Shown here: piece after piece, positions 1 through 64,000 of the stretch | Layout: each line of letters begins with the position of its first letter | How positions within the stretch are numbered: the stretch's first letter is position 1 | Assembly (NCBI GenBank): GCA_026936335.1 | Contig: JAPMXV010000042.1 | Coordinates: 496,001 to 560,000, forward strand | DNA from: Mantamonas sphyraenae STR306 | Taxonomy: Eukaryota > Protista > CRuMs | Direction: 5' to 3' | DNA: 64,000 bases | Translations under genes and position numbers: made by a program | Notes under the pieces: model-generated | Database searches by the model: none | Seen by the model: the letters and a program-made list of their open reading frames with translations, nothing else | Told to the model about the DNA's origin: nothing

Positions 1-1300
1 AGGGCAAAGAGGGGCCCTAGGCCTCGTGCGGTGACCAATCGCACGCAGGCGGTCTCCTGCGACGCACAAAAGGACAACACCTTCAGGGCGGCAGCCGAGA
101 CCGCCAGCCAGTGCTTCTTCACCTCACGTTTGGCCTGCGACTGTTTGCGCACCTTGTTGGCGTCCTTGAGAAGGCGGACCATCAGTTCGACGCCCTCGAG
201 TTCGACAAACGCCTCGACCAGGGCCGGTTCGAGCAGACACGAGTCCAGAATGTTGAAGAGGTTCATGAGAAACTCGGATTCCTCCTCATTGGCCGGCAGC
301 GTGGAGCGGTAGTGTGCAATGCGCAGGAGGACGGCGTCGAGGCCGCCCAAAGCGTGCCAGCTGCTCCTGTTGGCGCTGTGGTTCTGCATGAGGATGCATA
401 CGATTTCGCTTATGTACAAATGGTTTGCGGCAAACTCCTTTTGCTGGATACGTTGAAACAGATACTCCAGCAGGGCAGTTTCCTGACCAAAGAGCGCCGG
501 CGCCTCGTCGGGCCACGTTTCGACCGCCGTCTCGATCAACTCGAGGGTTGTGAATGCGCCCTGCTGCTCGTCGGTACTCTTTGTGTCGTCGAGGCGCTTG
601 AGATTGTCGACAAGCATGGGAAGGGCCTTGTTGGCGAGCATAGCCTGCCAAAGTGTCTCGATTGCCTCTGTTTGCTCGTCGTCGTTGTCGTCGCTCTGCA
701 GCAGCTCTTTGAGCAGGTCGACGACGGCAATGGCGATGTCTGTGTTTTCGTGTGCCAGCAGGGACAGCAGGGACTGCAACGAGCTCTGGATGAGGAGAGG
801 GTACAGCGTGGGCTTGGTGGAAAGTGCGCTCAGGTCCTTGATGCCCAGAAGCAGGTCGACTTCCGAGGCGATAAAGCTGAGGGAGTGTCAAGCGGAGGAA
901 CAGCGAACGCATACCGCAGTCAGTCGATGGAGGAGGGTGTGAGCAGGTGGGCACAGGGATGCAAGTGCGCGTTGTGCGGCGTGAGCACGTACCGTTGTGG
1001 CTCGTCGACAAACTTGGCGCGCTGTTCCAGGTTGGTGTTGATGCGTCGCTCGAGAGTGACCATGAGGACCTTGAGAGCAGGTGCATCGAGTTCCTGCACG
1101 TCTTCTGCCTCGTCCACAATGCGTTGGATTTCCTGCTGGTCAAGGCTGGCGCTGCTGTGTGCGCCAACACCGCCCACGTTGATGGCGTCAATAAACTCGT
1201 AGCCCAGGTCGTCCGTGTCGTCCCGCTTGCGCTTGCGAGCTCCAGACTCGCTCTGCATGGCGTCGTTGGACGGCTTGAAGTTGATTTCGCTGATGTCCAT
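1..1300 (-). CDS. CTNNBL1: Beta-catenin-like protein 1 (spliceosomal Prp19 complex), 3' end beyond window; intron 877-992
   Basis: ATG at 1300. Exon 1 (MDISEINF...KRKRDD...LERRINTNLEQRAKFVDEPQ) splices GTACGT..CTCAG into RFIASEVDL...SLLSLLAHENTDIAIAVVDLLKEL...NLKRLDD...EGVELMVRLLK, matching CTNNBL1 conserved blocks. Frame stays open to the window edge. Confidence 0.93.
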
Positions 1301-1450
1301 GGCTGCAGGAGAGGGCAGCTGGGAGTCTGAAAAGCGCTGCCCCCGCCAGCGTCCCACCAAGCACAAATCCTCCACAGCATATCTGATACAATGAGCCGCA
1401 GACCCGTTGTTGCATTGCAACCCGCACAATTTGCTCCGCTGGCCGAGCAC

Positions 1451-2449
1451 ATGCGCTATCGATTCCTTGGGAAGACCGGCCTGCAGGTGTCGGAGCTGGG
1501 GTTTGGGTCGTGGCTCACCATGGCGGTCAACACGGCACAGCAGGATACAGACACGTTGGTGGCAGCGTCATGGAACGCAGGCGTCAACTTGTTTGACACG
1601 GCCGAAGTGTACGCCAACGGCGAAGCGGAAACCCTGCTTGGGAACACCTTCCGTCGCCTGGGGCTGCCGCGCGATGAGATGGTCGTCACCACAAAGGTGT
1701 TCTGGGGGGGCAAGAAGCCAACACAGCGTGGTCTGTCGCGCAAACACGTCGTGGAAGGCACGTACGCGAGTCTGCGCCGGCTGCAGCTGGACCACGTCGA
1801 TTTGCTCTTTGCCCATCGGCCTGACCCGGACACGCCCATGGAAGAGACGGTGCGTGCGTTCAACTATCTCATCGAACAGGGTCATGCGCTGTACTGGGGC
1901 ACGTCGGAGTGGAGCGCGCAGCAACTGCAGGAAGCGCACGGCGTCTGCGATCGCCTGGGACTCATCAAGCCAGTCATGGAACAACCAGAGTACAATGTGT
2001 TCACACGCAAGCGAGTGGAGAGCGAGTATGCGCCATTGTTCGAGTCGGAAGCCGGATTGGGCCTGACCACCTGGTCGCCTCTGGCCAGCGGGCTTCTCAC
2101 TGGCAAGTACAACGACGGGATTCCTGAGGGATCCCGGCTGGCGCAAGGACGCGGAGTGCCCAAGCTACTGCGCAAGGAGCTGGAAAGCGAGGCGGGCCAG
2201 CACAAGCTGCAGCAGATCCGAGCGTTGGGGCAAGTTGCCTCGGCAGCTGGGCTGACGACAGGACAGCTGGCCATCAAGTGGTGCCTGGCGAACGAAAGGG
2301 TGTCCTCAGTGCTTCTGGGTGCCTCCAACATCAAGCAGCTTGGCGAGAACCTGGGCAGTGTGGTCCTTCCGGCACTGCAGCTCGAGGTGCTCGAGGCTGT
2401 GGAGCAGATCATGCGCAACAAGCCCAAAGACACTCCTTCATGGCGATGA
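1451..2449 (+). CDS. Aldo-keto reductase, voltage-gated K+ channel beta-subunit-like (AKR6); alternative in-frame ATG at 1391
   Basis: MRYRFLGKTGLQVSELGFGSW, FDTAEVYANG, GLSRKHVVEG, YWGTSEWSA, WSPLASGLLTGKY are KCNAB-type AKR motifs. Confidence 0.92.
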   Translation: MRYRFLGKTGLQVSELGFGSWLTMAVNTAQQDTDTLVAASWNAGVNLFDTAEVYANGEAETLLGNTFRRLGLPRDEMVVTTKVFWGGKKPTQRGLSRKHVVEGTYASLRRLQLDHVDLLFAHRPDPDTPMEETVRAFNYLIEQGHALYWGTSEWSAQQLQEAHGVCDRLGLIKPVMEQPEYNVFTRKRVESEYAPLFESEAGLGLTTWSPLASGLLTGKYNDGIPEGSRLAQGRGVPKLLRKELESEAGQHKLQQIRALGQVASAAGLTTGQLAIKWCLANERVSSVLLGASNIKQLGENLGSVVLPALQLEVLEAVEQIMRNKPKDTPSWR

Positions 2450-2566
2450 ACAACCGCGCGTGGCGTGGGCTTGTGGCACAAGCAAGACACGAAACCATTG
2501 CGTCGTGCGTTGGCAACCATGCGCGCGTCCACTCCCACAGAATCAACGAAACACGCGACCGAAGCA

Positions 2567-3771
2567 ATGAAGACCTCGTTGCTGTGCATGGCTATTGGAG
2601 TTGCATTGGTGATGTGCGCCGTGGGCTGTGCTGCTCATGGCTCGCCCAAGTGCCTGGACGAGCGCGGTGACCCCGTGGACTGGTGGGTGATCCTCAAGTT
2701 CCCCGTTGGCAGCAGTGACCAGAACCAGGACGCAGCTTCGGGCTTTGGCTACGCGTACATGGACGCAAACAACCCGACGCTGACGGTGGCCGATGGTCGC
2801 CTGGACACCAACCTGGGTGGAGCGTTGGGTTCCACGCTGGGCCAGCTGTGGAAAGAACGCGACCCGAACCAGCATGCGTGGCTTATGTACGACGACGAGT
2901 GGCCCAACGGACACAAGTGGGGCTCTCGTGCCCACATGAAGGGCGAACTCATGTTTGACAACCAGCAGGGCTTCTGGCTGGTGCACTCGGTTCCCCGCTT
3001 CCCGCCGTTCCTCAACGACACCTACACTTTCCCGGACAACGAGAAAAAGTACGGCCAGTCGTTCCAGTGCAACACGTTTGGTAGGTGGTACTGCGTAACC
3101 GCGTGTGGCCCCAGATGCCGTCCGTTTGGGCGGCCAGTCCACGCACTTTTTTCTGCCCAGCTTTCATTTTTGTGAGTGTTTTCTAACCACGTGCGTATGC
3201 TCTCCACACAGGCTATTCCCAGCTGCAGAGCATTTCAGGCTTGTTGCAGATTGACGCCCCGGCTGTGTGGGACTCGAACGTGCCCACGTCGATGAACCAG
3301 CCGACGCTGACGGACGTGGTGAACGGACACTTCATCACGGCCGTGAGCGCCAACTGGACGAACCTGGTCACCTTGAACGGTGTCACGATCAAGGCTTTCG
3401 CCAAGAACAAGGAGTGGGACCAGGACCTGTACGAGGACCTTGTGGCCCCCACGTTCAACGACGACATCATGGCGGAAACGTGGATGAACGGCGTCAACCC
3501 GCTGCCCACGTACTGCAAGCCGCAGTACCAGTACAACGCCATCAACATCCGCACTCTGGCCATCCAGGACCGCATGGGCAACACCATTTCTTGGAAGGAG
3601 ACCCAGGACCACAGCAAGTGGGCCTACACCGTCAACCAGAAATGGATCTGCATTGGCGACCAGAACCGCCAGCACGGACAGCGTGTGCGCGGCGGTGGCC
3701 AGTACTGCAGGCAGGACAGCAACATGCATGCGCAGTTCTCCCAGTTGGTGGTCACTGCGGACCAGTGCTGA
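2567..3771 (+). CDS. DNASE2: Deoxyribonuclease II (secreted/lysosomal acid DNase); intron 3081-3211
   Basis: Signal peptide MKTSLLCMAIGVALVMC, then CLDERGDPVDWW, AHMKG, GFWLVHSVPRFP, YGQSFQC, DHSKWA, CIGDQNR..Q..RGGG. A GTAGGT..CTAAC..CACAG intron joins ORFs 2465 and 3241 in frame. Confidence 0.93.
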
Positions 3772-3833
3772 GCGAATGGACGATTTGTTGCGTTTGCTTT
3801 CATTCCCGCTCCCCCATCCATCACAAATGCCCT

Positions 3834-6375
3834 TCAGAACCCAGCAAAGCTTCCTGGTGCATCCGGAATAATCGGAGTCCCTCGCATGGAAAAGGCATTG
3901 TTTGCAGATTCTTCTTGCTCGTCCTGCCGCAGGTGTTCGTTTTCGATGCCACTCGTTGTCTGCTCAGCACCCGCCGCCTGCTCCTGCATGCGCCTGAGGG
4001 CCGCCGAGCTGCGCACAAGTGTGCTGCTAGAGGCAGCGGCCACTGTGCCTTGCGGAGGTGTGGCCAGATCCAGGAGTGCGGCGTCCTTTTCGTCATCGGT
4101 GAGGAGATCGCTGAGATTCAGCCGCTGCAGCATCTGCACCTTTTGCCTGCGGAAATCCAGATCTCCGTCCTGTGGAAACAGCGAGTGGAGGGCCGGAGGC
4201 GCACTGATGAGCGCCGAGGCGTGCATGCTACCCTCCACCACGGCAATGGCAGCCAGTGCGTCATCCAATTGCACCCGTTGGTGAAACATGAGCCGCGCGT
4301 GTGCCTCTGCAAGGCGCACCAGCGATTCGAGCAGTCGGATGGTGGTGCGCGCTGCGTTGCGGCCGTCTGCTTGGCGCTGCCGCTTGTAGTACGTCGACAG
4401 CACCAGCTCGCTCTCCGGGCTCATGTCCGGCTCAAGCGCACGAGCAAGTGCAATGTACGCCTTGACCTTGTCGATGCCCCACAGGCCGCCCTTGGCCTGC
4501 AGATCTTCCAGTGCCACGCCCCCCTCTTCTTCCTCGTCCATGTCATCCTTCTGTGTGCTTTCTCTCCGTCTCCTTCGGGCCCGAGCTTTCTCTGCACGGT
4601 CGTTGGGAGACTCTCCGCCACTGGATTGGCTGTGGCCGCCCTGCTGGTGCTCCCTCAGAATAAAGTCGCTCACGACCTTGTCCCAGTCACCATTCTGCGT
4701 GTCCACGAGGGTTAGCACGATGTCGAAGCGCGAGAGCAGAGGGCTGGCCATCGCAATATTCACACTAATGCTCTGCGTCGGATCGTACTTGCCGCGCGGG
4801 TTGCCGCTGGCCAGGATGCTGCAGCGTGTGTTGAGTTTGCACACGAGGCCGGCCTTGGCCACACTCAGGGTTTGCTGCTCCATCGCCTCGTGGATGGCTG
4901 TACGGTCGTGCTCGCGCATCTTGTCAAACTCGTCGATGCAGCACAGGCCTCCGTCTGCAAGCACGAGCGCACCAGCCTCAAGCATCCATTCGCCTCCGGT
5001 GTCCTTGACGGCTGTGACCGTCAAACCGGCCGTCGTCGTGCCCACACCCGTGGTATGCACTGCACGGTTGCTCAGCTTGTGGGCATACTTGAGGAACTGC
5101 GACTTGCCCGTGCCCGGGTCGCCCACAAGAAGCATATGAATCTCACCACGGATGGCCATGCCGCCTTTCGCGCGCCTGGGCACACCACCCAACAGAACCA
5201 GGATGACTCCCAGCTTGACGGTGTGCATGCCGTAGATCTGCGGACAGATGTTGCGCAGGATCATGTTGCGGCCTTCGATGGGCCGGTCTCTGTACTGCGC
5301 CCAAAACTCCTCAAACTCGGTGCGCAGCTCATCGGTTACGCGTGTGCTGATGTTCTCCTCATTGTGCACGCTGACACTGTTTGCCGAAATGGTGATTTCC
5401 ATGTCGCATCGCTCCTTGTCCTTGAGCGGGCGCCACCTGCGCAGAACCGTGCCGCACACCGTCACCTCGTCCCCGGCCTTGACTTTGTCCACCAGGTCAT
5501 CCATGAGGATGACAGCCATACTGCGTGGGATATTTCCCACCTTGAGCTTCTGTACATGTTCCTGGATCTTGATCTCCTGGTAGTCGCGGCAGCCGGTTTT
5601 GCCTTCCAGCGCCTCAAATTTGGTTGAGCGGCAAGGGTTGCTTGTCCCGCTCTTGGACGATGGGCACACCATGGGTTTGGGGATGGCGTTGTACTGCTCG
5701 ATGTCGGCCACAATCTCAAAAGGAAACTTGCACACGGCGCACTGGTATTGCCGTTTGTACTCCAGCATCTTGACCATTCCCGTGCGGATCACCGTCCCCG
5801 TGACGCTGATGATGTGTCCGATGTCTCTGCTGCGTGGCAGGGAGGTCTTGCTGATCTCAGGGCAATGTGGAAACGAGTGGAGACGCACGTGGACTTTCGT
5901 CTTGACCGTGGCTGTGTAACTTTCTTGGGCGTCCTTGATTTTCCCCTGCACCTTCACCAACGCCTCGTCAAAGATCGGCAGCAGATCCTGCGGGAACGAG
6001 AGAAGATGGGACCCCAGTGCCATGTTGACGTCGAGCAGGTCCAGAACACTGTGCAGCGCGGCCCAGAGTGTCAGAAGCGTGTTCCCGAGAACTGCGCGCC
6101 ATGGACGCGTCGCTCACCCGGCAACGCCAGCGGCCCACACATGCACACACACACACACACACACACACCAAACTCGCTGTGATTTGTTCGCCAAAGCTTC
6201 ACACAACAAATACTGAGCTCTATCTGAGTCCTACTTACTCAACCTCAATGCCATAGTGCGCCGAGTTGTCCCACTCTTCCATGATTCCCTTCAAGTCAGC
6301 AATGTGGTGGTCATACAGGTAGTCGGTGAACTGCTGGAGCCATGCATTGGGCAACTCATTGTCGTAGTGGTCCAT
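3834..6375 (-). CDS. MCM9: DNA helicase MCM9; exon 1 6239-6375, intron 6049-6238
   Basis: MCM box: GDPGTGKSQ, LEAGALVLADGGLCCIDEFDKM, AIHEAMEQQ, LLSRFD, RTTIRLLESLVRLAEAHARL. Exon 1 (MDHYDNE...SAHYGIEV) joins DVLDLLDVNMALG and resembles the MCM9 N-terminus. Confidence 0.9.
6144..6168. repeat. (CA)n microsatellite in the MCM9 intron
   Basis: About 12 CA units read directly. Confidence 0.9.
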
Positions 6376-6478
6376 CAGGCTCAGGCCGACTTGGGTGGAC
6401 ATGCGGAAGATGGGTTGATTTGTTGGTGGTTGCTGGGCCCTCCGGACTGTTCGCGTTGCACTTCACAACCACGCCCTG

Positions 6479-8944
6479 TCACCTCGATGCACTCGACGTA
6501 CGCCTCTTGCCCGAGCGCTTGCTTCCTGCACTCGTGCGCCTGTTGCTACTTGAGCTGCTGGAGCTGCTCTCGCCTTCGTCGTCCGAGCTGACAAAACCCC
6601 GCATTTGCTGGGCATCTATGGAGAGGTTGCTGCTGCTGCTGCTGCTGCTGCTCCCACCCGCACCCGTACTGCCCGTTCCGCTGCGGTTGTGCAGGAAGGA
6701 GAGTTCTTTGTGCAGCGTCTCCACCTTTGTCTGGTCCGGATCACACAAGTCCAGGATGGAGTCGCAAAACACGCGGCCCATCTCCTCCAGGTGGTACGTG
6801 TTGAAGTGGGTGTTGCCGTACAGGCCAAAATTGGCACCGCAGAATGAGGCCTCCAGGGTGAAGCTGTTGACCAGGCCAAGCTCCTTCCAAAGCACCACGC
6901 GAGCGGTGCTCTCCTTGGACTTTTGCACTTTGAAGTTGCAGTCTGCGTAGGAAAACACGGTGCCATTGTGCCACAGCATGCGGGGAAACAGACGCTCTTT
7001 TAGACGCAGCGAGCTGTTGTGAGTGTTTTCGCAGCCGTACATAAAGACGTTGAATTTGCGCGAGTGGCCGTGGAAATCGCAGCACATGAGCACCTGCCTG
7101 TCCTCCATGAAGCGTTTGATCATCATTTTCGTGTAGTAGATGGTCGGGTACAGCTTGCGGTTTGGATCTTTCCACTGGCGGTTGAGATCGACGGCAGCGA
7201 GGGAACAGCGGTAGTTGCCTACGATGACGCCGTCTGGGTTGAGCATAGGCACCACCTTGAAAATAAAGTTATCTCGAAGGATTTTGGCCTCGAGAGTAGG
7301 GCCTGTGAGGTAGTCGATAAGCCCCTTGACCATGTACGAGGCGTTTGTCTCGCCCGGATGGACGCGTGCGGTGACAACAACCCCTTTGCGCGCACGCAGT
7401 TCCTCCGGGGTGCAATTGAAGGAGGTGATGGTGAGGTAGTCGCAGGAATTGCCAGCGAGGGTTGTGCAGAGAGTCTTGCGACGAAGGCGAGACTTTTTCG
7501 CGCTGTCTGCCTCCAGCTCGTCGAGGTAGTCGACGAGGTTGCTGTATGTGTACGGGTAGCAGTGGGAAAAGTAGTAGGTGTCCTCCTGGTAGGGAAAAGT
7601 GACGGTAAAGGTGAACGAGTAGTACTGGCCTGTGCGGCGTTTGATCTGGTTCTGGTAGTAGCAGACATCATCACCGACGCGCACCCAGCCCAAACCACTC
7701 TCCTTGGCATCTTTCATGGAGTAGCGCAAGGGACGCATGCCGTAATTGTACAAAGAGTCGGGCTTGGCGAGGTTGATGATGTTGAATCGATAGCGTACGC
7801 CCGGACGTGCGTTGGAAACGGAAAAGAAGAACCACTGGGTGTTGCCCTGGGTGTTGATGTCGGGCTTGAGGATGAGGTCGTATTCTGCGTCGTACACCTG
7901 GATGACGCGGCGGAGGTTGCCGCTTTCGAAGCGGGATTCAAAGAGGAGAGTGTCGTCGTAGGGGCCCTTGAGGGAATAATAGGGTGGTAAGTCGCGTGCG
8001 TGAAGGGTGTTTGTGTCACGTGTGTCCATGCGCTTGAGGTTGGTCATGTCGAGGGAGTCAAAGACGACCTTGTTGATGACGCCCATGGGGTCGCCAAGGC
8101 GTGCGTTGTAGGCAAGGACGGTGGCCTCCATGGTTTCGATGTTGGTGGGCAGAATGGGCTCAGCGTACGGAGGTGGGCTTGTGTGGAAACTGGGGGCGTT
8201 GACGAGGTGGATGCCGCCGGTTTTGACGGCAGTTCCGCCGGCAGTGTTTGGATGGAGTTTGCGCAGATCGAGAATGCTGCGTGTGATGGACCTTTGCTGT
8301 TGCATACCCGTGCGACCAGAGGTGACAGAGGTGGATGTTGTGGAGGTGGTGGAGCTGCCAGAGGAGGAACTTGACGACGCGCCTGCACCTGAGCCTGCGT
8401 TTGTGCGCTCCTTGTCTTGGGATTTGAGGCCCAGCATATTCCAGAGGAAGTCGTCCTTGGAGGTGCGATAGGTGGAGCTGGAGTGGGAGCTGCTGCCTAG
8501 CCTGCTGGGCACGTGTTGGGAGTCAGCGGAGTCGTTGCTGTGCTGCAGGGCAGAGAGGAGCTCGAGCATGTCCTCTGTGACGCCTTCGGCGTCGTAGTCG
8601 AGGGAGCCTGTATGGCTTGAAGAGGATGAGGTGGTGCTGGCGGAGGAGGAGGACGTGGAGGAGGAGCTGGAGGAGCCGGAGGTGTAGGCGGTGGATTCGT
8701 AGCGGCGGGTTTGCTGGTAGAGCACGGAGTCTGTGCTGTAGGGAAGCTTGTACTGGCGCTGGGAGGTAGCGGAGGTGGAGGAGGGCGAGGTGGAGACGGA
8801 GGAGTTGGAGGAGGCGGAGGAGGTACTGGAGGTGTAGGCGTCGTGGAGGTTTGCGCGGGAGCGCTGCTGTCGTTGGGAGTCCTGGGAGGAGACGGCATCG
8901 GTGACGAGGGTCGATTCGTCGACGTCGTCGTCGCTGGAGGGCAT
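6479..8944 (-). CDS. Cytosolic carboxypeptidase (M14D, Nna1/CCP1-like tubulin deglutamylase) with Ser-rich N-terminus
   Basis: FESRFESGNL, GNTQWFFF, YPYTYS, ARVHPGETNAS, PMLNPDGV, DLNRQW, DFHGHSRK, SFTLEASF. Start chosen at MPSSDDD because upstream ATGs overlap the RPL10 5' region. Confidence 0.9.
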   Translation of the reverse strand: MPSSDDDVDESTLVTDAVSSQDSQRQQRSRANLHDAYTSSTSSASSNSSVSTSPSSTSATSQRQYKLPYSTDSVLYQQTRRYESTAYTSGSSSSSSTSSSSASTTSSSSSHTGSLDYDAEGVTEDMLELLSALQHSNDSADSQHVPSRLGSSSHSSSTYRTSKDDFLWNMLGLKSQDKERTNAGSGAGASSSSSSGSSTTSTTSTSVTSGRTGMQQQRSITRSILDLRKLHPNTAGGTAVKTGGIHLVNAPSFHTSPPPYAEPILPTNIETMEATVLAYNARLGDPMGVINKVVFDSLDMTNLKRMDTRDTNTLHARDLPPYYSLKGPYDDTLLFESRFESGNLRRVIQVYDAEYDLILKPDINTQGNTQWFFFSVSNARPGVRYRFNIINLAKPDSLYNYGMRPLRYSMKDAKESGLGWVRVGDDVCYYQNQIKRRTGQYYSFTFTVTFPYQEDTYYFSHCYPYTYSNLVDYLDELEADSAKKSRLRRKTLCTTLAGNSCDYLTITSFNCTPEELRARKGVVVTARVHPGETNASYMVKGLIDYLTGPTLEAKILRDNFIFKVVPMLNPDGVIVGNYRCSLAAVDLNRQWKDPNRKLYPTIYYTKMMIKRFMEDRQVLMCCDFHGHSRKFNVFMYGCENTHNSSLRLKERLFPRMLWHNGTVFSYADCNFKVQKSKESTARVVLWKELGLVNSFTLEASFCGANFGLYGNTHFNTYHLEEMGRVFCDSILDLCDPDQTKVETLHKELSFLHNRSGTGSTGAGGSSSSSSSSNLSIDAQQMRGFVSSDDEGESSSSSSSSNRRTSAGSKRSGKRRTSSASR

Positions 8945-9059
8945 GTCGAAGCGCGGGGAGCGCACTTCGGCAAGCTCGTGGAGCTGGAGCGAGCGCAACG
9001 AAGTTGAGCTTGGTTTGCCACTGCCCCGCCTCATCCAGACAAAAGCAAAAAGCAAAAAA

Positions 9060-10355
9060 ATGTATGTTTGGTCGAGCGTGTGAGAGAGGCCAAAGCCATA
9101 GGGCACCGCGCGCAGGTGTATGTATATGCACCTGTGTGTATGTTGTGTGTCTTTGTGTGCCTGTATGCGTGTATGGAGCGCAAGAAAGTGGTTTCGACGG
9201 ACGGCTCGCTGACCCTCATTTCTGGCCTTTGGCTCGCACTCGAAAACCTCTCAGGGGACGCCGTATGTTGACCTGAGACGTATGCCGTGTGCACTGCGTG
9301 CATGTGTGGTGTGTCGAGCATGGCATCCGCCGCTCGTTTCCCGGAAGTTCATCCGCACAGCCGGAAAACGCAGCCGGAAAAGCGCAACGCTGAACGGCGC
9401 AAGCGCATGCAGAAAACGCAATTTGCGCTGGCCTGCCGTTCAGCGCCACACACACGCGCAGCCACACATGCAAAGCCCACTTTCCCATCACTCCATGCCA
9501 TTCCTTGCACACCCACGCCATGACGCTGACCCTCGCTCTCTGTGTGTGACACCGTAGGCCCCGCTCGCTGCTACCGCTATTGCAAGAAGTGAGTTGCCTT
9601 TTTTTTTTTTCGAGGCGCCGAGGCCGCGCGAGTTTGGTTCGTGCGCGAGGGAGCCGCAAGACGTGGATGCAGAGTGCAGAGGATGTTGAGGAGAACATGT
9701 GTGCTCACACCGCGGATCCTCGCATCATCACAGCAAGCCGTACATCAAGTCGCGCTACTGCCGTGGTGTGCCGGACGCCAAGATCCGTATCTACGATCTG
9801 GGCAACAAGAAGGCTTCGGTGACGGAGTTCCCGCTCACTGTGCACCTCGTGTCGTGGGAGAAGGAGCAGATCTCGTCGGAGGCTCTTGAGGCCGCGCGTA
9901 TCTGTGCCAACAAGTACATCACCACCAAGGTGGGCAAGCTGGGCTTCCACATGCGTGTGCGCGTGCACCCGTTCCACGTGCTGCGCATCAACAAGATGCT
10001 TTCGTGCGCCGGTGCCGATCGTCTGCAGACCGGTATGCGCCACGCCTACGGCAAGCCGCAGGGTCTCGTGGCCCGCGTGAACATTGGCCAGATCCTGCTG
10101 TCCGTCCGCACCAAGGACGCCCACAAGGAGCACGTGATCGAGGCTTTCCGCCGCGCCAAGTTCAAGTTCCCCGGCCGCCAGAAGGTTGCCGTGTCCCAGA
10201 AGTGGGGCTTCACCAAGTACACTCGTGCCGAGTTCAAGAAGCTCATGCGTGAGGGCAAGATGAAGACCCTGGGTGTGCACGCCGAGGAGATCAGCCGCCA
10301 CGGCCGTCTGCCGCTTATGACCGACGGTCTGGACCTCAGCGAGATCTCTGCCTAA
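9060..10355 (+). CDS. RPL10: 60S ribosomal protein L10 (uL16); coding exons 9060-9061, 9255-9262, 9558-9588, 9734-10355
   Basis: Splicing three GT-AG introns gives AT|G GGA CGC C|GC CCC GCT CGC TGC TAC CGC TAT TGC AAG AA|C AAG CCG = [16 protein letters not shown], followed by [18 protein letters not shown]...[22 protein letters not shown]. Confidence 0.97.
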
Positions 10356-10636
10356 ACAGCAGCGCTCTCTCTCTGCATCCAACTGTGCGGTGATGCCTGG
10401 CCCATCCCACGCTCCGCTTGGGCTCGGTGCACAAACCGAGTTTCTGTCGTTGCCCGTGGTTCTTGCCACGCATCGCCTCCTCACTGTCAGCACTGCCAAT
10501 GAATGCAATGCACTGCTGCTATGCGCAGTGTCGACACCACTCATTCCCTCACATTTGGTTCTTCTCTTTTGCTTTCGAAACGGACAAAGGCAGACTTTTG
10601 GCCATTTCATTTTCCTCCACACGTTCCCACGCCCGT

Positions 10637-11424
10637 TTAGGCGCTGCTGCTGCTCACTGCGCCACCCTTGGCCTCGTCCTGCTTGGCCAGCAGGATCACA
10701 GACTTGAGACGAGCCGTGTCCTTCTGCACAAACGCGTTCTTTGTGGCAAAGTCGCAGTACTCCACAACGTGCTCCCACGAGTGCTCTGCATCCTGCTCCG
10801 CGTTGTCCCTGCGCTCCACAAGATCTGCCTCGGTTTCGCTGTCGTGCGTCACCATCCCCATCCGGTGTATGGGTTCCACCGTGTGCACGTCTCTGTGTGT
10901 CAGTTTCCCTCTTCTCCGCCTCGTTCTGCGCCCAAACGTCTCCCTGCAGATTTCCCTCCGGTGGAAAAACCCCTCTGGCGCGTGCGGCTCTCCGCGCGCC
11001 GCCCTCTGCGCAGAACCTACCGGTTCATCCTCTTCGTCTTGTCAATATGTTCGCTGCGCGACTCGGTCTGCTGCTGGCGGAACTGGCTGCCCTCAGCCTT
11101 GATGGCTTCCAGCTCTTCGCGCTCCTCGGCGCGTTGCTGCTGCAGCTTCTTGTCGTGCTCAATCTCCCACTCCCGCAGCGGGCCAGTCGACATGTCCAGG
11201 CCAAAACCACCCGGTCCACCGAATCCGCCAGCGCTTGACCCTGCATCCATCCCCTGCGGCGACGCCAGGTTGTCCAGGTCCACGGCAATGGGAGTGCCAC
11301 CCATACTCGGCGGCGTCTCCGTCTCCACGATGTCCGCCTCCTCGATCTCCTCAGCCCCATCGTCCATCTCGTTGTCCATTTGGTTGTCCGTGCCGTTGTC
11401 GAATCCCTCAAACAATTCGTCCAT
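10637..11424 (-). CDS. Clathrin light chain; intron 10839-11020
   Basis: Acidic N-terminus, then LREWEIEHDKKLQ...KRMNR|ETEADL...SWEHVVEYCDF...KDTARLKSVILL, the typical CLC helix and C-terminal W..V...CD / D.SRMRS.L pattern. Confidence 0.85.
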
Positions 11425-11535
11425 GGTGTCGCTGTTCGATTCCGTGTTTGTGTGCGCGCGTCGGTGTGATGCCCACAAATGACCTTTGTTCCACCCTGTG
11501 TGAAGGTTCCTTGCTGTTTCTCTTGGCATGGTGTG

Positions 11536-14500
11536 ATGGGAACCTTTTCTCTTTGCTCTCCATCACAGGGTGATCGAACGACGACGCGCGCCAGTCTCCG
11601 CAACCCAAGCCCTTGTCTCCCTACAGCCGTACGTTCCATCACGTGTCCTCGCTGGCCCTACACAGCGCCGCAAGCAGGTGTACAATCCACTTCTTGCCAT
11701 TGCAGCCTCACGCTCTCCGCGATGTGTCTGCGGTGATGTGGTTTGGTCGAGAGCTGGCCTGGCGCCAAATTCTCGGGAACCCCTTGTTCCTTTACAGCCC
11801 GCTCACAGCTCACACACACCCGCATACCCCGTGCAGAACGTTCACACAGTATCCATGGCCAAGGAGGGCAAGGTAGAACGCAAATTCAGCATCTCCAGAC
11901 GCCGGAGAAGCAGGCAAGGCGAAGCGCGGGCACGGCCTGATCAACCTCGCGGTGCAGACTCACCCGTCATTCATGTCGACAGTGTACCGCGCATTGGTGA
12001 AGAAAACAGAGGCGAGAGGCTGCAACGCAAGCATCCCGGTGTCTTTAAGGGTCAGATCACACATCGACAGCTGGAGCTGCAGCTTGGCGCGCATCCTGCA
12101 AAGGGAGGCAACCAGGGCCGGCAAGTCACCACGGTGGTCACCGTGCAGACCGGCTCGCCTGTTGCACGTCCCACTATGCGCACTATCGACGACAACCTCA
12201 GCATCACAGACGTCCTCCGCCAAGAAATGGCCGACAAGGTCCTGAAAGACGGCGAACAAGCACGCACCCCGTCCCCCAAGAAGAAGAGCAAGAGCAACCG
12301 GCGGAGGAGGCGCAGCAGGCGTCTTGCCTCTCGTTCTTCTTCCTTCTCCAGGCAGTCCCAGCGCTCGGGGCCTCGGCAAGCCGGCCATCATCGAGCAAAC
12401 CGCTCCGACAACGAGGACAGCAGCGACTACGAAGCGGGCCACAGTGCATCCAATCCAGGCACAGGCGACGACGAATCCGGTGATGAAATGAGCCCCGGGA
12501 CAGCAGTTGTCCAGTGGAACAGCTCGCCCGTCACATCCCGCTTTGCACGCGGCTCCCCGAAGCTCCTCTCCAGCTCACAACAGTTGGCGCAGCTGCGCGA
12601 GCTCATGCACGGCGTGCACAGCGCAGATACACTTGTGTATGATCAGCACACAGGAAGCACAAACAATTCGTTCATCGACGAATGGGCTCGCTCGGCAAGC
12701 GGCAGTGGCGGAAGTGGCAACAGCGGCAGCAGCAGCAGCAGCAGTAGCAGCAGTAGTAGCATTGAAGGGCTTGTGCGCGACAACCTCGCCGTGGCAGACA
12801 GCCAAAGTCCGAACGATCCCGAGATCAACTCGCAAGACTTGGACTTGCAAGCAGGTGCTCGCTCACTTGCCAAACAGCTGCGCGAACGCAAACGGTCCTT
12901 TGACGCTATGGCCGCAACCGATACACCTGCGAGATCCACCACACGCAACCCTTTCCATTTCCCCTGCGGAGGACGTGGACATCCAAGAACCCAGAGTCAA
13001 GAGCCAGGATGGCGACGATCACACTCACAATGCAGCTGCAAAGCGGCAACGCGTGCAGGAGCGGCTTGATACACGGGCGTCGCACACAAACGAAAGCTAC
13101 CGTAAAGAAGACGAGGACGACACAGGCATGGATTTTGAGGCGTGGGTGCAAGTGGCAGATGCGGCGGAGCAAGCGCGTGCACGGTCCTCGTCGCGAGCAA
13201 GTTCCGTGGCCTCAGCCACCACAGAAGCCACAGAGGACACCGTGGACGACGACGACCACGAGCCATTGCGTCTTGCAGGAAACAGCAGCCAGGAGGACAT
13301 TGTGCCCGACAGCCAAGGTGCGTCTGGACTCGCGCTCTCGCTCTCAGGCCGCTCCCAATCCATGCCCATCATCAGTCGCCCACAAGAAGACCTCATCTCG
13401 CCGGAGAAAAGTCTGTTCATTGACGACGATGACTTCTTCGACGATGACATCTTTGCCAACGCCGTCGATCAGGCCATGGACGCAATTGAGGCCACCGAGC
13501 GCGTGGCTGCAGGACGCCTTGTCGAACGTCCTCGTACCGCGTTGGGCATCACATTTGCAGGTAACAACGACGATGTGACGACGGGGCCCACGACGACCGC
13601 GCAGCGTCCTACCACATTGTTTCCTGCTCAGTCTGCGGCCTCGGGCGGCACCAACTCGTGGACCAGCATGGACACGCAGAACAGGTACTGGAGGCGCATG
13701 ATTGTGCACAGGGTCGAGTGTGTAGAGGGGGAGAAGCACGTGCTGCTGCAGCAGGTCATTACAGGAAGCGGTATCGGCAGCACCGGGTTCGAACGGACCT
13801 CCTCGTCAACGCAGAGGTTTGTGCGCCGAAGCAGCAGCCTTAGCTCCGACACCTTGGCAGCTTCAGGCGTCGTCCTGGACGACCAGAGCAAACGCGTGAT
13901 CCTGCGCGACCAGTGGGCGTGCACAGACCTTTGCGAAGCGATGATTGTCAACCTCGTGGGCACCAGCCAGGTGTACGACGACAGTGTCTTGGTCATCGAC
14001 AGCAACAGCGACAGCGTGCTTGTTGTCCTCCCCGACCTTTTGCTGTCCAACACGCAGATCGCGCGTGCTGTCGGATGTCTGCGCCAGTCTGTGCTCGAGG
14101 ACCGTGTCGACCACTACGATCCCAACGTGCATCTGGTCGTCGGTCTCATGGGCCACGAGCTCGTCCAGCATGCCATGGAGTCCAATTGCTTCACGAGGGA
14201 CAGTCTGGAGAAGGAAACCCAGACCATCGTCCACAACTTTCTCGAACGGCGCTTTGCCATCGATCTGGACGAGGAAAAGGCAACCATGGCCATGCACGAG
14301 CTGATTGACGCCATTGTCGACTGGGGCGACAAGTTCCACATCAGCAAAACAGGCTCCACCTTGCCACTGGAGGGCTCGGAAAGCTTCAAGAGTCCCAAAT
14401 GGCCGTGCTCGAAACGAGGGCCACCGAAGAGAACTTTTGGTCGCCCATGCTGGGTATCAAAGGCAAGGTGGATGCCACAGTGAACGTGAGGCTGAAGAGG

Positions 14501-17238
14501 GAACGCCAAGAAGCGCAGGAGCTAATTCTGCCCCTGGAGATCAAGACGGGCAAGCAGACGACTGTGAACCACCACCGCGCACAGGCCACTCTCTACACAT
14601 TGATGCTGGCAGAGCGCAACGGCGTGCCCGTGCCCCTCTCGCTGATGTTTTTCCCCAAAGCACGGCACGCGTTTGGCGTGATTGCTCACCCGTTTGAACT
14701 GCAGGCGCTAATCCAGGTGCGCAACAAGCTGGCAATGCACATTCAACAGTACGGCAAGTGGTACGAGTGCACCGGGCTTCGACACGAAAACGACGCCGAA
14801 GGCGACCACAGCGGAAGCAGCGGCAGTAGCACAGCAAGCAGCCCCGGAGACAGCACAAGCATCGATATCGAGGACATGGGCATCTCCAAGGATGACCTCA
14901 GCGGACGTGTGCGTGAGCATGTGCGCAGGCGGCTCGGTGGTCGCCAGCAGATTCACACACCGGGTATCGACGAACTGTCTGTGGTGCCAGAGGACGTCGT
15001 GGAGCGTGCGCACAAGTACATGCCTCCGATGATTCGCAACGAACGCACTTGCCGCTCCTGTTCTCAGGCCGACAACTGCATGACCTTCCACAAACTGCTC
15101 GAAGGGGGAGACGCCGGGACGGCTGGCGCGGGCGATCTGTTCAAAACCATCACAGGGCACATGAGCAAGCGGGACGCCATCTTTCTCATGCACTGGGACT
15201 TTCTGCTGGAGCTCGAGCTGCGTGAGGCAATGGTGCGGGACCGCGAGATCTGGCTCACGGATTCGCGCCGCCGTGACTCTTGCGCTGGCTCCATGGTTAT
15301 CACCAGCGAAGAAGGGGTTGGAGAAGGCAAGTACCGGTATATATTTCTCAAAATCAGAGGACGCGGTTGGCCACAGAAAGCAGCAGCAGCAGCAGTAGCA
15401 GCAGCAGCAGCAGTGGCGCTCGCAGTGGCGCACGAACGACGACTGAAACTGAGGCACAGCAACTGCGTCCACGGCCGCGGTCGCGCACCGAATCGCTGAT
15501 GTCAATGGAAAGCAATGCGTCTGAAGGGAACGGCGAGGCAAAGATTGCAAAGGGCGACTACGTTGTCATCAGCATGGAGGAGGGGATGACGGGTGCAGCA
15601 ACGGGGTTTGTGATTGACGTCAGTCGGTCCAAGGGCACGTATGTGGTTCAGGCAGAAACCCGGTTGCGTGTTCCGGATGTGTACAGTGTGGCCTCTCCGT
15701 TCCAGTGCAAGTGGCGCCTGGACAAGGGCGAGTTTGTCAAGATGTTCAAGAAAGGCCGAGCCAACGTGTACGCTGCCCTGGCGCCGAGAAAGGAGGCCAC
15801 AAGTATGCGGTTGCGATCGTGGATTGTGTACCAGGAGGAGCCGCAGTACGAGAGTGAGGAGTGGCTAGAACAGAATTGCGGCCACGTGTTGGACGAATTG
15901 CGTGGGCGATTGAACCCGGATCAGGAGGAAGCAGTCGCAACGGTGCTGCGTGCGCGTGACTATGCACTCATTCTGGGCATGCCAGGCACGGGCAAGACCA
16001 CAACCATTGCCATGCTTGTCAAGGCGCTTGTGAAGCTGGGCAAACGCGTACTGGTGAGTTCGTACACCCACTCTGCTGTGGACAACGTGCTGGTTAAGAT
16101 CGGCGAAGAGGGCATCGACTATCTGCGTTTGGGCAAGATGGCCTCGATTCAGGAGGAGGTGCGGCATAACACGGTGAAGGGGAAAGGCTGTCGCAACGTG
16201 GCCGAATTGCAGGATCTGGTGGAGAACGTGATGGTGGTGGGCTGCACAACCAGCAGTACGGGCGACCACGTGCTGCAAAAGCTTCGCTTCGACTATTGCA
16301 TCGTGGATGAGGCGAGCCAGTGCACGCTGCCGTCGTGCCTGGGCCCTCTTCGCTTTGCCGATCGCTTCGTGCTTGTGGGAGATCACAACCAGCTGCCTCC
16401 GCTGGTGCGTAGCCAGACAGCACGCAATCTTGGCCTGACGGTGAGCTTGTTCAAATTTCTGAGCGAACGGCATCCACACAGCGTCGTGCAGTTGTGCTAT
16501 CAGTACCGGATGACGCGCAACGTCATGCTTGTGTCCAACACCCTTGTGTACGACCACAAGCTCCGCTGCGGCACAGAAGAGGTGGCCAACTCCAAGCTGG
16601 AGCTGCCCATGCCGGAAAAGATGCTTGAGGATCGGCTGGGCAACACCGACCATTGGTTGTCCGAGGTACTCCAGCCCGAACACACGGTGATGTTTCTGAA
16701 CACAGACCGTGTGCCTGCGTGGGAAGAGGGCCGAGAAAACAGGGTGGAGGCAGTGCTTGTGTCGCACATTGTGCGCGCTCTGGTGGCGTGTGGGCTCGGG
16801 TGCAAGGACATCGGCGTCATTTCGCCGTTCCGCGCACAGTTGCAGGTGATTCAGTATCTGCTGCCCGAGCGCAAGTACCATGGCCTGAATGTGTACACCG
16901 TCGACAGATTCCAGGGCAAAGACAAGGAATGCGTGATTGTGAGCCTCGTGCGCAGCAACGAGCACGAAGGCGTGGGAGATCTGCTCAAAGACTGGAGACG
17001 CGTCAACGTGGCTTTTACGCGTGCCAAGAAGAAGCTCATCGTGATTGGGTCCATGCGTACACTGAACCCTCAGGTGGAGGAGGGTCAAGAGAAGCACAGC
17101 ATCGCCAAGTTCCTGGAGTTGGTGAACCAGCACGGGTGGAGTATGGACCTCCCAGAGGAAGCGCACAGGGACTTTGTGGACGATGATATGGGAGTTTCGC
17201 AGAGTCAGACGAGTGGGATGGTCGTGGAAGAAGGGTGA
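11536..17238 (+). CDS. DNA2: DNA2 helicase/nuclease with long low-complexity N-terminus; probable intron 11629-11836 (otherwise start at 11855); three apparent frameshifts (~12952, ~14398, ~15347)
   Basis: Fe-S Cys pattern (GCLRQSVL...TCRSCSQADNC), nuclease EENFWSPMLGIKGKVD...PLEIKTGK, SF1B helicase GMPGTGKTTT, DEASQ, VGDHNQLPP, TVDRFQG, NVAFTRAK. The gene is spread over four overlapping ORFs. Confidence 0.92.
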
Positions 17239-17239
17239 T

Positions 17240-20200
17240 TCATTGCGCGATCAGCAATGGCTCCTCCATGCTTCGCATCCTCACCGACACAGACGAATGC
17301 AAGTGTTCCCGGTGGGTCTCTCCAGTCTTGTGTGCGTACCAGGTCGCCATCACGTGTCTCCGCAGCCTCGTCATGCCTGCAGAGAGATTCTTGGATGCCA
17401 TGGCCAGCAGAAGAGCAAATCCCACGACGATCGTCACCACAACCACACCAAGGGCGACAACATCCACTGTGCCTGCGTCAAAGTGTGAGCGACTCAGTGT
17501 CACCGCTGTGCCCGTGACAAACACAGTGAGGAGCGTGAACAGGCTGAGCGTTTCCAGCCTGTTGTCCAGATCGCGCACAAATGGCCTCGTGCGCTGGTGG
17601 TACCAGATGGAGACAAGCAGCGTCAGAAACAAGACAATGAAAAACGTTATCTGCGAGTAGAAAGGCACGGCAGTGACCAGCACGGTGACGACGATGCGGC
17701 GTGCGATCACAACTAGCTCGTACGTCGCCTCCTCACGTCGATACGATCGATATAGGAAACCAAACGCGGTCTGAGCCCAGGCTTGGTCCATTTCATCGGT
17801 CTTGTGCAAGTGCCAAAGGACAAGGCTGTCGGCAACGGGCAGCAATGCGCCGACACACACCAGCAGCATCCATGCGACTGCCTGCACTCCAAGCAGCGTC
17901 CCGTCCCTTGATCCTGGTCCTGCACACAAGATAAAGGGGTACTGGTTCAGGAAGAGCCATGGTGAGCCGGCACCCGTGTTGGAGTCTGTGCACATCAGGA
18001 AACTGAGCGACTGCAACAGAATCGGCCCATACGCGACATGAAGGGTGAACAGGACCAATCCAACCAATCTGTGCTTGCCACGCACACCCATGGATGCCTC
18101 TTCAGCTTCCTGGTCCACTGCCAACTGTGTGGCAGCCTCCACAGCCCCCGGCAGCATCTTCGGCAGTCTCCACCACCTCACCTCTGTGGCCACGATTGGC
18201 TCGCCACCTTGACACCTTTTTCCACACCACTGTGGAAGTGACACCAAGCACCACCAGAGGCACCACCAGTGTTGTGCTGGCCACAAACTCGCCATTCCAA
18301 CGTTCTGTGAATCCGCTCGGGGCCACAAACAGACACTGAAGCGTCGACACGCTCAGGTTCACCGAAGATGCCATCTGCGTCACGAATCCCATGATGCTGC
18401 TCATCGATTCACGCAATCCGGATGCAGGCGACGATTCCGCAACGCTGTCCAGCCGCTGCACACGGTGCAACGCCGTTGTCAACGAGATCGACGACCGCTC
18501 GATCGTGGCCAGGATCTGCCAGAAGAAGAGGACGATCTTGAGAGTGGCCGAGTCTCCGCCTTGGTACAGCCTGCGTGAATTGACCAACCAGACAAACAGG
18601 GAGAAAAGGAGAACGTACAGTGCCATCGTGAGCGCTACTGTCCCGGGCGATGGGCAAGACTCGCACACGCGAGCTGTCTTGTAGAATCCGATGTCGCATT
18701 CGCTGCACAGTCGTGATCCATCGCGATAGCCGGGTGCACACGACAGGCTGCGGCTTTTGTGCCCATCAGCGTTGTCCTGCTTCACCTCGACACAGGCTTG
18801 TGCCACCGGACATGGAAGGACGGCAAGAAAGGTCGAGGTGTCGTTGGGTTGCGTGACGACACGACAGCCTCGGATGCCTCCTGCAGTGCACTCGCAATCA
18901 GAAAACTCCTCCGGGCATCGAAGGCATTGCTGGGCAAACCCGTAAAATCGGTCGGTGCACGCACACTGCTCCAACCAATTGTCAGGCTCGTAGAAAAAGA
19001 GCAACGGTAGGCCGTCGCTGCGGGAGAAGGTGCGGCATGACACGTTGCCGAACAAACGGTGGCTCGACCGCTTTGCCTTGAGGAACGTGGTGTCACCCAA
19101 GGACAGACGCATGGACGTGTTTGTCACATCCACGTACCACAATGAGCTGCTTTCTCTCATGGACGACGGAAAGCCGCCGTGGATGGCCGAGTTGTGGAGA
19201 TCGAGCCGCTGGAGACGATCCAGCGTGGGCCAGGAACCGATAGAGCCAGACAGGCTCGTGTTGAACAGCCTGAGTTGTTCGATCTGTGTCAATTGCAGAG
19301 CAGTAACATCTCCGAGCAGGTTTGGGTTGTCCGAGAGGTCCAGACTACGCAGGGGGGGCTGTGTGATGCTGAAGACCAACTCCTTGATGCGGTTGCCAGA
19401 CGCAGACAGATGCACGAGATTCGGCGGCAGGGCGTCCCAGTTGACATCGTCGTGGATGAGGTTGTCATCCACGCGAAGCGTGGACAGCAGACTGACCTGC
19501 GCTACGGCGTCCATCACAGCAGTGAGCTTGTTGTGCGAGACATCCAGCGTCGCAAGCTGCTCCATCTGCACCAACGACGGCAAGGTGTCGATGTAATTGG
19601 ACGAGAGATCCACCAAGGTGATCCCCTGTGCGGCATTCAGGCCTGGTGGGAACACGCGGAGGCTGTTGTTCGCGGCGCTGAAGAAGCGCAGGCGTGGAAC
19701 CTCAAACACAGCAGCTGGAATGGATGTCAGCGCGTTGTTGTCCACTACCAGACTGCTCAGATTGGTCAATCCGCCGATTGTGCTCGGGAGAGCCTCCAAC
19801 AGATTGTCGGACACGTCCAGGGAAAAGCACCCTTTCAGATTCCCCACAGTCGGCGGGAGACTGACCAACTTGTTCGAGCTCACTTCCAAACGCAACAGGT
19901 TGGTGAGATTTCCGATGCATGCGGGAAGCGAATGCAATTGATTCGCGTCCGCCAGGAGAAGAATGAGGTTCTTGCAGCCGCAAATGGAACCAGGGAGCCC
20001 AGTCAGCTTGTTGTTGCTGAGAAAGGCAAATCGGAGTTCCTGGAGCTGATCAAGGGATTGCGGGAGGTCCATGAGCTTGTTTCCGTTCATCTTGAGGGTG
20101 CGCAGCTTCGCTAGCCGCACCAGGCTCTGGGGCAACAGCGATAGCGCATTGCCAGCCAGATCGAGGGTTGTGAGATCCAGCCAATGTTCCAGAAAGGTGG

Positions 20201-22070
20201 AAACATCACCTATGCGGTTGCCCGACAGAACAAGGCGATTCAGTCGAGTCAAATTGGCAAGGGAGGCGGGCAAGCTCGACAAGCGGTTGTTGCTCATGAG
20301 GAGGCTCTGGAGGGACGTCAGTCTGCCCAACCTCGAGGGTAGACGATCGATGTTGTTGTTGCTGAGGTCAAGAAGGACGAGCTTGGCGTTGGTGTGTTCG
20401 ATGAAACTGGGCACGGCGTCAAAGGCGTTGTCGTGGAGAATCACGTTTCGCAAGCGAGTCAAGTTTGCGAACGAGTCTGGAAGGCTGTTGAGCTGATTGT
20501 TTCCTGCGCTGACTGTGAGCAGGTTGTCGCTGCGACCCAGGGAGGACGGCAACGAGGCCAGTTTGTTGTTGTCCACGTACATCCGTTGGAGGTTCGGCAT
20601 CGCCAGGTCGACAGGCAAAGTTTGTAGATTGTTGTGAGCCATGTCCAGGACAAACAAGGTGGTGAGCTTGGACACTGATGCTGGCATGTGCACGAGCTGG
20701 TTTCTGGACAGCAGCAACGTCGCGAGGCTGCTGACGTTGAACAAGGCTTCGGGGAGTGCAGTCAGCTTGTTGCTGCTTATGTCAAGTTGAAAGAGTCGTT
20801 GGAGCTTGCCGATTCCGTGCGGAAGATGCCGAATTTCGTTTGACGGGAGATCCAACGCGACCAATCGCGACAAATTGCTGATGGCCTGAGGGAGTGCGGA
20901 CAGCCGGTTCGACGCCAGGCTTAGAAACTCTAAAGATGTGAGCTGTACAATCTGGTGCGGAAATGTGTCAAACTGATTGCCAGTGAGATCCAGTCGGTGG
21001 AGTGTGGCCAGGTTGCCAAAGCCAATCGGGAGTGATGAGAGACGATTGCGGCTTGCACCCAGCTCGTGGAGCATGGAAAGGTATGAAAGAGAATTTGGAA
21101 GTGTGTTCAGGTCGTTAGCGTCGACAAAGAGCTCTCGCAACGCTGGAAGGTCGCCGAGCGCAATTGGCAGGTCACGGAGGCTGTTGTGGCTGACGTCCAG
21201 TTTTGCGAGATGAACAAGGCGCGACACACATTCAGGCAGACTTTCAAGTCGATTGAAGTTGAGAAGGAGGGTAGTGAGGGCGGTGGCATTGCAGAGGGGG
21301 AACGGGAGAGACGTCAGCTTGTTGTTGCCGGCATCCAGCCTATTGAGTCGATGGAGTGACCCCATAAGTGGCGGAAGCTGCTCGATGAGGTTGAAAGGCA
21401 TGTCGAATGAGCGCAAGGCGGTGAGGTTCCCAATGGAGAGTGGGAGGGACGACAACCGGTTGGATGACACGTCGAGAGTCCGCAGCATTTGCAGCTCTCC
21501 AATGGACTCTGGAAGCTCCCGAAGCTGGTTCTTTGCAAGGTGGAGAGTCTGCAGAGACTTCAATTGTCCGATGTCTCGTGGAAGCGTGGAGAGACGGTTG
21601 TTGCGAGCGTCCAAGCGGGTGAGTTTGCGCAGTCGGGTCAATTCGGGGGGCAGGCTCGACAGCTGGTTGCCATCGACCTCTAGAAACTGGAGCTGAGTGT
21701 AGTTATGTACAAAGGAAGGCAGGCGTTGCAGAGCCAGGTCCTTGAGAAAGAGGATGGCAACGCCAGGTACGTCCGCCCACGCACGCTCGCTTTCCGGTGT
21801 CGGAGGACGCGAGAAGACGATGATGAGCGGGGTGGTGCTGTGACCGCAGCACGGATCCGAAGCATTGAAGCCGTCCACCCAAGTTTCGCAGCCCTGGACT
21901 ACGCTCCAGGAGCAGAAGCACGCTGTTGTGGGTTGTGCCCCAACAACACTGGCCACGTTTGTGAGGGCGGCTCGCTGATCACACGAGGCCCGTGCGGTGG
22001 GTACAAATGGGAGGAGGAGGAAAAGGAGGAAAAGGAGGAACGGGATTGTTTGTCCATGTCCCTTCCACAT
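17240..22070 (-). CDS. LRR receptor: signal peptide + >30 LRRs + Cys-rich linker + multi-pass (7TM-like) C-terminus; one frameshift at ~18147
   Basis: PFLLFLLFLLLPF signal, repeated LxxLxLxxNxLxxLP, CAPGYRDGSRLCSECDIGFY, TLKIVLFFWQ, AFGFLYRSYR...YELVVIARR, RPFVRDLDNRLE. Confidence 0.85.
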
Positions 22071-22181
22071 CTGCTGAAGAAAGCCGTGGATGACGTGACG
22101 CTTCCCCGCCCAGACCAACTCCCCGCCCCCCACACCCTCACCCAGGACACACCCAGGACTCTCAGCTGCCGCCAAGTCGCA

Positions 22182-24295
22182 ATGTCAACGACAGACCAAG
22201 TGAAGCAGCGCGTGGAATCCATGGACATTTGGCGGGCGGCGTCGCGGAACGACATGGAGATGTTGATGTACCTGCTGGACTCCAAGCTGTTCGACGTGAA
22301 CCAGACCAACAGGTACAACCAGACAGCATTGCACTGTGCGGCATGGAACGGCCATTGGAACGCGACGCAGGTGCTTCTGCAGCACGGGGGCGACGTGCAC
22401 AAAAAGGACTACGACGGCGAGACGGCGTTGCACTGGGCAGCCGGAAGCGGGGCAGATGAGTAGGTTGCACTCTTGTAGGGAGCCACACAGGAGACAGTGA
22501 ATTGGTTGGAACCTTGGTGGAGAGTGTGTGGCGCCGTGCCGTCGGCCTCCGCTGGGACACGGGACAGCGTCGCGGGAGGGTTGGAATTGGTTTCGCTCCG
22601 GGGCGTGCACACGTCCAAGAGCGAGGTGGGCGCGTTGTATTAGGCAGCAACGTGGGGTGATAGTACTTATACTGACATGGACACGCGTGCGTGATGCGAA
22701 CGATGTGTAAACACACAGTGTGGTGCGGCTTCTTCTGGAGCACGAAGCTGATGTGAACTGTGTGGATGAAAACGGCCAGACGCCGCTGATGTGGTGAGTT
22801 GTGGGAGAGGCACACCCGAGTACATACGGGCAAGGCACGCGACAAAGAGAGTGTCGTTGCCAGCAAAGGCGGCGTTGGGCGGGTTTGTGCGGTTGGGGAC
22901 AAAGGTGGAGCCCCGGGTTGTTTTTTTTGCGCTGAATTGCTGGAAACTCACGCACGCACTGGGGCGCCTGAATGGACATGTGCACGGTATAGGGCGTCAT
23001 GCAATGGCCACGAGGTGACATGCAAGCTTCTGCTGGACCTGGGGGCCGATCCGGAGCTGAAGAACGTGGAGGGGGAGACGGCCAAGGATGTGGCGCAGAG
23101 CGAACAGATTGAGTACATGCTGGAACATCCAGACGAGGTTGCACCGATGGTATCACCACACTACAGGCAAGACAGCGTGCAGGCAGGCTCAAGCAATGAG
23201 AGCAAGTCGGGCGAGATGGCCGAGCAGTTGCAGGAGACCGGCCTGCAACTGTACTCGGAGGAGGCCGACAAAGGGTTCAAGAGCGGCAGCTTTGCAAGCA
23301 GCGAGCCCAGTGAGGGTTCAGCGGTGGCCAGTGGGATGTCCGGGTCGTCGGCGATGGTGAAAGACGACGAGGATGGTGTACAGGGAGAGAGCGAAGCACA
23401 GGCGAGCGGGACCACGGTGCAGCTGAGCAAGGGCTCCACAGGCTCGTTGCGCTCGGGGCCAAGCACAGCGGATGAAGAGGGCGAAACGATGGACTGGGAA
23501 CTGGAAACGAGCGAACTGAAGTTCTTTGAGGCGGTGGGCGTGGGTGGGTTTGGAGAGGTGTACGCAGGGTCGTGGCGAGGCACACCGGTGGCCATTAAGA
23601 AGCTGCTGAACCAACGCCTGAGTGACAAGGACATTCGCAGCTTCCGGGACGAGATTTCGATGATGAGCAAGCTGCGGCACCCGAACATTGTGCTGTTTAT
23701 GGGTGCGTGCACAAAACGGAACAAGGAGTTGTACATTGTGACGGAGTTTATGCCGCGAGGCAACCTGTTTGAGCTGTTGCACTACAGCGACGAGACCCTG
23801 GAGTGGAACCGCAAAGTGAGCATGGCACGGGATATTGCGCGGGGCATGAACTACCTGCACTGCAACAAGCCGTACCCGATCATGCATCGGGACCTGAAGA
23901 GCTCCAATCTGCTTGTGGATGCACACTACAACGTCAAGGTGTCGGATTTTGGGTACACCAAGATCAAGACGAACACGTACGCCATGACGCAGTGTGGCAC
24001 ACCGCAGTGGATGGCTCCCGAGGTCCTGCGCAACGAAAACTACAACGAAAAGGCAGATGTGTACTCGTACGGCGTTGTGCTGTGGGAAATGCTCACGGGC
24101 AACATCCCGTACGACGGTCAGCACCCGCTTCAGGTGGCCATCCAGATTGCCACGCAAAATCTGCGGCCGGAGGTGCCCGACGAGGGCGACTCGACCTTTA
24201 TTCAGCTTATCAAGGACTGCTTCAACGACGACCCTGCGGAAAGGCCGTCGTTTGACGAGGTGTTGCGCATCCTGGACGGTGTGAAGCTGTCTTGA
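22182..24295 (+). CDS. Ankyrin-repeat TKL (Raf/MLK-like) protein kinase; introns 22460-22718 and 22794-22992
   Basis: Ankyrin motifs TALHCAA, GETALHWAA, GQTPLMWAS are reconstructed across the introns. Kinase motifs GVGGFGEV, VAIK, HRDLKSSN, DFG, GTPQWMAPE. Confidence 0.92.
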
Positions 24296-24341
24296 AGTGT
24301 CGTGGGACGGGAACTCGATTGCAGCCAACAAAACTCTCGTC

Positions 24342-25250
24342 ATGGTATGTTTGCACAGCTCATTGTGTGGGATGATGGAATGGGGGATGAATGGGTTGCG
24401 TTGGCACCATGTTGTGGTGGAGGGTCCTCCACCAGTGCAAGAGGAGGAGGCATGTTTGTGCAGCAAGGCGGACTCGATGCTGACGGCAGTACGGACATCA
24501 CAACCCGCTCGGGACAACCGGGTGGACGTCCAAATACCATCGCACACAGGCAAATAGGCTGATTGCCAACCTCTTGGTCATGGGGGTGCAGGTTCTGTCG
24601 AGGGCATTCGCCGAGGCGGTGCGGCAAGGCCGAATGCGTACGTGGGGTAGAGCAGCGTGGTGATTGAGGGATATGAGATGTATGGCAGAACGGTGTCCAC
24701 GGACGGATTGCTCACACTGGCCTCTGTATGGCTCGTGATGGCCTGCGGGGAAATGGAGCGCAGAAGGGCAGGGCGGAGGACGCGGGGCGCTGACGCTGAA
24801 CGAGGCCAAGATGATCCTCGGGCTGACAGAGGAGAGCGTAACCCGAAAGGCCATTGAGAATGTACGTTTGGGTCGAGTTGGCGTGTGTGTGTGCGAGGGC
24901 CATAAGCACAGCAGGCGGAGGAAATTCTGCCGCAAGGTCGACGCGAATACATGGCTGGCCGTGGCATGCAATCTGAAGCCTGAAATGACACTGACACAGA
25001 GCACACGGCGGGGCCACAGGCCTTTGAACACCATTTTAAGCGCAACGACGTCGAGGGTGGCTCTGTGTACCTTCTGGCCAAGTTTAGCAATGCGCGGGAG
25101 GTGTTGCTCAACTCCATCGACGCGGATGGAAACCCTATCGCCGATGGAAGCAGCAAGAATGGCCATGACGACGGTGACAGCAGCAGCAGCAGCAGCAGCA
25201 GCAGTGCATCGGATGGTGGTGGTAACGGTGGTGGTGGCAACGGCCACTGA
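24342..25250 (+). CDS. PAM16: Mitochondrial import motor subunit Pam16/Tim16; coding exons 24342-24344, 24550-24637, 24764-24861, 25020-25250
   Basis: Spliced product M|ANRLIANLLVMGVQVLSRAFAEAVRQ...GALTLNEAKMILGL...AFEHHFKRNDVEGGSVYLLAKFSNARE matches the Pam16 J-like domain (GGSxYL). All junctions are GT-AG and in phase. Confidence 0.9.
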
Positions 25251-25299
25251 TGGCAATGAAGAGCACTGGGTCTTGAACGATGTTGTACTTCCTATCGAG

Positions 25300-25878
25300 T
25301 TATTGAGATGCCGCAGAGCGAGCTCCGTGCTCACTGATGACCCTCTGCAGATCTGTGGTCTCACTCTCTTCCCATGCCACCACGGCGTTGGCGAGAGCCA
25401 GACCGGCCACGGCGAGGCCGGCACCGACGGGTGCGTCTGTGTGCACAAGGAGCGCAGGAAGGATGCATACGAGGCAGGTTGCCGGGTAGGATGTGAGTAT
25501 TGGGCGATTGTGGGCCAAAGAGGCCTCTCCATACGTCAGCGTGCAGCCGTGCGGAGCCGCGAGAGGGCCTTTGCGGTGAAGCGGTCCGGCGGCGGGCGAC
25601 GTGCTGGACGCGCTCCTGCATACACACAACACACACACACACACACACGAGGCACAGATGAGTCGTGATATGGCACAGACGCACGGCGTTGTGTGTGTGT
25701 GTTTAACCACGCCGCCCCCTACACGCTGTGTGTGTGTTGCCAGGCCAGGAAAGGAACCACATCACACATGTGTGGCTTTTAACTCACTGGCCATCGGCGG
25801 CAGACGGCGCACGGCATTGCTGAACACATGGACTCCCACGCCCATGCCAGCTCCCACAATGGATGAAACAACAGGCAT
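25300..25878 (-). CDS. NDUFC2: Complex I accessory subunit B14.5b/NDUFC2-like; intron 25437-25787
   Basis: Spliced MPVVSSIVGAGMGVGVHVFSNAVRRLPPMANAPVGAGLAVAGLALANAVVAWEESETTDL aligns without gaps to plant-type B14.5b as recalled (GA.LG.G...YSNALRKLP.M...N....W). Two TM helices. Confidence 0.8.
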
Positions 25879-25944
25879 TCTCTCTTGTCTTTCGATGCCT
25901 GCGCTGGCGCCTCCAAAAAAGAAGAGCACCCGGCAACAACAACC

Positions 25945-27176
25945 ATGAGCGTCGCGGCGGCTGAGGACGAACGCGAAGTGCTCGCCACATTCAAGCTGCT
26001 CACGTACAATCTGTTCCTGCGTCCCCCTCTGGTGCGCAACACCTCTGGCTTTGGCATCTACGACTACAAGGACGAACGCCTGGAGCTGTTCAAGGCCGAG
26101 GCCGAACGCTTCGACGTGATGTGCTTCCAGGAACTGTTTGGGTACGCCTCTTCCCGCCGTGCAAACTTCCTTGTGTGGGCCGAGGAGAACGGCTATCCGT
26201 ATTCGGTGGTGTCGCCTGTGCCCACCATCTTCTCTGGCCGCCTTGTCGACGGTGCCACAGCCATCGTCTCGCGCTACCCAATTGTGGCCAACGACATGAT
26301 TACCTTTGAGGCCGGCGTCCAGAGCGATGCCCTCGCTGCAAAGGGCTGTCTCTACGCAAAGATCCTTGTGGGGAACCGTCTGCGAGGCACCTTGCCCAAT
26401 GTGCCCCTTACTGGCTGTGCCAAGTGCTGCTGCCGTTGCTGCTGCATCGAGAACAACACCGAACCTCGCTACGACGCCGAGAACGTCGTTGGCACGGACC
26501 CGCAAGGACCCGCCTCCAAAAAGGTTGACCACGCCGTCCTCCACCTCTTTACCACACACACACAGGCCTCGTACAGTTCCAACGACGACAACACGCCCAA
26601 CGAGGAGGCCCGCCGCGCTCAGTGTCAGGAGATTGCTGCCTTTGTGGCTGCCAAGACTGCTGACGCCGACCCCAGCGACCTCGTCATGCTCTGTGGCGAC
26701 ATGAACGTCGACTCAAACCCGGTCAAGGACAAGGGCAAGTTTCCGTCCGCTGATTCCCAGATGCAGCCCGTTACGGAGTACCTGGAAATGATGCAGAGCC
26801 TGGTTGTTGAGAACCGCCAGCTCAAAGACATCCTCTACCTCCGCTACGGCTACCACCCGGTTACCTTTGGCGACGAGGCGGAAGACGGCAATCCCAAGGA
26901 GACTGTGCTCACCGTGGAGGATGCCCAGGGTGCCAAGGAGAGCCTGGACTACATCTTTCACTTTGAGCAGGAAGCTGAGCATGAGCCGGAACAGCTATTT
27001 CTCCAACCCGTGTTGGATACGTGCACCGTCGAACCGTTTTATGTCGAAGGCAAGAGCTTTGGCCAGCTCAGCGACCACTACGGCGTCTCTGTGGACATCC
27101 AGCTGCTGCAGGAGCCCGAGGAAGTGGAGAAGCCACTGGAAGAACGGCCCCAGAGGATCTGGACCAAAATGAATGA
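25945..27176 (+). CDS. EEP-fold phosphodiesterase, neutral sphingomyelinase-like; true stop probably 27174-27176 after a -1 shift at ~27143
   Basis: LLTYNLFL, FQELF, SRYPI, DALAAKG, HLFTTHTQA, CGDMN, LDYIF, LSDHYGV. The ORF-track extension to 27912 is antisense to CEP44. Confidence 0.85.
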
Positions 27177-27195
27177 AATTGAACAAACCATCGTT

Positions 27196-28801
27196 TCATC
27201 GTGCTCCCGTGCGTGTCAACGATGCTCCCAACGCACTCTCGGTGCTGGCAAATTCCATGTCCAGCTGCGACAACAGCGCGTCTGCGCTCTCCTCTGCACC
27301 TCCGCCACCTCCGTACTTGTTCAGAATGTCCAAATAATTGAACGACGACGACGATGGAGAGGAAGATGTCTCCTCCTGTGCTGCCACATTAACCTCCGCA
27401 TACTCTACCGCCTGCCCTGTGGCCTTGTCGTCGTCGCCAAAGCTGTTCCCGGCCGCAGACTCCAGACTCTCGTCCACCATCTGTCGTACCTCATCGTTCT
27501 TCATGTACATGTCAAACAGCTGCTGCTGCTGAGCAGAGACCCCGTTGACCCCAGTGTCCGTCTCGCCTTGATGCGGTTGCGCCTGCTGTGTCTGTGGTTT
27601 CGCAGGCCAGCTGCTTCCCGAGCTTGTCTTGCTCGCCATCGACCGTGCCGTCGCCCCGTCCTCCTCGACCCCACCGTTTCCGCCCGCATGGCTTTCCATC
27701 ATCTTCATCCTGTTCTCCAGCAGGGTCACCTTTGCGTTGACGTTGTTCAGCGACGCGTCCATGCGCCTTTCCATCAGTTCCAAGCGGTCGCCAAGACCCC
27801 GTACCTCGTATTGGACGCTCAATACCGCCTGCAACAATTCCTGGTACTGCTGCAACCCATCTCTTTGCATCTGCGTCTGTTTGGTCAACAGACGCACCAT
27901 GCCTGTCTCTAGAGCAGCCCCCGAGCTCGCCCCACCTGCGGCGTCATGCTCTTCCTCCTCCTCCTCTTCCTCCTCTTCCTCATACTCCTCGTCTCCATCG
28001 CTCTCTGCTCCTTCTTCCTCGCCCTTGGATTGCCCACCAGTCCCCTGACGAAACTCAGGCTGTTGGTTGCCCCACGCCTGCCGCCGTTCCGTGTGTTTGA
28101 CAACGTGCACCTGCGGCAACATCCCTTGGCCCTCCTCATCCACCATCTCCTCTTCTTCCACATCTTTGCCCGCACCGCCCCAGCCTGCCTTGGCCATCGA
28201 TGCACGATTTGCTTCCTCCACATCCTTCCTCACTTCTGTGCACACGGCTGCGGCGTCAGTGCCCGCCAACTGCGCGCCAAAACTCTCGCAACCAAAAAAT
28301 CCGCCTGCTGAACTTACTGGCATGCTGCGGGTAGGCCGAGGATCCAGAGACACCCGTGCGCTTGGATGCAGACTTGCTGCTGTGTTTGCTTCCCCCGTGG
28401 TTGCTTCCTCCCTGTTTGGCTGCTCGCACGAGCTTGTTGTGCAACGCGCGCGCTTTGGACACCACATCCAGGGCAAGCTGCACCTTGCGCAACGCGTACT
28501 TCTTGCTCTCAAAGAACTGGTCCACCTTCAACACAGGGTTGTAACCCATCTCGTTGCGCAGCAACTGATACATCCCCTCGACAAAGGCCCGGTCGTTGCG
28601 TCCGTACAGCGTATACCCCTTGTCGGCGAGGAAAGATGCCACTCGCCTCGAGAAGCCAAGCAGCACAAAGTGCAGCACAGGCAACACTCCCTCTGGACTG
28701 CCCTTCCGAAGTGCCTCTTCATCAACGCTGCCGCTGTACCGCAGCTTGCGCAGCTGAACCAACAGTGTTTGGATGGCGTCGTTGACCTTGCTAGAAGACA
28801 T
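27196..28801 (-). CDS. CEP44: Centrosomal protein CEP44 with acidic/coiled-coil C-terminus; frameshift at ~28354
   Basis: N-terminal LRKLRYSGSVDEEALRKGSPEGVLPVLHF...RNDRAFVEGMYQLLRNEMGYNPVL..DQF...ALRKVQL matches the CEP44 domain. Continues into ORF 27196-28512. Confidence 0.82.
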
Positions 28802-28850
28802 CGTGTTTGTTTTTGCCTCACCTGCGCCCTACAGGCTGTCATCACTACCC

Positions 28851-31800
28851 TCACCCTCGGAACTCTGCCACACATCTGGCCAGTGCCTGTGCGTCTGCCT
28901 CCCTGTACGAGCGCACAAACAGTGGCGGAAGCTCGTGCTGCTCGCCCTGGCCAAGCACAGTACGTGCCACCACACGGTGCAGACCGTAGTTGGTCGACGG
29001 TGAGTCAAAGCGTCGCAAACTCGACAGCACAAAGCCCCAGGCTGTCGAGGGCGTCGTCCCCACCTCGGCAAACGTGTCGTCAAACAAGAAGCCGTGGCTG
29101 CGAGCACTCCCCGATCCAGCCTGCTGCTGCACAGCCAGACACTTTAGCGTCAGCGCTTCAAACACCGCCTTGAGATCCATGTTGTACTGCGACGCCACAG
29201 CCATGGCACGCGTGTACTTGCCCCTGCGCAGCAGCGAGTGCATCGTCGACTGCACGCTCACTGCTGCCACCTCGGTTTCGCCCCCCAGATCTACCTGGGC
29301 CATACACAGTTGGAAGCATTTGTCAATGTCCTTGGCCGTCACAATACTCACGCCCCCCGGGACCGTCCCCAGGCTGCTTCCGCCGGCTCCAAGCTGACCA
29401 TCGACGCCAGACACAAGCTCGTCCAGTTCGAAATCGTCCTCCAAATCGCCAGGCTGGCTGACAATGCGCGCCTTGGGTGCCAGCTGCCCTGCAAGCAAAA
29501 GTGGGTTGGACAACGACGATGCCACCCACGCGTACTGTTGCACCATGGCCAAGGCGCAGCTTGTCGCCGCAAACGCAGACGCCTGCCTGCGGTACGCTTC
29601 CACACGGCTCTCCACGTTCTCCTCGTGCCTCACCATGCCCAGTTGGCACGCATACTCGTACATAATGTGTGCAGCGCGCCTGTAGTTGCTGTGCGACACC
29701 AGAAACGCATAGGCCATCTCGTAATGGTTGACGCCCGCAAATCCCACGCCCGACTTGCGAGCCTTTGCCACAAGCACATCCTCCATCACAACCAGCAGAT
29801 CGGTCGTTGCCAGTTGGCACAGCAGCTCCAGCTTGCCCTTCTGGCACAGCAGCACACAGAACCGACGCATGCACTCCTCCTGCCTCGAACGGTCCGGATT
29901 GTTCACAATCGCCGTGTACGCCTCTTCGTACTCGCCCAACTCCATGTGCTGTCTGTACATATTTGACCAGATCATGGCTTGCATCTCCACGTCCCCGTGG
30001 CTCTGTGCCGCTGAAAGCACTCCGCGTGCAAAGTGCACCACAAGCTGCGGCTGCGATTCGCTCTCAAACAGATGCATGATCACCTGGTGGTATTGGCATG
30101 CAATCTTCCAGCTGGCTGTGGCATCTTCCTCGTCCTCCCCTTCGTCGTCGCCTGCCACTTCAGCTACTGCCACAGCTTCGGTGTCCATGCCGTCCAATTC
30201 GTCGTCCTCTTCCTCTTCCTGGTGGTACTCTGTGTACAGGGCACGCACCAAACGCACCAAGTCGTCATTTTCCATGGCCTGGTGCTCGTCGGCGATGCCT
30301 GCTGCTGCGCGTTCAAATCCCCACACAGCTTTGTCCACGTCGCCCTCCGCCGGCACCATGCCGCTCAGCTGCAGCTCCGCCTCGGCCAGCAAAAACTCGT
30401 GCAAGGGTCGCCTGTGGTCCAACAAGTCGATGCACTTGCGCAGCAGCGCCGCCTGCCCAAAGTGGCGCAGTGCAAGCAACAGATCCGTCAAGGCGTCGTC
30501 CTGCAACGAGTCGTGTGCCACCGCGTTGAAGAATGCATCCTGCAGACTGGGCAGCACCAACGAGGCAATTTGATGTCGGGAGAACCGCTCCGTCTGGCCA
30601 AGGTCCACCTGTGTCGCCAGCCACTGCATGGCCTGACCCCTCACTGGGTCTGCCATAAAGTCGTACACGGGAAACAGGATGCTGTGGTCGCCCGGCAACG
30701 GCACAGGTGTTGTCGAGTCCATCACACCGTACGGGTGGGTGCGGTTCAGCGCTGTGTCATGGAGTGCTGCCTGATGCTCCGCACGGCAACCTTGCGTGGC
30801 AAACTGCTCGCTCACATGGAAGAGTACAAAGCGCGCGTTCATCAGGCGCACTGCATGCGGCAACAGCTTCGTCTGGATCACTTCCAGCTGCGACTCGATC
30901 TGTCCGCTTTGTTGTGCGTAGCTCACGCACATGAAGGCTGCCCAGTACACGTTGCGCGTAAACTCGTAGGCGCTGCGTGCTCGCTGACACACGGCCCGCA
31001 CACACACATTGTCAGCCACGCCGTTGGATCGCACAAGCTCCACCTCTCGCTGCAGCGCCTCCAGCTGCGCGTCGTCCACGTGCTCGCTGTGCTCCCACAC
31101 AAGCGGACGGCTCTGGTCGTCCTGCACGAGTTGCAGGCATAGCTGAATGGCACGTGTGCAGTCTTTGATCTGATGCACCAACGACATAAACATCTGCTCA
31201 AACTTTCGGACGATAGAATGCCTCCAGTCGAGCTCAAAGTCCGAGTGCGTGCCGTCTGCCAAGCCGATGTTGCCCGTCAGCCAGCCAATGTGATCCAGGC
31301 ACGCCTGCCACGGCTCGTCTCCATTCAGCAGGTCGGCGGCAAAGCCGTACTGTGCCGCTTGGCCCGCTGTGACGGCAATGGCGTGCCCCAGGGCGGCAAA
31401 CAGGAGCATGTCCGTGTGCGCTTCGGGCTCGTCGTGCAGCTGGAGCAACTGCGGCACGGTGGCAATACTGCGTGCCACGTCCACGCTGCTCTGCACATGG
31501 GCACTCATTTTGGCCAGGCGCGGCACCTGGCCTCCCGAGGGCGTGACTGCCAGCACGTGTTGCAGCGACTCGAGAATGGACATGGTACGTGTGCACGCCA
31601 TCCCGTTCTCGTACACCAGAATCACCGAGTCGGACATATTGTCCACATGGACTGCCACGCAGGTGCGATCTTGGCGCGTCAACTCGATGCACCGTTCCAC
31701 AAATCCGCTCCAAACATTGTATGCAAGTTGCATCTCCTGCTGGCTGTCCAGGGCATTGGAGTAGCCCAGCATGTGTGAATGCACTGCCTGCTGCAGTACA

Positions 31801-33415
31801 TCCTCAACTGCAGCCCGCAAGGCAGCGCCACGTGCGGCCGATTCAAATTCCAGCTCGGGAAACTGTTCCAGCAGCGCAGCCTGGATGCACTCCTGCGACA
31901 CGGTCTCGTGCGTGTCAAACAGGATTTCCATGAAAAAGTCTTCGGGCGGAGGCACGTCTTGCACGTCGGTGCCATCCACCAGCGGCGTGGTGAGGGTCAT
32001 TCGTGGCGCCGAGTCCAAGTGCACCCGATTCCACACGCTGCACACGCCATCAGACAGATTCTCCTGCAGAGGCGCCTGCAAGACGGTGCTCTGCATGCCC
32101 TCGTCCACCCACAGTGTGTACAAACTGTCCGAGTTTGCACACAGATCCACGAGGACACCCGCTGAACCGGGGTCGCCTAGCGTCAGCGTGTGGGTCGATG
32201 TCAAGCGCGGATCTGCATCCTGAGACGAGGGTGCCCCTGAGACGTGCTTGTGCAGCTGCAGCACCTTGATGCTGTGATGCACGTGCTCCCCCTGGCGTTG
32301 GTCCAGGTAGACAAAGAGGTTGGCTGCGTGCTCCCCTTGGTTGTCCTGCAGGTGCATGCGCATGGAAACGGCAGGCAAATCGGTCTCTGGGTCAAGAAGG
32401 GCGACCGAATGGAGCACCTTTTGGCTGTGGGGCGACCAGATGGTGAGCACGGCCGCGTCGTTCAGGGCGAGTAGCACGCCGCCCCATGGCAGCATCTGCA
32501 CGACGTCGGGCAACTCGACAGTGCTGGAAAAGGAGTTGAAAAGGTTGCTCCACAGACTTTGGGCCTGCTGTGTAAGGCAGGTGGGTTCCACGACGAGCTG
32601 GTCGTGCCCGTCGTGGGTTGACGCGTGCATGGGTGCAAAGCGAAGCAGCAGGATGCTGTCGTTGTCTGTGCCCAATGCCACAGTGTTGTCTTGCACCAAT
32701 GAGAAGGTGGTGATGCCCCGTGCCGTCTGGGCATCCAGAAACACGCAGTGCAGCGGCTGATCAAACAGCTCGAGGAAGCCTGCCTGCTGCCTCACAAGCT
32801 CCTCCAGAACAGACAGCGCCGCGACGTCGTATTCAGCCATTCCCATATCCTGTGGACATAGGACATGGATGTGGAGTGGTCGCGCATGGTCCATGTGCGC
32901 ACACATGCGTGTGCACAGGGCGGCGGAGGACGTGTGAGCGTGTGCAAAAGGGCCGAGGGTGGAAAGCGCGCGATCTCCATGCGACGCGGACGTACCTTTT
33001 CCAGCCGCACGTCGCTGGGACTGGCCAGAGGGATGCGATACACCGCACCAGCCAAGGTGGCCACCATGAGTTGCACCACATGGCTTCCAGAAGCGTCGTA
33101 GAATGTGCTGATGGCCACGTCGGGCAGGATGGGTGCGTCAAAGTGCAACGCAACGTGGTTGTGCATCAGAGTAAGGCTGGTGCTCACTTCCCACACCTCC
33201 AACGTTGTGTACTGCGTCACACGCCAGAACAACTGCCGTGTGCACAGCGCATCGTGTTGGAAACTGTGCACAGAAGCAAAGGTGGCCGGCAGCGCCTCCA
33301 GCGCTTCCTCGTCCGCTTCCCACACACATCCGGTGGGCAATGGCACATCCAAATGCACCAGCGTGTCCAAGTGGCACGACGCCGGGCTCAACGGCACTTC
33401 GCACAGGTGCTGCAT
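28851..33415 (-). CDS. NUP160: Nucleoporin Nup160/Nup120; intron 32850-32995
   Basis: N-terminal beta-propeller (RQLFWR...TLEVWEVS). C-terminal WSNMYRQHMELGEYEEAYTAIVNNPDRSRQEECMRRFCVLLC, LVAKAR, YAFLVSHSNYRRAAHIMYEYA. Confidence 0.9.
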
Positions 33416-33488
33416 GGCCGTGTCTTGATCCAGGGTGGGATTTTGTGTGTGCGGCGCCGCCGCGACCAAACACACTTCCAACACAAGC

Positions 33489-36019
33489 ATGGGCTCGTTC
33501 AAAAACAGTTCCTCTTATTACCAGGAAGAGGAAGACGAGACAGACATTGTGTCTGTGGAGGACCGTAGGTTGACGCAAGGTCCTACATGGCACGCGGGCT
33601 CTCTGTGACTCACACCACCACCACTCCCAACTGGACGCTGTAGGCCCGTGGCTGATTCGCAATCTGGTGCGACTGCTGCATTTCATTGTCAGCTTCCTTC
33701 CATGGGATCGCATCAAGCTGTTTGTGCAACGGCTGGACGCGTGGGCAGCACGCGTTGTGGTTGTGCCTGTGCTGACGCTGCTCGACACGTGGCTGCAGCG
33801 TTGCCACGACCTGTCCGCCCATGTGCGCCAGCTACTCGTCGATGCCCAAGAGGCCATTGCCGCGCGTGCAGACTCTTCCATGAACCGCATGTACGACATG
33901 TGTGTGGACGCATGGAACAGCGAAGCCGTGGCTGCGGCCGGCCGAGGAATTCGGCGTTTCCTACGTTTGCTGAAAACCATTCTCGTCAAGGAAAAGAATG
34001 CAGCAGAGTGGCTCATTCGTCGCCTCATCGACTTGTACGACATCATCGACAATCTGGTGGGACGCATGGTCATTGCTGCAAGGCCAGGGTGGGACTTTGT
34101 CACCACGCAGCTTGAACGACTCGACAACGCCGCAAACAATGTCCTCAGCCGTGTCGATGACATCTTGGCTCGCATATACATCGACCATGTCCGACCTGTG
34201 CTGCGTCGCGTGATGCAGCAGCTCGCTACCTGGCGCGACCGTGTGGCAGACCTCCTCGACCGCTTTGATGCCTACATCGGACGACTGCTGTTGGCCACGA
34301 GACGAGAGGTGACCCGGCGTTTCAATCGTGCGCTGGATGTCATCGACGAACGAGTCGTCCAGCCTGGCTACCGTTTGGTGCGCAATGTGCGCCACCGTGC
34401 CAACCAGCTCGACCAAGCCGTGGGTGAGTTCCTGACCTCCATTCGTGCCAGCATTCGCCGCATGTGGCAGTGGCTGTGTGACACCGTGGACAACTGGAGG
34501 CCGAACATGCGCCGGTGGACGGAGCACTTCAACGAGCGCCTGTTCTACCATCTCGACAGGTGGAACACACTCATTTGGAAGCCATACATCCGAGCCTTTC
34601 TTATCGACATGGATGTGTGGGTGGGACGCAATGTGGTGCTTCCGCTGCAAGCTCTGGTGATGGAACGTCTGATGGCCATCGTGCGGCGTCTGGGAGACGC
34701 TGCGTTGGAACGCATCTTGAACGTGATCACATGGATCGACACGTTCCTGGGCCGCTGGCTGGTCCTGCCCCTTATCACGTACGTCGTCACTCCACTGGGC
34801 AGGTTGTACATTAAACTGCTGCTGGTGTGGCTGAGGATCAAGGGCTACGAGCAGAACGGCTACTGGATCAACGTGAAAAAGGGCAAGCTCGTGCGCGAAG
34901 ACCCGTTCCCCAACGGCGACAAGAACCCACACGTGCAGGCTTGGTTCCGCATGACCAACAGGCAAACCTACCGTGTGATGCTGGCCAACACTACGCCGCT
35001 GCGCTGCAACGTCGAGTTGCGCCTCGACGGTCTGCTCGTCGGCAAGTTTCGCCTCAACTCGCGCGACCGTGTCGTCGTCAAGCGACCCGTTGGACAAGAG
35101 GGCAAGTTTGTCTTTGTTGTCCAGGATGGCAACACCGAGGAGTTTCGTGACCGGGTGTCAGCCTCTCGCGGGATCGCGGCCGGCCGAAGCATGAACGGCG
35201 TTATCAACGCCCTGTTTATTCCCGAGCTCGTGACCACCAACGAGAAACGCAAATCAAAAGTGGCCAAGCGTGCGCGCAAAACAGTGCACGGCGTATCCAA
35301 GAAGATGGTGCACAAGGAAGAGGAGAGCGCATCGACGACCTGGCAATCCGCAAAGAGAGACTGCATCATTGGTCAGAGACGTGATTGCCAACACCGATCT
35401 GGGTTTGGGGTCAGACCGCATGTCGGTGAGGGCGACAAGGCGCCAGGCTGCATCAAACGAACCGCTGAGGTTTGCGGCAGACGAGGTGCCCACGTCCTCA
35501 GCTTCCTCCTCATCCTCCTCATCCTCCTCATCCTCTGCTCCGCAAGCACCACCCCCTTCCTCATCATCTTTTGCACAGAGGGGCAGTGCTGCAGGTGGCA
35601 TGCCCGGCAGAAACGGTGTAGAGGACTTGGAGGAGGACGAGATTGAAGAAACTGAACACAGCGACCTTTTTGGCGAGAATACTGCGCAAGGAGAAGAACT
35701 GGAGCTCCACGGGCTGCCTCAAGACGGTGCAGAATTGAGTGACGACGACGACGACGATGGGGATCTGTTTGATGCCACGTCCCGCATGAAGAGCAAGGGC
35801 AAGCAGAAGGCCATCCCGAGCGAGGACGACGAGGAAAGCAGCGACGACGGAGAGGAAGACAACGAAGAGGATAATGAGGAAGAGGAAGAGGAAGGCGCTG
35901 CCCCGAAACTGGGCGCCACAGCTTTCCAGGGAAGGAGCAACCAGAAGTTTGGCAAGGTCAAGAAGATGGCCGTTGATCGCAACAACATGACAAGCATCAC
36001 CGTGCGCCTGTACGCGTGA
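33489..36019 (+). CDS. Uncharacterised protein: long Trp/Arg-rich amphipathic helical region, hydrophobic segment, then a beta-rich domain split by an acidic insert; intron 33565-33643; frameshift(s) at ~35324-35356
   Basis: Exon 1 MGSFKNSSSYYQEEEDE...ED joins RPWLIRNLVRLL in phase. C-terminal pieces are YRVMLAN..PLRCNVELRLDG..VGKFRL....VKRP...GKFVF...NGVINALFIPE and GATAFQGRSNQKF...TSITVRL. Confidence 0.75.
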
Positions 36020-36072
36020 GCAAAGACTTTTCCCTGAGGAATGCAGAGTGTGAAACTGATCGTTCGCTCGCC

Positions 36073-38618
36073 TCATTTTCCACCGAAAGCATGGAGACGC
36101 TCGCCTATCACGCCCAAAGTGGAGTCGCCCGCCATAACAAACGCCAGCGTGCTGTTCTGATCCACAGTGACTTGTCTCTCACGCGCAGGGCCAGCCAAAT
36201 GTTCGCCTGTGCTTGCATCGATGTGACTGGCGTGTGAAGCCGCCGCCGAGTGGCCTGTGGTTTCTTGATCGCCTTCAGCCTCAACGTCCAGCGCTCCAAG
36301 AATGGCCGAGGCAACACTGGGCATCTTGAGCGAGCGGAAAAGTTCGCTGGCACGCTGGACCACTGCAGGATCGTAACAAGCACGGTTCTTGGGCAGCAAG
36401 ATCTTGGCGAGGCAGATGATGACACGTTGCGAAAGATCTTGGCTCTTTGCCGCCAGTTTGGCCAGGGAGGAGAGCACCACAATCATCTGTTGGCTCTCTT
36501 GAGCCACACGCGCATGCTGCTCTCCATGGCTTGTGCGCGCGTCGATGTCGTCCAGCTGTTTCCTGCGTGCGCCGAGGTCAAGCACGGCCAGCGAGGAGCT
36601 CGCGCCGACGACGACGACGCCTGCCCTTGCAGCAACTTCATGGAAGCAGCCCACGCAGGCACCTCTGGCAAACTGCTGGCCGTGGATGAGCCAGACACGA
36701 GTCCGCGAGCCTTGCCCGTGCGCTGCGCGCTCTTTGCCTCCACCGCCATCGTGCTGATCATATCGTATGCCAGCGATTCGAGGTCAGGAAAGTAGAGCTG
36801 AACAAGGTCGACGTCATCGACATACTCCGCCACAATCCAGCTGAGAGCGACAACCATGGGCCGCTTTCGTGCGTCGTGTGCGGTGAGAACGTTGCGGATG
36901 ACCGACTTGCAGCTCGATACGAGCGACGGGAAGCGGTCAAACATGGCCAGCAGGTTGTTAACGAGAAGCGGCGTCACAGATTCAATGTACACGTCCAGAG
37001 GATAGACGGCGCCTACTCGCGAGCAGATGGCGGAGAGCAGCTGCTGAAAGAGCTCCTCGTCGCCGTAGGAAAGCACAACGTCGAAGAACACATGGAGAGC
37101 CGTAGGGACAATGTTGCACACCGCCTGGCAGCGTTTGTGTGGGGATGCATGCCTGTGCAAACGACTCCATGGTGCGAATGGAGCTGGACTGGTCGCCGAG
37201 GTTGAATCGCGGATACTCGGCATCGAATTCCACTGCCCAAAGGTGGGCAAACAGCGATTCGTACGCAAAGCCAGAAAAGGAAAGGTCTCCCTTGGCAAAC
37301 CAGCGCGAGCAGACGCCAATCTCGAGGGCGAGGGTAGTGAGCGGAAGGTCGAGGAGGGCGTGGAAGAGATGCATGACCGTGGACGGGTGCACGAGACAGG
37401 GTAGCAAGTGCAGGAAGGGCAGTTCGTACTGAGGATGCCACGCAGCCATGCGCAGAAAGCAGGGACCAAAGCGGGCAAAGACGTCGTCGAGCTGCAGCAG
37501 TCGCTCGCTGTTGCGGCTGGCAAAGTGAAGCCATTCAAAGGTGAGGCTGGGCTCCCTGAAATTATCCGAGGCGTACTCTGTGAGCAGGCGACACAGGAGG
37601 GGAGTTGTGTATGCGCGGTGGACGTCTTGGACGTCCAGGAGGGAGGCGTGTTCCAGGAGAAAGTCGAGGACGGGAATCGCCACAAAAGGATTGCTGAGCG
37701 AGCCGTGTGTGTTCTGAAGGATGTCACGCACAAGGGGAAACACGTCGGCCACGAGGGAATTGTCCAGACGCAGCAGCTGGTGGAGGATGCACAAACACTC
37801 GCTGACCACGAGGTCCACAAAGCGATGCGTGGAAGGATACATGGGTTGGCGCAAGTCGTGGCTGGGAGTCAACTCGGCCTGGCTGAGCACACGTGTAACG
37901 TAGGCGAGGATGGCGTCCATGAGGCGTGGTTCGAGGTGTGGGCGAGACCTGTGCTCGGCCAGCAGGCGCAACCAGCGACGAAGCACCGAGAATACATACA
38001 CATTGGCCATTTGGTCGTCTTCGAAATGCGACGCATAGTTAAGAAGGGTGAAGAAGCCCGTGCACGTCTCTCCGTCAAGCTCGCTAACGGGGGTGGGTTT
38101 CGGAGGGCCAAACAAGGCTGTGTGCGGCGCGGACGAGTCAGTTGCGGGCGTACGTTGGGATGCGTATTAGCAAATGGGACAAGAATGGCGCATGCACATA
38201 CCCCCAAAGCCAGCAGTGGCCATGACACTCTCTGTGCTTGCCTGGAGCAGCCAGCGTCCGACGAGGAGGGAAAGGGTGTTGAGCATGGGAAGGGCTACGG
38301 GAGAGTCGGTATCGTCGGCAAACAAGTTGGAGCGAGCAAGGACGGCGGTGAGGAGGGCGAGCCCCGGGCTGAAGAGGCTCCAGGAGGGTTTCTTGGCCTG
38401 AAGTTGATCGAGAACAAGCTTGGCCGTCTTTGCACGCAATTGCTCGGCTGGCGTGGTGGCCACGAGGATGCCCAGAAGCATGCGCTGACTGTCTGCTTCA
38501 GTGACCTCAACGCTCTCGGCCACGGGGATGCCATCCTCGGCACGCAGCAGGCCCTTGAGCAGAAAGGCGCAGAGGACGCGAACGCGCATCGACGCCTCCT
38601 CGTCCATCAGCAGCGTCA

Positions 38619-38658
<40 letters not shown>

Positions 38659-38950
38659 CATGCCCACAACGCAGCGCAAACACGGGAAAGAGTGTGAGCA
38701 TGGGAAACGGGGGATGCGTAGCGGGGAGAAGAGACACGCACATCTTGGTGAGCAGGCGTGGATCGCCAGCGACCATGCGGTGCTGCCAAACAACGAGCAT
38801 GCGATGCAAATCCTGCAGGCGGTTAAAACACTCGCGCGAACGTGGGTTGGTCATCAGCGCCTCAAGAGCAACGCCCTGCAGCTGAAGGGCATCCTCCAGG
38901 CTGGCGTCGTGGAGACGCGAAAGCGCGGCTGCCGAGCTGCCGCCAACCAT
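36073..38950 (-). CDS. AP5Z1: AP-5 adaptor complex subunit zeta; introns 38621-38741 and 38118-38201; frameshifts at ~37142 and ~36605
   Basis: TPVSELDGETCTGFFTLLNYASHFEDDQMANVYVFSVLRRWL, FLRMAAWHP, LFHALLDLP, LSSLAKLAAKSQDLSQRVIICLAKI, RASELFRSLKMPSVASAIL are AP5Z1/SPG48 blocks. Confidence 0.88.
38626..38657. repeat. (TG)n microsatellite at the 3' end of AP5Z1 intron 1
   Basis: About 16 TG units. On the coding strand the CA run directly precedes the AAACAG acceptor. Confidence 0.9.
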
Positions 38951-38964
38951 TTCCCGGCTTTTTG

Positions 38965-41245
38965 ATGCGTTGGCCTTCCAGCCGCAGCACCTGCGCACTC
39001 CTGCTCCTTGCTGTGACTGCTTTGGCGATCGTGCATCTACCGCATGGCGCACGTGCTGCTCCTGCCTCATGTGGCCACACCTACAATATGACCGTGTGTG
39101 CTGGGCTCGTCGACTACCCATTCTACCTGCCCGAAAACTACACTTTTGCCATGCTCGAGGGCGCTGTACAGCTCAAGGCCGACAAATTACAGAGTGCCTA
39201 TCCGTCATGCCGCAAACAGGCCCTTGCCTTTGCCTGTGCCGCTGCGTTTCAGCCCTGCCAGGCGCCCTATCCGCTCCCCAAGCCGGCCTGCCGCTCCCTG
39301 TGTGTCAACACCACCAAGCTGTGTGCCAGCACCTTTCTCACAGCCGGAGTGCCGCTTACCGATTGTCTGGAGACCAATCCGTCCACAGGCGGCCAGCCTT
39401 CCTACCCGGAGGAGCACATCACGCTGGCGGTCCCGGGCGTAGGCAACGTCAATGTCACCTGCAACCCCATGCAAGCACAGACTGCATCTATCGAAGCACA
39501 CAACCCGTGCACACTGTACACAGGCACCCTCTGCAAGGGGTTTCTTGATCACGCCACACCGTACCTTGTGCCCCCAGGTAATTTTTGGCCAAACGAGCAC
39601 ACTTTGCGCCCTCCATTTTCTGCTCACCAGCCTTTGACACGCTTCCTTCCGCCTCCATGTCCCCACCCCGCACCCCAACACCACCCGCAACGCACGCTCT
39701 CATGCGCTCCTTGTGCCTGGTTTTGCTTGCACAGGCTACACTCCAGAGTCACTGGAGGAACAGGTGCGCGCCTTGCAGCGAAAGCTGAGCGTTGCCCCCA
39801 AAAAGTGTCGCGAGGCTGCCACACTCTATGCTTGCTCCCAGGCTTTCCGTCCCTGCACAACCAAAGCTGTGCGTGTGCCTGTGGCTTCACCCGAGCCGCA
39901 GTGGCCCCTTCCGTTCCAGCGCCCTCCGTGCCGAAGCAACTGCGACGCCGTCGTCGACCAGTGTGCCGCTCTGTTTGCTGCTGCAGGACAGCCGCTGCCC
40001 AACTGTGCTGCTGTCGACGCCGTCACACATGGGCCCGCCTTTCCCGTCAAGGAAGCAAACTACAGCGGAGTGCTGGTGGAGTGCAACAACTACAACGGCA
40101 AAACGTTTGCCATGCCGGCCGCATGCCCCAATGCTATGGTGCATGATGGCGCCACAGATGTGCCCTGTCACCTTTCCCTGTCCGCTGCCCATTTTTGACA
40201 AGCCCACCCTGTGGTCCCTCATCGATCTGGCCTCCGTGCTCGGCTGGCTCTCCTTCCTCGGCTCCCTCTTTGTCATTGTCACCCACTTGACATTTCCCCA
40301 CAAGCGCCAATTCCCGCAAGTCATGTTCTTGCACATGGCCTTTGCAGCGCTCCTCTTTTCTCTGGCCCCTGTGATGGCCAGCATCGGCGATCCCACACGC
40401 GATCTGTGGTGCCGCAACAGCTTCGAGGCTGCCACACTGACAGAACCTGCTTGTGGATTCCAGGCCTTTCTCATCCAGTTCTTTGCCCTTCAGGCAGCCG
40501 TGTGGTGGCTGTGCATTGTGGGGACGCTGTATGCCATTCTCGTGCTTGAGCGTCGCAACATCGGTCGCTATTTCAAAAGTTTATGATTCTCGCCGCGTGG
40601 GCCTTCCCGGGTCTGTTTACCGCTGTTGCTTTCATCAGCGGCCACATTGGTTACCACAACGGCTCGCTGTGGTGCTGGATCTCCGACGCTGACGATGGCT
40701 GGTGGCAGTACGGCCTCTTTTACATTGAGCTGATCAGTTTGGTGGCCGTGGGCACCTTTTTCACCTTTTCCATTGTGGCTCACATTAGCCGAGTGACAAC
40801 CAGGGTCAACCGCAAGAGCTCTGCCGCTGTGCGAGGACAAATCCGACAGGTGGCGTTTGCCCTGTGGATTCTGCTCACGCTCGTGTTTGTCTTTGCATAC
40901 CGTGTGAACGAAGCCACAAACGAGGACAAGTACGAGTCGGCTGTGCGTGCATACGTGGTTTGCCTGGTCAACAACGTCGACGAAAGTCTTTGTTCCATCA
41001 AGGAGCGGCCCAGCTACGTCCTCACCTTTCTCCACACCTTCTTTTTCACGGCCGTGGGTCTGGGTGTGTTCTTCATCATCGGCCTCACCGACGACACCAT
41101 CAGCTCATGGAAGGGCCTCATCGACAGAGTCCGAGGCCGCGCCCCACCGCCCAGTCCCCACCTCAGCAAGCAGATGTCCAGCGCGCGGCTGATTACACGC
41201 GAAACAGACAGTGGCAGCAGTTCGGGAAGCAATTCGAGGGCGTGA
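38965..41245 (+). CDS. Frizzled/Smoothened-like GPCR (Dictyostelium Fsl-type) with two tandem cysteine-rich domains; intron 39578-39734; frameshifts at ~40172 and ~40577
   Basis: Signal peptide; CRD1 CRKQALAFACAAAFQPC...PACRSLCVNTTKLC; CRD2 CREAATLYACSQAFRPC...PPCRSNCDAVVDQC; PCPLP linker; 7TM region with QFPQ, CGFQAF, WWLC, LWCWIS and the YVVCL...C motif. Confidence 0.85.
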
Positions 41246-41343
41246 CAGGAGGAAAGATGTGTGTGTGGGAAGGATGGGGGAGCCCCCAGGAAAACAAAGT
41301 GCAGCAATTTGCCCTGCCGCGTCCAATCTGTCCCTCGTCCTGA

Positions 41344-41931
41344 ATGCCTGCCAGTTACCTGAAGGTGGTCGAGAATGACGAAGCAAAGGGCCGCTTTGTG
41401 TTGCGGCAGACTCCGTACTGGTCTTGGGTGGCAGCCTGCTTCTGCGTGGTGGTCGGCGTAGGTGGCGCCCTTACGCTGGAGCTCGACACCACCACCACCC
41501 AGAACGTCATCCTGTGTCTCATTGCTCTGGGTATGGGCTATGTCACTGTTGCAGACACGGTCACAGTCTATCTGGATCTGCCCAAGCGAGAAATGGTTGT
41601 GGAACACTGGGGTCCGATGGCCACCACGCCCCGACGCGTCTATCCCATCGAAGAGGTGGAAAAGGTGTGCATTGAGGAACTCACCGTCTCGTCTAGTCAT
41701 GGATACCGCGTCCTCCTCTGCATGGCCTCTGGCATGCGTCTGCCATTGACCCGCGAGTTTCATCACGGGGGATCGCTCGAAGCCAACGACGCCGTCCAGT
41801 TGCCCAACCCTCTCCAGGGCGCCTCTCTTTCGCACAAACAGGTGGCTTTGCTTATCCACTCCCAGCTCGGCCTGCCAGATAACATCCTCGACGAGTCGTT
41901 GACGCCAGTCAAGGGAGTCAAGGGACACTGA
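41344..41931 (+). CDS. EROS/CYBC1-like two-TM + PH-like protein (NADPH oxidase chaperone family)
   Basis: YLKVVEN...RFVLRQTPYWSW, two TM helices, V.IEE..V...HGYRVLL.MASG.RLPLT...G, QVALLIHSQLGL parallel human EROS as recalled (YLQVE...LHLKRAP..RSW; VSVEEEKV...GYMVVLRLATGFSHPLT; AIAKLITSFLEL). Confidence 0.68.
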   Translation: MPASYLKVVENDEAKGRFVLRQTPYWSWVAACFCVVVGVGGALTLELDTTTTQNVILCLIALGMGYVTVADTVTVYLDLPKREMVVEHWGPMATTPRRVYPIEEVEKVCIEELTVSSSHGYRVLLCMASGMRLPLTREFHHGGSLEANDAVQLPNPLQGASLSHKQVALLIHSQLGLPDNILDESLTPVKGVKGH

Positions 41932-42034
41932 TCGCGGCCAACCTCCGCCTCCACGCAATGTACAGCAGTTCTCCTCTTTTCATGTTGCGAATCGCCACTC
42001 CAAAGTCTTTCATGCCACACGTGGCTTTTGCAGG

Positions 42035-43183
42035 ATGCGCCAATCGAGGCAGATCGAACGGGAGCACGGGCAAAGAATGAGCTTGCGAGAACTTCTCGGC
42101 GACGGGGCGGAAGACTGGAGCGACGACGAGGAGGAAGATGAGGGCGATTTTGAGCCCGAGGAGGATGACGAAAACGAAGACGACTTTGTTATTGATGAGG
42201 AGGACGAGGAGGGTGATGAAGAAGAGGCAGGCAAGGATACCTCGAAGATCGACGAGGAAGACGACGACGACGACGAAGACGACGACGACTTTGTGCCCAA
42301 TGCACACGACTATGCAGAAGACGGCGAGAGCAGCTACCAGGACAGCAGCAAGGATAGCAAGAAACGAAAGGTGGCTGACGTGACGGACCATCTCAAGGCC
42401 ATTGCCGAGGAGAAGCGACAGCGAGTGCTGGAAGAGCAGGCCGCTGAAAAGTTCAAGAAGCTCAGTGGCGGCGATGGCAGCACTTCGTCCATGTCTCTGG
42501 CGCAGATGCTCAAGGCACGCGGCAAGAAAAAGAAGAAAGACAAGAAGGAGCAAAAGAAGGGCGGCAAAAGCAAGAAAGACAAGGTCAAGGCCGGCGGGCA
42601 AGCCGATGCGGCTGCACTGGAAGCCGAACAGAAACGCAAAGAGGCTGCCAAAGCGGCTGCTGCAGCTGTGCTTGCTCGAAGCAAGGCCAAGAAGGAGGCC
42701 GCAGCCAAGCAGGGCGTCCTCAGCAGCCTGCGTGCCAGCCATGGCAACACTACCTCCTCCACGGGCGGCCTGAACATCACCTCCAACGTGCAATTTGACG
42801 AAGAGTCCGGCGACGTCGAGGGCATCATTGCTGCCAATCGCAAACAGGAGGAACTGCTCACTCGCTCGGCCTCACGTGAGGTTGAGGAGAAGGAACGCCA
42901 AGCACAATCACGTGATTTGGAGAGCAGTGTCGCAGAGAGCAAAACGGGCGATCTCGGCGGCATGCTTGACTCTCTCTCGGGAGACGCCAGCAAGACAAAC
43001 ACCGTCGAAAAGAGCAGACGTGACTGGGAGCGCTTCAAGGAGGCCCAGGGCATCAAAGATGACGTCGAGAACGCCGCCAAGGACGGCTATCTCGAGAAGC
43101 AGGATTTCCTTCAACGCACCGAGTGGGCTCAGTTTGAACATGCCAAGGAAGCACGCCTCAAGAGTATGCAAAAACGACGGTAA
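42035..43183 (+). CDS. CFDP1: BCNT/CFDP1/Swc5 (SWR1 complex subunit)
   Basis: Acidic N-terminus; C-terminal BCNT domain NTVEKSRRDWERFKEAQGIKDDV...KDGYLEKQDFLQRTEWAQFE. Confidence 0.9.
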   Translation: MRQSRQIEREHGQRMSLRELLGDGAEDWSDDEEEDEGDFEPEEDDENEDDFVIDEEDEEGDEEEAGKDTSKIDEEDDDDDEDDDDFVPNAHDYAEDGESSYQDSSKDSKKRKVADVTDHLKAIAEEKRQRVLEEQAAEKFKKLSGGDGSTSSMSLAQMLKARGKKKKKDKKEQKKGGKSKKDKVKAGGQADAAALEAEQKRKEAAKAAAAAVLARSKAKKEAAAKQGVLSSLRASHGNTTSSTGGLNITSNVQFDEESGDVEGIIAANRKQEELLTRSASREVEEKERQAQSRDLESSVAESKTGDLGGMLDSLSGDASKTNTVEKSRRDWERFKEAQGIKDDVENAAKDGYLEKQDFLQRTEWAQFEHAKEARLKSMQKRR

Positions 43184-43233
43184 CGCAGACAATTGCGCAA
43201 GTGCAGAAGGACAGTACAGACCATTTTTTTGCT

Positions 43234-46200
43234 TCATGCCGAAGCCAATCCAATGCGCCCCTCCAGCTCCTCGACCATCTCGTTCAGCACGCCTTCGTCC
43301 ACACCAGGGCCAGCATTCTCCATGTCGATGGCCTTCCACTCGCCTCCCAGCTTGGCCGCCCAGCTCTCCTTGCCAAACTTGGCCAGCACCGCCTGCAGCT
43401 TCTCCTCCTGCGAGCCCTCCTCGTGCATGACACTCATCAACTGCAAGCTCTTCCAAGCACGATCCACGCTCGCTTGGCTGTGCACGCTGTTGAGAAGCTC
43501 GTCCAGCAGACACGCGTACGCTGCCGGGAACTTGGTCAGGACGGGCATCACAAACGCCATCATCGGTGACTTGATCTCCTCAACCTTGGTGGCAAGCCCG
43601 CTGTCGTTCTCATTCTCCGCCCCAGGCATCGTCGTCACAATGCGCTCGGCCAGGAACTTCATCAACTGCGGCAACCCTGCGCGCTGCTCGCGCACCTGGC
43701 ACACGTCCTTGAGCACAATCGCCAGCGCGGGAGTCACGTCGTCGTCCACCGAGCCCACCAGGTGCAGCAGCGTGCTCAACAGATGCTCCACCACACTTTC
43801 GTCCACACCCACGTGGTTCAGCTGGTACAGCAGCTTGCAGGCGTGCGGAAACACACGCGCACGCAGCTTGGCGTTGTCCACCTTCAACAGTTTGCGCAGA
43901 CGCTTCACCATCAGCATGGCAAATCCCTCGTTGCACATGTAGAGTGCCAGGCTCTCGCTGGCGTAGCCCACTGCCAAAGTGGCCACCCCAATGCCCAGCT
44001 CTTCCACCTCTGCCTCCTCGGTTGCCTGCTCGTCCAGCTTGCGCTTGCGTCCTCGGTTGCTACTGCTGCTACTGCTGCTGCTGCTGGCCTGCTCTCCCAG
44101 CACCTGCGACGTTTGCAGCGCACTCACCGCAAAGTCGCACGCCCACGTAGCAATGTCCTGCAGGTTCGACGGAACCGACAACCACGACGACCCGTTGCGA
44201 CGCATCGACTTGCGTTCCTCTTCTCCTTCCTCGCTCTCCGCCTTGGCCTGTTCCTCCAGCAGTGCCATGTGCAGCGACAGCCGAAAGTACAGCGACATGA
44301 TCTCCACCAGCTGCTGGTTGCTCACAGCCTCCCCCGCCGTGCCCTTGGCCTTTGCCTTGGCCTTACCCTTGGCCTTGCTGCTTCCCGACGCTTGCTCCTG
44401 GCTGCTGTTTACCCGATCCTCCACAATCAAGAAGAAGCGCTGCATCGTGTCACACAGCTCGTTGCACCGTTCCGCACTTGTTTTCAGCTGGCGCCTCGCC
44501 GTCGGGCTTGACAGCAGCTGGTTGATCACATGCATGCATCGCTCCAGGCTCAACTCCGTGTCACTCACGTCTTGGTCCTTTCCTGCACGCTTGCGGCGTC
44601 CACGCTTGCTCTTGGGGCCGCTTGCCGCTTTCGTGGTGCTCAACCCGTTTGCAAACGGCGTCATGTTCTTGATCAGCAACTGCATGAGGTCGTCCGTAAG
44701 GCCCCACGCACAAAGGCACTCGACCAACGGCGCTGTCTGCGACACATCACACGTCGCCAGGCGCGGGAAGCAGTCGTGGCTCAACGTTGGCAGATCGCTC
44801 TGTGGCAACATTGCAGCCATGTTCAGCACAGAGGCACGTGCACTCACACTCGGATAAGCCTCCAGCAGCAACTGCATGTCGTTCTCGCTCACGAGCTCTG
44901 CCAGGCGTCCAAAGTGCTCTGCGTTTTCCTTGGCCTTCAGCTGAGGTGAGATCGACAGCAGTGCGTGTGCCACAATGTGCAGCAGCGACTCGCGCACGGC
45001 GCTGTCAGCAAGCACTGCTTGACTGCCCTCTGAACCCGCGTTGCCCTCATCGCCTTCCGTCTCCTCATCGTCTCGTCCGCGCTTGCGAGTCTTGCTCGCT
45101 TCCTCTGCACTCGCCGTCGACTTGACCAACACCTTGAAGCCAGCACGTGCGAACGAGAGCACGGATGTGAACGGCGCAAAGTTGTGCACGTGCGAAAAGA
45201 ACATAAACGCCGCGTCGGGGTTCTCAAGAATCATGGTCAGGCAACGCTCCAGCTGCGCCGCACGCGACTCCTCGAAAGGAAAGTACGACTTGCGAAGCAG
45301 ACACGTGATGCGCTTGCTCACCGTCGGCGTGTCCAGAGCCAGGCGGTACAGCAGCGTTTCCATGCTGACCACCTCGTAAAACGCAATGGCACGGATGCCC
45401 GACACTTCGATCAACAGATCCAGCATAGCCACACGCACACGCTCGCTGCTGTCGTTGATCAGCGGTGCCAGTGTGGGAAGGATGTCCTTCAGCGACGCCT
45501 GGCTCAGGTGGTTGCCCAGCAGGTACGTGAATGCCTGACACACGGCCACACGGACACCCACAGACGATCCGTCGTACGCCAGATGCGACGCCAGGTTCAC
45601 CAGGAACGTGTGGATCGTCTGGCCCGGAATCAGCTCCCAGAAAAGATTGAGGATGCGTGCTGTGCCCTTGATGGCCGCCATACGCACTGCAGGCGCAGAG
45701 TCGGACAGAAGCGAGTGCAGCAGGTCGACTTGCTTCTGCAGCAACGAATCGATCTCCTCGTTGCGCGCCTCGGGATCCTGCAGCGGGAACGCAGCAATAA
45801 ACACCACGGCAGCGTTCCTGCGCACCTGCCAGTTGGCTGCTTTGAGCGAGCGGAACAGAATGGGCTGGTACAGCTTCAGCAGCATGGCATCCACCCCCTT
45901 GATCTTCTTCTGCTCATGGAAGTACGACAGAATGCGCCTGCAGTTGGCTGCCACCGCGTTGCTCGCCACATGGATGGCACAGTGCAGCAAGTCCTGGATG
46001 CACTCGTGCTCAATGATTGACTGATACTCACCCGACGACAACTTCCACGCGCGGAAGTAGATGTCTGCCCAAGCGTTGATCATGGACGTCTTTGCAACCG
46101 GGATCTGGTTCTTGATCGTCACGTGGATGTCCTTGATAAACTCCGTATCCAATCCAAAGATGAAACACAGAAACTTGCGGCCCTCGATATGGCGCAAGAA

Positions 46201-47076
46201 ATGGGGCGAGATCAGACAACGCAGCAGCAGCGTCTTGAGTCCCTGCGACGACGGATCGCGCAAATCCATCTCCAACAACGCCGTACGCATCTGGAACACA
46301 CGGCGCATGTCCAGCTGTTTGGCTTGAGGGTTGGTTGCGCGGATCAGCAAGTAGCACACCGTCTGCGGCGTCAGAAGGATGCTCTGTGTTCGGTTGGTTG
46401 CGCAGAAAGCTTCGCAAAGCTTGGCAATGTTGTTCTGCAACTCCATGTACTCAACTCCATCCAATTGGAAGAGGATGTCTGCAGGTTAGTGCCACGCAAC
46501 CATCATCATGTGTCAGTCATGTCCGCCTTGGCTTTCCCTGCTTTCCCGTGTGAACGCTCACTCGCGCTTCCCGCCACGTTTGCGCGCCACTCACCGTGCA
46601 GTTCCAGCGCCATCTCAAACACGCCGTCTGCGTTGTTGGACGACTCGTTCACAAACTCGGATGCAATGAGGCACACGTGGTCCATGTAGTTGATGATATC
46701 CACGGTCTGTACAAGCGCCCACAGGGATCCGGGAGCGTGTCAGCACTTGACGTGTGGCAGGCCGTTGACGGATTTTTCCATTTTGGCGCGCTCCAAACCC
46801 TGGCAGCCCCACCCTTCCACTCTGCCATCCACAACGTACCTGGAATCCGTTGTCCGTCTGGCCACCTGCAACATAGGCCTGTGTGGCGATCAGTTCATGG
46901 ACAATCTTGGACACCTGGGTCCACAACGACCACTGCTTGCGCGAAAGCGTCTGCATCAGTTCACGCAGCGCCGGCACATGAGTGACAAACTTGTGCTGAC
47001 GCATGAACCCAGACAGCTCCGTCAGATCTTCCGACGTGATGGCCTTGATAAAGGCAGTGCGAATCTTGCCACTCAT
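43234..47076 (-). CDS. NCAPG2: Condensin II subunit CAP-G2; introns 46707-46839 and 46479-46594
   Basis: EGRKFLCFIF, IHVTIKNQIP, DIYFRAWK, IEHECIQDL, GVDAMLLKLYQPILFRSLKAANWQVRRNAA..F..AFPLQDP, DSSERVRVA. Upstream exons splice in frame. Confidence 0.9.
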
Positions 47077-47147
47077 GCTTGTGCTTGCGGGTTGTTTTTG
47101 GTTGCCGCGGGTGGCGCCAAGTCCTGTCCCATCCCAACGGCACCACC

Positions 47148-50100
47148 ATGCAGCACGCAAGGTACATCCTCGTCCTTGGTGCTCTGCTCGCTTTGTGCAT
47201 CCCGCAGGCATCTGCAGACCAAACAGCAGCCGTCCAGCAGGTCCTGGACGGCCTGCAGCTGCCTTACAACCCGGCTGCAAGCGTCTGCACCTACACGGGC
47301 ATCACCTGCACCGCAGGGCTGGTCACCTCCATCCAACTGCACCTGCCCAACACCACCACTGCCACACAGCGCACCCTCCATCCTGCCATCTCCCAGCTGG
47401 CAAACCTCACCCACTTCAATCTCTCCCGTTCGCAGATACACGGCGCTGTGCCACCGCTGCCCGTTGGCCTCCTTTCCCTCGACCTCTCCCACAATGCGCT
47501 CACTTCACTATCCACCACCCACCTCCGCTCTCTCCTCGCCCTCCGCCACCTCGACCTCTCCCACAACCAGCTGGTCGTCGACATCAACTGGCCCCCCACA
47601 AACGAGACCAGCACCTCTGGCGCCGGACAGCACATGTTTTTCGACGGCATGTATGCACTCGCCTACCTTGATCTGTCCCACAACCGCATCTTTGGCAACC
47701 TTCGCTCCATCCGAATCGAGAGCTTCATAGCAAACGCCCAACTGCATACCCTCAACCTCGCCCAAAACTCCCTCCGCGACTTTGCAGACCTCGTCAGCAA
47801 CCTGCCCAACCTGCGCACCCTCAACATCAGTCGGAACTCTCTCTCGGGTACCTTCTTCCTCGAGGTCCGTGCTGCCTCTCTCCTCGTCCTAGACGTCTCC
47901 CAAAACCGGCAGATCCTCGCAAACATCAACGAGGTCCTCCTTGCCGTTCCCAACCTCCAGGAACTCCACGCTGCCGGCACGAGCTTTACGGGCCTCCTGG
48001 GCGTCCCCTTTGTCCATCCCATCCAGGTCATCGACCTCGAGGACGCTGACCTCGGCGCAGTCCATCCCTCCATTGCAAACATGCCCAACCTTCGTGTCCT
48101 CGACCTCAGTGCAAACGACGCCGAGGGCTCCATCCCATCTGAACTCACCTCCCTCTCCAAGCTCGAGTTGCTCCACCTCGATCAAAACCGCTTCCAGGGC
48201 GCGTTTCCCCCCATCTCCAACTTCCCTGTTCTGCGCAACATTCACATAGGCTTCAACGCATTCAGCTCGGACATCAACACCGTACTTGTCTCTCCTCTCA
48301 GCACACAACTCCAGCACATCAACATGTCCTTCAATTTCTTCCAGGGCACGTTTCCCAAACAGCTCCTCGACCTGCCCAACCTCTCCGTCCTCTTCCTAGG
48401 CTTCAACCAGCTTGTGGGACCCCTTCCCCAAGGGCCTGTCAAAGCTCCCCTTCGCCTGGTTGATCTCCAGAGTAACCAGTTCACTGGCTCTGTGCCCCAC
48501 GCACTCGCAACCGTACCCACTCTCAACACCGTCTTTTTGGCCAACAATCTTCTCTCGGGCGCCCTCCCACAGGGCATGTTTGTGCGTCCAGAGTCCACCG
48601 AGAACCTGCAACTCGAGTATCGCTTCGACCTTTCCTTCAACCGCCTCACGGTTAACCCGCTCCCGCAGATTGCAGAATCCAACATCGGCCGCCTCAGCGT
48701 GCGCCTTCGCGGCAACCCGTTTGCTCCCATCTCCATCCCAGACACTCCCGACTGGGCCACCGACTTTACTTGCATCAACCTCGACCTCGGCAACACGCGT
48801 CTCGTTGGCTCAGTCCCGGCTTCTCTCGCCGCTGCCCACATGGCCGTCCTCGATCTGTCTGAGAACCGTCTCGAGGGTGTGTTTCCATGGGCTTCTCTTC
48901 GTAGGCCCTCCTCCCGCGCAGGCATAGACGCCTCCTCCTGCACCCTCCTCTCCCTTGTACTCTCCCACAACGAGCATCTGGAGGTGCCCCTTCAAACCAC
49001 AATCCACCCTTTCTACGGCCTCGTCGAGCTCCGCTTGGACAACGTTGACCTCTCCAAACAGACCTTTGAGACCCTATGGCAGCAGATGGACACCCAAGCT
49101 CTGCGCAACATTTCCGTTGCCTTTTCGCGAATTGCAGGCGAAGTGCCTCAGCAACTCTTTCGTACGGACCTCCTCTACGCCGACCTGAGCAGCTCCTACC
49201 TCACCGTCAACATCCCCACCTCCAACTGCAGCAACTCTCTGGCCGAACTCAACCTTCTGGGCACCGTCATGCAAGGAGTCGTCCCTTTCGATCAGCTCTC
49301 GCGCTCCCTTGAGAGTTTGGTCATCAGTCCGTCACTCGGCTCCACAATCACCGCCGAAATCCCTTCCTTCCCGCGCTCTGGCAATCCCTTCCTTCGTCTG
49401 CATACCCTGCGCCTCACCAACATCCGCACAGCCACGGGGGGCATGCAATTCAGCTTCTGCTCCCTGTTTCCCAACCTGCGTGAGCTGGATCTCAGTCGCA
49501 CTCGCATCAACTCACCGTTGTCCCCCTGCCTGAGCACCTTGCGCTTCCTCCAACGCCTCATAGTCCCTGACACGGGCATCTACGGCTGTTTGCCTCCTCT
49601 GGCCACCACGGATCTCATCCAGTCTCTCACGGCCATCGATGTGTCCAGCAACAGGCTGAACTGCTCAACAGACGAGCTTATGTCCCGCCTCACCCGCCGC
49701 CAGTTTGCCATCTCCGACTTTGTCGTGCGCTCGCCCGCCCTCCAAGTGTTTGAGGTTTCCGACAACCAGCTGCACGGCAACGTGGCTCCACTGTTGCAGC
49801 CGCTCAATTGGTTGCAGGTGGTGGCTGCCAACAACCCAGACATCAACGGCGAGCTACCCTCCCTCCCGCAAAGCGCCGACTACGCAAAGATTAGTCTTCA
49901 GGGCTGCCGCAAAATCACAGGCGACATTCCGCGCTCCATGCGACTGCTGGCCTCGCTACAACAGCTGGATCTGCGTGATACCCAGGTCCAACACAGCGGC
50001 ATCCCTGCAAACATGATTGAATCGCGACAGCGCATCCGTACACAGGCCAACTCCCTTGGTGGCAACCAAGTCAAGGCTACCGATGTATTTGTGGACTGTC

Positions 50101-51746
50101 CCTTGCTCAAAGGCGTGTCCAACCTCCTCGAGCTGCAGTACTCCCCTTCGCTGACCAACTACACCAATTGCATCTGCAGCGACGGCTTCTTTGGCTTCCG
50201 CAACGTATGTCTGCCCTGCCCGACGTACCACCCGCGATGCAAGTGCTCCAATGGCACCATCAGTGGCTGTCGCGTCGTTCTGCGCCAAGCAAACCAGACA
50301 GAGCTCGACCCGCACAAGGACCGCATTGAACTTTGCCCCATGCTCAACGAAGCCTGTCCCGAAACTGCCCAGAACAACACAGCCCTGCAAGTATCGTGTG
50401 GTGAGCCCTACCGCGACAACTCACGCCTGTGCAGCTCGTGCCGACGTGGATTCTTCCGCCACGGTTTGGTCTGCTCCGAATGTGGGTCTTTCTTCTCCGA
50501 TGGCTGGCTGTTCCTTGTGCTCATCCCACTGCTGCTGGTGACCATTTGCTACGTGCTAGCCAAGCGCATGTTTGCCCCAGGGTCCAAGAAGGGCACCATG
50601 AAGATCCTCCTCTTTGCCCTGCAGGCAATGGGCATTCTCAAGTCGTCGCCCATTTCCCTGTTTGCCCTGAACACGAGCCGTGTGGCCGAGCCCATCAAAG
50701 AGTTTTGCAAGGGCATGCTGGACGCATCCACCTCGGTGGCCAACCTGTCGCCCAACTCCCTGCAGTGTATGCTGGACCACGGCCACGGCGAACCGTGGCT
50801 GACCGTGTTTCTCATCAACACGCTCACGCCCATTGCAGTCATTGTCCTCCTGTGTTTTGTCATCTATGCGTTGGCCTATCGCTACGCCAAACATTTGGTG
50901 GACACCACACAGCGCCTGCGTCAGTATGTGCTCGGCTTTCTCCTGTACTTGCTTACTCAGTTTGCCTATGCAGGCATCACCCTGCACAGCCTCAACAAAG
51001 TCGGCTGCAGCGACATCGAAGACCATGCCACCTACTTGGTCACCCTGCCCTTTGTCCAATGCGCCGGCGATGGCGTCGGCCAAGACTATCAGACGGCCCT
51101 GTCAGTCGCCTTGATCCTCATTGTCGTCGTCAGCATCGGCGTGCCCATTGCTGCCGGCTACGTATTGTATCGCATCAAAAGAGACGACCTCCTCGACGAC
51201 GAGGCTACCATCAATGCGTACGGTCATCTTTTTTGCTCCTACCGCAAAGAGGTTTGGTTCTACGAGTTGGTGCTGCTGGCGCGTCGCGCCTTGCTCTCCC
51301 TCATTGTCTCGTTTGTGCCCTTTGCCAACTACACGCTCTTTGCCACGCTCACCTCGCTCGTGCTCACGGGCTCCCTCTGGTTGCACCTTGTGGTGAAGCC
51401 GTTCAAGCGCGACCGCGACAACAGACTCGAGCAGGTCAGTCTGGGCATGCTGTTGACCACCTTCCTCTCCGGTTGCATTCTCTCGCTCAATGCACAACAC
51501 GACGATTTCATCGTGCCTGTCATCGCCATCGTCTCCTTTGTGCTGATTATTGTGGTGCTGATGGGTCTTTTTGCGACACATGTGTACGAAGTCGCACGAG
51601 TGTTCCAGGAGGGTGTGCGCAAGCACATCACCCGTCCGGCAAAGCGTGGCTCCATTGACACAGACAACCACACCTTTCCCGAGCGCCCTGCGCGCTCCGT
51701 GTCCCTCGATGTTCCCCTTCTGCAACAAGACTTTGCAGCGCGGTGA
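47148..51746 (+). CDS. LRR receptor: signal peptide, plant-RLK-type LRR ectodomain, Cys-rich linker, 7TM-like C-terminus
   Basis: N-cap CTYTGITC, LxxNxFxGxxP repeats, CICSDGFFG..C.PCP, CGEPYRDNSRLCSSCRRGFF, TMKILLFALQ, YGHLFCSYRKEVWFYELVLLARR, KPFKRDRDNRLE. Intronless ORF. Confidence 0.88.
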   Translation: MQHARYILVLGALLALCIPQASADQTAAVQQVLDGLQLPYNPAASVCTYTGITCTAGLVTSIQLHLPNTTTATQRTLHPAISQLANLTHFNLSRSQIHGAVPPLPVGLLSLDLSHNALTSLSTTHLRSLLALRHLDLSHNQLVVDINWPPTNETSTSGAGQHMFFDGMYALAYLDLSHNRIFGNLRSIRIESFIANAQLHTLNLAQNSLRDFADLVSNLPNLRTLNISRNSLSGTFFLEVRAASLLVLDVSQNRQILANINEVLLAVPNLQELHAAGTSFTGLLGVPFVHPIQVIDLEDADLGAVHPSIANMPNLRVLDLSANDAEGSIPSELTSLSKLELLHLDQNRFQGAFPPISNFPVLRNIHIGFNAFSSDINTVLVSPLSTQLQHINMSFNFFQGTFPKQLLDLPNLSVLFLGFNQLVGPLPQGPVKAPLRLVDLQSNQFTGSVPHALATVPTLNTVFLANNLLSGALPQGMFVRPESTENLQLEYRFDLSFNRLTVNPLPQIAESNIGRLSVRLRGNPFAPISIPDTPDWATDFTCINLDLGNTRLVGSVPASLAAAHMAVLDLSENRLEGVFPWASLRRPSSRAGIDASSCTLLSLVLSHNEHLEVPLQTTIHPFYGLVELRLDNVDLSKQTFETLWQQMDTQALRNISVAFSRIAGEVPQQLFRTDLLYADLSSSYLTVNIPTSNCSNSLAELNLLGTVMQGVVPFDQLSRSLESLVISPSLGSTITAEIPSFPRSGNPFLRLHTLRLTNIRTATGGMQFSFCSLFPNLRELDLSRTRINSPLSPCLSTLRFLQRLIVPDTGIYGCLPPLATTDLIQSLTAIDVSSNRLNCSTDELMSRLTRRQFAISDFVVRSPALQVFEVSDNQLHGNVAPLLQPLNWLQVVAANNPDINGELPSLPQSADYAKISLQGCRKITGDIPRSMRLLASLQQLDLRDTQVQHSGIPANMIESRQRIRTQANSLGGNQVKATDVFVDCPLLKGVSNLLELQYSPSLTNYTNCICSDGFFGFRNVCLPCPTYHPRCKCSNGTISGCRVVLRQANQTELDPHKDRIELCPMLNEACPETAQNNTALQVSCGEPYRDNSRLCSSCRRGFFRHGLVCSECGSFFSDGWLFLVLIPLLLVTICYVLAKRMFAPGSKKGTMKILLFALQAMGILKSSPISLFALNTSRVAEPIKEFCKGMLDASTSVANLSPNSLQCMLDHGHGEPWLTVFLINTLTPIAVIVLLCFVIYALAYRYAKHLVDTTQRLRQYVLGFLLYLLTQFAYAGITLHSLNKVGCSDIEDHATYLVTLPFVQCAGDGVGQDYQTALSVALILIVVVSIGVPIAAGYVLYRIKRDDLLDDEATINAYGHLFCSYRKEVWFYELVLLARRALLSLIVSFVPFANYTLFATLTSLVLTGSLWLHLVVKPFKRDRDNRLEQVSLGMLLTTFLSGCILSLNAQHDDFIVPVIAIVSFVLIIVVLMGLFATHVYEVARVFQEGVRKHITRPAKRGSIDTDNHTFPERPARSVSLDVPLLQQDFAAR

Positions 51747-51832
51747 GGCGTGGACACGGCAAAATACACAACAGAAACCCCCAATTTGTACGTGCACACC
51801 CTGTGTCTATTGCCAATGAGAGAATGAGAAGC

Positions 51833-54820
51833 TCACGTTGCTGCAAACACGCATACTTGCTTGTCGGCCCCACAGCTGGCAAACACATCGGCGACGGGAT
51901 TCCACTCCACCTGGACCACCTTGCCCTTGTGGCTGTCCAACCGCTGCAGTACCTCGCTCTTGTATGCGTCGCTGAGGTGAACCATACCGTCGTAGGAAGC
52001 GGACAACAAGCGGGAACCTTTCAAGTCCACACCGCGGACTTGATCGGTGTGCGAGGTGTGACGAGCGGAGATCTGCCAACGGTCCACGTCCAGCATGCAT
52101 GTCTCTCCAGAGAGAAGGCCACAGGCCAGATGTTTACCACGTTCGTCGAGGCTAATGCTGGACACGGAGCCGCCCACCTCGTCGAAAGTTCGCACTGCAG
52201 AGGATTGACGGATGTCCCAGAAGCGGATTGTGCCGTCTTCAGAGCCGGACACGAGCATATTTGGGTCGGCTGCAGACGATCCACTGGCAGCGCGGATGGA
52301 AAATACGGCCTGCTGATGCCCAGCCATGATCCGCACCAGAGACGCTTTCTCGACGTCCCAAAGGCGCAGCGAGAAGTCTCCAGCCCCGGCAGAGACCAAC
52401 ATAGAGGTCGATGTAGCGTCTGAAGTGAACTGCAGGTCGCGAATTGTGCCTTGGTCCCGTGCGTCGAGGAGAACATCGCTGGACTTTGGTGCAGCTCGCT
52501 CGTCGTCCACCAAGTACGGGGTAAGACGCACCGTCTGGTCGTTTGAACCCGTGGCAATAAGAGAGGACGAAGGGTGCCAACGGACAGCGTACACAGAGCC
52601 AAGGTGGTGCTTCTTGCGCTTCACAAGCATGTGCATGCCACGCTCGGCAACCTCGTTGAAGACACTGCTTGTGTACACCAGCAGGCACTTGGAGTTGGTT
52701 CCAATGGCCAGTCGAGTGCCCGATGCATCAAAATCCAGTGCACGTACAGCCTGGTCGTCCGTGATGCTGGCGTGGAGAGTGTATGTCGATGAGGCCGCCG
52801 CTTTGGATGGTGTCTTGGACGACGAGGATTGCGACGACGAGTGAGCCTCACTGCTGCTGTCAATGGACGTTCCCACCACATGCATCTTGTCGTAGAGCCA
52901 CTTGTTGAACTCGTCCTGCTCTTCTTTGGTCGTTAGCGGCTTTTTGCCCTTGCCGTTGGATTTGGGCTTGACCTGATTCGCCTTGCCCTTCGTTTGCTTC
53001 TTGCCCACAAGTCGCTTTGTCGATTTCCCCTTTTTGCCCACATTGCGCTTCTTCGGCCGCCCTGATTGCATCGCATCTCCGCCAGAGGCTTTCACAACGA
53101 CTGGCACAGGCACAGCCGATCCTGGCTCTTGCGCAACTGCCCTGCTCAGCCCATCAATGCTGTCTTCGGCCATGTCCAGCGGAAGGTCCAGATTGCGAAA
53201 CACATCTGCTCCGTCGTCTTCATCAGAGGCTGTGTCAGATTCGTGGGAATCCACGTCGTCGTCATCATCCCCCACCACGTCTTCCTCGCCTTCTTCATCT
53301 TCTTCCTCTTCTTCTTCCTCGTCCACTGTGAGCTCTACGTCTTCCTTTGCAGTCTGGGCATCCTGCAGTGCACCTGGTGTGGTTTGTTCGGCCCCGTTGG
53401 TGGGCATTCCGCGTGGGGTGTCTGTCTGCACAGCTGAATCTGTGCTCATGCTTGTCACACCAAACGAGGTGTATTGGCCCTGGTGATGCTGTTGCTGATG
53501 TTGTTGCTGATGCTGATGCTGGTTGTACTGTGTGCTGAGTGTTTGTGTCAACGCGGCCTGTTGTTGCTGCTGCCAGAGCATGTCGTACATGTGTTGCTGT
53601 CGTTGCATCTCCCATTGCTGAGATCTTTGTTGATGCCCTGCGTCACGCCATGCGTTTGAGGTGGTGTTGGGACCGTTGGAACTGCGGTCGATGCCGTCTG
53701 AGGGTATGGTCCACGCCACACCTTTGCCGCCGGGACTGCGTGTCAGTTGTGCCAGCGCTGAACTGTTGACGTATCGCTTGCGTGCATTGCTTTCTTTCCC
53801 GATGTGCAGGTTGGCGGCAGTAGCACGGCGAGAGGAGGAGGAGGAGGAGGACAACGACGACGACGTCGAAGTCCACGCCTGCTTGCGGTTCTGCACACGG
53901 CTGACGTCCCACTGAGGCTCCTGGGAGCGTGACGGAGATCCATTGTTACTTTCATGGCCCGAAGCACTGCCAGACTGCTGGTCAAACACGCTGAGGAAGG
54001 AAAAGTGATCGTTTGCCTGTGGCTTGCTCTGCGGTGAGTCGTCCGAGGTGTGCAGAGGCTGCTCAGGGGACACTGTGCGTTCGACCGTGCTGCTTGACGG
54101 TGACACCACCGACTGTTTAGGACTGGTGAGCAGCGGTAGGTTGCTGTGAGATGTGGACGTGCTGGAGGAGACGAGATCGGTGAGCAGGCTGACGGCTGAA
54201 ACGTTGTCGCGCTCGTCAACAATCCCCCGCTGAGAATAATGGATGGAAAGTTGGTACACGATTGCCTGGCGCAATAGTTGAAGCAGGCGATTCGGTTCAC
54301 ACAAATGGGTGGTGGAGTTGGACGCGAGGAGGATTGGGGAGAGAAGTGAGCTGCAACGCGTCCACGTTTGCCGTCGTCCTTCGTGTACAGTCCACGAAGA
54401 GAAGTGTGGGTGTGATTGGATGGAAGGAAGAGTAATAAGGTAGCACAGGGTAGAAAACTCTTCCGGTGTGGCCATGCTTTCGAGCTGCTTGAGCTCGTCG
54501 ACGAGCGTCAAAACGGCTGAGCTGATGTTTGCGCGAGAAAGCAGCTCGAGGAATTTTTGCCTGCGCACGAGGTACAGCACCTGGTTGAGGTCGGACTGGT
54601 GCTTGGTCGACGACGGCAGAGCCAGAATCAGCTGCTGGAGCTGGTCATACTTGCCGGCCAGGGCCAGGTCGCCCAGCTGTTGCAGGTCGCGCTGAGACGA
54701 GTCCCAGTCAAACGCTGCCTCCTGCTGCAGGCACTCCATGGTTTTGTACAGCTGCTGCTGACGCAAAAAGTCCAGAATGAGGACAAAGACCTCGTCCAGT
54801 TCAAGCTGAACGCGCACCAT
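51833..54820 (-). CDS. WDR47: WDR47-like LisH-CTLH + WD40 microtubule/ciliary protein
   Basis: LisH EVFVLILDFLRQQQLYKTMECLQQE, CTLH, and WD40 block DQAVRALDF...AIGTNSK, KRKKHHLGSVYAVRW, ATGSNDQ, GTIRDLQF, LVSAGAGD. Confidence 0.87.
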   Translation of the reverse strand: MVRVQLELDEVFVLILDFLRQQQLYKTMECLQQEAAFDWDSSQRDLQQLGDLALAGKYDQLQQLILALPSSTKHQSDLNQVLYLVRRQKFLELLSRANISSAVLTLVDELKQLESMATPEEFSTLCYLITLPSIQSHPHFSSWTVHEGRRQTWTRCSSLLSPILLASNSTTHLCEPNRLLQLLRQAIVYQLSIHYSQRGIVDERDNVSAVSLLTDLVSSSTSTSHSNLPLLTSPKQSVVSPSSSTVERTVSPEQPLHTSDDSPQSKPQANDHFSFLSVFDQQSGSASGHESNNGSPSRSQEPQWDVSRVQNRKQAWTSTSSSLSSSSSSSRRATAANLHIGKESNARKRYVNSSALAQLTRSPGGKGVAWTIPSDGIDRSSNGPNTTSNAWRDAGHQQRSQQWEMQRQQHMYDMLWQQQQQAALTQTLSTQYNQHQHQQQHQQQHHQGQYTSFGVTSMSTDSAVQTDTPRGMPTNGAEQTTPGALQDAQTAKEDVELTVDEEEEEEEDEEGEEDVVGDDDDDVDSHESDTASDEDDGADVFRNLDLPLDMAEDSIDGLSRAVAQEPGSAVPVPVVVKASGGDAMQSGRPKKRNVGKKGKSTKRLVGKKQTKGKANQVKPKSNGKGKKPLTTKEEQDEFNKWLYDKMHVVGTSIDSSSEAHSSSQSSSSKTPSKAAASSTYTLHASITDDQAVRALDFDASGTRLAIGTNSKCLLVYTSSVFNEVAERGMHMLVKRKKHHLGSVYAVRWHPSSSLIATGSNDQTVRLTPYLVDDERAAPKSSDVLLDARDQGTIRDLQFTSDATSTSMLVSAGAGDFSLRLWDVEKASLVRIMAGHQQAVFSIRAASGSSAADPNMLVSGSEDGTIRFWDIRQSSAVRTFDEVGGSVSSISLDERGKHLACGLLSGETCMLDVDRWQISARHTSHTDQVRGVDLKGSRLLSASYDGMVHLSDAYKSEVLQRLDSHKGKVVQVEWNPVADVFASCGADKQVCVFAAT

Positions 54821-55023
54821 GGTTTCGTGAGTGGTGCGGCTTACAGTAGTTTCGTTTTTGTGCAGCCCATTGGGCACAGGTGACCAAGATGCAGTGTGCT
54901 GCAAAGGGGGGAATGGAAACAGAGAGGCAGTGTTGCCAAGCATTGATGTGTATTCTGTTTGCCATTTGCTGAGGAATGCTGCCCGACCGTTCCGGTCAGG
55001 GGAAACACAGTGTGCTGCCGACT

Positions 55024-55061
55024 GTGTGTGCGTGTGCGTGTGCGTGTGTGTGTGTGTGTGT
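55024..55061. repeat. (TG)n/(TGTGCG)n microsatellite between the small Tim and WDR47
   Basis: Read directly. Confidence 0.85.
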
Positions 55062-55110
55062 AGTTGTGTGTGGTTTGATCCACCGATGCAGCGGGTGATG
55101 TACAGCGACC

Positions 55111-55359
55111 TTACTCGCTGGAAGCGGCACCGGCACGGAGGCGCTCCTGGACGACCTCAAAAGTGTCGATGTAGCGGTTGACACAGTTCTGGAGGCAGTC
55201 GACCTGGCTGTTGGACAGCTCATCGGAGTACTTGCCGTTCATGCAACGGGTGTAGCACTTGTCGGTGATGTTGAGGTACGAGCGGAACATCTGCAGCTGC
55301 TGCTCAGTGCGCTGCGCATAGTCCTGCAGCTCGGCCATTGTTTGCTGATCCATGCTCAT
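55111..55359 (-). CDS. Small Tim chaperone (Tim8/13-like, twin CX3C); probable 5'UTR intron 55361-55608
   Basis: ITDKCYTRC...ELSNSQVDCLQNCVNRYIDT. A GTACGT..CTCAC..TTACAG intron ends 1 nt before the ATG. Confidence 0.88.
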   Translation of the reverse strand: MSMDQQTMAELQDYAQRTEQQLQMFRSYLNITDKCYTRCMNGKYSDELSNSQVDCLQNCVNRYIDTFEVVQERLRAGAASSE

Positions 55360-55784
55360 TCTGTAAGGAGGACATGCGGTTGTGGTGCGTGGGGAGACGG
55401 GACGACGAGCAGGGTGGTGAACGGTGTGAGCAGGCGGCCGAAAGCAGATTGGCGACGTCGGCTGATTTTCCTCGCATGCAACCGCAGCGCATGAGAAAGG
55501 ACAGAGAGGCATGCTATCCTCACCACACACACAGGTACAGTGTGCAATGCATGCGTGGAGCGGCCTTGGCCAGTGGCAAATGTGTGCAAGGACGCTGTGG
55601 ACACGTACGTGGGCGAGGTGTTTGGTGTCGGAGAAGGGGTGCCAGAGCGTGCGCAGGTGCCCGAGCCAGAACGAGAGAGAAAGCTCAAGCCCAACACATG
55701 GCTGCTTCATGCACCCAGCATATCTTCAAGACGATCAAGGGGCACTTGGCCAAGAGGTGGTGACGTGTATTTACATGGGCTCTT

Positions 55785-56057
55785 TCAGCTGCTGTTGCGT
55801 TGCGAAACAAAGAGGTAGGTGTCGACCATGCGCAGAGCACAGTTCTGCACACAACGCGCCTGTTCGTCGCTGATGGTGCTGCCTTCCACGTAGCCCGTGT
55901 CCGTAAACTCCAGATCGGCCTTGAGGCAGGTGTCAAAGCACGACTTTGTCACTCGGTGCACAAGCGGAACGTCGCGCAGTTTCGCCTGCTCCTCCTCTAC
56001 CACCTGGCGGATCTGCATCTGGTCGTCCTGGGTCAAGTTGCTCGGTGGCTGTTGCAT
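55785..56057 (-). CDS. Small Tim chaperone (Tim8-like, twin CX3C)
   Basis: EEEQAKLR...VHRVTKSCFDTC...EQARCVQNCALRMVDTYLFV. Confidence 0.85.
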   Translation of the reverse strand: MQQPPSNLTQDDQMQIRQVVEEEQAKLRDVPLVHRVTKSCFDTCLKADLEFTDTGYVEGSTISDEQARCVQNCALRMVDTYLFVSQRNSS

Positions 56058-56152
56058 GTGGGACTCAAAGCTACCGCGTGTCGATGTGTGTGCTTGTGTC
56101 CGTGTGCGCAATCGCAACGCCACCCCAAACATCCCAAACGACAACAGCGGCA

Positions 56153-57242
56153 ATGAGCAGCACAGACGACAACAACAAAGGAGACGTTGACAGCGTGGAT
56201 GAGATCGATGTGTCTGGAGACGGCGGTGTCATGAAGAAGATCCTGCGTGCAGGCAACGGCAGCGAGTATCCGCAGACGGGCGACAAGGTCACTGGTAAGT
56301 TTGGGGGGCAGGCGTCCCTGCAGCCTTCGTGGACGAATGCTCGAGGACGATTGATACCACAAGTGTGGATTTGCACACAGCAAAACATGCAGGGTGGGTG
56401 TGCACGAGTGACACCCACCCTAGCCCAGTGGGCGGAAATTCCGCAACTGACACGACAACAACCACACACGTGTAGTCCACTACACGGGCACCCTGCTGGA
56501 CGGATCCAAGTTCGACTCGTCGGTGGACCGCAACACCCCCTTCGAGTTTGATCTGGGCAAGGGCTCGGTGATCAAGGGATGGGATTTGGGTGTGGCAACC
56601 ATGAGTGTCGGCGAGAAGAGCGTGCTGACCTGCACGGCAGACTACGCCTACGGAGAGAGAGGCTCCCCTCCCAAGATTCCGGCGCATGCTACACTGCAAT
56701 TTGAGGTGGAGCTGCTGGACTTTGACACGGACGACTTTACCGTGCTGGGCGAAACGGGCACCAACGACGATGTGCTCGCTCGTGCAGAGGACCGCAAGGC
56801 CAAGGGCAACGCCTTGGTCAAAGCTGGAGACTACCTTCGCGCAGTGAACCAGTACACACGGGCCATTGAGGTCATGAAGGTGTACTGCCACGACCTGGAC
56901 GCTGAAACACAGGCCCGTGCGGAGGACATCGAGTGCAAATGCCATGCCAACTCTGCCATGTGCCACCTCAAGCTGGAGCAGTTTGAAAAGGCAGTTCAGA
57001 GTGCCAACAACACCCTGCGACTGGATGCCAACAACGTCAAGGGTGCTTATCGCCTCGGCATGGCCTACACCGCACTCGGAAACTGGTCTGGAGCCACCAA
57101 GGCCTTCCAGCTGGCACTGTCCCTGGACCCGGACAACAACGCAGCCAAGAAGGAGTTGCGTAAGGTGGAACGCCTGTACAAGAAGGAAAAGGCGGAGGAA
57201 GAGTCGTTGATGGCCGACATGATGAGCGGGCTGCTCGGCTGA
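56153..57242 (+). CDS. FKBP-type peptidyl-prolyl isomerase with TPR domain; intron 56295-56475
   Basis: [14 protein letters not shown]|[47 protein letters not shown]; TPR motifs KAKGN...N.AMCHLKL...NVKGAYR. Confidence 0.93.
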
Positions 57243-57277
57243 AGCAGCAACCAATGGAGACTTGTGACTGCATGGTT

Positions 57278-57856
57278 TTACCTCCACACATCCTCCCACA
57301 TCTTTTGCACATACTCCCATGCGTTTTGGACGTCGATCATGGTCAATGGGATGGATGGAAGCTCGTCCAGCGAGACGTTTGCAAGGGGAAGGTCAAGATC
57401 AAAGACCTGGGCGGCTGCAAGCAGAGCCAGAGGACCCAGAATGGTCGTGCGCCGCACAAACTTGTATCGACGTGCTGATTTCTCCATGGCACGCAGTTGG
57501 GTGCCGTTGACCGTCTTGATGCCGACGGTGAGGCAGCGCGGGGAAAAGTCGGACGTCGTGACAAAGATGCCTCGCGAGGGCGAGATGCCGTTGAGAAGAA
57601 GCACTTGCTTGAACTTGGCCACGTCGTGGAAGGGTACTTTGTTTGCATAGTTCTTGCATTCCACGTAGTGTCTCCGGAAGACGCCGAACTGGACATCGAT
57701 CTGCGAGCGGTTGCCAAACTTGTCGCACAGCGTCACGTCGTGCTTGACATTCCACTTGCCCATGTTGCGATACATCCGCAGGACTCGTCGCTCAAGTTGA
57801 AGGCCACGCGCACGTGCGCGCTCGCCTTGCTGGCGCCGGGCGCGTTTCGAGGACAT
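57278..57856 (-). CDS. Mrr-like (type IV restriction endonuclease fold) PD-(D/E)xK nuclease with C-terminal hydrophobic segment
   Basis: GLQLERRV...SQIDV...YVECKNY..KVP..DVAKF...RGIFVTTSDFS...I..VNG..L is the Mrr_cat motif order. Confidence 0.8.
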   Translation of the reverse strand: MSSKRARRQQGERARARGLQLERRVLRMYRNMGKWNVKHDVTLCDKFGNRSQIDVQFGVFRRHYVECKNYANKVPFHDVAKFKQVLLLNGISPSRGIFVTTSDFSPRCLTVGIKTVNGTQLRAMEKSARRYKFVRRTTILGPLALLAAAQVFDLDLPLANVSLDELPSIPLTMIDVQNAWEYVQKMWEDVWR

Positions 57857-57901
57857 CGCTGTGTGCCCCAGCGCACGCATCCAAACCTCACGGTCACGTC
57901 C

Positions 57902-58721
57902 ATGGACGACAACGAGCTTCGCCTCGTCGTTGCCGCGCGCAAACGTAAACGGGACTCGATCATGAGTGACGAGGAGCTTGAGGAGCACTTTGCCAGATTG
58001 GTTCAGGCCGAGGAGGCAAAGCGACAGCGTGTGGAGGATACGGGACTCGTACAGTTGCATATGAGCCGCAAGGAGGTTGGTTATGCAGATTAGAGGGGTT
58101 TTTGGCGTCATGCACGGTATCTGACACAGAAGCGAGCAGTTGGACGACAGGATAGCTCGGTTCGTTCGGCAAAAACGCGACATGGTGGATGAAAGCAACC
58201 GGGTGGAGTTTCTCGAGCAAGTGAGCGAACGTATGGCCCATTGTGCACGTGTGGACGCGAAGCGTGTGGATCGCAAGCAGCAAGTGCGCATGTACGCGGC
58301 GGAAAGCGCTTCCGAGGCTGTGAGCGAGCGTCTGCAACGGCTGGAGGAGCACGTGAACCTGACTGCCGTGCCCAAAGATGTTTATGCGCGACTTGCCGCT
58401 CTCGAGGACCGTGTTCTGAGGATTGAGGAGCAGGCAGCGGTGTTGATCACCACGTCGGCAAAGTACTACGCGCGGCAGCACAGCAGGGCGCTGTTGCTGG
58501 TGGACCGCAACAGCGAGGCATCCCAAGAATACGCGGAGCAAGTGAGAGCACGCAGTGAGGCGGAAACCATGCGCTTGAGTGACATTCCTGTGATCCGTGC
58601 CGCCCAAAGCGGCACACCGAACACTTTGCAACTCGACGCACGCATCCAGGAGCTTCAGAGCCAGCTACGCCAGTCCTCCTCACACACCCACACCCACATG
58701 CCAGAAAATGCATCAGGCTGA
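57902..58721 (+). CDS. MBIP: MBIP-like protein (ATAC complex subunit); intron 58076-58139
   Basis: VQLHMSRKE|LDDRIARFVRQKRDMVDESNRVEF...CARVDA...VSERLQRLEEHV...VPKDVYARLAALEDRVLRIE matches MBIP conserved blocks. Confidence 0.82.
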
Positions 58722-59801
58722 ACGTGTGCGCAGCCGCAGGGCAAACGCAACCACGACGATGGTGGCGACCGTCGCCAGCATAACCTCTACAGGCAAACCC
58801 AACATGACCACGCTGGCCAGAACAAGGAGTACCAGGAGCATGCGCACAATGAGACGCTGCGACACATGCTTGACAAGCGGCGTCCCCAAGGCGTAGCCGA
58901 GCAGGGCACCCGTTGCAGGGAAGGCAAGCAGCCGCACGTCCACGAGGTCGAGGAAACCGCCGCCCAAAACCATGTACAGAGCGATGATTGTGTTGTCAAA
59001 GAAGCCCAGCATCTGCAGAGTTGCTCGGAACTGTGCTCCGTCCAAAGAAAACGCAGTGATGAGGATCATCAACGGCGGGCCTCCGGTCCCTGCCATGCCG
59101 ATGAGCACACCCGACACGAGACTCGCACCCACAGTCGCGGCGATGATTTTCCGTGGGATTTCCGAGAATGAACGTGGAAAAGTGAAGTGTGTGGCGGAGG
59201 GCAGCGGCAGAAAGGTGTCGAGACACGCGGCAACTCGCGAGTTTCCCGTCTCCGCTTGCTTCCCCGCCGCTTTGTCCACCTGCCCGTCGTCGCTGCCCTC
59301 GCTGTCGCTGCCTCCGTCATCGCTGCTTCCTCCATCTTCCACGTCGTCGTAGATGTCGTTGAGACGAACATGCTCAATGGGCAAGGAGGCCCGTCGAGCA
59401 GCGAGATCGCTACGGACTTCCGTCGCCAGGCGCCACAGCGCAAACAGAAAGAAGATGACTCCCAGAGAGGTGGTCAACCATTCGCTGGGCAGCCTGCGCA
59501 GCATCTCCACACCTCCAAGGCTGGCTGTGACAATGCCTGGCGCGAGAAGGAGGAGGAGCCGGCCACTCCAGTCTTTGCGAGCTGCCCACAAGCCAAGAGG
59601 CGACAGCACGGTCGCCATGCTTCGGTACAGCACCACTGTAGCAGGAAGGGTCAGATGAAACCGCGGAATCAGCAGGGAAGCCGCTTGCACGCCCACGTGG
59701 AACAGGATGGCCGAGCCAAACCCAGACACTCGCCAGGACACGGTGCACGTCACTGCAACGGCCAACAGCACAAAGCCATCCTCCCACAGAGTGTCCTCCA
59801 T
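58713..59801 (-). CDS. TauE/SafE (sulfite exporter, TSUP) family membrane protein
   Basis: VSGFGSAIL and SGVLIGMAGTGGPPL motifs in two hydrophobic halves separated by an acidic loop. Confidence 0.82.
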   Translation of the reverse strand: MEDTLWEDGFVLLAVAVTCTVSWRVSGFGSAILFHVGVQAASLLIPRFHLTLPATVVLYRSMATVLSPLGLWAARKDWSGRLLLLLAPGIVTASLGGVEMLRRLPSEWLTTSLGVIFFLFALWRLATEVRSDLAARRASLPIEHVRLNDIYDDVEDGGSSDDGGSDSEGSDDGQVDKAAGKQAETGNSRVAACLDTFLPLPSATHFTFPRSFSEIPRKIIAATVGASLVSGVLIGMAGTGGPPLMILITAFSLDGAQFRATLQMLGFFDNTIIALYMVLGGGFLDLVDVRLLAFPATGALLGYALGTPLVKHVSQRLIVRMLLVLLVLASVVMLGLPVEVMLATVATIVVVAFALRLRTRSA

Positions 59802-59901
59802 ATACGTGGCAGCCAGAGAGGTGGAAATGCGACTGTTTGCTTTTCGATGGGGGGCGTGGCGCAGCTGCGCACTTCATGGCAAATGCCCATGCACAGCGGG
59901 G

Positions 59902-60444
59902 TCAGATCTTGCGACCCCTGCGCAGATTGACAAAGAAGTTGGAGAGCTGAGACACACACTCACGCTGAAGAACCCCGGGGATGACGTGCAGTGACGTGTT
60001 CATCACGCGCACGGCCAACCCCCGATACTCCAGCCCTGTGTCGTCAGGAAGACTGTCGATGTGCCGGTTGTGTTCTATGACGTCATTGAGAAGCGTTGGA
60101 TTGGTGACATGTGCAGAAACGCCTCCAAACTTTGTGTTCCAGGCGCCGAAAACGAGGTTGGCCACTCGTGCGTGTGCTGCTGCGCCGATGCACATGATAC
60201 ACGGCTCACACGTGACGTACAGCGTTCCTCCCAAGCGCTGCCATGATGTGTGTCTCGTTGCTTCCTGGATGGCCAGCAGTTCGGCGTGTGCGGTCGGGTC
60301 GTTGCGGTGTCGTACACAGTTGACTGCCGTTGCCACCGTGCCATCCTCCAGATGCAATGAAGCAGCAATGGGGACGTCCCTGGATGGTGAACATTGGTTG
60401 GCGGCCTCGCGCACGAGTGAGCGCATAGCACGGCGATGAAACAT
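59902..60444 (-). CDS. tRNA adenosine-34 deaminase, TadA/ADAT2-like (CDA fold)
   Basis: DVPIAA, NDPTAHAE, TLYVTCEPCIMC, LVFGAWNTKFGG, GVL..EC...LSNFF...R. Confidence 0.88.
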   Translation of the reverse strand: MFHRRAMRSLVREAANQCSPSRDVPIAASLHLEDGTVATAVNCVRHRNDPTAHAELLAIQEATRHTSWQRLGGTLYVTCEPCIMCIGAAAHARVANLVFGAWNTKFGGVSAHVTNPTLLNDVIEHNRHIDSLPDDTGLEYRGLAVRVMNTSLHVIPGVLQRECVSQLSNFFVNLRRGRKI

Positions 60445-60451
60445 CGGCCTT

Positions 60452-63400
60452 TCATTCAGCTGCCTCCGCTCGCGGTGAAGCCGGGCCGCTTCCCTCTGTG
60501 TCTGTCGTGGATCCACTGTCCATTCCGTCATCGTCATGATCCACGTCGTCCATGTCATCCTCACCTGCTGCTTCGGCAATTGTGGCCAACGTTGCCAACG
60601 CAGAGGGGAGAATGGGCGACGCTGTCGAGCTGTGCTGCGCGTCGTCCTCGATCGCATCCAAGTCGTCACTGTAGGTGGAGGCACTCGAAGCAGCGCGATT
60701 CCTGCTGATCTCTGGGCCAGGTGACATCCCCAGTTGGGTCCGCAGCACCTGGTTGTCCTTCTGCAAGGCATTGAGCTTGGCGATATACCGGGTTTCGAGC
60801 TTGTTTCGGGCCTTGAGGATAGCTCGGTCACGCTCCTCTTCTAGTCCCTGGCGCACTTTTCGCATGTGTTGCTGATTGGCAAGGTCCCATAGCCTCTTGT
60901 CGTCCCTCCTCTGCGCTTCTAACGCGTGGCGTAGATCGTCAAGCTCAGCTGCATGTGCTTTGGCTATTCGCTGCAGCGACGCCTCATGCTCTTGTTCAAG
61001 CGCTTGATGTCGTTCACTGTGTTCGCTTAGTGTCCTCTCCAGCCGATCTTCGAGGCCCTTGGAGGTGGCAGTGGCATCTGCGATCTGATCCCGGAACATC
61101 GTGCGGATTTGCTGCTGCCGGGTGCGATGCTGCTCCTTCTCAGCTTCCAGCTTCGCGTGCATGTGTCTCTCCTGATTTTCCAGCATGTATCGTTGCAGAT
61201 GATTGAGCAGGATCCCTTGGGTGCGCTGAAACAAGTCGAGCTTGCGTTGAGTCTGCTCCGCAGTGCGTTGAGCTGCTTTTACGCTCTTCTGAAGCTTGCG
61301 TGTCTTCTTTTGGGCAGATTTGATCTGTTCCATGGATTGAGCCTGCGCGCTTGTCCTTGACTCCAACTCACGAGTCGTCTGTGAAAGCGTGCTCTCCAAC
61401 TTCTCGAGTTGCACTTGTTTCTGCACGCGATCCAGTTCAGCTCCCTTGAGTTCTTGTTTCAGTGTCTTGTTCCTTGCTTCCTGAGTTTCCAGTTGCTGCT
61501 TGAGACTGGTTGCCTCTTGGTTGGTTTGCTCCACTGCCTTTTCCAAGTCCCCCTTCAGCTTCCTCACCTCCTCTTCCAGCTGCCCTTTCACCCTCATTGC
61601 CTCCTTCACCTTCTCCTCCATCTCCGCCACCATCTCTCCCTGCCCCTGTTTCCTGGCCTCCACCTCCTCCTTCAGCTTCTTCACCTCTTCTTCCAGCTTC
61701 TCCTTCTCTCCCATCGCCTCCTTCACCTTCTCTTCCATCTCCGCCACCATCTCTCCCTGCCCCTGTTTCCTGGCTTCCACCTCCTCCTTCAGCTTCTTCA
61801 CCTCCTCTTCCACCTGCCCTTTCACCCTCATTGCCTCCTTCACCTTCTCCTCCATCTCCGCCACCAACTCCCCCTGCCCCTGTTTCCTGTCCTCCACCTC
61901 CTCCTTCAGCTTCTTCACCTCCTCTTCCAGCTGCCCCTTCTCTCCCATCGCCTCCTTCACCTTCTCTTCCATCTCCGCCACCATCTCCCCCTGCCCCTGT
62001 TTCCTGTCCTCCACCTCCTCCTTCAGCTTCTTCACCTCCTCTTCCAGCTTCTCCTTCTCTCCCATCGCCTCCTTCACCTTCTCTTCCATCTCCGCCACCA
62101 TCTCTCCCTGCCCCTGTTTCCTGGCTTCCACCTCCTCCTTCAGCTTCCTCACCTCTTCTTCCAGCTTCTCCTTCTCTCCCATCGCCTCCTTCACCTTCTC
62201 TTCCATCTCCGCCACCATCTCTCCCTGCCCCTGTTTCCTGGCTTCCACCTCCTCCTTCAGCTTCTTCACCTCCTCTTCCAGCTTCTCCTTCTCTCCCATC
62301 GCCTCCTTCACCTTCTCTTCCATCTCCGCCACCATCTCTCCCTGCCCCTGTTTCCTGGCTTCCACCTCCTCCTTCAGCTTCTTCACCTCTTCTTCCAGCT
62401 TCTCCTTCTCTCCCATCGCCTCCTTCACCTTCTCTTCCATCTCCGCCACCATCTCCCCCTGCCCCTGTTTCCTGGCCTCCACCTCCCCCTTCAGCTTCTT
62501 CACCTCCTCTTCCAGCTGCCCTTTCACCCTCATTGCCTCCTTCACCTTCTCCTCCATCTCCGCCACCATCTCTCCCTGCCCCTGTTTCCTGGCTTCCACC
62601 TCCTCCTTCAGCTTCTTCACCTCCTCTTCCAGCTGCCCCTTCTCTCCCACCACCTCCTTCACCTTCTCTTCCATCTCCGCCACCAACTCCCCCTGCCCCT
62701 GTTTCCTGTCCTCCACCTCCTCCTTCAGCTTCCTCACCTCCTCTTCCAGCTGCCCCTTCTCCCTCATTGCCTCCTTCACCTTCTCTTCCATCTCCGCCAC
62801 CATCTCTCCCTGCCCCTGTTTCCTGGCTTCCACCTCCTCCTTCAGCTTCCTCACCTCTTCTTCCAGCCGCTCCTTCTCCTTCCCCTCACGTTCACTCATC
62901 ATGACTTGCCCATCTATCGCCATACGCAACTCGGCTTCCAATCGTCGCCTCGTCCCCTGCTCCTCTTCCAGCAGCGTTTCCACCGCAGCCTTTTCCGCTC
63001 GAATCTTTTCCATCTCCCCTTTTAGCTCCCCTTCAGACTCTGCTGCCATCATTTCTCGTGCTTGAAGCTTCGTCTTTGCGTCATCCACCTTCATCTTCAT
63101 CCGTTGCAGCTCCCCAGCCTGCTCCTCCGCCCGAGCTCGCCGTCGGCTCTCCCGTTCTTCCATCTCCCGTGTCACCTTCTCCTGCTCCGCTACTTTCTTC
63201 TGCGTCTCTCTCAACGCTCCCTCTGCATCATGGCGCTTCCTCACCTCCTCTTGCATTTGGCCCAGCAGCGTGGCCAGTTCTTCGTTCAACTGCTTCTCTA
63301 TCTCCTGTGTCGACCCCAGACGGCCTTCTACCTCCTGCAGCCTGTTTTCCATCTCTTTACGAGCCATGTTCGATTCACGTTGCACCCTTGCAACCTCCTC

Positions 63401-64000
63401 CTTTGCTGAGTCCACCTCACGCTGCATCTGATTCGCCACTCGTGTTTCTGCCTCGCGTACCAGTGTGTCGTCCAACAGGATCTCCCGCAACCGACCCAGC
63501 TCTGCCTTGTGTGCTGCTTTCAGCTGTTCCAGAGCTCGTTTCAACGACGCCACGTCCTGGTCCACCGACACTTCCCGCCGCACGTGTTTTCTTGCGCTCT
63601 CTCTCTTCTGCATCCTCTCCAGAGCTTCCCTGCATTCGCGCAGTTCCTGTTGCGTCTGATCGAGTCGCACTTGCATCGCTCTCGCCTTTTCCCATCCTGT
63701 TTCTCGCTGCTCTTTGCTGTGTTCTCGTACGTACTGTTTGTACGCCGCAAGCAGAGCGTCCCCGCCCTCCTGCCCCTGTGACCCATCACTGGATCCCTCT
63801 GCCGTCGCTCTGCTCTCCAAGGTCCCTACTCTTTCCTCAAGCTCAGCAATGTATGTGCGCAGGTTATCCACTTCTTCCTTGTGCGCCTGCTGCTTCCACG
63901 CGGCCTGCTCGACACTGCCACCGCTATCCGTTTGCGACGCCACCATCGCCTGCTCCCATTGTCTCTCGTCCAACGTTATGTCTTGCCGGGCACGAGCCAA
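60452..64000 (-). CDS. Large coiled-coil protein with internal 39-aa tandem repeats; 5' end beyond window
   Basis: 1182-aa open frame, E/K/Q-rich with heptad character. No catalytic motif recognised. Confidence 0.85.
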   Translation of the reverse strand: MARARQDITLDERQWEQAMVASQTDSGGSVEQAAWKQQAHKEEVDNLRTYIAELEERVGTLESRATAEGSSDGSQGQEGGDALLAAYKQYVREHSKEQRETGWEKARAMQVRLDQTQQELRECREALERMQKRESARKHVRREVSVDQDVASLKRALEQLKAAHKAELGRLREILLDDTLVREAETRVANQMQREVDSAKEEVARVQRESNMARKEMENRLQEVEGRLGSTQEIEKQLNEELATLLGQMQEEVRKRHDAEGALRETQKKVAEQEKVTREMEERESRRRARAEEQAGELQRMKMKVDDAKTKLQAREMMAAESEGELKGEMEKIRAEKAAVETLLEEEQGTRRRLEAELRMAIDGQVMMSEREGKEKERLEEEVRKLKEEVEARKQGQGEMVAEMEEKVKEAMREKGQLEEEVRKLKEEVEDRKQGQGELVAEMEEKVKEVVGEKGQLEEEVKKLKEEVEARKQGQGEMVAEMEEKVKEAMRVKGQLEEEVKKLKGEVEARKQGQGEMVAEMEEKVKEAMGEKEKLEEEVKKLKEEVEARKQGQGEMVAEMEEKVKEAMGEKEKLEEEVKKLKEEVEARKQGQGEMVAEMEEKVKEAMGEKEKLEEEVRKLKEEVEARKQGQGEMVAEMEEKVKEAMGEKEKLEEEVKKLKEEVEDRKQGQGEMVAEMEEKVKEAMGEKGQLEEEVKKLKEEVEDRKQGQGELVAEMEEKVKEAMRVKGQVEEEVKKLKEEVEARKQGQGEMVAEMEEKVKEAMGEKEKLEEEVKKLKEEVEARKQGQGEMVAEMEEKVKEAMRVKGQLEEEVRKLKGDLEKAVEQTNQEATSLKQQLETQEARNKTLKQELKGAELDRVQKQVQLEKLESTLSQTTRELESRTSAQAQSMEQIKSAQKKTRKLQKSVKAAQRTAEQTQRKLDLFQRTQGILLNHLQRYMLENQERHMHAKLEAEKEQHRTRQQQIRTMFRDQIADATATSKGLEDRLERTLSEHSERHQALEQEHEASLQRIAKAHAAELDDLRHALEAQRRDDKRLWDLANQQHMRKVRQGLEEERDRAILKARNKLETRYIAKLNALQKDNQVLRTQLGMSPGPEISRNRAASSASTYSDDLDAIEDDAQHSSTASPILPSALATLATIAEAAGEDDMDDVDHDDDGMDSGSTTDTEGSGPASPRAEAAE
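61550..62865 (-). repeat. Coding minisatellite: 11 full + 1 partial copies of a 117-nt unit
   Basis: The unit encodes EEEVKKLKEEVEARKQGQGEMVAEMEEKVKEAMGEKEKL; copies differ at only a few positions. Confidence 0.95.

Follow-up and report, generated by a model that had tools for sequence, protein, structure and literature searches.

The window analysed here, a stretch of 64,000 nt from the genome of Mantamonas sphyraenae STR306, raises the question of how neighbouring genes are expressed when most of them lie only ~0-150 bases apart. The initial annotation of this DNA had proposed that its intergenic spacers are shorter than its introns, and that either promoters and terminators lie inside neighbouring genes or tandem genes are co-transcribed, possibly in the manner of nematode SL2 operons.

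The spacers were re-derived with a purpose-built six-state-class HMM that combines a 3-periodic coding model with learned splice sites on both strands and whose training set was the window together with 200 kb of contigs C1 and C10; statistics on gaps and introns are drawn from a genome sample of 264 kb on three contigs. The HMM cannot model overlapping genes and made at least two wrong merges. It predicted 32 genes in the window and matched exactly 20 of the 30 gaps listed earlier, including divergent gaps of 150, 73, 71, 95 and 45 nt, tandem gaps of 117, 98, 100 and 290 nt, and the convergent gaps of 62, 281, 1, 49, 19, 53, 50, 86 and 35 nt. Where the two readings disagreed, the initial annotation was usually right, and domain or coding evidence also backs the extreme gaps of 46, 49, 14, 7, 1 and -9 nt. 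The very short spacers claimed across the window were thus borne out. The junctions and related features are as follows (window coordinates; strand where both genes share it; HMM where that model made the same call):

1301..1450, divergent ATG-to-ATG spacer, 150 nt (HMM, Pfam Aldo_ket_red, coding score of the extension)
2450..2566, + strand, tandem spacer from aldo-keto reductase stop to DNase II ATG, 117 nt, with a C/A-rich leader at its end (HMM, Pfam)
3772..3833, convergent spacer between DNase II and MCM, 62 nt (HMM)
9035..9059, head-to-head spacer between carboxypeptidase ATG (9034, -) and RPL10 start (9060), 25 nt
9062..9733, + strand, RPL10 5' region with introns 9062-9254 (193 nt), 9263-9557 (295 nt) and 9589-9733 (145 nt)
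17239, convergent spacer between Dna2 stop (17236-17238) and LRR-receptor stop (17240-17242), 1 nt (HMM)
24296..24341, + strand, tandem spacer from kinase stop to PAM16 ATG, 46 nt, ending in CAGCCAACAAAACTCTCGTC
24345..24549, + strand, PAM16 intron 1, 205 nt, directly 3' of an ATG-only first exon
27177..27195, convergent spacer, 19 nt, the TGA of the + strand gene lying inside AATGAATGAA (HMM)
28802..28850, - strand, tandem spacer from Nup160 stop (28851) to CEP44-like ATG (28801), 49 nt, ending in GGCAAAAACAAACACG
38951..38964, head-to-head spacer between AP5Z1-like ATG (38950, -) and Frizzled-like receptor ATG (38965, +), 14 nt
41246..41343, + strand, tandem spacer, 98 nt (HMM)
41932..42034, + strand, tandem spacer to the first ATG of a BCNT-domain gene, 103 nt
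43184..43233, convergent spacer between the BCNT gene and a condensin II subunit, 50 nt (HMM)
54821..55110, - strand, spacer downstream of a small Tim gene, 290 nt, among the few long ones (HMM)
58713..58721, convergent coding overlap of the + strand ORF 58182-58721 with the TauE stop (58713-58715, -), 9 nt
59802..59901, - strand, tandem spacer from deaminase stop to TauE ATG, 100 nt (HMM)
60445..60456, - strand, tandem junction of a coiled-coil gene and the deaminase, with a 7-nt gap (60445-60451) and the TGA at 60452-60454

With its first base (24550), exon 2 of PAM16 is already at position 2 of the Pfam Pam16 profile, and the start of this gene is therefore placed at the lone ATG 24342-24344, 46 nt past the kinase stop. 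The gap between Nup160 and the CEP44-like gene is put at 49 nt because only 6 residues lie between the start at ATG 28801 and the CEP44 domain, and because the two genes are parted by a stop in frame; the HMM wrongly fused them into a single gene. In the Frizzled-like receptor, a signal peptide and an Fz domain beginning at residue 40 require the ATG at 38965, hence the 14-nt gap, and coding scores concur. The coding score of ORF 58182-58721 remains positive through to its stop, so that the ORF overlaps by 9 nt the stop of its TauE partner, itself a Pfam match. The first deaminase ATG, and with it the 7-nt gap, is favoured because the domain alignment reaches upstream of the second ATG, use of which would widen the gap to 25 nt. 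In RPL10, the last exon aligns with solved uL16 chains from residue 15 (E = 9e-90), and a start codon split as AT/G with an 8-nt microexon fits for that reason; the introns flank exons of 8 and 31 nt, and each of them is longer than the spacer upstream of the gene. That spacer would measure 115 nt if the carboxypeptidase used its second Met (8944). Similarly, a start of the aldo-keto reductase at 1391 in place of 1451 would reduce the spacer at 1301..1450 to 90 nt, and the HMM prefers ATG 42077 to the first ATG (42035) of the BCNT gene, for a spacer of 145 nt.

The published assembly (25.06 Mb, 78 contigs, GC 59.19%) is annotated with 9,416 genes of mean length 2,282 bp (PMC10492846), figures from which non-genic DNA, with repeats counted, works out at a mean of ~380 bp per gene; the assembly analysed here has 25,061,354 bases in 78 contigs and a GC content of ~59%. 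According to the HMM, the 264-kb sample consists of ~86% coding sequence, ~9% introns (8.6%) and ~5.6% spacers, and both composition and gap values were stable when the intergenic prior was varied from 1/60 to 1/3000. Median gaps were ~105 nt for tandem pairs (104-114 across settings), ~95 nt for divergent pairs (90-97) and 80 nt for convergent pairs, the shortest class. The classes are roughly additive, in that the tandem median of 104-114 nt can be set against half the sum of the divergent (90-97) and convergent (80) medians, which fits a need of ~40-50 nt for each gene end on its own. Between about one in four and one in three junctions has a spacer of -9 to ~60 nt. When the lengths of spacers and introns were compared over the 264 kb, the median was lower for all gaps (99 nt) than for introns (~118 nt), but the distributions overlap (Mann-Whitney p = 0.08), so that the proposed shortness of spacers relative to introns holds for the medians only, and the gaps are about intron-sized or slightly shorter. 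As to the related idea that introns tolerate microsatellites, dinucleotide repeats do occur in predicted introns at 6136-6168, 25622-25648 and 38622-38657, but a (TG)25 repeat (55023-55072) also occupies the 290-nt spacer downstream of the small Tim gene.

Signals at both ends of the genes bear on how such spacers might work. At the 3' side, AATGAA occurs 15 times within 60 nt past stop codons, where 0.6 would be expected, and the broader motif (G)AATGA(A) peaks from -20 to +60 around the stop, on the sense strand only, with a density of 8.8 per kb, while coding sequence and introns have ~1 per kb (~eightfold enrichment). It is carried by 43% of genes, compared with 6.5% of random coding 85-mers, and in strict form by 12 of the 32 window genes; tandem and convergent gaps are enriched for it, and divergent gaps have none. 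The motif often includes the TGA stop itself, as with the LRR-receptor TGA, which falls within AATGAA, and that of the coiled-coil gene (AATGAA at 60451-60456, - strand); AA precedes TGA in 14 of 94 TGA stops (4.2% expected). The DNase II/MCM spacer holds two opposed copies, GAATGG at 3774 (+) and GAATGA at 3800-3805 (-). We regard (G)AATGA(A) as a candidate polyadenylation signal, and its position at or just past the stop would, in that event, make for very short 3'UTRs. At the 5' side, the C/A-rich leader said to precede most ATGs is real, with a C+A content of 0.586 at -35 to -1 versus 0.496 in random 35-mers (p = 3e-7), but modest, reaching at least 60% C+A in about half of the genes. A search for a promoter motif in the divergent gaps found none.

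The reading that we favour, and consider probable though far from assured, is that of an extremely gene-dense nuclear genome in which each gene forms its own RNA polymerase II unit and yields a monocistronic, polyadenylated mRNA with miniature UTRs. The 3' ends would probably be set by (G)AATGA(A), located anywhere from 5 nt short of the stop codon's end to ~60 nt past it, for 3'UTRs of a few tens of nucleotides, and the start codons would be preceded by a C/A-rich leader of ~20-40 nt with little T or G. In a tandem spacer of the typical size, ~100 nt, there would then be just enough room for one 3' end and one 5' leader, with the core promoter overlapping the 3' end of the neighbouring gene. 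At junctions from -9 to ~60 nt the transcription units would physically overlap: convergent mRNAs might have mutually complementary 3' ends, head-to-head genes might each start within the other's 5' region, and a downstream tandem gene might start within the last codons of the gene upstream. Spacers could contract almost to nothing, given that a neighbouring gene can harbour their signals, and introns would have a floor of ~60-120 nt, since a donor (GTRNGT), a CTGAC branch site, a CA-rich tract and a CAG acceptor are needed. Judged by the geometry of the sequence, neighbouring transcripts at the shortest junctions (-9, 1, 7 and 14 nt) must overlap, or signals must sit inside the neighbour; the sense-strand GAATG motifs nearest to the 3' side of the kinase stop (24378 and 24389) in fact lie within PAM16 intron 1. 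To this extent the proposal of promoters and terminators inside neighbours is upheld, but a typical gap of ~100 nt could also accommodate a 5' leader together with a 3'UTR that is very short, the outcome that the initial annotation had named as contrary to its view.

An alternative that we consider unlikely is that a minority of genes, the tightest tandem pairs, are expressed as mature dicistronic mRNAs with translation of the second ORF by reinitiation or internal entry, the remaining genome being monocistronic; polycistronic loci reported in green algae provide a model. The 7-nt (coiled-coil/deaminase) and 46-nt (kinase/PAM16) spacers are backed by domains, and the former might still be a dicistron in spite of the length of its upstream coding sequence (>1,100 codons). 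Upstream ORFs as long as these (>1,100 and ~550 codons) make leaky scanning impossible and reinitiation inefficient in eukaryotic translation, and the AATGAA on the stop of the coiled-coil gene predicts cleavage near the downstream ATG. The longest contig of the published transcriptome, at 32 kb, might accommodate such messages, but the assembly from poly(A)-selected RNA amounts to about one contig per gene, its 9,255 contigs averaging 2.2 kb and the 9,416 genes 2.28 kb (PMC10492846).

More doubtful still is general co-transcription of tandem genes, with precursors resolved by 3' cleavage and polyadenylation together with SL trans-splicing of the SL2 type or some other 5'-end step. The window's tandem gaps (7-117 nt) and the candidate 3' signal on the upstream genes of tandem pairs recall nematode SL2 operons and kinetoplastid units, in which consecutive genes on one strand are separated by ~100 nt and every gene has a 3'-end signal (PMC7668243, PMC11708010); moreover, the published genome paper reports no search for a spliced leader (PMC10492846). 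All the sequence tests of this alternative nevertheless spoke against it. Genes in tandem are no closer together than divergent or convergent pairs, and in the 264-kb sample their gaps follow a unimodal distribution, with no distinct ~100-nt class of the kind the initial annotation had perceived, nor any short-gap class set against long non-operon gaps. Same-strand adjacencies (45 of 113, 40%) fall below random expectation and form no co-oriented clusters. An acceptor signature before the ATGs is likewise missing: a branch-plus-acceptor pattern marks 44% of intron ends and 17% of random coding 100-mers, but 13% of the 100-nt stretches that precede tandem-downstream genes, and AG is depleted at -60 to -1 of start codons. 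The leader composition is alike in tandem-downstream and divergent genes (p = 0.27), the latter of which must have promoters of their own. No match to Rfam SL1 or SL2 was found in the whole assembly, a weak test given that spliced leaders are lineage-specific, and the ratio of about one contig per gene in the poly(A)+ assembly (PMC10492846) also argues against operons. Finally, it is very improbable that the short gaps are gene-model errors (starts placed too far upstream or spurious ORFs in GC-rich DNA) concealing ordinary spacers, for although several starts are ambiguous by 18-120 nt, as in the aldo-keto reductase, carboxypeptidase and BCNT genes, and the HMM itself made wrong merges, the convergent gaps rest only on stops of Pfam-confirmed ORFs, the extreme starts match profile coordinates, a 50-fold higher cost of opening a gene barely shifts the medians, and the annotation leaves only the ~380 bp per gene derived above.

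Packed monocistronic units can be compared with several known systems. Ostreococcus tauri, a free-living picoalga, combines very dense coding with ~200-bp spacers; the medians in the Mantamonas sample (~80-115 nt) appear to be even smaller, and the Mantamonas genome, at twice the size, belongs to an unrelated, deep-branching heterotrophic lineage (CRuMs). The mini-UTRs predicted here resemble those of Giardia, Trichomonas and Entamoeba, which have very short 5' leaders and a polyadenylation signal at or just past the stop that sometimes includes it. Those organisms have genomes that are rich in AT or almost devoid of introns, and their signal sequences are different, whereas Mantamonas has the candidate signal (G)AATGA(A), a GC content of 59% and introns. 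For Entamoeba, start sites and poly(A) sites have been mapped (PMC8874941).

Spacers of ~100 bp or less are found likewise in the microsporidia Antonospora and Encephalitozoon and in cryptophyte and chlorarachniophyte nucleomorphs, where promoters and terminators are displaced into adjacent genes and transcripts enter neighbours (PMC4815078, PMC6009652). The microsporidia live as parasites inside cells and the nucleomorphs are relict nuclei; genes are few in both, and introns are tiny or scarce. Mantamonas, in which overlapping transcripts are a prediction from the genome sequence, is a free-living bacterivore with ~9,400 genes (mean 2.3 kb) and introns of ~60-350 nt. Plasmodiophora brassicae is, unlike Mantamonas, an obligate plant parasite in Rhizaria, and reportedly has GH3 and SABATH methyltransferase genes, which the Mantamonas genome lacks. 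The P. brassicae genome of ~24-25 Mb and GC 59% has reduced intergenic space, with most distances given only as <800 bp, and RNA-seq examples of overlapping UTRs; in other compact eukaryotic genomes, too, UTRs overlap and promoters and terminators are displaced into neighbours (PMC4815078). The architecture of Mantamonas, with each gene probably its own unit, looks like an extreme packing of an ordinary nuclear genome, that is, like a compacted eukaryotic genome.

The short-gap packing of genes in the window is real and, seemingly, genome-wide. Our estimates are based on a purpose-written gene finder (HMM) that reads both strands at the nucleotide level. It represents coding sequence by a second-order model with 3-periodicity and splice sites by learned matrices for donors and acceptors, and it holds introns to a minimum length; the window and 100 kb from each of contigs 1 and 10 of the M. 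sphyraenae assembly served for training, by Viterbi iteration. In this 264-kb sample (three contigs, ~1% of the genome), the HMM assigns ~86% of the DNA to coding sequence, 8.6% to introns and 5.6% to spacers. Median gaps are 104-114 nt between tandem neighbours (stop-to-ATG), 90-97 nt between divergent ones (ATG-to-ATG) and 80 nt between convergent ones (stop-to-stop). All gaps together, 113 junctions on the three contigs, have a median of 99 nt, within the ~100-200 bp or less that is expected of spacers in compact genomes. A 50-fold change of the gene-opening prior barely shifts the gap and intron values.

As judged from composition and profile matches, the genes packed in this way are ordinary eukaryotic genes. 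The window (contig 42, 496001-560000) has a GC content of 59%, and its long ORFs are composed like real coding sequence (GC1 > GC2, GC3 ~0.72). Pfam matches include aldo-keto reductase, DNase II, MCM, cytosolic carboxypeptidase, Dna2, LRR receptors, a kinase, Nup160, a condensin II subunit, FKBP, TauE, small Tims, CEP44, PAM16, a Frizzled-domain receptor and a deaminase; an Rfam search and a tRNA scan of the 64-kb window gave no matches. The whole assembly (GCA_026936335.1) holds 25,061,354 bases in 78 contigs, and the published FALCON assembly is described as 25.06 Mb in 78 primary contigs with a GC content of 59.19% (PMC10492846). Searches of the assembly for a true GH3 and for a SABATH methyltransferase found neither, which sets this genome apart from that of Plasmodiophora brassicae, equal to it in size and GC content. 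From the published gene set of 9,416 genes with a mean length of 2,282 bp, we compute that non-genic DNA, with repeats counted in, amounts to a mean of ~380 bp per gene; the genome paper reports gene number and length, and the terms "intergenic" and "UTR" are absent from its text (PMC10492846). The following loci were also recorded in the course of the gene survey:

Window 57278-57856, minus strand: intronless gene with an Mrr-type restriction-endonuclease fold (Pfam Mrr_cat, E = 4.7e-7), among housekeeping genes and with flanking spacers of 35 and 45 nt.
Window 60452 to at least 63946, minus strand: coiled-coil gene with no Pfam match.
Window 61541-62878, in the coiled-coil gene: 11.4 tandem copies of a 117-nt (39-codon) unit, 92% identity.
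Contig 54 of the assembly, ~75,800-118,700: partial, weak GH3-profile matches (profile positions 75-123) on one strand at 12 places, every ~3.57 kb; they mark a tandem array, with at least a dozen members, either of large repeat units or of paralogous genes.

Within the window the HMM predicted 32 genes and reproduced exactly 20 of the 30 gap sizes of the initial annotation. Disagreements between the two were resolved by hand and with profile searches, spliced models being examined exon by exon, and at six checked places the earlier models proved the better ones. The first exon of PAM16 consists of the ATG only, which sets the gap behind the kinase gene at 46 nt (the 26-residue exon, too short as a query, had no match in the PDB, and the Pfam profile was used instead). 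The CEP44-like gene is separate from the Nup160 gene, from which it lies 49 nt away. The deaminase domain extends to the first ATG of its gene, 7 nt from the coiled-coil gene, and the Frizzled-like receptor requires the ATG at 38965, 14 nt from the ATG of the AP5Z1-like gene. The convergent coding overlap of 9 nt at 58713-58721 withstood curation, as did the RPL10 model with its AT|G start, 8-nt microexon and introns of 193, 295 and 145 nt. At another tight junction, on which the HMM and the initial annotation agree, the stops of Dna2 and an LRR receptor are 1 nt apart. All four of the extreme junctions became shorter once curated, which indicates that HMM gaps tend to be too long. The HMM gene models contain errors, and some genes are merged or truncated. 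One HMM "gene" on contig 1 (87389-90565 in the coordinates of the contig 1 sample) has tRNA-like sequence just past one predicted stop, with T-arms of, for example, the GGTTCGAATCC type on either strand, and is probably a false coding model across a tRNA locus.

The spacers had initially been described as shorter than the introns. This holds for the medians in the 264-kb sample (99 nt for gaps versus 117-118 nt for introns), but the two distributions overlap (Mann-Whitney p = 0.08), and the better wording is that spacers equal introns in shortness or fall somewhat below them. Introns probably stay longer because their own signals are needed inside them, whereas the signals of a spacer can be embedded in its neighbours. 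Predicted introns of the sample end in a common layout, in which a branch-like CTGAC(A) motif is followed by a CA-rich tract and then by CAG, as in these two examples:

Window 24345-24549: predicted intron with this 3'-end layout.
Window 9062-9254: predicted intron with this 3'-end layout.

CTGAC occurs 38 times in the last 50 nt of introns (5.6 expected), at a median of 34 nt ahead of the acceptor. Donors follow GTRNGT; GTATGT, considered as a general donor, is not enriched. Introns are predicted by the HMM in ~65% of genes, some of these predictions being possibly false, whereas the published genes are mostly mono-exonic (PMC10492846). Introns of the sample are concentrated towards the 5' end, 54% of them falling within the first 30% of the coding sequence, and a first intron tends to exceed later ones in length (median 133 nt versus 108 nt); speculatively, this bias would fit a regulatory role. 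A short tandem duplication in intron 2 of RPL10 (window 9358-9386) consists of two copies of CAGCCGGAAAAGCG adjoining CCGGAAGT; these contain ETS-like GGAA cores and lie in a long 5' intron of a gene that is almost without upstream spacer.

A by-product of the spacer analysis is a candidate polyadenylation signal, (G)AATGA(A), that seems to be coupled to the stop codon. In a k-mer screen of the 264-kb sample, AATGAA was found 15 times in the 60 nt after stops, where 0.6 occurrences were expected, and GAATGA, GGAATG and ATGAAT were likewise enriched downstream of stops. Counted from the end of the stop codon, the enrichment spans -20 to +60 and is confined to the sense strand; the motif is a conserved sense-strand element that lies within tens of nt of the stop and sometimes includes it. 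GAATG or AATGA reaches a density of 8.8 per kb at -5 to +80, versus ~1 per kb in coding sequence and introns, and is present in 43% of genes versus 6.5% of random coding 85-mers. Of all stop codons in the sample 84% are TGA, and among 94 such stops 14 form part of AATGA (4.2% expected), which suggests a coupling between stop-codon choice and the candidate signal. Examples from the window are:

17240-17245: TGA stop in AATGA(A).
27171-27177: TGA stop in AATGA(A).
36073-36078: TGA stop in AATGA(A).
60451-60456: TGA stop in AATGA(A).

A signal for 3'-end formation would be expected in tandem and convergent gaps and not in divergent ones, and this is the distribution seen: the motif dominates the former two and is absent from the latter. 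In tandem gaps that carry it, the motif lies at a median of 18 nt past the stop and ~95 nt ahead of the next ATG, a spacing that would fit monocistronic units with mini-UTRs. The stop-proximal position of the motif is shared with genomes of the Giardia or Trichomonas type, in which such a signal is accompanied by mini-UTRs; for Mantamonas the short UTRs are deduced. The first motif lies beyond the gap in only 3 of 112 genes of the HMM sample. For the kinase gene, the nearest candidate 3' motifs are found inside intron 1 of PAM16. The stop of the coiled-coil gene, 7 nt before the deaminase ATG, is embedded in AATGAA, as is that of the LRR receptor.

At the other end of the genes, the C/A-rich leader that had been noted before most ATGs is evident in the sample as a C+A content of 0.586 versus 0.496 over positions -35 to -1 (p = 3e-7), T and G being correspondingly poor. 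Leader composition is alike in tandem-downstream and divergent genes. No clear over-represented promoter motif was found when the divergent gaps of the 264-kb sample were screened; TTGGCGC shows a weak excess there (6 versus 1.0), which is not enough for a promoter claim. The E2F-like TTSGCGCS was discarded as gene-specific promoter evidence in gaps, with 11 matches in the window versus 14.7 expected.

To account for such gaps, the initial annotation had offered two possibilities: that promoters and terminators lie inside neighbouring genes, or that tandem genes are co-transcribed, perhaps in operons of the nematode SL2 type. The analogy with SL2 operons is contradicted at the level of gaps, gene orientation, acceptors and transcript contigs, and operons are unlikely on this evidence. 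Nematode SL2-type operons are co-oriented clusters with ~100-nt spacers that are shorter than those outside, whereas in the Mantamonas sample tandem junctions are not tighter than divergent or convergent ones, and the tandem lengths form one broad unimodal distribution. Same-strand adjacencies account for 45 of 113 junctions, 60% of junctions switch strand, and the longest same-strand run in the three regions is 4 genes, unlike kinetoplastid-type units with tens of genes per strand and rare switches. Nor do the ATGs show the trans-splice acceptor signature that SL2-type operons would require: a branch-plus-YAG pattern precedes 17% of ATGs and 13% of tandem-downstream ones, versus 17% in random coding sequence and 44% at intron ends, and AG is depleted at -60 to -1 before starts. 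Rfam SL1 and SL2 gave no match in the whole assembly, a weak test. In the published transcriptome, poly(A)-selected RNA was assembled into 9,255 contigs with a mean of 2.2 kb, versus 9,416 genes with a mean of 2.28 kb, and taking one ORF per transcriptome contig still recovers 85.5% of BUSCOs (PMC10492846). Approximately one contig per gene, together with this recovery, argues against a general use of mature polycistronic mRNAs, but not against processed precursors. We regard it as improbable that some or many same-strand neighbours 7-50 nt apart are co-transcribed and expressed without a spliced leader, whether as mature dicistrons or through cleavage at the stop-embedded AAUGAA and use of the downstream fragment. 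If this were true, nuclear genes would undergo a form of polycistronic expression in a free-living organism of a deep-branching lineage. Mantamonas is a member of that lineage, the CRuMs, which branch near the base of Amorphea.

The first of the two possibilities is the likely one. At the junctions of -9, 1, 7 and 14 nt, geometry makes embedded signals or transcript overlap unavoidable. We propose an organization in which every gene end would need ~40-50 nt of dedicated DNA. The 80 nt of the median convergent gap would then be about twice the 3' requirement, the divergent ~95 nt about twice the 5' requirement, and the tandem median about the sum of a 3' and a 5' requirement plus ~20 nt. The units would be monocistronic, their 3'UTRs a few tens of nt and their leaders ~20-40 nt long, and core promoters would overlap the 3' end of the neighbour. 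With its stop inside AATGAA and 1 nt from the stop of Dna2, the LRR-receptor mRNA would be cleaved within the last codons of Dna2. Transcription start sites, poly(A) sites and transcript overlap are here inferred from junction geometry and motif statistics.

Microsporidia, nucleomorphs and, in part, Plasmodiophora have overlapping transcription units or signals placed in neighbouring genes (PMC4815078), and the pattern deduced here from the Mantamonas sequence matches this type. Mantamonas is a new, unusually clean free-living case of an already known kind of genome compaction. If the sample is representative, a free-living bacterivore fits ~9,400 long genes into its genome at a median spacing of ~100 nt, a density otherwise linked to parasites and nucleomorphs, and intergenic compaction of this degree would need neither parasitism, gene loss nor intron loss. 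Annotation pipelines will merge or truncate genes in such a genome, as the HMM did, and (G)AATGA(A) would help in annotating them, should it be confirmed. The organism would also offer a tractable system for the study of how Pol II promoters and 3'-end signals function with almost no dedicated DNA, and of how widespread sense-antisense overlap between neighbouring genes is tolerated.
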